From assembly GCF_006345805.1 (NCBI RefSeq), contig NW_021834368.1, positions 1 through 49,309 of the forward strand: a stretch of DNA of 49,309 bases. Direction: 5' to 3'. Shown here piece by piece: positions 1 to 49,309 of this stretch. The stretch comes from Octopus sinensis. Lineage: Eukaryota. The translations under genes and the position numbers were made by a program. Numbering within the stretch: position 1 is the first letter of the stretch; every line of letters begins with the position of its first letter. Below the pieces are notes generated by a model that was not told the origin of the DNA, made no database searches, and was given only the letters and a program-made list of their open reading frames with translations.

Positions 1-171
1 GTAGTTGTAGCCTGGCCAGGATAACGCGGGCAAATGTCTTTCCAACAGTGCTTAGAAGGGATATACCACGGTAATTGTTACAATCACCACGGTCACCTTT
101 GTTTTTGTAGAGCGTAATGATGTTGCATCCCGCATATCCTGAGGGACTGTACCCTCTTCCCAGCACTGACA
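1..171 (-). mobile_element. RTE-clade LINE fragment (start of RT domain); continues left of the window
   Basis: Reverse complement translates CQCWEEGTVPQDMRDATIITLYKNKGDRGDCNNYRGISLLSTVGKTFARVILARLQL, typical of the RTE RT N-terminal region. Confidence 0.85.
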
Positions 172-172
172 C

Positions 173-734
173 CGGCATGAGAGAAAGGCAAAACCCAGAT
201 TGGTTCAATGCTGGGCTCTCAGAGCTGGAGCCAGTTATCGAAGCAAAGCGTGCAGCTCTGGTGCAATACAAGAGTGACTCTTCTACAAAGTCACTCGAAG
301 AACTCAGAAAGGCACGAAATAAAACCCAACTGACAGCCAGATGCTGTGCAAATAGGTATTGGCAGGAAATCTGTCAGAGTATCCAGTCAGCTGCTGACAG
401 GGGCGACACCCGTGGGATGTATGCTGGTTTGAAGAAGGCCCTCGGTCCATCCGCAACCAAGTCAGCTCCTCTGAAATCAACTACTGGAGATCTCATCAGG
501 GATCAAGGCAAGCAAATGGATAGATGGGTGGAGCACTACCAGGATCTCTACTCACGGGAGACCACAGTGGCTGAGGCTGCAGTCGAGAGTGTCAAGATCT
601 TGCCAGTCATGTGCGAACTTGACAGTCCGCCATCTATAGCAGAGCTCACCAAGGCTGTTGACTCCCTAGCAAGAAATAAGGCTCCGGGAAAAGACGGCAT
701 CCCCTCAGAGATCATCAAAGCCGGCAAAAACACC

Positions 735-737
<3 letters not shown>
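173..737 (+). mobile_element. RTE-clade LINE fragment (EN-RT linker), inverted relative to 1-171
   Basis: ORF 117-740: NPDWF...ANRYW...RWVEHY..LYSRE...KAPGKDGIPSEIIK; ends at a (TA)n tract. Confidence 0.85.
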
Positions 738-769
<32 letters not shown>

Positions 770-776
<7 letters not shown>

Positions 777-1450
777 TGGCACGTTACATACGCCCCCACC
801 CTTTCCCTCATTCCCTTCTTCCCTCCTTCCCTTCTTCCCTCCTTCCCTTCTTCCCTCCTTCCTCCCATTTTTTACCACTGACCACTCACTCGAGACTTGC
901 TTTGTCATCTGTTCGCCCTGCACGCACTAACATATACATATTTGTTTTTTTATCTCGCCTCACACACACATACACACACGCACACGCACACACTCACACA
1001 TGCATACACACGCACACACACATACCTCCCTGTTACTGACCTGCCTTTCTCACTTGCTAGGGTACCCCCACACACTCCTTTAACTCTACTACTGCCTGCT
1101 ACAAGCCACTGTCCACCATACACACACACGCACACACACATACACACACCCTCGTTTTCTCGCACACCTTTTTTACCATTCCCTCTATGATTCAGCTCTC
1201 CTGTTTTTAAAAAACATTTTCCTCCTTTTTTACAACTTCCGTCTTTTCAGTATGTGACCTCGTGAAGACTACCTGCAATTTTTTTTCCTCTGTCCTCCCG
1301 TCTCGGGATCTTTCTTTCTCCTATGTTTCCGACGAAGAGCTCCGCTCGAAACGTCCTACGTCTTCCATTTTCCTGAGCGCCTAATAATAATAATACTGTA
1401 ATTGTTCCACGTGTTGTTGTTTTTTCTGTTTTCCCGTTTGGATTAACCTT
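770..1450 (+). mobile_element. Non-autonomous PLE pLTR-like repeat between (TA)n tracts
   Basis: 3' part (ctatgtttccgacgaagagctcc...cctgagcg..aataataat...tttggattaac) is homologous to 23870-24056 and to the reverse complement of 40255-40470; carries an HHR-like core. Confidence 0.55.
1325..1362 (+). ncRNA. Degenerate type-I hammerhead ribozyme (CCGACGA variant)
   Basis: CCGACGA-a-gagc/gctc-GAAA-cgt cct acg-TC; stem I does not pair in this copy. Confidence 0.45.
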
Positions 1451-1470
1451 ATATAAATATATATATATAC

Positions 1471-4400
1471 TTTGATACTTTGATACTGTGATAGGTTTCG
1501 GCCATTATTGGCTCAGGCCTTGTCTAACTTAATAGCACCACCTGGTGAAGTCTTTCAAGTCAGAATGTGGGCACTATGGCCCACTCAAGTAGAGAGTTAT
1601 TGTTTACAGAGACATATCCGGGTGTAGGGGGTTTATCCGGGATTTCTTGAAGGAATCTGTCCAAAGACTTCTTGAACCCTATAGTGTCAGTTTCTGTTTT
1701 AATGTGTTTTGGTGTAATGTTAAAGAGAGCGGGTCCAATTGAGGTGAAATAATTGTGCCGTATTGTTGTTATGAGATGAGAGTGCGATTTTTGTTTTGGG
1801 CGGATGGCACGGGGCCCAAGCCTTGAATGTACCTTAAAGGTGATGCCAACATCATTTGGGCAATGCTGATGGAATATTTTCCACATCATGCAGATGATGT
1901 AGCGTTCACGACGACGTTGGAGAGAATAAAGTTTTAGCTTTTCTAGTCGACTCCAATAGTCGAGGCCTGTCATGCCATCTATCTTTTTTGTGATTGCCCT
2001 TTGAGGTGCTTCAACTTTTATGATACTTTGTATTGTGTGGGGAGACCACAGTGGACAACAGTATTCAAGGTGGGGTCGGGCAAAAGTGGAGAAGAGAAGG
2101 ATAATGGTGTGGATATCTCTCGACTGGAAAGTTCTGAGAATCCAGGAACACATTCTGCGGGCCATGTCAACTTTGGTGTTTATATGAGTGGCCCAGCTTA
2201 TGTTGTTGTCCACAATTACTCCCAAGTCTCTGATGTTGTTGGACGCCGCGAGAGTTTCACCTGAAGGAAGGGAGTATGGGAGTTTCAGGGCATCGCTTCA
2301 TTTATGACCTTCTGTAGCTTGGAATCATCTGCAAAGATTTTTATATTGCTGTGCTTGATGATGTCATTAATGTCATTAATGTAGATGATGAAAAGAAGTG
2401 GGCCCAGCACAGTGCCTTGCGGAACGCCACTACTGACTTTGGCTGGGCTTGATTTTACCCCTTCAACTACAACATGTTGAGATCTGTCTGTCAGGAAACA
2501 CTTGATCCATTTCAGTAACTTTCCAGAGAGACCAATGGTGGATAGTTTTTTCAATAGGATCTTGTGATCGACCCTGTCGAAGGCCTTACTGAAATCAAGG
2601 TAGATGACATCGGTGTTGAAGCCCTCTCCCAAAGCTCTCAAAATGTCATCAAAGTGATGCAGGAGCTGCGTTAGGCAGTCCCTTCCATTACGGAACCCAT
2701 GTTGGTTAGAGATCAGCTGTCTGTTGCTTTCCAGAAATTGGGTTATTCGAGATCTCACCACCCTCTCAAATACCTTGATGATATGAGAGGTGAGTGAGAT
2801 CGGACGGTAGTTCACTGCAAGGGACTTGTTTCCCTTTTTGAAAACTGAGACAACAGACTGGGACAGAAGGTTTTTTGGAATATAGCCAGCATCCAGTGAG
2901 TTTCTCCACAGATTAGCAAGGGGAGATGCAAGTTGGTGTCGACACATCTTCAGGACACAAGCAGGGAACCTATCGGGGCCTACTGCTGAATTGTGTTTTA
3001 TTTCGTTTATCGCCGCTAAGACATCAGGGGCACTAAACGTTATGTCCGATATAGTGTGTTGGGGGTTGACATCACTGATACAGCCCAGATCGGCCATATC
3101 AGGATTGCTGAAAACAGAGCAGTATTGTTTCTGCAGTATCTCGGCCATGGATTTGGCATTATCTTGGAGAGTGCCAGTTTCATCAATTAGAGGGCCAACA
3201 ATGGAGACAGTGACCCTGCGTTTCCTCGCAAATGAAAAGAAAACTTTGGGGTTGAGTTTGATTTTTTCAATGGCCCACTTCTCCTCAGCTGATCTTTGGT
3301 TATTGATGAGGGTCTTCATGCATTGTTGGAGGTTATATTTTTTGGATTCAAGCAGTGTGTGTGTTGCTGTTGGCAGTACTTTAGTTTGTTAATTTTTTTG
3401 TTTGTTCTTTTTATTTTTATGATAATGGTTTTTCTGTTTTGGGGGATTCTGCACTTTTTGTTCACAGGTCTTGGTGGGGAGTGTTTTGCACATATGTCTG
3501 TGACGGTGTCTACAAAGATCTGCCAAGATGTTTTATGGTTGGTGGAGATGTGTGTATGTGTAAAGGACCAGTCAACATGTGATAGCTCGTTCCTGATTGC
3601 ATCCCAGTTGGCATTATGGAGATCCATGTTGTCAAATGGGTGGGCTGGAGGGAGGTCACTAGGATTAGCTTTCGGCTGGTGGAATTTCATGTTACAGAGA
3701 ACCATGTCATGGTCTGAAAGAAGGTTTTTTTCCACTGTAACATTATGTATAGTGTTAGTGTGGTTACTAAACACTAGGTCCAAAATGTTCTGATATCTTG
3801 TTGGTGCAAGGACAAGTTGGGACAAGAAAAACTCATTCGTAAAGTCGAAAAGTGACTCTGCTGCTTCTTTGTCAGCGGTTGAGGCGGGAGTGCTTGGTTT
3901 CAAACAGTTTGTAGTCCAGTCAACACAGGGTAGATTGAAGTCTCCCATCATGAGTAGGTTGCTAGAATGGCACTGTTGAATAAAGCACTTAATGCTGTTG
4001 AGGCATTCTTTAAAGCACAGTATGGGTGTTTGGGGCGGCCTATAGAGCCCAATTACTGTCAGGTCATTGGCTTTGTTGTGCACGGTGACTGATTCACAGT
4101 AGCCGTTGGAGAATATACTATTTCCATCTGCCGTAAACGAATCATGCTGGAAAATGGCAGTTCCACCCTTCCTTCTGCCGATACGATCCGCGCGGATGGT
4201 TGTGAAATTCTTCACTCTCACTTCGGCTTCCAAGTGGGAGTTGTCAAGGTGGGTCTCAGTGAGAATGAAGAAAGGGATGTGGTGTGGATGGTTACCAACC
4301 CAGTCTTCAATGAATAGGACCTTCTATTTTTGTGCATTGATGGAAGGGCTGACACCTTGTGCATTGAGTAGAAATGTGGAGGTTAGTGTAGTGGCTGGTT

Positions 4401-5460
4401 TTGACTGTTGCAGGGGGCTTGGATTTTTTGTGTGTGTTAGTGGCAGCAAGGTGGGGAATTGGTGCACTGGGGTAATAGCATAGGATGGTGTTGAGTGATG
4501 GCTAGAATATTTTTGTGTATCTCTTTTGCCATGTTCAACATGGCTAAAAAAGAATTTTCCTGCTTAGGGAGCAGTTTTTGGCTGGAGGTGTGGTTGCACT
4601 GTTGGATAGGGTTGTAGTTTCCACTTTTGTTGTTGTTGGTTTTGTGTCTTCCTGAAAAGACTGGACCAGCATTACTGCAGCATGGTGTGTTTTTATTTTT
4701 ATTTTTATTCAGGTTTGTGTGTTGGCTTGAAGTTCCGTTTCTGTTTGTGCGTCGGGTCCCTGGAAGATGAGTGAAGGGACAGTCACTCAGCAGACATATT
4801 CTCTCACGTTGGGAATACCGGCAGATTTTGGGACTCCGAGTTGTGTGTGTTTTGAATTTCGATTTACTATTTGGTGGTGTTGATGTTATTGTGGGATGCG
4901 TGCTTTAGCCTTGGCCGGTAGTGCGTCTAGTGCCAGATAGATGCGTGAAGATGCAGTCACTATTTGTGCAGAGCCTCTGGCGCAGTGAATAGCGGCAAAT
5001 TTTGGGGTTTCTTGTTTGTGACGTGGGGGGCGCAGTCTGCTTCATATGTTTCTTTAAGATTTTGTTACTGCAGTAGTATTGAGGTGGTGATGTGGGGGAA
5101 GAGAGCAGTGGTTTCTCATTTGTTTTTTTGTTGGTATTTTTGGTGATAGAAGACGATGGTGGCAGCGGTGGTGATGATGATGATGATGATAATTGTGGTG
5201 GTTGCCGTGAGAGCGGTGAAAAGATACTGGCATTTAGTGAATCATCTAGTATGCTAGAGTTGAGGAGTGGCTGTTGTTGTTCTTGTTGCTGTGGCTGTTG
5301 TTGTTGTTGTTGTGCTTGACCGATGTTAGGGTCAGCTATTGTGCTGGGAACTAGGAGTGGCTCATTCTGTTGTTCTTGTTGTTGTGGCTGTTGATTTTCT
5401 AGCTGTTGCTGTTCTTGAACAGTGAAAATATAAAGAAGTTTTTCAAAATGGTTTTTTGTC
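1471..5460 (-). mobile_element. Near full-length, frameshifted CR1-group LINE (family A): APE endonuclease + RT
   Basis: 3316-4233 APE (GDFNLP, NILDLVF, SDH); 2285-3319 RT (NYRPISLTS, QHGFR, LDFSKAFD, GVPQG, FADD); 1560-2225 C-terminus (RPHLEYC); short tandem tail (ATCAAAGT)n at ~1471-1490; low-complexity ORF1-like remnant ~4500-5400. Confidence 0.9.
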
Positions 5461-5472
5461 AGTTATATATAT

Positions 5473-5517
<45 letters not shown>

Positions 5518-5526
5518 TATATATAT

Positions 5527-5660
5527 GTAGGTCCCGGGTTGAGTCGGGGTTAACCACAGTAGATAGGGTACTCAATACATAGCAGAGTAAGTTAATTTAT
5601 TATATAGAAGGAGCTTCTACAGGACTAGAACTGTTTCATTCAAAAGAAATCATCATGATT
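5527..5660 (-). mobile_element. PLE pLTR 3' remnant with partial HHR core, truncated by the adjacent LINE tail
   Basis: Minus strand: aTGATGA-tttc/gaat-GAAAC-agttctagtc, then AATAAA, ending in (TA)n. Confidence 0.35.
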
Positions 5661-7685
5661 TTTGATTTTGATTTTGATTTTTCCAGTTTCAGCTAATGAG
5701 CTGTGGCCATGCTGGGGCACCGCCATTTGGTTTGCTACACGGTTTTACCTCACGGATGCTTTTTAGCAAACGCCATCTGATGCATGAGAGAGTTCGATGC
5801 AGCTGCCCTCATCTGCACCTCCTGCCGTGAAGTTGGTTCATCCGGGACACCTGACAGGAAGAGATCCAGTCCTACTTTAAAGACATCCGCATCTACACCA
5901 TGCAGGTCCCTCAGGTTCTTCGGGAGGATATTGAAGAGCCGTGGGCCTCTGAAGCCCAGGCTATCACAATATCTTGTCCTACACCTTGATGGCAAATTTG
6001 GAGTCCTTGGTACTACGCAGTGGCGTCCGGTTCTGGCATTTGTGTGACTCTCGATGCCAAAGTCTGGGACAAGACCTTCCAGGATCTTCCAGATATATAT
6101 TATGGCATATCTTTCTCGCCTACGCTCCATGGAATAGAGCTTTAATCTCTTGAGTCTCTCCCAGTAGCTCATATGCTGCACAGAGGCTATCTTCTTCGTG
6201 TAGCTTCGTTGGATCGCCTCAAGTTCTGTGATCAACTTGACACTGGATGGTGACCATAGCTGAGAGCAATAGTCAAAGTGGCTTAGGACAAGTGTCTTCC
6301 AGAGGACCATCATGGTTTCTTGTTCTCTTGTTCTAAAGGTTCTAAGAATCCATCCAGCCAGCCGTCTACATTTCATTGTCAGTTTAGCAACATGTGCATG
6401 AAAGGTCGCGTCATCACTCATGTGAATACCCAGGTCACGCACTGATTGTGCCTCTGGGATTGCAATCCCTCCGGGTCCAGTGTATTCATTGTGTATTGCA
6501 TTCAGTTTTGCATGCTGATAGTATAAAGCTTGAAACTTTTCAGCATTGAACTGCATGCTATTCTTTTCAGCCCACTTGTATATTTCGTCCAGCTCACATT
6601 GCAGGTGCTTAGTGTCTTCAGGGTTCTGTATTGCCTGTGAAACTTTTGTATCATCTGCATAACTTGTGATCGTGGCTCTCTGCGTGGCTGAGGGCATGTC
6701 TGAGAGGGCCATTATGAACAGTAGTGGTCCCAAAACAGTGCCCTGCGGAACACCGCTCACTATTTGCGTGCTACCACCTGACTTCTATTCTTCAGAAAGT
6801 CATGAAGCCATTCTCCTAGTTTTCCAACTATGCCAAGATCACGCAGTTTGTGACATATCATTTCATGATCGACTTTATCGAAGGCCTTTGCGAAGTCGAG
6901 ATATATGACTTCCACATTTGAGTGGTTGAGCAGTTGTTTCAGCACCCAGTCATAGTGCTGCAGGAGCTGAGTTAAGCAGCTTCTTCCTGGTCGGAAACCA
7001 TGTTGGGTGTCAGGCTGCAAGTCATTTTCTTCAAGGAAGGTGATTAGTTTCCTTCTGACTATTCGTTCCATGACCTTGCTGATGTGTGAGGTCAGAGAGA
7101 TAGGTCTGTAGTTCTTGGCCTCCGCTCTGCTACCTCCTTTATGAATAGGGCATATTTTACCTTCCTTCAGTTTTCTTGGAAGTTTGCCAGCTGCAAGGAA
7201 GCTCTGAAAGAGGAACTGCAGTGGTCTTGCTAGGACTCTCTTACATACTTTTAGGAGGATTGCCGGGAATCCATCGGGGCCAATAGCTGAGTCTGTTTTC
7301 ATTTCATCTATAGCCTTTATTACATCGTCTTCCTTTATATCGATGTAATTTATCGTCGCCGCCCCCTGATTCTATATCTGCAGTGGTAAAAAAGTCAGTT
7401 GGATTGCTGATTTGGAAATGCTCAAGGGGTGGAGTGAAAACACTCTTGAATTGTTCATTCAGTATTTCACTTACCCTCATTGGTTTTCCTGTGAGTGTGC
7501 CATCCTTTTCAAGGAGTGGCCCTATCCTACAGTGCACCGTAGCTGTTTCTTTGGCATACCTGTAGAAAGCTCTGGGGTTAGTTTTTATGTTGTCTATAGC
7601 CCAGGCTTCTTTGTCTGCTCTTTCCTTCTCATGGGAGAGTTGCAGACAATTTTCAATTTCCAACAGTTTTATTTTCAGGCGGGAC
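5660..7685 (-). mobile_element. 5'-truncated CR1-group LINE (family B), RT and 3' end
   Basis: ORFs 7304-7663, 6760-7302 (NYRPISLTS, QHGFR, LDFAKAFD) and 5750-6760 (GVPQG, YADD); 3' tail GGCGGTGCCCCAGCATGGCC...GCTGAAAC followed by (AAAATC)n. Confidence 0.9.
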
Positions 7686-9180
<1,495 letters not shown>

Positions 9181-9234
9181 TAAAATAATTGAACGAAATT
9201 AACTCAAATTTAGTTATTCTAACTAACAAAATAG

Positions 9235-10160
9235 ATGGACTAAATTACCGTACCCGAGAAGAAACGGAATTGGAACAAAGAAGACAATGAACAAGTTAGT
9301 CAAAATTTGAACAAACTATGCACGACACTGCATTCATTTTTGACAAATTATTTTGAAAAAGAATCATCAACACATTTAATTAAAAGTCGGGTTAACCATA
9401 TTTGGTCTAAAAATCTCAACACAAGGAAATTTTCTTTTTGGAATATGATAAAAAATAACAATAAAGCAGAAACTTACGACAAATGGTGTAACTCAACACC
9501 GTTAATCCTACCACGCAAATTTCAAATTAAACCAATCCCAGAAGAACCAGAACAGCAAAGAAAGCTTAGGGAGAAATTAGCATTAGAAAAATTTAAAATA
9601 GAAATTGAGTTAATCAAACTCAGAGCTTCGAGTAACGAACAAAAATACAAAAAGATCGATGAGTAAATGCACTCCGAACTCACCAAACATGCTGAGGGAC
9701 AACTTTTGGAAGTATTTTAAAATTATGGAAAGACAGCTGTGAGACGGAAGAAATAAACTCCCTGCGACGATGGGGAAACAGTATTAACTTCTTCCTCAAT
9801 TATGAAACTCAATTCAAAAGAGACTACACTTCAGATACACTTCAGATAACCCCTTCATAAAAAATCTACAACAAATGCATCTACACAAATAAATACACAT
9901 CCACCTAGATCAAACAATCAAAATCCAAAAGAACACAAACACAATAAAGTAATCCAACGCCTAGAAGTAAGCCATTCTCTATCTAATAACAGGAACTTCT
10001 CATTCTATTAGAAACACTAGAAGAAACCAGCCTAGAGTAAGGAGTGATCATTTTTTCTACCCAGCATCTAGAAATATACAAGAGACCCCCTTTACCCTTC
10101 AACGAAGAAACAACATAATTAAACACCCCAAGAATTCACTCCAACGAAAAAATCCTAACC
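9235..10160 (+). pseudogene. Degenerate helical/coiled-coil TE-like ORF of unknown family, possibly PLE-associated
   Basis: ORF 9307-9666 (FWNMIKNNNKAETYDKW...ILPRKFQIKPIPEEPEQQRKLREKLALEKFKIEIEL); reading continues past a stop; flanked by (TA)n. Confidence 0.45.
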
Positions 10161-10161
10161 A

Positions 10162-10239
<78 letters not shown>

Positions 10240-10285
10240 AATAAAAGAATAGAGTCGAACGAGGATTTTAACACAATTCCTTTAA

Positions 10286-10364
10286 TTTCAACACATGTTT
10301 CGAAGAGTGCATATTCTTAATTCTGAAGGAATAAGGTGCATTATGCCGTCTTTTCATCAGGAAA
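10286..10364 (-). ncRNA. Type-I hammerhead ribozyme, slightly degenerate
   Basis: tttc-CTGATGA-a-aaga...tctt-c-GAAA-c atgt g-TT-gaaa: 4-bp stem I, long stem II with A.C at its base, GUU site. Confidence 0.65.
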
Positions 10365-11811
10365 GTCAAAGAAAATCAATCAGCCTCAAAACGGACAAAA
10401 AACTTTTCTATGGCTTGCTACATATTGACCACAGTGATAATGAGTGATTTTAAAAATCCGTTGAAAGCAATGAGGTCAAAAATGTTTGGAAGAGGAATTT
10501 ATGAAAATAGGAAGGGGACACTATGCATGCTGTATGAATATGGATGCGGGTGTGTTTGCTCTGGTTAATAAGATTTATTGCTTATGTGTGTGTATGAGTG
10601 TGTGTATATAACTGCATTTATGTCTATGTATGTATATGTGTGTAAACATGTATAGGTAGGGGCCGGTTGTCAGATAAATATAGCAGTAAACCGAGAAATT
10701 TTTGTCTGTGTGTTTGATTGAGTGTATGACAGAGACAGATAAGTAGAAAGAGAGAGGGAAAGGTAGAGAGGAAGGGATGAACATACGCCAGTGACATATA
10801 GTATCATTGTTATTGATAACTTCTCTGTTTTAGTATTTAATTTCACGTCCCTTTTATGTCTAATTCGTTACATAAAACAATGATACTATATATATATATA
10901 TGTATATATATATGTATATATATATATATATATAATATATATATATAATATATATATATATAATGTTAATGCGCTAAATTTGTGTTTTTTACGTACATAT
11001 TGTGTGCGCCAGAATTCCATGAAATAGAGGGATGGGGAAGATGAACGAGAGAGAACATGGGTGTGCGTGTTTTAAAAATCTGGGTTTTTTTTCTTGTTTT
11101 GTCCTTTTGCATTTTTTAGATGACCTTTGTAAGAAATGGAAAAAGAGAGAAAGAAACAGACGGATGGATTTTCAATATTAGGCGTGTTGCTATGTATACG
11201 CACACACATATCTGTAAGTTTAGTAAAAATAGAAAAGCGCACAAATACGTTGGTAAAATGGCTATTTACAAAGTTTTACTTACCTGGAATTTTGAAAGGA
11301 CAAAACAGACAAAACTGACAGCTACAATCAGTAAACAAACTTTAAAACAACTGTCTTTTCTAAATGTAGACATTTTAAGATCAGGCAAGTACTGAGATTT
11401 ATAACGTTGATACGGTCTGCTGGATTTTACGATCTAAATGCAGTTTTGTGAATAATTTACACTTTCTGATATATAAAATTAGTACAAATATATTTTCAGA
11501 TTCTCCACTATTCCACTTAAAATATTTGTCTTATTTTTCTGAAATTTAAAATAGTTTTACAGTCATCTGCGTAGATGTGTTGTTCTCCCCTGGAAGTATT
11601 GTTCAACAATGAGCGAAAAGGAGACGACTGCTTTTACACAGGTAAAACAGTGACAGGATTTGTCGCGATCGATTATTATTTAAATAAGCTTATCAGGGTG
11701 TTGTATGAAGTTTGCTTTCTAACAATATGATTCTTGGTTCAGTTCCACGGCGTTGCACCTTAGACATGTGTACTGGTGATGGATTTCGTAGCAGAAATTG
11801 AAAGAAGCCTG

Positions 11812-11869
<58 letters not shown>

Positions 11870-12096
11870 CATACATATGTAAGATCGAAGATGAAAATTT
11901 TTGCTGGGAACTCAAGAGATATAGCTTATACACACATTTCCCATTTTTTAAAATCTACGACCGCATTGTTGTTTTCATTACGAAACTTCGTAACAAATCA
12001 GTGGTGGCTAGAATTTCTATAGAAAATCTCTTGCGATAAACATAACAAGTCATATATATATACATACATGCATATATATATGTATATGTATATATC

Positions 12097-12169
<73 letters not shown>

Positions 12170-12239
12170 TTCCCAACCACATGTTTCAAGGTTCATATAT
12201 ATATTTGTGTGCTTGTGTTTTTGCTCCACTTCGCTTGAC

Positions 12240-12390
12240 AACCAAAGTTTGTGTGTTTATGTCCCCTCAACTTAGCGGTTCCGCAATAGCAACCAATAGA
12301 ATAAGTTATAGACTCTGAAAGAATAAGTCGATTTATTCTGTTACAGGCGGGATTCCAGTATGGCAGCAGTCAAATGATCAATGAATGTCG
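12240..12390 (+). mobile_element. Degenerate 3' half of a tRNA-SINE
   Basis: gtttatgtcccc..cttagcggtt...gaataag...ggcgggattccagtatggcagcagtcaaatga resembles 27020-27157. Confidence 0.55.
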
Positions 12391-12480
12391 ATAGATTTGA
12401 AAGCCTGTTCTTGCCTTAGCACCAGCTGCAAGAGAACCTTACTGATTTTGTCGACAGCCGCATTACATAATCACTGACTG

Positions 12481-12820
12481 TTGCTAAAGTTTTGTGCAGT
12501 ATTAAATAAATTAACGACTAACGAAATCTAACTATAAACATCTAAAGGAACACAAACACAAAACTAACAAGAATATAACTAGGTTTAAGGTATATTTTTT
12601 TAAGCTACAATATATCTTCACAGATAAATACATTTTTTTATCTTAAATATTTGACATAATAAATGTATTGATATAATGCATTAAGTATCAGATATATTTT
12701 AGCTTAAAAAAATATAACTTTAACCTAGTTATACTCTTGTTAGTTTTGTGTTCCTGTATATGTTTATAGTTAGATTTCGTTGGGCGTTAATTTATTTAAT
12801 ACTGCACAAAACTTTAGCAA
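12481..12820. repeat. AT-rich palindrome (arms 12481-12607 / 12700-12820)
   Basis: ttgctaaagttttgtgcagt...taagcta versus tagctta...actgcacaaaactttagcaa; mirrored at ~47450-47810. Confidence 0.85.
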
Positions 12821-12969
12821 TGTAACTGATATATTTATATGTAACTGATCCTAATGTTTTAAGTATCAGATTTCGTTGGGCGTTAATTTATTTAATACTG
12901 CACAAAACTTTAGCAATGTAACTGATACATTTATATGTAACTGATCCTAATGTTTTAAGTATCAGATTT
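12772..12969 (+). repeat. Two-copy 96-bp tandem repeat overlapping the palindrome right arm
   Basis: agatttcgttgggcg... recurs at 12772 and 12868; agattt again at 12964. Confidence 0.9.
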
Positions 12970-13475
12970 AGTTAATGGAGTTTCGTCTATAAGAAAAATC
13001 ATTATTTTATGTATTTTTTAATAAATATTGTTTAACTCTAATAAGTATAATATAGTTAGATACACATATAAGATTGACCAAAATTGGAATAATTTAACAA
13101 AAGAAATAAAATGATAAAGTAGAATAAGAGATAAAGAGATAAAATACTATAGAGCTGGAAAAGGATGTTGTCTTGGATGAGATGGTAGTGGTCATAAATA
13201 ACTTCTTAGTTTGACCACTCGTTGAATTATATATTAAGGTTGTAATTTTATATCATTGTGATGAATGGTCAGTTTACCCAAACACACCACTAAAAATTAC
13301 TAGCTTTATAAACTTACAGATTTTTTCTGTACATGTTCTCATTGAAGTTAAAAAAGTTATTCTGTTGGATGAATTTTGGTCCCTCAATGATGAATGTGGC
13401 TAAACCTTAAGGGTGGATGCCCTATCAGTATTTGCAAAGGGAAGCCATCCTTCTCATCTGCAACCTGACGTTATA

Positions 13476-13519
13476 CACACGGACCGAGTTTCTGGATATT
13501 GACCCGTCATCAGCGTGTG
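13476..13519 (-). ncRNA. Minimal type-I hammerhead ribozyme (mirror of 46752-46795)
   Basis: cacacg-CTGATGA-cggg tcaata tcca-GAAA-c tcg g-TC-cgtgtg: 6-bp stem I, GUC site, C.A mismatch at the base of stem II. Confidence 0.75.
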
Positions 13520-13989
13520 ACAATCACCGGTGGTTGATGTGACGAGGTTCCAAATGAATATATATATATATCCTTTTTCCAGTGACTTTCATGAGTTTGT
13601 ATGTGTGCGTGTGTGTATGCGTGTGTGTGCTTGTTTGTCCGTATTACCTATGTACCTATCTATCTGTTTAGCCACATTTACCCTTTTTCGAGATCAGTGA
13701 CTTTTCGTCACTGGAAAAAGGATATATATGCCAAGTTGAAGAATGTTACAGAGTTGAAATATGCAAATTATATTAAATTGTACCTTGAGATAAAAGAAAT
13801 AGGTCCTATACACTATAGATCTTTCCTCCAATTAAATCTAGCATTGGATTTCCAACTGCATTGGATTTCCAAGTGCATCACCATGTAATACGAGAGAAAA
13901 AACCCAGCTTTTACAAGCTCCCTCAACAGTACCAATCCTAACAAGTATGTTAGTGAACGTGAGATGGGTGCTATTGTCAACAACAATCT

Positions 13990-14570
13990 GCATTGGACAA
14001 ACTACGTCTAAGATAGTCAAGAAAGCTGAGAGTGTCTCAGCATCACTCAGTAAGATCTATGTCAGCCACCCTAGAGCTATCTAATTAAAGCTGCATATAT
14101 CTATGGTACGTCAACATTTAGAGTTTGCATCACCAGTTTAGAATTTTTATCTTGCTCGGCACATAAGTCTCCTGAAAACTGTTCAGAAACGTGCAAACAG
14201 ACGAATATCTGCCGTACACTGAACATCTTGCTTCCGTGAACATGGACACATTAAAGTTCCGACATCGGGCAACTGACTTTCTAGATACCTACAAGATTAT
14301 TCATTATCTTTCCAACAACGTTTGGCATTCCAGAAGTCTAACACTTGTGGACATGCTTACAGAACACAGCACCCATTATTTTCAAAAACATTTTTTTACG
14401 CTCACAATTGTAGAAGCATGGAATAAATTACCTCCATCTGTTATCGGCTGTCAAGTCACTACGTCCTTCAAAACTTCTATTCTTCTTGAAGTTCGCTTAC
14501 AGTACACCTGACGCCCCTTACACCTGTTTCTGCTTCTTCCTTTTTTTCTAAAAGACTCTTACGGTGTTCA
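13990..14570 (+). mobile_element. Old CR1/L2-group LINE 3' remnant
   Basis: Degenerate motifs VRQHLEFASP, VQKRA-like, DTYKII, VEAWNKLPPSV; mirrored at ~45720-46300. Confidence 0.65.
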
Positions 14571-14675
14571 CTTACTGTGCATATTCTATGTACGATTCAT
14601 ACAGTTTTGAATACTTTTTCTGATGAGTTGTAGTGTACCTGAGCACTATATAAAGTTCATCATTATATAAATATG

Positions 14676-14724
<49 letters not shown>

Positions 14725-14760
14725 ATGTGTGTGTGTGTGTGTGTGTGCGTGCGTGTAAGT

Positions 14761-14840
<80 letters not shown>

Positions 14841-14956
14841 CATATATACTTACATACATATATATATGTATGTATATAATGAAGAAATAAGTGATATAGA
14901 TATCCACTTTATACAACTCAACCAATTAGCGCTCTGATAGAGCTTCAGGAATATAA

Positions 14957-15406
14957 AATTAAGGAGGAGAGAAAACGCCATTTCTTCTAAAGCTTTAACC
15001 TTATGATTCTATTAACTATGATGAGAGATATATAAAGTATTGCGATGGTTGGATTTAGCTCGCCCATAGCATCCTATATGTTTTCGAAACGGCCGTAAGA
15101 CTTTATACATAGATTTTATACATGTTCCAGATTTCTTATGAATCATTTTATATTCACTTTATCATCCTCTTCATTGATTGAAATTTGAACATTCGGACTT
15201 CGCAAGTACATTTATGGACTTATATTTTAATATATTTATATCTATGAATTTTTATGTGTTTATAAATTTTTATATGTCTATGAAATCTTATATATCATAC
15301 AGATGAATGCATCTATATATGTATTTATACCATGCAGAATTTCGTTAATATGGATTGAATGAATATATACATCGACCTTTGAATTTGTTTTCTCTCCTCC
15401 TTAATT
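14957..15406 (+). mobile_element. ~450-bp pLTR-like unit with 19-bp inverted ends and an internal HHR remnant
   Basis: aattaaggaggagagaaaa (14957-14975) / ttttctctcctccttaatt (15388-15406); ATGATGA...CGAAAC-ggcc-GTA at ~15012-15103. Confidence 0.55.
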
Positions 15407-15827
15407 ATATATATTTATATTTATATTTATATTTATATATATATATAATGTACATACATATGTGTGTGCGTTTATATTTGTTCCCCTTCACACACCACTT
15501 GGCGATTAGTTTTTGTACATTATCTTAGCAATTCATCAAAAGAGAACGATAAAGTAAGTACCAAACTTTTAACAAGTAAGTACAGTTACTGATTTGTTAG
15601 ACAATACTCAACAAGAAAGTACTCTTAGCATGACCGCAGTGCGACGATTGAAAGATGCAAAATATGAAAAATAAAAGAAGAAAACAGTGTTTTTCAGATG
15701 AAGTCACTTATAAATTTGTTCAGCATCATATACATAAAATATTGCCTTATTATTTTCACCATCAGAAGGACAATGAATTTGTGACTGTTCGGTCTGTAAG
15801 CAACAGTACAGCTGTTCACAATCTGCA

Positions 15828-16354
15828 ATTGTAACTATTGTCACTATTATAACAGAAATACGAGGTCTGATCAATAAGTATCCAGGCTGTTGTCATAGTA
15901 TCGAGCTAAAGTAGGCAGAGTAAAGCCGCTTGGCACAGACATTGAACGCAGCTGTGCAAAAACTTGTCGATATTGACAAACGTTCTGCACTATGTAGTGA
16001 AAGTAAGCTAGAACGTCAAATCGTAGTACATATGTACAACAGAGTTCATGGTCTGATGAATAAGTATCTGGAATGTTGCTATAGTAACAAAGCTAAAGTA
16101 CGTAGAGTAAATCCGCTTGGCACAGATCGATCTTGAATTCTGCTGTACATATGCACAACGATTTAACGTTCTAGCTTACTTTCACTACATAGTGCAGAAC
16201 GTTTGTCAATATCGACAAGTTTTTGCACAGCTGCGTTCAATGTCTGTGCCAAGCGGCTTTACTCTGCCTACTTTAGCTAGATACTATGACAACAGTCTGG
16301 ATACTTATTGATCAGACCTCGTATTTCTGTTACAATAGTGACAATAGCTACAAT
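15828..16354. mobile_element. Mariner/Tc1-derived palindrome (MITE-like core 15861-16321 between TA dinucleotides)
   Basis: TA-CGAGGTCTGATCAATAAGTATCC...GGATACTTATTGATCAGACCTCG-TA; ~220-bp arms; spacer 16049-16133 is a diverged third copy of the terminus. Confidence 0.75.
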
Positions 16355-16440
16355 AGTGAATTCTTTCATCCTGTAGCTCTGCTGGTATATTTGAGAAAAA
16401 TTATATTAATATATCTTGTCTGTTGAAAATCCACATTTTT

Positions 16441-16522
16441 TGCAACTAAAGATGGCAATTTAAATTGATGTAATGCCTGCATTGTTCGATTAAATGGAAC
16501 CGCCTGAAACGGTCGTATTGCA
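16441..16522 (+). ncRNA. Degenerate type-I hammerhead ribozyme (CTAAAGA)
   Basis: tgcaa-CTAAAGA-tggc...gcct-GAAA-c ggtc g-TA-ttgca: 5-bp stem I, G5A core change. Confidence 0.6.
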
Positions 16523-16678
16523 TTAATACCTGAAATCCTGTTACTTATTTGATTATATATATATATATATATAAATTCAGCGTGAGTACTTGATAATTGT
16601 AAGCACCTGTATATACCATTTAGTGGTGTAGGTGGTGGAGTAAATTAATCAAAATAAAAACATGATGCCAAGAATTCA

Positions 16679-16756
16679 GCGGTACATATCTTTCGGGCCT
16701 TTATTAGACGAATTTATAACAATGCATAATGTGTGTCTATGGCCTTCTTCAGCCGC
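16679..16756 (-). ncRNA. Degenerate type-I HHR in the left pLTR arm
   Basis: gcgg-CTGAAGA-a ggcc..tagac/gtcta..ggcc c-GAAA-g atat g-TA-ccgc; position 15.2 is G instead of C. Confidence 0.6.
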
Positions 16757-17851
16757 GCACAATTACTACTTCAAGGACATGTATTACATCATAAATTCTA
16801 CGTTGGGGATGCAAATCCTCTCAGTCGCGAACGACATAGTGGGGCACCAGCACAAAAATGAAGCGTCCATCTCGTCTTTCACTCAATGTAGAATGAGGGA
16901 GCTTGGATGTTGAGGTAATATAAATATATAAATGAATAAATAAATATATAAATACACACAGACGTGAAAGAACCTGGTAATAAAAATAAATAGGGATAAA
17001 TACAGAGGGGCGAGAATTAAGGACGAAAGATAAAAAAATATAAAAATATAAAAAGATAAAAAATAAAAAAATAAAAAATATAAATGTAGAAATATAAAAA
17101 TATAAAAATATAAAGAAATATAAAAATATAAAAGAATATAAAAATATAAAAATATAAAAATATAAAAGGATATAAAAATATAAAAATATAAAAGAATATA
17201 AGGATAAGGGATATAAAGTGGTTACGAACTAACAAGGTGGTCAGAAAGATGACATATTCTGGTTGTAGAAGCCTAAGCGGTGGGTGTCATAAACCAACTG
17301 GAACGTCTGGGTACCCAGTATATGGTAGGTTAGGGCTGTCTGGTTTGTGGTTAAACCGCTTATCTATTTCCTCGTAAATTGTCTAGTGGTCAACATGTAC
17401 ATACGTACACGCATGGATACATATACACATATACACGCATACATATACGCACGCATACACATCCACATACATACATGCATACATACGTACTCTCGTGTAA
17501 AAATATACACATACAAACGGGAAAAGGCGCATATAGTTGGGTACACGAACTGACACGCATACGTACGTATATACATATACGTACATGCGTACATACAGAC
17601 ACACTCGCACTCACACTCATTCACAAGACAAAGTAAATCTCTATGCATATGGGCAAAAATATGCATGCCCACACCCACACACATGGGGGAGTAGATCCTT
17701 ATGCATATACACAAAAATATGCATATATGCATATGCACAGATACAGGTAAAACAAGTAGATCCATTCTCGCACACAGGCAAGATACGGAATTATAATGGG
17801 CACAAAAGGTAGACATGAAAGTAAAAAACCTGACGGTAAGAAATTATAACA

Positions 17852-17890
<39 letters not shown>

Positions 17891-18057
17891 TACACACACA
17901 CACACGTATATATATATACAGACACACACATATATACACACACGCATATATACATACACATGGACCCACACACACACACACCCACACGCACATACATATA
18001 TCTGTGTGTCTATATATGCATATACACATACATATATATATACACAGACGTACGCAC

Positions 18058-18113
<56 letters not shown>

Positions 18114-19638
18114 ATGTATATATACACATACACACACATACATATTCATACTCACACACATATACAGATATACATACAAATACATAGATAAGGATATAAG
18201 GAAAAAGAACTAAAAATAGACATACATAGAGAAAAAAAATTGATAAAATAGGGGTAAAAATAGAAGTAAAAATAAGGATAAAGTTAAAAATTAGAAATAA
18301 AAAAATAAAATAAAACAAAGGTAATCGAGTAAAGATTAACATGAAATGAAGGTAAAATAAAAGGTGGTTGCAAAGGTAAAGGTACAGGTGTGTGTTAAAG
18401 GTGACCACCCAGGGGCGGGGAGGGGAACTGAGGCAGGGAGGAGGGGAAAATTACGGAGTAGTCATAAGTGAAAGGGTGGGAAGCGGGGTTCGGGGGTGTT
18501 CGCTCAACATCAAAGCTAGAAATGGAAAAAGGTATAGATATAGGGAAATAAAATATATATATAGGAAAAAGATAGATATAGAAAAGAAATATATAGGAAA
18601 AAAATATATATAGGAGACAAAATATATATATAGGAAAAAAAACGGGATGTGCTGGAGCTGACAAGTTGTACTTGGATGGGAGGATATTGCATGGGGAAGT
18701 AGGTATAATAGCCTAAGCTTTGTAGTATTTGAAAGAGGGCCTGAATTCAGATCTTTTATTAATTAGTTTGTGTTTCTCCTTGAATTTCAAGATATTCAGG
18801 AGTTCCACACAACATAGCTGGCATCCTGTTCTATTATTTAAATAAGGTGCAGCTGATCCGATGATGGACCACCTGAGTTTGAAACCTATGCTATTGTATT
18901 TTAATTCCAAATTTTTTTAGATAGGGAGGTGCTGCTAGCCTTGTGTCTATGCCTGAATGAGGACCGTGGTTGTAGTATCTGGATTTCCAGGAGGTCGAGC
19001 AACCTATGTAGGTGGAGATTGTCGGGCTAAAAACGTAATATATTCATGTGAGGTGAGTACCCAGTTTAACACACTCACCAGACGTTCCAGTTGGTTTATG
19101 ACACCCACCGCTTAGGCTTCTACAACCAGAATATGTCATCTTTCTGACCACCTTGTTAGTTCGTAACCACTTTATATCCCTTATCCTTATATTCTTTTAT
19201 ATTTTTATATTTTTTATATCCTGTTATATTTTTATATTTTTTTATATTTCTTTATATTTTTTTATATTTTTTTATATTTCTTTATATTTTTATATTTTTA
19301 TATTTCTACATTTATATTTTTTATTTTTTTATTTTTTATCTTTTTATATTTTTATATTTTTTTATCTTTCGTCCTTAATTCTCGCCCCTCTATCTTTATC
19401 CCTATTTATTTTTATTACCAGGTTCTTTCACGTCTGTGTGTATTTATATATTTATTTATTCATTTATTTATTTATATTACCTCAACATCCAAGCTCCCTC
19501 ATTCTACATTGAGTGAAAGACGAGATGGACGCTTCATTTTTGTGCTGGTGCCCCACTATGTCGTACGCGACTGAGAGGATTTGCATCCCCAACGTAGAAT
19601 TTATGATGTAATACATGTCCTTGAAGTAGTAATTGTGC

Positions 19639-19716
19639 GCGGCTGAAGAAGGCCATAGACACACATTATGCATTGTTATAAATCCGTCTAATAAAGGCCC
19701 GAAAGATATGTACCGC
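19639..19716 (+). ncRNA. Same degenerate HHR in the inverted pLTR arm
   Basis: Mirror of 16679-16756 with the same defects. Confidence 0.6.
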
Positions 19717-19779
19717 TGAATTCTTGGCATCATGTTTTTATTTTGATTAATATATATATATATATATATATTAACTAAC

Positions 19780-20067
19780 TTTAACCATATGAACGTTGTA
19801 ACATTTGGTCAACAGAATATTTCTATCACTTATATAAATGCAAGCATTATTCTTTTCTATCGAGAATATTCGGAAGTTAAGATCCATCAATTTCTTGACA
19901 ACATTAAGAGCATTACGGTGAACGTTCCACTTCGATGCTTCAGAAAAATATGAGTGAAATTCAACTAGTAACTGTTTCACGTGATCTAGTTCACCATCAG
20001 ACATTGCCTTAATCAAGGAGTTCCATTCATCGTTTTCTACATCCATTTTCAAGATAGATATGTTCTT
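19780..20067 (-). CDS. Candidate internal host exon (288 nt, phase 0/0), ankyrin-like helical sequence
   Basis: Polypyrimidine acceptor ttttcattcttcag, open 96 codons KNISILKMDVENDEWNSLIKAMSDGELDHVKQLLVEF..., donor aaa|GTTAGT. Confidence 0.45.
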
Positions 20068-21079
20068 CTGAAGAATGAAAATATAAGTAAATTAAAGAAG
20101 CTGTTAATTAAACATGATCTGTTAAAATAAATTTAAGATGATACAAAGATGGCTAAAAGGAGAGATAAAGACAGTGGATAAGAAAGAAAGAAAGAAACAA
20201 ACAAACAAACCAACAAACCAACAAGCAAACAAATAAAGAAACAAAGAAACAAAAATAGAAAGGAAAAAGAAATACAGAAATAGATGCAATGAGGAAGAAA
20301 GGAAAGAGGAAAACAAAATGAAAATGAAAAAAGAAACAAAGAATGAATGAAAAGATGAAAAAATTAATGAATTGGATGAAAAAGTGTTTTTATGAAGGCG
20401 TTTCTTTTTTATTTCTTTTACTAGACAATTATGTTTGGAACAATAGTGTTGCTAAATCCATTAGTCTTTTCCATTCTTGTTAGCCTCATCATCAGAATGA
20501 AACGATGATAATTCTTTCTGAGTTCCAGTTTGTTGATTGCTCGTCAGAAGACAGGTACGTTATTTCTTTTCTCAAACAGAATGAAAGGATAAAAGGGATA
20601 ATATATGCACATCCTTGACAGTAATTTGCTAAGAATTATGGGAATACTACTATCAGAAATAAAATAATCAACTCCATACATAAAACTTATACAATACAAT
20701 TGTTCTGGTAGATTTTAGGGTTTATTTTACACGTAATGAAGCTCCGCCTTGGATCTTGGTTTGCGTTTTGTTATTGGTGAACATTCCATGATTACTCGTC
20801 TCCTTTTTAATCGAGAGGTCACCACTATACATTATTATACAGTACAAGAAATAATACTAAATAGAAAACAACAATCATTAGTTGATGATACTACAATTTT
20901 ATAGAGAAATTAAATACATATGTTTTAAAATATAGTTATAGCAGTATCGCCATGATCTTTCGCAACCTATTGCATAGTGTGCGAACAACGTTATAATTAC
21001 CATTATTTCATTTTGATGATGAGGTCAAAAAGCTCTCGAAATGTTAATACTAATGTTCCAAACATAAACATAAACAACG

Positions 21080-23840
21080 TTGCCCAGTGGACTATAGAAA
21101 CATGATATAAAGCGTCTTGCTCACGGACACAACACGCCACCAGAAACCGAGCTCACAACCTATCGAGCGTAAGACGTCTACCCTAATCACTAAGCCACAA
21201 GCCTTCATTTGACTGGAAGACCTAACGAAAAGGATCACAATTCAACTCTGTAACAATCTTCATATATCAATACACAATTAAAACCCCCGTTCTGGAGTTA
21301 GGGGTGCTCCCTGGTTCGAGTGAGTGTTTTAGGATGCTCGCGCGTTCAGCTATGCATAACTTGCAACGCTTCGTCCCGTTGATGTAGGGGCCTGGGGTCT
21401 CTAGTAATTTCCATGAGATCGACCATGAGATCCCATTGTCTCTTAGTTGCCAGACGTGATTGGCCAGCGATGTTACGTACCTCCTTTCCAGAACTCTGAA
21501 GGAGGACCTATGGCTGGAGATACGCTGCTTGAGAGAATTCCCAGTACATTCAATGCATTTCCGTAGGCGCATGTTGTCGGTGCTGCACTTGTTGCTGTTG
21601 TTGCTGCTTGTTTGTTGAGCGAAGCGGTCTTCGTCCCATTAGTGGGAGAAGTCCGAAACGTGGTCCTTTGCTATTCGTAAGACCCGCAGAAGAGAAAGCA
21701 GGTCAACCCCCGACACCGAGAGCATCGACGGATGGATGAATGCGCATCAAGGCTCAGCGGTTGCGTAGGAAGTCGAGGACAAGAAACAGGAAGAAAGAGT
21801 GAGAGAAAGTTGGAGCGAAAGAGTACAACAGGAGTCGCCACCACCCCCTGCCGGAGCCTCGTGGGGCTTTTAGGTGTTTTCGCTCAATAAACACACACAA
21901 CGCCCGGTCTGGGAATCGATACTGCGATCCTCCGACCGCGTGTCCGCTGCCCTAACCACTGGGGCATTTCGCCTCCTGCTGTTGCTGCTGTTATTGTTGT
22001 TACTGGAGCTGGGGCTGCTGGTGTTAGCGTCGCTGAATGTGGTGGTGACGACGGTAATATTATCGCCACTGCGCGTGTTGTCGATGTTCCACCTGTTGTC
22101 GCTGTTGCTGCTGTTGTTTGGAAATAGCTATCCTTCCAATTCCTATTCCTCACGGAATGTTTCAGCTGGCTGGCTCTGCTGGTGTTGACGTTCTTAGAGG
22201 TAGTGGTGGCGTCAGCAATGCTACCGCCACTGCCGGTTACGGTTAAGGCGCTGTTGTTGTTAATATTGCTGTTATTGTTGTTATTATTGCCTGTCTTCAC
22301 CAATGGTGGAGGAGCTGCCACTGTTGCTGGGAGTGACATTAGTCGTGGTTACGCCGGTGCTTCTGCTAGGGCCACTGCTGCTGCTCCTGCTGCTGCTGCT
22401 GCTACTGCCGCTACTGCCGTTACGGCTGGCGTTGGCACTGGATCTGTTGCTGCTGCTATAGGGGCTTTCATGTCTGCTACTGTAGACGTCAGAGAAGTTA
22501 TTGGTAAGGTTGGTGTTGGTGGTGATGCTGCTGTTGTTGTTGTTAGTGATGCTGCCAACGGGAGGACTGCCAATGCTGTCTGTGATGCTGCTGTTGCTAA
22601 CGTTGTTAATGCTGTCAACTGCGGCGATGGTGGTGGTGTTGTTGGTTCTGTTCTCATATCTATTGGCTGCTATTACTTCTGCCGGTGGTATTGCCAGGGT
22701 TCACTAATACTTCGGCTTGATAGACGACCCCTTTGGGTTCGCAGAAGCCTCCTGTCGAGCAACTGTTGCGGTCCCTGCATGAACAACCTGCCTCTTCCTG
22801 TGGCTTAGGGGCACTAACTACAATACTCTTACTACTGGGGGCACAGCTAAACGAGACCCTAACGTTGTGCCTGTTGAAGATGAGCCCGTACCTATGAGAG
22901 CTAGTGAAATGCTTGTCTACTAACTTAAGGAATAGTCTACTTACGGACGTTATTGTGTTAAGGGAGAAGTGGTGAGGAAGCAAACTAAATGGTATTTCTG
23001 CGGCTGTTGGGTTTTGGCATGTAGGTGATGCGGTCCCTAAATCCGTTGTCAACGAGAGCCTCGTTATAGTACGGGGCCGCTGCATCGAAAGCCTCTTGGT
23101 TGGAGGAAAGGCTCGTAATCTTCTTACTAAACACCCTCTACGAGGTTCTTGAACAGGATGGGTGGGTGGCAGGAGGCAATGTTGATGTACGTTAGCTTCT
23201 CGTTTGGTTTGCGATAGGGCCTGTAAGTACCGGCGCCCAAGTTGAACGTGAAGTTGGTCTTTATGCTGATCTTCAATCTCAAGGAGGCAAGCGTACTGAT
23301 TAAGTGTCTTTTTTAATCCTGCCTAGTGTATGCCCGCTTGCTGCCTAAGAGATGGCCAGGGCTTTATCTCTGTAGATGCAAAAAGCGGACAGAGAGGAGC
23401 TTTTTCCTAAGGTTATCTAGAATATACAACCCGATGAGATCGCATACAACAGCGCCGTCGTAGACACCCATCGCCACGATAAAAGGAGCCCGTAGGGTCG
23501 GATTGCTTGACCCATGCCGAACCTTTGTTGAACAGCACTGTCTTTCTGGCATGCATGATAATTTCTACATCTCTGTCGCTAATGCTGGCGAAGCCCCTAG
23601 TGAAAAAAGCGCCTTGGTCAGTAGCCCTTTTGATATAGACGGGTAACAATCGACTATAACAAATTGGGTGAACCTTGCTTTGCCTCTTCCCTTGTAGGTG
23701 TTAAACCATGCGGTCACTTCGCTAGCGCTGCGTTACAGGGAAAGGTTGGTGGGTCTTCTTATGCTGTTATTGATATCTCTTAATATGTGTTTGCTCGCCA
23801 GACTGGATTGATCTGGCGACATTTGGGGTTTCAAATGTTT
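21080..23840 (-). mobile_element. Decayed Penelope-like element (Naiad-like RT + C-terminal GIY-YIG), left copy
   Basis: RT: HARKTVLFNKGSAWVK, MGVYDGAVVCDLIGLYIL, YRDKAL in place of YRDD; EN: VVYQAEV...KCIECTG..KQRISSH...CKLCIAER...NSRT. Confidence 0.9.
21611..21976 (-). mobile_element. tRNA-derived SINE (second family) inserted in the PLE endonuclease linker
   Basis: Head GGAGGCGAAATGCCCCAGTGGTTAGGGC...GTATCGATTCCC with A/B-box-like motifs; mirror at 43294-43660. Confidence 0.75.
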
Positions 23841-23922
23841 GCTTTCAAAATGTGACCTAGTGTGTACCGTTGGAAATTTTTTTTCCTCTGTCTTCCTTTC
23901 TCTGGATCTTTCCTTCACCTAT

Positions 23923-23957
23923 GTTTCCGACGAAGAGCTCCGTTCGAAACGTTAAAC
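23923..23957 (+). ncRNA. Minimal type-I HHR, CCGACGA variant with loopless palindromic stem III
   Basis: gttt-CCGACGA-a gagc tcc gttc-GAAA-CG-TT-aaac, inside pLTR-like repeat 23855-24056. Confidence 0.6.
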
Positions 23958-24054
23958 CCTCCTTCTTTCCTTCTTCCTGAGCGTCCAATAATAATATATT
24001 TATTCCACGTCCTCGCGTTGAAGTGTTTTTTTGTCCTTTCTTGTTTGGATTAAC

Positions 24055-24115
<61 letters not shown>

Positions 24116-24249
24116 TGCGGTGAATAAATTGTCGTCTAAATTATGCAAAAACGAAAATAACACTCACATCTCTATTACATGATTTTGTAAATGAACAATC
24201 TGATGTGATTATTTTGATAGAGTGCGTTTCTCTGTCCCATGTGAAGTAT

Positions 24250-24536
24250 AGGCAGAATAGCAAAGTAACAGAACCTAGCTAATGAATTACAAAGACTATG
24301 GAAAGAGTGGGTAAAATTTATCCCAGTAGTTATAGGTGCATTGGGAACTATCCCTAAAAATGTGAACAGCTGGATAAAGGAAATAGGTATAAATCCCAGT
24401 GAAGTACAGCTGCGGAAAACAGTGTTATTAGGGACAGCTAAAGTACTTATGAAGGTTCTTGGCATCTAAATCTACTTGTTGTAGCCCGATGTTAGGTTTC
24501 TTTTCTTTTCCAACGGTCTAATCTGTTGAGTGTATG

Positions 24537-24537
<1 letters not shown>
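24250..24537 (+). mobile_element. R4/Dong-clade 3' fragment
   Basis: Plus strand QNLANELQRLWKEWVKFIPVVIGALGTIPK...KTVLLGTAKVLMKVLGI*, then 3' UTR and (AAT)n; mirror at ~39780-40070. Confidence 0.8.
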
Positions 24538-24581
<44 letters not shown>

Positions 24582-24596
24582 GTAATAGTAATAGTA

Positions 24597-24643
<47 letters not shown>

Positions 24644-24645
<2 letters not shown>

Positions 24646-26686
24646 GATCAACTAATGATTGATAAAGCCATAACTGAAGACAGCCACAGAAAGAAGAAAG
24701 GCCTCAGTATGGCCTGGATTGACTACAAAAAGGCGTTTGATAGCATCCCCCACACATGGATCCTCGAAACACTAGCCATTAACAAAGTAGCACCAACAAT
24801 CATAAAATTCATAGAGCACTCTATGAATAAATGGCAAACAGTCCTACACCTCCAAACAAAAGAGGGACTCATGAAAACCAAAGACATCCCCATTAGAAGA
24901 GGAATATTCCAGGGAGATACGCTCTCTCCACTCCTTTTCTGCTTGGCACTGTCACCTCTATCTGATATGCTAAATAGAACTGGATGCGGATATAAAAGTT
25001 ACGGCAAAACGATCAGCCACCTTTTATATATGGATGACCTAAAACTATACGCTGCAAATGACAAACAGCTGGAAACACTATTAAAGACAGTTCATGGATT
25101 TACCAAAGAAATAGATATGAAATTTGGATTAGAAAAATGCGCCAAAGTAACCATGAAAAGAGGAAAACTAGTTAAGAGTAACAACATCACACTAGATGAA
25201 GCAAATGAAATAAAAGAATTAGACCAAAGCCAAACTTACAAATACTTAGGAATCCATGAACTAGATAAGACACAACACACACAAATGAAAGAGAAAATAA
25301 AAAAAGAATATTACAGACGAGTTAGATCAATACTAAACACAGAGCTCAATGCTAAAAATAAGATAATAGGTATCAACACTTTAGCTGTCCCAGTTATAAG
25401 TTACAGCTACAATATCCTTAACTGGACACGAAATGAACTGACCAAAGTAGACAGGAAAACAAGAAAAATAATGACAGGATCTAGGATGCATCACCCAAAA
25501 TCTGACATAGAAAGACTATATATACAACGTATAGAAGGTGGTAGGGGCCTTATACAGCTGGAAAACTACTATAAAATAACCACCATAGGACTGCAAAAAT
25601 ATCTACTTCAGAAGGAAGGAAAACTGATCCAGATAGCGGCAAAACACGAGCAAAACAAAAAACTGTTCTCAGTATTTAAGGAAGCTGACAAATACAAACA
25701 AGAAATCATACCACCTAATAAACATGAAGAAGAAGAAGAAGAAGATGAAGAAACAACAAAAGCTATAAAACAAATGAAATCCAAACTAAAAATAGAACAG
25801 CAACGAACCATGATAAAACGATGGCAAGAAAAGCCCCTTCATGGTAAATACTGGACTAAACTAAACGCAAAAGAAATAGACAAAGAAAAATCCCAGCAAT
25901 GGTTGAGAAGCTCAGGACTCAAAGCAGAAACAGAGGGATTTTTAATTGCAGCACAAGACCAAAGCCTCCCCACCAGAAATTACCAAGAACATGTAATGAA
26001 AAGAATTACAAGTAACTGCAGAATATGTGGAGATGGACAAGAAACAATAAATCATATTATCTCTAGCTGCCCAGTCCTGGCTAAGAAGGAATATATTCAC
26101 AGACATTTCAGAGTTGGAACTTACATACATTGGAAGCTATGCCAACATTATGGAATAACAACAGAAAAAAGATGGTATAGGCACACACCAGAAAAGGTCA
26201 CAGAAAACGAGAAAGCAACCATACTCTGGGATATGCCGATACACACAGATAGAGAAATTACGGCCAACAGACCAGATATAGTTGTCAGAGACCATGAAGA
26301 AAAAAAATGCTTTCTAATTGATGTATCAGTACCGGCAGATGACAACGTTTCTCTAAAAGAAATGGAGAAACTCTCAAAATACAAAGACCTGGAAATAGAG
26401 GTAACTTGAATGTGGAATCTGAAAACAGAAACAATTCCTATCATAGTAGGTGCATTAGGCATGATAAAAAAATATTCAGACAAATACATAACAAAAACAC
26501 CAGGACTTACAAACACATATAACATACAGAAAATTGCACTACTAGGCACTGCACACATCCTACGCAGAACACTTTCCATACAATAACCATCAGAGCATCA
26601 CAACAAATCACAGCACATACCCAAGGCACACAGAGCTGCGCTCGGTAGTGAAGTGAAAGCACGCTATAAAAATAAAAATAAAACTA

Positions 26687-26690
<4 letters not shown>
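24644..26690 (+). mobile_element. 5'-truncated R4/Dong-clade non-LTR element: RT, CCHC finger, PD-(D/E)XK endonuclease
   Basis: ORF 24655-26409: WIDYKKAFDS, GIFQGDTLSPLLF, LYMDDLK, CRICG..ETINHIISSC, RPDIVV..LIDVSVP..KEMEKLSKY; one TGA then MWNLKT..IVGALG; (AAT)n on both sides. Confidence 0.93.
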
Positions 26691-26750
<60 letters not shown>

Positions 26751-26769
26751 GCAAATATTCTGCTCAATA

Positions 26770-27184
26770 GGCGCAGGAGTGGCTGTGTGGTAAGTAGCTT
26801 GCCAACCAACCACATGGTTCCGGGTTCAGTCCCACTGCGTGGCATCTTGGGCAAATGACTTCTGCTATAGCCCCGGGCCGACCAAAGCCTTGTGAGTGGA
26901 TTTGGTAGACGGAAACTGAAAGAAGCCCGTCGTATATATGTATATATGTATGTGTGTGTGTGTGTTTGTGTGTCTGTGTTGGTTCCCCTAGCATTGCTTG
27001 ACAACCGATGCTGGTGTGTTTATGTCCCCGTTACTTAGCGGTTCGGCAAAAGAGACCGATAGGATAAGTACTGGGCTTACAAAAAGAATAAGTTCCGGGG
27101 TCGAGTTGCTCGATTAAAGGCGGTGCTCCAGCATGGCCGCAGTCAAATGACTGAAACAAGCAAAAGAGCAAAAGAGTAAAAAGA
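26770..27184 (+). mobile_element. Full-length tRNA-SINE with internal (TA)/(TG) tract
   Basis: GGCGCAGGAGTGGCTGTGTGG (A box), GGTTCAGTCC (B box), tail GGCGGTGCTCCAGCATGGCC...CTGAAAC-(AAAAGAG)n; interrupts gctcAATA/AATAccacag. Confidence 0.9.
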
Positions 27185-27618
27185 ATACCACAGATTTGCT
27201 TGTCAGTTGTTTGACCTTAACCATTTGAGCATGTCCCTTAGTGGCTGACGATATGTGCATCTCTGATCACGAGCAGAAGTAGTGGGGGAGCATCATAGCC
27301 ATGTGTTGAGAGGGATTCTTTGGGGTTTGAATAATTCACCTCTGGAAACATGGGTGGTTCTTTCAACATTCTTAAACAACCCTTATTCAGGGACCATTTG
27401 AGCGGGATAGGCTACTCAACCTGAAGAAAATTCTAACTGGGCCCCACCTGCAAGGTCATGTGCTGTTTATCTTGATATGAGATCACCATGACGCGCACAT
27501 ATAGTTGTAATGCATGTGCCTGGTGTACCCTTTTCAGACGGGTAGTCATGATGGGTATATTGGGCTACGTATATTTTACCCCAGTGTCACTTTGATGGCA
27601 TGCACTGCTCTCTCACTC
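27185..27618 (+). repeat. Partial copy of a ~550-bp AAT-flanked interspersed repeat (begins 26750-26769, split by the SINE)
   Basis: Near-identical to 27950-28387. Confidence 0.85.
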
Positions 27619-27652
27619 AATAATAATAATAATAGTAATAGTAATAATAATA

Positions 27653-27691
<39 letters not shown>

Positions 27692-27775
27692 TAATAATAA
27701 TAATAATAATAATAATGATAATATAATAATAATAATAATAAATAATAATAATAATATAATAATAATAATAATAAT

Positions 27776-27809
<34 letters not shown>

Positions 27810-27834
27810 TAATAATAATAATAATAATAATAAA

Positions 27835-28567
27835 TGCCCTGATGCAGTACCAGGCAGTGGCTCTCATGGCTTCTGATCTTAACTGATTGGAATTGTTATG
27901 TACATTGTTTTGTCTTGGTATAAAAGATGGGCTACAGCAAATATTCTGCTCAATACCACAGATTTGCTTGGTCAGTTGTTTGACCTTAACCAGTTGAGCA
28001 TGTCCCTTAGTGGCTGACGATATGTGCATCTCTGATCACGAGCAGAAGTAGTGGGGGAGCATCATAGCCATGTGTTGAGAGGGATTCTTTGGGGTTTGAA
28101 TAATTCACCTCTGGAAACATGGGTGGTTCTTTCAACATCCTTAAACAACCCTTATTCAGGGACCGTTTGAGCGGGATGGGCTACTCAACCTGAAGCAAAT
28201 TCTAACTGGGCCCCACCTGCAAGGTCATGTGCTGTTTATCTTGATATGAGATCACCATGTCGCGCACATATGGTTGTGATGCATGTGCCTGGTGTACCCT
28301 TATCAGACGGGTAGTCATGATGGGTATATTGGGCTTCGTATATTTTACCCCAGTGTCACTTTGATAGCATGAACTGCTCTCTCACTCAATAATAATAATA
28401 ATAATAATAATAATAAACATGCTTCCTCATTGATATGACTGTCCCAATCGATGTAAACGTATCTGTCAAGACCTGCCAGAAACTGAGCAAATATAAAGAT
28501 CTGGAAATAGAAATCAGCAAAATGTGGAACCTGAAAACTAAAACAATACCTGTTGCCATAGGTGCCC
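27835..28567 (+). mobile_element. ~550-bp repeat + (AAT)n + R4/Dong endonuclease fragment (probable non-autonomous Dong derivative)
   Basis: 28420-28567 encodes [51 protein letters not shown]; longer mirror at ~38540-39710. Confidence 0.7.
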
Positions 28568-28680
28568 TGGGATTTGTTGAAGAAGAAGAAGAAGAGAAGA
28601 AGAAGAAGAAGAAGAAGAAGAAGAAGAAGAAGAAGAAGAAGAAGAAGAAGAAGAGAAGAAGAAGAGAAGAAGAAGAAGAA
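28568..28680. repeat. (GAA/TTC)n tract
   Basis: Direct reading; mirror at ~38425-38524. Confidence 0.95.
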
Positions 28681-28689
28681 GGGATGAAC

Positions 28690-29900
28690 GTTATTCCTCA
28701 TATCCCGCAAATATCATTAATAAAAGCATAGATAGACACGTGAGGAATATATTTCAATCCTATTCGCTTATTTTACAGCAGTGCGCTACCCACAGAACGA
28801 AGACACAACAACATATACATATAAAATCTGGAAGAAAAGTAATGTAGATGAAGATTTGGATACAGCAATAAACTAGCTAACATACATATCAGAAAAGTAA
28901 TGTAGATGAAGATTTGGATACAGCAATAAACTAGCTAATATACATATCAGAAATAGAAATAGAGCACTTAAAAGGAAATATACACTAGGAAAACGTAGAT
29001 AATAATTACACAATAATATCACAATCACTGGGACTATAAAATACGAAAACAGACTAACACATCTATCAAAAACGAAGTAAACAACGAAAGACAACAAACC
29101 CAAACCGAAGGAATGTATAATGATGAGCAAAATGCACCAGACCAGAACAGCACAGACAAAAATATGAACGGCCGCACTAAAAACAACAAGGCTTTCTACA
29201 CTCCACCATAACTCTTAGCTTGGTGTCTTCACCCACCAGTATTGTGTCAACAATCTCCTCGAGGTCCGCAGGGGCAGCCTCGATTAGCATCTCTAATCTC
29301 TGTTCCTGCCAGTTCTGCTGTTTGATTTTGTTTGCTTGGAGGATTATTTTTTCCTCTAAGCCTAAGGTGATTGCCGCCACCAGTCAGGCAACGTCGAACT
29401 CTGATGGAATATCCTCCTTCCTTAACCTTGGAAGTACGTATACTCAGGTATGTAAGTAGGAAGACCACTTCATTAGTTTTCAGCGGGGTCGTAGAGAGTT
29501 GCCTAGCAACATCTTCGGATGAGAACTGCACTTCCACCATCGCAAAACGTTTGCCCCTGGCAAGATATACTATATCTTTCCAGATAAGCCTCAGACACAT
29601 TTTCAGCTCTTCTTTCGTCACCATGTCGAGCCTTTTGTTTTTCATAGAGAGGATTTTAAAAATCACCGTTTTTCGAGAAGTTGTAATTAGTCAATTCGAT
29701 CGCGCTCCTCCTTATGAAGAAGACCTTTAAATTTATCAAGTTAATTCCTTTCGATATTCGTTGGTGAGGCTAGTCATCGCTGCGAAATTGCTTACTTTTT
29801 TGCTTCAATCATATTGTCGTTGTTTTCCTTCTGTATTATTTTATCCAAAATTTTAACACACAGACCATTCCTCTTTAGAGGAATCGACGTCAGTTGAACT
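28690..29900 (-). mobile_element. L1/Tx1-type ORF1 (gag-like) segment with 3' UTR ending in (TTC)n; no ORF2
   Basis: ORFs 29247-29666 and 29177-29380 (VEVQFSSEDVARQLSTTPL...LRVMVECRKPCCF*CG, degenerate zinc knuckle); 56-bp tandem duplication near 28836-28950. Confidence 0.55.
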
Positions 29901-30199
29901 CACGTCCAGTAATATCACCATCGATTTTTTTTTAACAAAACACAATTGAGTATTTCCCCCTTCAAACAAGTGAGGGAGGGGGATGTCAGCGTGTCTGCAA
30001 CAGCGCAGAACAAACAAAGTGTTTTAACAACACGATAACAAAAGCAGTTCAACAAAAATTCAACAATTACAATAAACAGAACTTTATCGCAAAAACCAGC
30101 CAAACTCGAAAAAATGAGAGGGCACGAATTGGTTTTAATTGACCACAAGGGTTGCACACAGGAGGGACAGACAAAGGGTCGGGGTGATTCGTTCCGTTT

Positions 30200-31385
30200 T
30201 TAATGAACATTAAAAATTTCAAAAATCTGAGAAAAAATGATGACAACGAATGATTATGATGAAGTGGTGGACGTGGCTGACCCCACAGACCACGTTCTAC
30301 TACTGAACCATTAAATAATCCTTTTGTCCTCTCTTTAGAAGCTACATACATTCTCAACAAGTATGCCACTTTCATCCATCTTTTCTCGTATATACTTAGT
30401 CGTAGGCGACTCCTCTCCAACCTTATTTTCCTTTTCAGTTGGGAAACAAACAGTTTACCAACCACCGGCTGGAGATAAAGTCGCCTGTCACTACTACTTT
30501 CATGCGAGATATCCATACGACCTCTTCCACAATTGCTACTACAGTGAGAAAACAGAACCTTCCCTTCCCCTTTCAGAGAGGACGGTGCAACAATTTTATA
30601 ATTGACTCGGAGCACAGCTGTACTCCTCCCAAATGTGACAACATAAACCCACAACTCTGATAGTTTCGGACACTGCACAATAGCGTGCAGAACAGTCTCA
30701 CTGCTCTGCCTGCATCTTGGGCAAGTGGGCTGGCACGAAGAGCCATTCCTTGCGAGTTAATCTTGAACTGGTAAGGTTCCTCGGTAACATTGCCAAGCCA
30801 GTGATCTTTGGAAGTTATCCAAAAGCCACTTCCCGAATGTCCTTCGGAAAAACCCGCAAGCTGACTATCGTCGAAGCCAAGGGTTTCCCCCAGGCCATCG
30901 TCATACTTGGCCTCTACTAACCCTCTGTAGAATGACGAAATGGAAATCTCGCCACCGGCATTAGCCGTCCGGGAGAGACGTGCGAGAGCCTGCAGATATT
31001 CGGCCTTCCACGCTCCCAACTTAGGTCTACGCTTGATCCAAGGCTCTGATTCAATGAAACTAGTGAATCGGAGAAGTATCAGCTTGACGAACAGAGACGA
31101 CACCCGCTCACCATCCAGGTAGAGCCAAAAATGACTCAGCCTCTGTGCATCAACAGCCATGGTATCCCTAGCCCACCCTTTAGCTGGTGTTGGCAGCAGA
31201 TTAAGCGCCTTACAAGCGGCCCTCTGCCTTTCCCCAAAAAGCGAAAGAGCATCGTTCCAACTTGCTGGCCACGGGGCAAGGTACGACGGTTAGGTGGTAA
31301 GTGATCACAGATGCGATAAACACACTTGCGAGCTCTGCCCTCCCTTTCAGGGATAACCACCGCTCAGACTAGGCCTGGGTTAGGT
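30200..31385 (-). mobile_element. L1/Tx1-clade ORF2 C-terminal fragment
   Basis: KGGLGIP motif; CPRCRQSSETVLHAIVQCPKLSELW (CCHC finger). Confidence 0.75.
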
Positions 31386-31779
31386 GATAAAATCCATATA
31401 ATCTCAATATCATGTGTGAAACAAATAATCTTTTACAGTGCGACGCTTCTTTTTTAGTTCAGTATATATGAATAGTTTATAGATTAGAGACAAGTATTCT
31501 ATATATAGGACACACTTTGCATTACTCAAGAGATTTGAACTTGAGCAGATAGAGGAGTAAATACAAGGACAAGCAAGTTAGGCAAGTCGACATACAAAAA
31601 ATATTGTTGTTGTTTGTTCCTTCACGGGCAATGCCTACCTCATAAGGGCCGGTTTCCGGTTTCCTTAACGTAAAGGTTCCCCACCTGGACGGGACGCTTA
31701 TCCGTCACAGGTGAGCTGCTAGATGCAGGAGGAAAGATGCAGAGTGAGAGAAATTATATATATATATATATATTCACCC

Positions 31780-32944
31780 AAAACCGTGGAAAAGTTCTAC
31801 TGTAGATTAAGTATTTCCTGGCGAATAGAACACAACATGTTGTAGTTGATGGAGTCCACTCAAGCCCAGCAAAAGTCGACAGCGGTGTCCCCCAGGGGAA
31901 TGTCTTGGGCCCGCTACTCTTCATAATTTACATAAACAACTTTTCCAGTGTCGTACATTACTGCAAAATGAAAAATTTGCTGATGACACTAAGCTCCAGC
32001 AAATCGTCAATGAAGAAGCAGAGCGAACTCAACTCCAGTCTGATCTATATGCTGTGAGTCAATGGGCAGACAGAAACAAAATGCAACTGAACGAGGGAAA
32101 ATTTGAGCTGATGCATTTTACAAGTAATTCCTCACTAAAACAGCCATACTCTCTTCCTTCAGGGGAACCGCTCACAGTCTCTAACAATATCAGACACCTG
32201 GGTGTAATTGTTGATGACGATCTCAGTTGGAGTGCACACATCAACAATAAGGTCGATATAGCTCGTAGGATGAGTTCCTGGATCTTAAGAACTTTCCGGT
32301 CCAGAGAACAAGGTGTCATCATACCACTTTTCTCCTCCTTTGTACGGCCACACCTCGAATACTGCTGCCCACTGTGGTCACCCCATACAAGATAAAACAT
32401 CTCGAGGATTGAATCACCCTAGAGGGCACTCACTAAACGAATTGAAGGCATGGATGCTCTCGATTATTGGGATCGCCTTAAAGCCTTGAAACTCTACTCT
32501 CTCCAGCGTCGCCGTGAGCGGTACATCATTTGTACGATGTGGAGAATATACCGCCAAACGACCTGAACATTAGCTTCAAGGTTCATCCAAGACTGGGACC
32601 ACGGTCCATACGTCCCCTGCCCAATTCAAGATCACAGCATACATGTAGACTGCAACATAATTTCTTTTCCTCAACAGGCCCTGCCCTATTTAACATTGTC
32701 CCGAAAGAGATCAAAGAGGAAAAGGATCCCATCAACTTTAAACGGAGTCTGGATAGATTCCTTCAAGGAATACCAGATAAGTCACCCATGATTGAATACA
32801 ACTCACCCAACAAAAACTCACTACTTGAATGGACCATAAACAAAACTTGACTTAAACAGGATTCACATAATCCTATCAGGTGGTGCTATTAAGTTAGACA
32901 TGGCCTAGTCCAATCTTTGGTCGAAACATATCTAAGTTTATCTA

Positions 32945-32950
<6 letters not shown>
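31780..32950 (+). mobile_element. CR1-group family-A relative, 3' fragment
   Basis: SGVPQG, FADD-like motif, RPHLEYCCPLWSPH; 3' end ccaggtggtgctattaagttagac...GAAAC shared with 1490-1550. Confidence 0.9.
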
Positions 32951-32979
<29 letters not shown>

Positions 32980-32987
<8 letters not shown>

Positions 32988-33135
32988 AGTGAATTGAAGA
33001 AATGGAGTTGAACGAAGATTGAACAGAAATCGTTTTATTGCATTCTACACGTGTTTCGAAACACGTGTAGAATGCAATAAAACGATTTCTGTTCAATCTT
33101 CGTTCAACTCCATTTCTTCAATTCACTAATAATAT
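32980..33135. repeat. Perfect 156-bp palindrome of a PLE pLTR 3' end
   Basis: Centre tttc|gaaa at 33057/33058; right half GAAAC-acgt-GTA-gaa...AATAAA resembles the tail following the HHR at 10286. Confidence 0.92.
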
Positions 33136-33505
33136 TAAAATTCAATTATCCGCACCAACGCACGGTTGCAACACCATATGGTTGTACCTCCAACCGTGCT
33201 GTCTTCTGCTGTGATTTTTGCTACCAAGGTATCGGTTAAACTTTTGATTAATCTGCAACAAGATTATTCATCTTTCTATTTCACAACATATATATATATA
33301 TATATACATATATAATAAATAGGGTTCAGCAACGATTTGCTTCACCACATGCCGAAGTTTAGAAATAGCAGTCAAAAAATTCTTCGCTATTCCTTCTACT
33401 TTAAAAGGGGCTTACTTATGCTTACCATGAAATGGTCTTCTTCGTGCTGAATTCTGCTTGGTGAAATTACTGATTACTTTTTAATTAATTAATTTTACCT
33501 TTTGT

Positions 33506-33580
<75 letters not shown>

Positions 33581-33698
33581 GACTTAATTATGTAATAACC
33601 TGCTCATGAATAGCGATAGCGAAACCGGCCGATATATTAAAAATTATATTAAAACCATGTAAGTGTCTGTATTTTCCTTTTTTAATTTCTTACATATG

Positions 33699-33752
<54 letters not shown>

Positions 33753-33899
33753 AAAAGCAATAAAGATTCAAGTTAATTTAAATGAATTTACTTGAATATG
33801 GTACCTAACTTAGATGCACCAAAAAAACCTATACTGTTTTAACAATACAGTAATGTGGGGTGATTATAAGCGAGAAAGAAGCAACAAGAATTGATAGGT

Positions 33900-33990
33900 T
33901 TTTAGTACAATCGTTTCATACAAGGACAGGCTTTATTAAAAGTTGCAAAAATTACAGCATATAAACGTGTCCCGTACTCATCAGCTAAAA
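33900..33990 (-). ncRNA. Intact type-I hammerhead ribozyme (minus polarity)
   Basis: Reverse complement of 34390-34480. Confidence 0.85.
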
Positions 33991-34389
33991 TACATGTGAG
34001 TTCTCTAGACATCCTAGTGGTTGAGGCTATACTCATGAAGTAATGTAGATAATTAAGTAACATAAACAGATTTCCAAAGTTCATTAAAGTTCTTTAAAGA
34101 TGATGTACAGTCTTATCACAGAATTTTAAAAAAGTTTTAATAGCATCACAGAGAAGGTGACCTAATCCATAGTGCACATATGAATTTCCAGAGATATGAT
34201 GAGGGATTACATACTCACAGAAGACAAATTTATCCATTGTTAATCACAACGAGGTGGGTCTCAATTCCTGCTTATTAGCATTACAGAGAGGGTGAATTAA
34301 CTTTGGAAATCTGTTTATGTTACTTAATTATCTACATTACTTCATGAGTATAGCCTCAACCACTAGGATGTCTAGAGAACTCACATGTA

Positions 34390-34480
34390 TTTTAGCTGAT
34401 GAGTACGGGACACGTTTATATGCTGTAATTTTTGCAACTTTTAATAAAGCCTGTCCTTGTATGAAACGATTGTACTAAAA
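34390..34480 (+). ncRNA. Intact type-I hammerhead ribozyme (plus polarity); predicted cleavage after A34474
   Basis: ttttag-CTGATGA-gtacgggac...gtccttgtat-GAAA-c gatt g-TA-ctaaaa: 6-bp stem I, ~9-bp stem II, GUA site. Confidence 0.85.
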
Positions 34481-34511
34481 ACCTATCCATTCTTGTTGCT
34501 TCTTTCTCGCG

Positions 34512-34590
<79 letters not shown>

Positions 34591-34739
34591 ATATATGTAT
34601 ATGTGTATTATACTAAATTAGAGATAAACCACTATTAGGCAAATCATACAATGAAAAACTTAAGCCAATACATAAGATTAATTAATTTATATTATTTTAA
34701 ATATATATCAAAATTATTAAAAAAAGATAATTAGTATAA

Positions 34740-34802
34740 CACTACGATCGTTTCATGGCTGTCCAATTCGTAAAAATTCGAGTTACAGTCATTCTTTAGG
34801 TG
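34740..34802 (-). ncRNA. Degenerate type-I HHR (CTAAAGA)
   Basis: cac-CTAAAGA-atgactgt...acagccat-GAAA-c gatc g-TA-gtg. Confidence 0.6.
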
Positions 34803-35369
34803 ATTGAAATATCTAAAACATAATCAGAAATATTTAAACAATATTTTAAAGATATAAATAATATATATAATATAATAGTTTTACTTATAATAAACTCTGT
34901 TATCAAACTAGAGACATAGAACTTAACAATTATGATTATATCCAAATCGACTATAATGTTAAATATTAATTTTAATTTATAAGGTAGGAAACCCACCCAA
35001 AATCTAATATCAATATTAGTCTATATCTAATTACATAAATATTCAAAATGACTAATATATATAAATTATCAATGAAACTATATAAATGTATATAAATATT
35101 ATAATTAAGATCTAAAATAATCTCTATAAATAATTGTATATGCACATATAATAAAAACCTAATAAATTTAATTTTTCATATTTAAAGATGAAATAGCTAA
35201 TTTCAAAATACAAATAAACTAACTTAAACGAACTTTCGGAAATCATATGTAGAATACTTTTAGAAATAATCAATTCGTAGTAATATAGTATCGAATAAAT
35301 ACTATAAGTACTATAAATATAATTATGAATGGGAATAATTATCGAATATAAATTTAAAGAAATATCTAA

Positions 35370-35445
35370 GTTATGCTATTAAATTAGACATGGCCTGGAC
35401 CAATCTTTTGTCGAAACATATCTAAGTTTATCAAAGTTTATCTAA
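35370..35445 (+). mobile_element. ~70-bp family-A LINE 3' tail insertion
   Basis: tgctattaaattagacatggcc...cgaaacatatctaagtttatc matches 32884-32950. Confidence 0.75.
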
Positions 35446-36195
35446 TTTAATTATAAATTTAAAACTACAATTAATACTATTAAAACATGTATATACAAAG
35501 CCTAACTTAATACACCTCGTATGCTTGCTATCAAATAATAAATTTATCGCTAAGAAGTATCTTACGAATAAACTTAAATTTAATATCTAATAATATAGAA
35601 AATTACGATAATTAGATCATTACATAAACAACGATATTTACATAAGGAGAATATTATTACTCCAAAGGCTTATACAATATTAAAATTTACAATTTGAAGA
35701 TCTTAAATAAATACATACTTAACTTAGCGAGGTTTAATCAAGGAACTAATATTTTACAGCGTTTATAAGAATACTCGTGGAATTACGTTATTAGCAAAAA
35801 AAAGAATAAATTGTTGAAGATTTCATTACGCGTGAGGAACCTACGTTTTATTAAAGATTGTGAATGGGAAAATTATTTGTTTATCATTGTAAAAATAATG
35901 AAGTCACAAATAAAGAATAAAATCTCTCTATACTATAATATTTATTAATAAAATAACTATGATAAATGAAACTTAATACAAAATAAATTAAATGATTTAA
36001 ATGATTAAAAACCACTAATTATTATATATTCTAAAAATCTTATAAGATTAATAAATATATAAAAATTAATTTATATAGTAACCCCTCTACATACTATAAA
36101 TTCTTTTCCATGCCCTTATAATTATAAGCTAAAATTAGTGATCATAACAAAATCTATAAATACTTATAAAAATTTGTAGTATAACTATACTACAA

Positions 36196-36604
36196 GTGGA
36201 GTGGCTGTGTGGTAAGTAGCTTGCTAACCAGCCACATGGTTCCGGGTTCAGTCCCACTGCGTGGCATCTTGGGCAAGTGTCTTCTGCTATAGCCCCGGGC
36301 CGACCAATGCCTTGTGAGTGGATTTGGTGGACGGAAACTGAAAGAAGCCAGTCGTATATATGTATATATATGTATGTATGTGTGTGTGTTTGTGTGTCTG
36401 TGTCTGTCCTCCTAGCATTGCTTGACAACCGATGCTGGTGTGTTTGCGTCCCCGTCACTTAGCGGTTCGGCAAAAGAGACCGATAGAATAAGTACTGGGC
36501 TTACGAAGAATAAGTCCTGGGGTCGATTTGCTCGACTGAAGGCGGTGCTCCAGCATGGCCGCAGTCAAAATGACTGAAACAAGTAAAAGAGAAAAGAGAA
36601 AGAG
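36196..36604 (+). mobile_element. tRNA-SINE, same family as 26770-27184
   Basis: Same head, body and tail. Confidence 0.9.
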
Positions 36605-36689
36605 AATACGTATATATAAATATATAAGAAAATATACATACATATACATATATATATACATATATATATACATATACAAGGGAAGCCTT

Positions 36690-36933
36690 GTATACGACAT
36701 CAATGGATACTTTCGGCACGAGAGAAAGGCAAAACCCAGATTGGTTCAATGCTGGGCTCTCAGAGCTGGAGCCAGTTATCGAAGCAAAGCGTGCAGCTCT
36801 GATGCAATACAAGAGTGACTCTTCTACAAAGTCACTCGAAGAACTCAGAAAGGCACGAAATAAAACCCAACTGACAGCCAGACGCTGTGCAAATAGGTAT
36901 TGGCAGGAAATCTGTCAGAGTAACCATTCAGCT
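36690..36933 (+). mobile_element. Internal RTE fragment near-identical to 173-391
   Basis: TSMDTFGTRERQNPDWF...ANRYWQEICQS; no 3' tail. Confidence 0.9.
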
Positions 36934-36934
36934 G

Positions 36935-37600
36935 CTATTTTTAAATTTTCTAATTGGAGTTCAGATAAAAGATAAATACCTACTAAATCCGTAGCTTGTG
37001 CAGAATCAGGTGCTCCCATAGGTATATCAAAAAAATCCCTAGTATCTTTCCTAGCCCATATTTTATTTTTATATTTAATAAACGATTTCCTAGCCATTTT
37101 AATTACATTAACTTCTTCAAATGTCATTCCCACTTTATTCATTGCAAAAATAAGGGCCTTATTAAACACAATTTCATTAATAGAAGAATAGTAATTATCT
37201 ATATCTATTTGAATAAATTTATATCGATTTTTATCTTTAATATTATTAAACCAATTCAAAGTATTATCATTACTAAACCATAATTTTAAGTAATTAAGTT
37301 TATTTAATTTCTTAATATATTTATCTAAAATAAGTTTACTCAATTTACCAAGGTCTGATTTACATGGACAAATTAATCTAAATTTAGGGTCTGAGTAAAA
37401 ATTATCTTTATGGTCTTTCAGAGTAATTCTAGGGTGCATAGGTACATAAGGTTCAGTTTTATTATCCAATTCATAGTTTATCATCACTAATTTAGAGGCC
37501 TTATTAATATTATAAAGTTTACTATCTGGAACAATTTTAGGAATCTCTATAAATTGGATGTTAAATTATATTACCTTTTAGAGAAAGAAATAATTAAAAA
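36935..37600 (-). mobile_element. AT-rich PLE (Naiad-like) RT fragment, second family
   Basis: ITLKDHKDNF..PKFRLICPCKSDLGK, FIQIDIDNYYSSI, FDIPMGAPDSAQATDLVGIYLL; breaks before the YxDD motif. Confidence 0.85.
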
Positions 37601-37672
37601 ATATAAAATTGTTCCAGGTAGTAAACTTTATAATATTAATAAGGCCTCTAAATTAGTAATGATAAACTATGA
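37471..37672. repeat. Hairpin with ~68-bp arms at the inner edge of the giant inverted repeat
   Basis: tcatagtttatc...tggaacaatttta versus taaaattgttccagg...gataaactatga. Confidence 0.88.
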
Positions 37673-39079
37673 GGAGGATATTCCATCAGAGGTCGACGTT
37701 GCCTGACTGGTGGCGGCAATCACCTTAGGCTTAGAGGAAAAAATAATCCTCCAAGCAAACAAAATCAAACAGCAGAACTGGCAGGAACAGAGATTAGAGA
37801 TGCTAATCGAGGCTGCCCCTGCGGACTTCGAGGAGATTGTTGACACAATACTGGTGGGTGAAGACACCAAGCTAAGAGTTATGGTGGAGGGTAGAAAGCC
37901 TTGTTGTTTTTAGTGCGGCCGTTCATATTTTGTCTGTGATGTTCTGGTCTGGTGCATTTTGCTCATCATTATACATTCCTTCGGTTTGGGTTTGTTGTCT
38001 TTCGTTGTTTACTTCGTTTTTGATAGATTTGTTAGTCTGTTTTTGTATTTTATAGTCCCAGTGATTGTGATATTATTGTGTAATTATTATCTACGTTTTC
38101 CTAGTGTATATTTCATTTTAAGTGCTCTATTTCTATTTCTGATATGTATGTTAGCTTGTTTATTGCTGTATCCAAATCTTCATCTACATTACTTTTCTGA
38201 TATGTATGTTAGCTAGTTTATTAAGGTTTATTGCTGTATCCAAATCTTCATCTACATTACTTTTCTTCCAGATTTTATATATATATGTTGTTGTGTCTTC
38301 GTTCTGTGGGTAGAGCACTGCTGTAAAATAAGCGAATAGGATTGAAATATATTCCTCACGTGTCTATCTATGCTTTTTTTAATGATATTTGCGGGATATG
38401 AGGAATAACGTTCATCCCTTTATTCTTCTTCTTCTTCTTCTTCTTCTTCTTCTTCTTCTTCTTCTTCTTCTTCTTCTTCTTCTTCTTCTTCTTCTTCTTC
38501 TTCTTCTTCTTCTTCTTCTTCTTCTATACTCTCAACAAATCGGAGAGATTCGATAGATTTTTATGTGTTCCTGTTAGGTATTTTAACCAGAAGTTGGTGA
38601 TTTTATTATTATTCTGTTTTATTTTGCTTTACATTTGCACAAGCTGGGTCCAAGTCTCACCCAGAGACCTCAAGAGACAACAAGTTGGAAGTTCATGTTG
38701 GTGTTATGCCTAGGGTGCCATTTATTTGGTTTTGTACTTAGTGTTGTACTAGTGAATGCCTAAAAAACCATACGAAAATTAGGTTTGTTTTAAAACTTGA
38801 GATTACATAGAAAGTATTTTGCGTAGGATATGAGCAGTTCCCATGAGCACTATCTGTTGAATTTCTGCCATTTTGGGGTTTCCTGGTTTTGAGTTAGGTA
38901 GCAATCAGCCGCTTTTGCTATCATTCCCAGGGCACCTATGGCAACAGGTATTGTTTTAGCTTTCAGGTTCCACATTTTGCTGATTTCTATTTCCAGCTCT
39001 TTATATTTGCTCAGTTTCTGGCAGGTCTTGACAGATACGTTTATATCGATTGGGACAGTCATATCAATGAGGAAGCATG

Positions 39080-39130
<51 letters not shown>

Positions 39131-39730
39131 GAGTGAGAGAGCAGTTCATGCCATCAAAGTGACACTGGGGTAAAATATACGAAGCCCAATATACCCATCA
39201 TGACTACCCGTCTGATAAAGGTACACCAGGCACATGCATCAGAACCATATGTGCGCGACATGGTGATCTCATATCAAGATAAACAGCACATGATTTTGCA
39301 GGTGGGGCCCAGTTAGAATTTTCTTCAGGTTCAGTAGCCCATCCTGCTCAAAAGGTCCCTGAATAAGGGTTGCTTTAGGATGTTGAACGAAACACCTATG
39401 TTTCCAGAGGTGAATTATTCAAACCCCAAAGAATCCCTCTCAACACACGGCCATGATGCTCCACCACTACTTCTGCTCGTGATCAGAGATGCACATATCG
39501 TCAGCCACTAAGGGACATGCTCAACTGGTTAAGGCCAAACAACTGACAAGCAAATCTGTGGTATTGAGCAGAATATTTGCTGTAGCCCATCTTTTATACC
39601 AAGACAAAACAATGTACATGATAACACTTCCAATCAGTTAAGATCAGAAGCCATGAGAGCCACTGCCTGGTACTGCATCAGTGAGAGCCACTGCCTGGTA
39701 CTGCATCAGTTATTATTATTATTATTATTA

Positions 39731-39782
<52 letters not shown>

Positions 39783-40203
39783 CATACACTCAACAGATTA
39801 GACGGTTGGAAAAGAAAAGAAACCTAACATCGGGCTACAACAAGTAGATTTAGATGCCAAGAATCTTCATAAGTACTTTAGCTGTCCCTAATAACACTGT
39901 TTTCCTCAGCTGTACTTCACTGGGTTTTTTACCTATTTCCTTTATCCAGCTGTTCACATCTTTAGGGCTAGTTCCCAATGCACCTATAACTACTGGGATA
40001 AATTTTACCCGCTCTTTCCATAGTCTTTGTAATTCATTATCTAGGTTCTGTTACTTTGCTATTCTGCCTATGCTTCACATGGGACAGAGAAACTCACTGT
40101 ATTAAATTAATCACATCAGATTGTTCATTTACAAAACCCTGTAATAGAGATGTGAGTGTTTTTTTCATTTTTGCGTAATTTAGACGACAATTTATTCACC
40201 GCA

Positions 40204-40254
<51 letters not shown>

Positions 40255-40353
40255 TTAATCCAAACAAGAAAGCACAAAAAAAAACACAACAACGCGAGGA
40301 CGTGGAACAAATATAGTATTATTGGACGCTCAGGAAAGAAGGAAAGAAGGAGG

Positions 40354-40388
40354 GTTTAACGTTTCGAGCGGAGCTCTTCGTCGGAAAC
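40354..40388 (-). ncRNA. Minimal type-I HHR, CCGACGA variant, perfect stem II
   Basis: gttt-CCGACGA-a gagc tcc gctc-GAAA-CG-TT-aaac. Confidence 0.65.
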
Positions 40389-40479
40389 ATAGGAGAAGGA
40401 AAGATCTAGAGAAAGGAAGACAGAGGAAAAAAATCGCCAACGGTACGCACGAGGTCACATTTTGAAAGCAAAAATTTGA

Positions 40480-40685
40480 AACCCCAAATGTCGCCAGATC
40501 AATCCAGCCAAATCCGAGATCGGTCTGGTGAGCAAACACATATTAAGAGATATCAATAACAGCATAAGAAGACCCACCAACCTTTCCCTGTAACGCAGCA
40601 CCAGCGAAGTGACCGCATGGTTTAACACCTACAAGGGAAGAGGCAAAGCAAGGTTCACCCAATTTGTTATAGTCGATTTTTACCC

Positions 40686-40733
<48 letters not shown>

Positions 40734-43700
40734 ACGGAAAACCCAGGGTAATCCCATGAATGAGCATTCCCCAGTTTTAAAATATACACTGCTCTACAAC
40801 TTAGAGCGTGCTTCTTCTCCGGATTTATGTTTTCTACGAACGATTCTTTTCGGTCCCTGGCCAGAGTTTTTCACAAAGACAACGTGGTTTCTGTTAAACA
40901 GATGACCAGTGCCGTGCATCTACATATATGCGGAAACCACGGGTCTCTCATAAATATGGAATGATTTGAGCTCAGATACTCCACCAAAAACATCCCCACG
41001 CCATCCAACGAACTATACACCCGCATGCTGCTGGAAAAGATAATGGACGTGATTAGGCGTATGAGGTAGAATGCTTTCTGCTACGACCTAGCCGCACCAT
41101 CCCCGGAGGGTAACAACTATAGCAGTAGATCGAGAAAACACCCACCCAGAATCAAGGACCTCGAATCCTTGGAGGCGGACCTGCTGGGAATCATCCCAAA
41201 ACAGAAATTCCGAAAGTCCCTTTACTCCTTCCAACGCAAGCTCCGGGCCGATATTACATTATTAAAACTCAGATAAGTCCCTAATCTTCTCCGATAGACA
41301 CCCTAGAGTATGATAGACTACTAGAAAATAACGGCACACAAAATTATAGGATCTCCCCCACACAAATATAGCGACATTAACAGTGAAGCCAAAAAATTAG
41401 CTAACGAACAAGAGATAGAAGACAAGGTAGAGATCCTTGCTAAAAGAAACGCTTTCATCACCATAAAAGATTATAAACGGAACTTTTCCTCAAACCTCAA
41501 ATGTCGCCAGATCAATCCAGCCAAATCCGAGATCGGTCTGGCGAGCAAACACATATTAAGAGATATCAATAACAGCATAAGGAGGCCCACCAACCTTTCC
41601 CTGTAAAGCAGCACCAGCGAAGTGACCGCATGGTTTAACAGCTACAAGGGAAGAGGCAAAGCAAGGTTCACCCAATTTGCTATAGTCGATCTTTACCCGT
41701 CTATATCAAAAGGGCTTCTGGTCAAGGCGCTTTCTTTCACTAGGGGCTTCGCCAGCATTAGCGACAGAGATGTAGAAATTATCATGCATGCCAGAAAGAC
41801 AGTGCTGTTCAACAAAGGTTCGGCATGGGTCAAGCAATCCGACCCTACGGGCTCCTTTGACGTAGCGATGGGAGTCTACGACGGCGCTGTTGTATGCGAT
41901 CTCATCGGGTTGTATATTCTAGATAACCTTAAGAAAAAGTTTCTCTTTGTCCGCTTTTTGCAACTACAGAGGCAGCAAGCGGACATACATTAGGCAGGAT
42001 TAAAAAAGACACTTAATCAGTACGCTAGCCTCCTTGAGATTGAAGATCAGCATAAAGACCAACTTCACGTTCAACTTGGGCGCCGGTACTTACAGGCCCT
42101 ATCGCAAACCAAACGAGAAGCTAACGCACATCAACATAGCCTCCTGCCACCCACCCATCCTGTTCAAGAACCTCGTAGAGGGTGTTTAGTAAGAAGATTA
42201 CGAGCCTTTCCTCCAACCAAGAGGCTTTCGATGCAGCGGCCCCGTACTATAACGAGGCCCTCGTTGACAACGGACTTAGGGACCGCATCACCTACATGCC
42301 AAAACCCAACAGCCGCAGAAATACCATTTATCTTGCTTCCTCACCACTTCTCCCTTAAAACAATAACGTCCGTAAGGAGACTATTCATTAAGTTAGTAGA
42401 CAAGCATTTCACTAGCTCTCATAGGTGCGGCTCATCTTCAACAGGCACAACGTTAGGGTCTCGTTTAGCTATGCCCCCAGTTGTAAGAGTATTGTAGTTA
42501 GTGCCCCTAAGCCACAGGAAGAGGCAGGTTGTTCATACAGGGCCCGCAAGAGTTGCTCGACAGGAAGCTTCTGCGAACCCAAAGGGGTCGTTTATCAAGC
42601 CGAAGTATTAGTGAACCCTGGCAATACCACCGGCAGAAGTAATAGCAGCCAATAGTTATGAGAACAGAACCAACAACACCACCACCATCGCCGCAGTTGA
42701 CAGCATTAACAACGTTAGCAACAGCAGCATCACAGACAGCATTGGCAGTCCTCCCGTTGGCAGCATCACTGACAACAACAACAGCAGCATCACCACCAAC
42801 ACCAACCTTACCAATAACCAATAGAAGCAGCAACAGATCCAGTGCCAACGTCAGCCGTAACAGCAGTAGCAGCAGTAGCAGCAGCAGCAGCAGCAGTGGC
42901 CCTAGCAGAAGCACCGGCGTAACCACGACTAATGTCACCCCTAGCAACAGTGGCAGCTCCTCCACCATTGGTGAAGACCGCAATAATAACAACAATAACA
43001 GCAATATTAACAACAACAGCGCCTTAACCGTAACCGGCAGTGGCGGTAGCATTGCTGACGCCACCACTACCTCTAAGAACGTCAACGCCAGCAGAGCCAG
43101 CCAGCTGAAACATTCCGTGAGGAATAGGAATTGGAAGGATAGCTATTTCCAAACAACAGCAGCAACAGCGACAACAGGTGGAACATCGACAACACGCGCA
43201 GTGGCGATAATATTACCGTCGTCACCACCACATTCAGCGACGCTAACACCAGCAGCCCCAGCTCCAGTAACAACAATAACAGCAGCAACAGCAGGAGGCG
43301 AAATGCCCCAGTGGTTAGGGCAGCGGACACGCGGTCGGAGGATCGCAGTATCGATTCCCAGACCGGGCGTTGTGTGTGTTTATTGAGCGAAAACACCTAA
43401 AAGCCCCACGAGGCTCCGGCAGGGGGTGGTGGCGACTCCTGTTGTACTCTTTCGCTCCAACTTTCTCTCACTCTTTCTTCCTGTTTCTTGTCCTCGACTT
43501 CCTACGCAACCGCTGAGCCTTGATGCGCATTCATCCATCCGTCGATGCTCTCGGTGTCGGGGGTTGACCTGCTTTCTCTTCTGCGGGTCTTACGAATAGC
43601 AAAGGACCACGTTTCGGACTTCTCCCACTAATGGGACGAAGACCGCTTCGCTCAACAAACAAGCAGCAACAACAGCAACAAGTGCAGCACCGACAACATG

Positions 43701-44200
43701 CGCCTACGGAAATGCATTGAATGTACTGGGAATTCTCTCAAGCAGCGTATCTCCAGCCATAGGTCCTCCTTCAGAGTTCTGGAAAGGAGGTACGTAACAT
43801 CGCTGGCCAATCACGTCTGGCAACTAAGAGACAATGGGATCTCATGGTCGATCTCATGGAAATTACTAGAGACCCCAGGCCCCTACATCAACGGGACGAA
43901 GCGTTGCAAGTTATGCATAGCTGAACGCGCGAGCATCCTAAAACACTCACTCGAACCAGGGAGCACCCCTAACTCCAGAACGGGGATTTTAATTGTGTAT
44001 TGATATATGAAGATTGTTACAGAGTTGAATTGTGATCCTTTTCGTTAGGTCTTCCAGTCAAATGAAGGCTTGTGGCTTAGTGATTAGGGTAGACGTCTTA
44101 CGCTCGATAGGTTGTGAGCTCGGTTTCTGGTGGCGTGTTGTGTCCGTGAACAAGACGCTTTATATCATGTTTCTATAGTCCACTGGGCAACGTTGTTGTT
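40480..44200 (+). mobile_element. Decayed Penelope-like element, right copy, with extra upstream RT sequence
   Basis: KNIPTPS, TIKDYKRNF, ORF 41622-41993 RT core, GIY-YIG 42500-44003; 40480-40690 duplicates 41490-41703. Confidence 0.9.
43294..43660 (+). mobile_element. tRNA-SINE (mirror of 21611-21976)
   Basis: Same head and body. Confidence 0.75.
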
Positions 44201-44841
44201 TATGTTTGGAACATTAGTATTAACATTTCGAGAGCTTTTTGACCTCATCATCAAAATGAAATAATGGTAATTATAACGTTGTTCGCACACTATGCAATAT
44301 GTTGCGAAAGATCATGGCGATACTGCTATAACTATATTTTAAAACATCTGTATTTAATTTCTCTATAAAATTGTAGTATAATCAACTAATGATTGTTGTT
44401 TTCTATTTAGTATTATTTCTTGTACTGTATAATAATGTATTGTGGTGACCTCTCGATTAAAAAGGAGACGAGTAATCATGGAATGTTCACCAATAACAAA
44501 ACGCAAACCAACATTCATTGTGCTTCTGATGGTGAAAAAAATAAGGCAATATTTAATGTATATGATGTTGAACAAATTTATAAGTGACTTCATTTGAAAA
44601 ACACTGTTTTCTTCTTTTATTTTTCATATTTTGCATCTTTCAATCGTTGCACTGCGGTCATGCTAAGAGTACTTTCTTGTTGAGTTTTGTCTAAGAAATC
44701 AGTAACTGTACTTACTTGTTAAAAGGTTGGTACTTACTTTATCGTTCTCTTTTGATGAATTGCTAAGATAATGTACCAAAACTAATCGCCACGTGATGTG
44801 TGAAGGGGAACAAATATAAACGCACACACATATGTATGTAC

Positions 44842-44882
<41 letters not shown>

Positions 44883-45179
44883 GGAGGAGAGAAAAGAAAT
44901 TCAAAGATCGATGTATATATTCATTCAATCCATATTAACGAAATTCTGCATAGTATAAATACATATATAGATGCATTCATCTGTATGATATATAAAATTT
45001 CATAGACATATAAATATTTATAAACACATAAAAATTCATAGATATAAATACATAAAAATATAAGTCCATAAGTGTACTTGCGACGTCCGAATGTTTAAAT
45101 TTCAATCAATGAAGTGGATGATAAAGTGAATATAAAATGATTCATAAGCAATCTGGAGCATGTATAAAATCTATGTATA

Positions 45180-45270
45180 AAGTCTTACGGCCGTTTCGAA
45201 AACATATAGGATGCTATGGGCGAGCTAAATCCAACCATCGCAATACTCTATATTTCTCTCATCAGAGTTA
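45180..45270 (-). ncRNA. Type-I HHR with intact core but weak stem I
   Basis: ct-CTGATGA-gagaaatata...tatatgttttc-GAAA-c ggcc g-TA-ag; left-arm copy has ATGATGA. Confidence 0.55.
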
Positions 45271-45430
45271 ATATAATCATTTAGAAGAAATGGCGTTTTC
45301 TCTCCTCCTTAATTTTATATTCCTGAAGCTCTATCAGAGCGCTAATTGGTTGAGTTGTATAAAGTGGATATCTATATCACTTATTTCTTCATTATATACA
45401 TACATATATATATGTATGTAAGTATATATG

Positions 45431-45510
<80 letters not shown>

Positions 45511-45543
45511 ACTTACACGCACGCACACACACACACACACACA

Positions 45544-45594
<51 letters not shown>

Positions 45595-46751
45595 CATATT
45601 TATATAATGATGAACTTTATATAGTGCTCAGGTACACTACAACTCATCAGAAAAAGTATTCAAAACTGTATGAATCGTACATAGAATATGCACAGTAAGT
45701 GAACACCGTAAGAGTCTTTTAGAAAAAAAGGAAGAAGCAGAAACAGGTGTAAGGGGCGTCAGGTGTACTGTAAGCGAACTTCAAGAAGAATAGAAGTTTT
45801 GAAGGACGTAGTGACTTGACAGCCGATAACAGATGAAGGTAATTTATTCCATGCTTCTACAATTGTGAGCGTAAAAAAAATGTTTCTGAAAATAATGGGT
45901 GCTGTGTTCTGTAAGCATGTCCACAAGTGTTAGACTTCTGGAATGCCAAACGTTGTTGGAAAGATAATGAATAATCTTGTAGGTATCTAGCAAGTCAGTT
46001 GCCCGATGTCGGAACTTTAATGTGTCCATGTTCACGGAAGCAAGATGTTCAGTGTACGGCAGATATTCGTCTGTTTGCACGTTTCTGAACAGTTTTCAGG
46101 AGACTTATGTGCCGAGCAAGATAAAAATTCTAAACTGGTGATGCAAACTCTAAGGGTTGACGTACCATAGATATATGCAGCTTTAAATAGATAGCTGTAG
46201 AGTGGCTGACATAGATCTTACTGGGTATTGCTGAGACACTCTCAGCTTTCTTGACTATCTTAGACGTAGTTTGTCCAATGCAGATTGTTGTTGATAATAG
46301 CACCCATCTCACGTTCACTAACATACTTGTTAGAATTGGTACTGTTGAGGGAGCTTGTAAAAGCTGGGTTTTTTCTCTCGTATTACATGGTGATGCACTT
46401 GGAAATCCAATGCAGTTGGAAATCCAATGCTAGATTTAATTGGAGGAAAGATCTATAGTGTATAGGACCTATTTCTTTTATCTCAAGGTACAATTTAATA
46501 TAATTTGCATATTTCAACTCTGTAACATTCTTCAACTTGGCATATATATCCTTTTTCCAGTGACGAAAAGTCACTGATCTCGAAAAAGGGTAAATGTGGC
46601 TAAACAGATAGATAGGTACATAGGTAATACGGACAAACAAGCACACACACGCATACACACACGCACACATACAAACTCATGAAAGTTACTGGAAAAAGGA
46701 TATATATATATATTCATTTGGAACCTCGTCACATCAACCACCGGTGATTGT

Positions 46752-46795
46752 CACACGCTGATGACGGGTCAATATCCAGAAACTCGGTCCGTGTG
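46752..46795 (+). ncRNA. Minimal type-I hammerhead ribozyme; predicted cleavage after C46789
   Basis: cacacg-CTGATGA-cgggtcaatatcca-GAAA-ctcg-GTC-cgtgtg. Confidence 0.75.
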
Positions 46796-48124
46796 TATAA
46801 CGTCAGGTTGCAGATGAGAAGGATGGCTTCCCTTTGCAAATACTGATAGGGCATCCACCCTTAAGGTTTAGCCACATTCATCATTGAGGGACCAAAATTC
46901 ATCCAACAGAATAACTTTTTAAACTTCAATGAGAACATTTACAGAAAAAAATCTGTAAGTTTATAAAGCTAGTAATTTTTAGTGGTGTGTTTGGGTAAAC
47001 TGACCATTCATCACAATGATATAAAATTACAACCTTAATATATAATTCAACGAGTGGTCAAACTAAGAAGTTATTTATGACCACTACCATCTCATCCAAG
47101 ACAACATCCTTTTCCAGCTCTATAGTATTTTATCTCTTTATCTCTTATTCTACTTTATCATTTTATTTCTTTTGTTAAATTATTCCAATTTTGGTCAATC
47201 TTATATGTGTATCTAACTATATTATACTTATTAGAGTTAAACAATATTTATTAAAAAATACATAAAATAATGATTTTTCTTATAGACGAAACTCCATTAA
47301 CTAAATCTGATACTTAAAACATTAGGATCAGTTACATATAATGTATCAGTTACATTGCTAAAGTTTTGTGCAGTATTAAATAAATTAACGCCCAACGAAA
47401 TCTGATACTTAAAACATTAGGATCAGTTACATATAAATATATCAGTTACATTGCTAAAGTTTTGTGCAGTATTAAATAAATTAACGCCCAACGAAATCTA
47501 ACTATAAACATATACAGGAACACAAAACTAACAAGAGTATAACTAGGTTAAAGTTATATTTTTTTAAGCTAAAATATATCTGATACTTAATGCATTATAT
47601 CAATACATTTATTTTGTCAAATATTTAAGATAATAAAATAGAGCAAAGTGATAGAAAAATGTATTTATCTGCGAAGATATATTGTAGCTTAAAAAAATAT
47701 AACTTTAACCTAGTTATACTCTTGTTAGTTTTGTGTGTTTGTGTTCCTTTAGATGTTTATAGTTAGATTTCGTTAGTCGTTAATTTATTTAATACTGCAC
47801 AAAACTTTAGCAACAGTCAGTGATTATGTAATGCGGCTGTCGACAAAATCAGTAAGGTTCTCTTGAAGCTGGTGCTAAGGCAAGAACAGGCTTTCAAATC
47901 CATCGACATTCATTGATCATTTGACTGCAGCCATACTGGAATCCCGCCTGTAACAGAATAAATCGACTTATTCTTTGGGAGTCTATAACTTATTCTATTG
48001 GTTGCTATTGCGGAACCGCTAAGTTAAGGGGACATAAACACACAAACTTCGGTTGTCAAGCGAAGTGGAGCAAAAACACAAGCACACAAATATATATATG
48101 AACCTTGAAACATGTGGTTGGGAA

Positions 48125-48196
<72 letters not shown>

Positions 48197-48423
48197 GATA
48201 TATACATATACATATATATATGCATGTATGTATATATATATGACTTGTTATGTTTATCGCAAGAGATTTTCTATAGAAATTCTAGCCACCACTGATTTGT
48301 TACGAAGTTTCGTAATGAAAACAACAATGCGGTCGTAGATTTTAAAAAATGGGAAATGTGTGTATAAGCTATATCTCTTGAGTTCCCAGCAAAAATTTTC
48401 ATCTTCGATCTTACATATGTATG

Positions 48424-48482
<59 letters not shown>

Positions 48483-49309
48483 ATATGACAGGCTTCTTTC
48501 AATTTCTGCTACGAAATCCATCACCAGTACACATGTCTAAGGTGCAACGCCGTGGAACTGAACCAAGAATCATATTGTTAGAAAGCAAACTTCATACAAC
48601 ACCCTGATAAGCTTATTTAAATAATAATCGATCGCGACAAATCCTGTCACTGTTTTACCTGTGTAAAAGCAGTCGTCTCCTTTTCGCTCATTGTTGAACA
48701 ATACTTCCAGGGGAGAACAACACATCTACGCAGATGACTGTAAAACTATTTTAAATTTCAGAAAAATAAGACAAATATTTTAAGTGGAATAGTGGAGAAT
48801 CTGAAAATATATTTGTACTAATTTTATATATCAGAAAGTGTAAATTATTCACAAAACTGCATTTAGATCGTAAAATCCAGCAGACCGTATCAACGTTATA
48901 AATCTCAGTACTTGCCTGATCTTAAAATGTCTACATTTAGAAAAGACAGTTGTTTTAAAGTTTGTTTACTGATTGTAGCTGTCAGTTTTGTCTGTTTTGT
49001 CCTTTCAAAATTCCAGGTAAGTAAAACTTTGTAAATAGCCATTTTACCAACGTATTTGTGCGCTTTTCTATTTTTACTAAACTTACAGATATGTGTGTGC
49101 GTATACATAGCAACACGCCTAATATTGAAAATCCATCCGTCTGTTTCTTTCTCTCTTTTTCCATTTCTTACAAAGGTCATCTAAAAAATGCAAAAGGACA
49201 AAAGAAGAAAAAAAACCCAGATTTTTAAAACACGCACACCCATGTTCTCTCTCGTTCATCTTCCCCATCCCTCTATTTCATGGAATTCTGGCGCACACAA
49301 TATGTACGT

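What the first reader, a model, noticed from the sequence alone, without database searches (positions are those of the whole stretch)
10991..49309. Giant inverted duplication with reciprocal private indels
Seen: arms 10991-29418 and 37672-49309+ are highly similar (eye estimate mid-to-high 90s %). Left-only blocks: 15779-20755 (~5.0 kb) and ~24560-27830 (~3.3 kb, bounded by (AAT)n). Right-only blocks: 38542-38923 (~0.38 kb, GAT microhomology) and ~40690-41703 (~1.0 kb). Small private deletions occur on both sides, e.g. only the left keeps the RT YRDK segment. Inference: indels on both arms argue for a real, post-duplication-diverged palindrome rather than a fold-back read. Each arm records events missing from the other.
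Basis: seen in the sequence. Interest (0 to 1): 0.72.

Follow-up and report, generated by a model that had tools for sequence, protein, structure and literature searches.

The report
Ancient inverted duplication in octopus DNA
At least 18 kb of repeat-rich octopus DNA was copied in reverse orientation about 8 kb from itself; the structure is real, because an independent Octopus vulgaris chromosome assembly has the same junctions, but it is an ordinary kind of genome rearrangement.

Summary
Window 10991-29418 and 37672-49309 are inverted copies: 10,368 alignable bases, 1.95% substitutions, separated by an 8,253-bp single-copy spacer. The window end cuts the right arm, so 10991 is not a biological boundary.

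The window is octopus DNA. A 30.5-kb stretch of the O. vulgaris chromosome OX597822.1 carries the inner right arm, the spacer and the left arm. Both inner junctions are base-for-base identical there.

Each arm is closer to its O. vulgaris counterpart (1.6-1.7%) than to its partner arm (3.6-4.5%). Three of the four large arm-specific blocks could be compared; two are shared by both genomes. The arms are therefore old paralogs, not mis-joined haplotypes or a fold-back read.

Divergence is mosaic: tracts of 0.7-1.25 kb with at most one substitution sit in a 3-4% background. One 899-bp tract was homogenised after the two genomes split, which indicates arm-to-arm gene conversion.

A LINE ORF1 runs unbroken across the left junction. 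The right junction cuts it beside a 69-77-nt hairpin with 1-2 nt of microhomology. This fits fold-back or template-switch duplication, but that mechanism is inferred.

It is a new example of a known kind, of modest interest.

The parts
10991..29418 (.). Left arm (18,428 bp as visible). The outer limit is set by the window end on the partner side, so it is not a real boundary.
   Evidence: Minus-strand BLAST chain to 49309-37672. The orthologous left arm is in O. vulgaris L002 from 10396 to about 21197.
37672..49309 (.). Right arm (11,638 bp visible), the inverted copy, cut by the end of the window.
   Evidence: Its inner 3.4 kb is orthologous to L002 1-2928.
29419..37671 (.). Single-copy spacer of 8,253 bp (7,467 bp in O. 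vulgaris). It holds LINE fragments on both strands, (TA)n arrays, a 164-bp perfect palindrome, a 651-bp foldback element and an unclassified retroelement-like ORF.
   Evidence: No inverted match between its two halves. Pfam zf-RVT at 30070-30756(-) and weak RVT_1 at 31850-32392(+). Collinear with L002 2929-10395.
29123..29702 (-). LINE ORF1 remnant (RRM-type domain) that runs collinearly from the spacer into the left arm, with a 1-nt frameshift at about 29420. It marks the left junction as ancestral contiguous sequence.
   Evidence: 99 family members found; one of them has a CCHC zinc knuckle. In tblastn, seven members (P0154, P0162, P0173, P0195, P0204, P0212, P0243) align on both sides of 29418-29421 without loss of residues.
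37463..37680 (.). Hairpin at the spacer side of the right junction. Arms 37471-37539 and 37604-37672 have 2 mismatches in 69 nt, with a 64-nt loop. The right arm of the large repeat starts at its last base, with 1-2 nt (A or GA) of shared sequence.
   Evidence: the repeat finder pair I6 and the sequence read directly. It is identical in O. vulgaris except in the loop. In the right arm the ORF1 homology begins only at 37674-37680.
15782..20755 (.). Left-only block 1 (4,974 bp). It contains a hairpin (15828-16354), a nested inverted repeat (16641-17310 and 19078-19754), (CA)n/(TA)n arrays and a methyltransferase-like exon (19774-20091, minus strand). A 3-bp TTG repeat sits at its edges and there are no terminal inverted repeats, so a deletion in the right arm is more likely than an insertion.
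   Evidence: The 19078-20755 part is present in the O. vulgaris left arm.
24610..27747 (+). Left-only block 2 (3,138 bp), embedded in (AAT)n. It is a 5'-truncated LINE (an intact 584-aa RT ORF at 24655-26409, with an (ATA)n tail) plus a 768-bp tandem duplication. It is present in the left arm and absent from the right arm in both genomes.
   Evidence: Pfam RVT_1 6.7e-22 and zf-RVT. BLAST and edge sequences. L002 comparison.
40479..41706 (.). Right-only block: about 800 bp (40694-41491) flanked by 215-bp direct repeats (40479-40693 and 41492-41706). The left arm has one copy of the repeat (23633-23803). It is present in the O. vulgaris right arm and absent from the O. vulgaris left arm.
38525..38924 (.). 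The 'right-only' 0.4-kb block. It is present in both O. vulgaris arms, so it is a deletion in the window's left arm (at 28572/28579, next to (GAA)n).
   Evidence: L002 10396-11841 aligns without a break to window 37672-39130, and L002 1440-2148 aligns to 39130-38420. Edge sequences.
21285..22183 (.). An 899-bp tract identical between the arms (partner 43985-43087), while the O. vulgaris left arm differs at 9 sites. This indicates arm-to-arm gene conversion after the two genomes split.
   Evidence: Under uniformly placed differences the longest identical tract never exceeded 742 bp in 20,000 simulations.
10991..12244 (.). Outermost visible tract with 1 substitution in 1,253 bp (partner 49309-48050). 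It is a candidate recent conversion tract.
   Evidence: No O. vulgaris sequence is available here to give direction.
22497..28572 (.). High-divergence core of the arms (3.3-4.3% substitutions), holding most of the large indels. Here arm-specific substitutions are shared by both genomes.
   Evidence: 22 LL|RR sites against 1 ww|oo; 35 right-arm-specific sites.

Best explanation
This is a genuine, old inverted segmental duplication in an octopus genome (Octopus vulgaris / O. sinensis group). A segment of at least 18 kb of intergenic, repeat-rich DNA was copied in inverted orientation about 8 kb from the original.

Shown:
- Both copies and both inner junctions exist in an independent chromosome-scale assembly.
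- The duplication predates the split of the two genomes.
- Since then each arm has gained private changes. These are a LINE insertion into an (AAT)n array, a tandem duplication, an ~800-bp insert flanked by a 215-bp direct repeat, and deletions with only a few bases shared at their edges or next to microsatellites.
- Arm-to-arm gene conversion has re-homogenised patches of 0.7-1.25 kb, at least once after the split.

Inferred: the origin. The left arm is continuous with the spacer, because a LINE ORF1 reads across the junction. The right arm starts abruptly inside that ORF1, directly after a 69-nt inverted copy of neighbouring spacer sequence, with 1-2 nt of microhomology. This matches a fold-back or serial template-switch (MMBIR-type) event. 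In that model a 3' end first copied 69 nt of its own neighbourhood backwards. It then re-primed 8 kb upstream and copied the left arm backwards, leaving the loop as the single-copy spacer.

No host function is evident.
For: - Inverted chain, all E = 0.
- Taxon: 97% protein hit to O. vulgaris.
- Locus L002 from OX597822.1 is collinear with window 41125 down to 19078 and contains its own inverted repeat.
- Both junctions are identical in the two genomes.
- The two sequences differ by 0.75-1.2% substitutions and several indels of 0.4-0.8 kb, so they are independent.
- The tree is ((wL,oL),(wR,oR)): 22 against 1 informative sites in the mid block and 6 against 1 in the inner block.
- Arm-specific indels are shared by both genomes.
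- Conversion: identical tracts of 899 and 725 bp against a simulated maximum of 742 bp. In the 899-bp tract wL equals wR while oL differs at 9 sites.
- Junction anatomy: ORF1 collinearity across the left junction and truncation at the right junction; hairpin.
- Spacer size, short inverted sequence and microhomology at the novel junction match human fold-back duplications, whose spacers are 766-70,466 bp (median 3.4 kb) with 2-8 bp microhomology (PMC3907307).
Against: - The outer ends of both arms are unseen: the window ends inside the right arm, and L002 covers only its inner 3.4 kb. The full size and the second novel junction are therefore unknown.
- The right junction may be secondary. A later deletion, or the insertion of the retroelement-like sequence at 36918-37565, could have removed a longer original arm.
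- The hairpin could be an intrinsic 5' feature of that element rather than a footprint of the duplication.
- Microhomology of 1-2 nt is barely above chance. In the cited simulation, 13% of random junctions had at least 2 bp.
- Divergence heterogeneity could partly reflect variation in local mutation rate.
- No reads were examined for either assembly.
Confidence: 0.85

Rival explanations
1. Assembly artefact: two haplotypes of one locus were joined head to head through a chimeric or fold-back read or a repeat, so that the 'arms' are alleles.
For: - The right arm runs into the window end, as artefactual hairpin contigs often do.
- Arm divergence in the outer parts (0.9-1.5%) is close to the 1.22% heterozygosity reported for O. 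vulgaris (PMC10700109).
Against: - The same arm-spacer-arm order and identical junctions occur in an independent ONT plus Omni-C chromosome assembly that differs from the window by about 1% and by several indels.
- Each genome carries both arm types, with shared arm-specific substitutions and indels.
- The 3.3-4.3% core divergence is about three times the reported heterozygosity.
- The spacer has no internal mirror symmetry, which a turn-around mis-join would need.
Confidence: 0.03
2. Origin by a small inversion made with staggered breaks. The 8-kb spacer was inverted, and the sequence between one pair of staggered breaks was filled in on both sides, leaving inverted duplicates that flank the inverted segment.
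For: - 17 of 29 Drosophila inversions carry such flanking inverted duplications (PMC1885836).
- Like the fold-back model, this one predicts one ancestral and one novel inner junction, as seen.
- In the nested 0.67-kb inverted repeat of the left-only block, the enclosed segment has opposite orientation in the two genomes. Inversion coupled to inverted repeats therefore does happen in this region.
Against: - A fill-in of at least 18 kb is long for this model.
- The extra 69-nt inverted copy at the novel junction is not predicted by simple end joining.
- The spacer orientation is the same in both genomes available, so no pre-inversion state is known.
Confidence: 0.2
3. Two independent insertions, in opposite orientation, of one large composite mobile unit (a giant transposon or a transduced block).
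For: - The arms are full of transposon debris.
- Several foldback-type elements lie in the window, and one is absent from the orthologous O. vulgaris site, which fits recent mobility.
Against: - The inner end of the left arm is not an element terminus: a LINE ORF1 continues across it into the spacer.
- There is no third copy in the 11-kb left flank or in the extra 8 kb of L002.
- The content is a patchwork of unrelated repeats, microsatellites and unique DNA.
Confidence: 0.04

Closest known systems
Fold-back inverted duplications with a single-copy spacer (human constitutional inv-dup rearrangements; PMC3907307)
   Same: - Inverted copy separated from the original by a single-copy spacer of a few kb (8.25 kb here; 0.77-70 kb, median 3.4 kb, there).
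- One ancestral junction and one novel junction.
- A short inverted sequence and a few bases of microhomology at the spacer/inverted-copy boundary.
   Different: - Those are megabase-scale, recent and pathogenic, and lie next to terminal deletions or translocations.
- This one is interstitial as far as can be seen, at least 18 kb, fixed or at least shared by two genomes, old (3-4% diverged) and without genes.
- Its second junction is unseen.
Inverted duplications flanking inversions made by staggered breaks (Drosophila melanogaster group; PMC1885836)
   Same: Inverted duplicates of formerly unique sequence bracket a short segment. A nested example in the same window shows an orientation difference between the genomes.
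   Different: - There is no evidence that the 8-kb spacer is inverted relative to an ancestor.
- The duplicated length is much larger than typical.
Large palindromes of sex chromosomes and other ampliconic regions, kept nearly identical by arm-to-arm gene conversion (general knowledge, not checked in a paper here)
   Same: Inverted arms with a short spacer. There is evidence of arm-to-arm gene conversion in tracts of about 1 kb.
   Different: - The arms here are 92-98% identical, not above 99.9%.
- 45% of the left arm has no partner.
- No expressed gene family sits in the arms.
- Conversion is patchy and is losing to decay.
Fold-back or hairpin mis-assemblies and haplotig duplications in long-read assemblies
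   Same: An inverted self-match that reaches the end of the sequence.
   Different: - It has a large asymmetric spacer.
- There are kilobase private indels in both arms.
- It is reproduced with identical junctions in an independent assembly.

Membership tests
Inverted segmental duplication (low-copy inverted repeat) | Two copies of at least 1 kb and at least 90% identity, in inverted orientation, on one molecule | tested here: met
   Six collinear minus-strand blocks at 92-98% identity, with 10,368 alignable bases.
Inverted segmental duplication (low-copy inverted repeat) | Content is a stretch of genome, not a single transposable element | tested here: met
   The arms hold several unrelated LINE fragments, microsatellites, tandem repeats and unique sequence. 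The inner end lies inside a LINE ORF1.
Inverted segmental duplication (low-copy inverted repeat) | Present in the organism and not only in one assembly | tested here: met
   Same order and identical junctions in O. vulgaris OX597822.1. Reads were not examined.
Fold-back / template-switch inverted duplication | [quoted passage not shown] | tested here: met
   The 8,253-bp spacer has no mirror symmetry, within the published range.
Fold-back / template-switch inverted duplication | One junction ancestral, the other novel | tested here: met
   The LINE ORF1 is collinear across 29418-29421 and truncated at 37672.
Fold-back / template-switch inverted duplication | Inverted microhomology of at least 2 bp, or a short templated insertion, at the novel junction | tested here: inconclusive
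   1 nt (A) is shared as the sequence stands. It becomes 2 nt (GA) if the 1-nt frameshift in the left arm is a later insertion. A 69-nt inverted copy of adjacent sequence abuts the junction, but it may belong to a retroelement.
Fold-back / template-switch inverted duplication | Second junction at the far end of the inverted copy (telomere, translocation or a switch back) | not testable with these tools
   The right arm leaves the window at 49309, and L002 covers only its inner 3.4 kb.
Staggered-break inversion with flanking inverted duplication | The bracketed segment is inverted relative to the ancestral order | not testable with these tools
   Only two genomes are available and both have the same spacer orientation. 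No single-copy outgroup could be fetched.
Conversion-maintained palindrome (sex-chromosome type) | Arm identity above about 99.9% along the whole arm | tested here: not met
   1.95% substitutions overall, 3.3-4.3% in the core, and 8.1 kb of left-only sequence.
Conversion-maintained palindrome (sex-chromosome type) | Arm-to-arm gene conversion | tested here: met
   The 899-bp tract is identical between the arms, although the ortholog differs at 9 sites. The clustering of differences is beyond all 20,000 simulations.
Assembly artefact (inverted haplotig join or fold-back read) | Arms are alleles, and the junction is absent from independent assemblies | tested here: not met
   Both arm types and both junctions are in each genome. 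Orthologs are closer than paralogs.
Foldback or large-terminal-repeat transposon | Defined termini with target-site duplication, and further copies | tested here: not met
   The inner end is inside an ORF that continues outside the arm. No further copy is in the window or in L002. A genome-wide copy number could not be obtained.

The most novel reading that the evidence does not exclude
The inverted repeat is not just debris but a working locus. One option is that read-through transcription across arm, spacer and arm gives a long hairpin RNA, which feeds small-RNA silencing of the LINE and retroelement families it contains. The other is that the arms act as a recombination switch that flips the 8-kb spacer, as appears to have happened in the nested 0.67-kb repeat. 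Patchy gene conversion would then reflect selection to keep the arms pairable.
Probability: 0.06. Interest if true: 0.55.

Novelty: new member of a known kind. Interest (0 to 1): 0.27.

Why it matters
The practical value is quality control. A suspicious giant self-inverted match at a sequence end, in a genome that is 69% repeats and 1.2% heterozygous, is shown to be biology and not a mis-join, so it should not be purged or broken.

Biologically it is a clean small case study of how an inverted duplication ages in a cephalopod genome. An outgroup gives direction to three of the four large private blocks. The breakpoint can be read at base resolution, and gene conversion and decay can be seen competing.

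It also shows that this region is rich in hairpin-forming sequence on every scale, which may bear on structural instability in octopus genomes. It does not reveal a new mechanism or a new class of element.

Tried and rejected
1. Finding the source by exact protein look-up of window ORFs (24655-26409 and 42658-43386) gave nothing on record.
2. Homologues of the intact LINE RT reach only 57% identity over the full ORF (one 63%-coverage hit reaches 70%), in corals, shrimps, insects and fish. That suggested a crustacean, which was wrong. Cluster look-up, one NCBI contig (L001, 75% DNA identity) and an accession search in papers did not identify the species.
3. The arm's GC-rich ORFs could not be classified: no Pfam family and no word-sharing homologue for 22663-23322(-), no PDB relative for the spacer ORF 36918-37565(-), and only a weak (E = 0.014) similarity between the spacer and arm ORFs. 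I leave the element unclassified and do not endorse the 'RT' label.
4. Rfam found nothing in the window.
5. My first reading of the ORF spanning the left junction, as one open frame, looked contradicted when family homology stopped at the junction. tblastn then showed that homology continues in another frame, so continuity stands.
6. CpG decay does not explain the divergence mosaic: few CpG transitions, and CpG observed/expected is 0.65-0.89 in five of the six blocks.
7. I looked for the outer left arm (10991-16640) and the outer right arm (beyond 44511) in L002. They are not covered, because O. vulgaris has other repeats after the position matching window 18621.

Full report
**Observation**

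A self-comparison of the window gives one collinear chain of six inverted blocks between 10991-29418 (left, L) and 37672-49309 (right, R). BLAST identities are 92-98% and all E-values are 0. Global alignment of the blocks gives 10,368 ungapped columns, 202 substitutions (1.95%, transitions about equal to transversions) and 38 small indels.

- L-only 15782-20755.
- L-only 24610-27747.
- R-only 38525-38924.
- An R-only block of about 1.0 kb, which is about 800 bp flanked by a 215-bp direct repeat (40479-40693 and 41492-41706).

The 'YRDK' codons (23363-23374, minus strand) are removed from R by a 23-bp deletion. The spacer is 8,253 bp (29419-37671).

One correction matters. The alignment runs to the very last base of the window (10991 pairs with 49309). 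The left 'start' at 10991 is therefore only the mirror image of the window end, and the true outer boundary is unknown.

**What the DNA is**

The window is eukaryotic, AT-rich (composition) and full of microsatellites. It carries LINE elements with endonuclease and reverse-transcriptase domains and has no Rfam match.

The intact 584-aa LINE ORF has only distant relatives, at most 57% identity over the full ORF, which did not identify the species. The short ORF 19774-20091(-) has a weak methyltransferase-like Pfam hit. It matched a 'hypothetical predicted protein' of Octopus vulgaris at 97%.

Looking up that protein returned locus L002. This is 30,475 bp of O. vulgaris chromosome OX597822.1 (GCA_951406725.2), positions 25,867,751-25,898,225. 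That assembly was made de novo from ONT, 10x and Omni-C data of one animal. The species has 1.22% heterozygosity and 68.7% repeats, and it split from O. sinensis about 2.5 Mya (PMC10700109).

**The independent assembly has the same structure**

L002 is collinear, in reverse, with window 41125 down to about 19078:
- L002 1-2928 is the inner right arm.
- L002 2929-10395 is the spacer (7,467 bp).
- L002 10396 to about 21197 is the left arm.

L002 has its own inverted repeat at the same places, at 98.3%, 96.4% and 92.6% identity. Both inner junctions are identical base for base in the two genomes.

The two sequences are clearly different genomes. They differ by 0.75-1.2% substitutions and several indels, including a 777-bp piece with a foldback element that only the window has. 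I cannot tell whether the window is O. sinensis or another O. vulgaris haplotype.

**Paralogs, not alleles**

Where all four arms are available, each arm groups with its counterpart in the other genome.
- Mid block (L 23633-24609): 22 sites group L with L and R with R, and 1 site groups by genome. Distances are 1.6-1.7% between orthologous arms and 3.6-4.5% between paralogous arms.
- Innermost block: 6 sites against 1.

With three sequences over 22497-23803, 35 of the differences between the window's arms are R-specific, with O. vulgaris L agreeing with window L.

The large indels tell the same story:
- The LINE-bearing block is in L and not in R in both genomes.
- The 1-kb block is in R and not in L in both genomes.
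- The 0.4-kb 'right-only' block is in both O. vulgaris arms. It is therefore a deletion in the window's left arm after the split.

The duplication thus existed in the common ancestor. Mis-joined haplotypes or a fold-back read would not reproduce this in two assemblies. In the core of the arms, paralog divergence is about 2.5 times ortholog divergence. If the window is O. sinensis, that suggests an age of several million years, which is a rough inference.

**Gene conversion**

Differences between the arms are strongly clustered.
- 10991-12244 has 1 substitution in 1,253 bp.
- 12657-13332 has no substitutions.
- 21285-22183 has no differences at all in 899 bp.
- 15009-15769 and 22497-28572 have 3.3-4.3%.

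With the same number of differences placed uniformly, the longest identical tract averaged 258 bp and never exceeded 742 bp in 20,000 simulations.

In the 899-bp tract the two window arms are identical, while the O. vulgaris left arm differs from both at 9 sites (1.0%, the ordinary ortholog distance). Without homogenisation after the split, about 9-10 differences between the window's arms would be expected there. Arm-to-arm conversion in the window's lineage is therefore the simplest explanation.

The innermost block has few pre-split arm-specific sites (0.7% against 2.3% in the mid block). This suggests an older conversion, or a lower mutation rate, there. CpG decay does not explain the mosaic.

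**Junctions and likely origin**

A sensitive search with the ORF that spans the left junction found 99 relatives of a LINE ORF1-type protein, one of them with a CCHC knuckle. At first the homology seemed to stop exactly at the junction. tblastn then showed that seven family members continue collinearly from 29702 to 29123 with a one-base frameshift at about 29420. The left arm and the left end of the spacer are therefore one old contiguous sequence.

In the right arm the same ORF1 begins only at 37674-37680, which is its downstream half. The right junction is therefore the derived breakpoint.

Directly on its spacer side lies a hairpin. Positions 37471-37539 and 37604-37672 are inverted copies with 2 mismatches in 69 nt and a 64-nt loop. 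The left half is part of an unclassified retroelement-like ORF (36918-37565, minus strand). The hairpin copy and the arm share 1-2 nt (A or GA) at the switch point.

The features of this junction are:
- One ancestral and one novel junction.
- A spacer of a few kb.
- A short inverted piece at the boundary, with minimal microhomology.

This is the anatomy described for fold-back inverted duplications in humans (PMC3907307). It also fits serial template switching during replication. The similar divergence of the small hairpin (2.9%) and the large arms (1-4%) is compatible with one event.

This part is inference. The hairpin may be a feature of the retroelement. The junction may be secondary, and the second junction is unseen.

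The main mechanistic rival is an inversion made with staggered breaks, which also leaves inverted duplicates around the inverted segment (PMC1885836). A single-copy outgroup would decide between them.

**What the arms contain**

The arms contain no convincing host gene.
- The shared part holds LINE fragments, including a YADD motif at 11562-11573(-) and 48727-48738(+).
- It also holds a 96-bp tandem repeat, many microsatellites, and a GC-rich degenerate element (about 21270-24465) that I could not classify.
- L-only block 1 is a patchwork of hairpin, nested inverted repeat, microsatellites and the methyltransferase-like exon. It has no terminal repeats and only a 3-bp TTG at its edges. A deletion in R is more likely than an insertion in L, but this could not be given direction.
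- L-only block 2 is a 5'-truncated LINE with an (ATA)n tail inserted in an (AAT)n array, plus a 768-bp tandem duplication.

**Verdict**

The structure is a real, old, decaying inverted segmental duplication with patchy gene conversion. It is a new example of a well-known kind, in gene-poor repeat-rich DNA.

The interest is modest: it is useful as assembly validation and as a tidy case of breakpoint anatomy and palindrome ageing in a cephalopod. The unexcluded, more novel readings (a hairpin-RNA source or an invertible segment) have no direct support here. No step had to be referred.

Noticed in passing
window 33865-34515 (with flanks about 33751-34527): A 651-bp foldback element (221-nt arms, 99% complementary, 209-nt loop) sits inside a (TA)n array. 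It is absent from the orthologous O. vulgaris site, where the two (TA)n arrays are fused. This looks like a recent insertion of a mobile hairpin element, or a precise loss. It accounts for most of the difference in spacer length.
   Followed up: partly
window 32976-33139: A perfect 164-bp palindrome (78 + 78 nt arms, no spacer) next to (TA)n. It is conserved at 99.6% in O. vulgaris (L002 6604-6856). Long perfect palindromes are usually unstable, so its conservation is curious.
   Followed up: partly
window 16641-17310 and 19078-19754 (spacer 17311-19077); L002 20513-22458: A nested inverted repeat (0.67-kb arms, 96-100% identical) lies inside left-only block 1. In O. vulgaris the enclosed segment (17311-18621) has the opposite orientation relative to the flank at 19755 onward, so the two genomes differ by a small inversion. 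The second arm is not within L002, so a flip by recombination cannot be separated from an origin by inversion plus duplication.
   Followed up: partly
window 15828-16354: Another hairpin, with 226-nt arms at 95% complementarity and a 75-nt loop, at the left edge of left-only block 1.
   Followed up: no
window 19774-20091 (-): An ORF with a weak Methyltransf_22/21 (FkbM-like) hit (E = 0.009 and 0.026). It makes up 90 of the 95 residues of an annotated O. vulgaris 'hypothetical predicted protein'. It is present only in the left arm. It is possibly a gene fragment or pseudo-exon.
   Followed up: partly
window 21270-24465 (-) and 41325-44000 (+); also 36918-37565 (-): A GC-rich degenerate element with ORF pieces (including 'YRDK' and long Ala/Thr/Ser-rich stretches). 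It has no Pfam, word-search or PDB relatives. A distantly similar ORF lies in the spacer. It is unclassified, and the 'RT' label is not verified.
   Followed up: partly
window 7688-9180: A 1.5-kb (TA)n array (760 copies, 79% matches) with GC content down to 17%. It is itself self-complementary and lies just outside the visible left arm.
   Followed up: no
window 1560-7371 (-): Two or more LINE copies with endonuclease and RT domains on the minus strand in the left flank. A related family member (97% to window 1450-2071) lies at L002 24434-25054, so the family is young and active in this lineage.
   Followed up: no
window 39130-39710 compared with L002 1411-1440: About 580 bp between two (TTA)n arrays is present in the window's right arm but missing from the O. 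vulgaris right arm. The matching region of the left arm carries a 768-bp tandem duplication in the window (27184-27647 and 27952-28416) and an extra LINE 3' piece in O. vulgaris (L002 11792-12457). Microsatellite-bounded segments here are gained and lost repeatedly.
   Followed up: partly
L002 27122-27913 and 27993-28789: O. vulgaris carries a further hairpin (about 800-nt arms, 95% identical, about 80-nt loop) in sequence that has no counterpart in the window.
   Followed up: no
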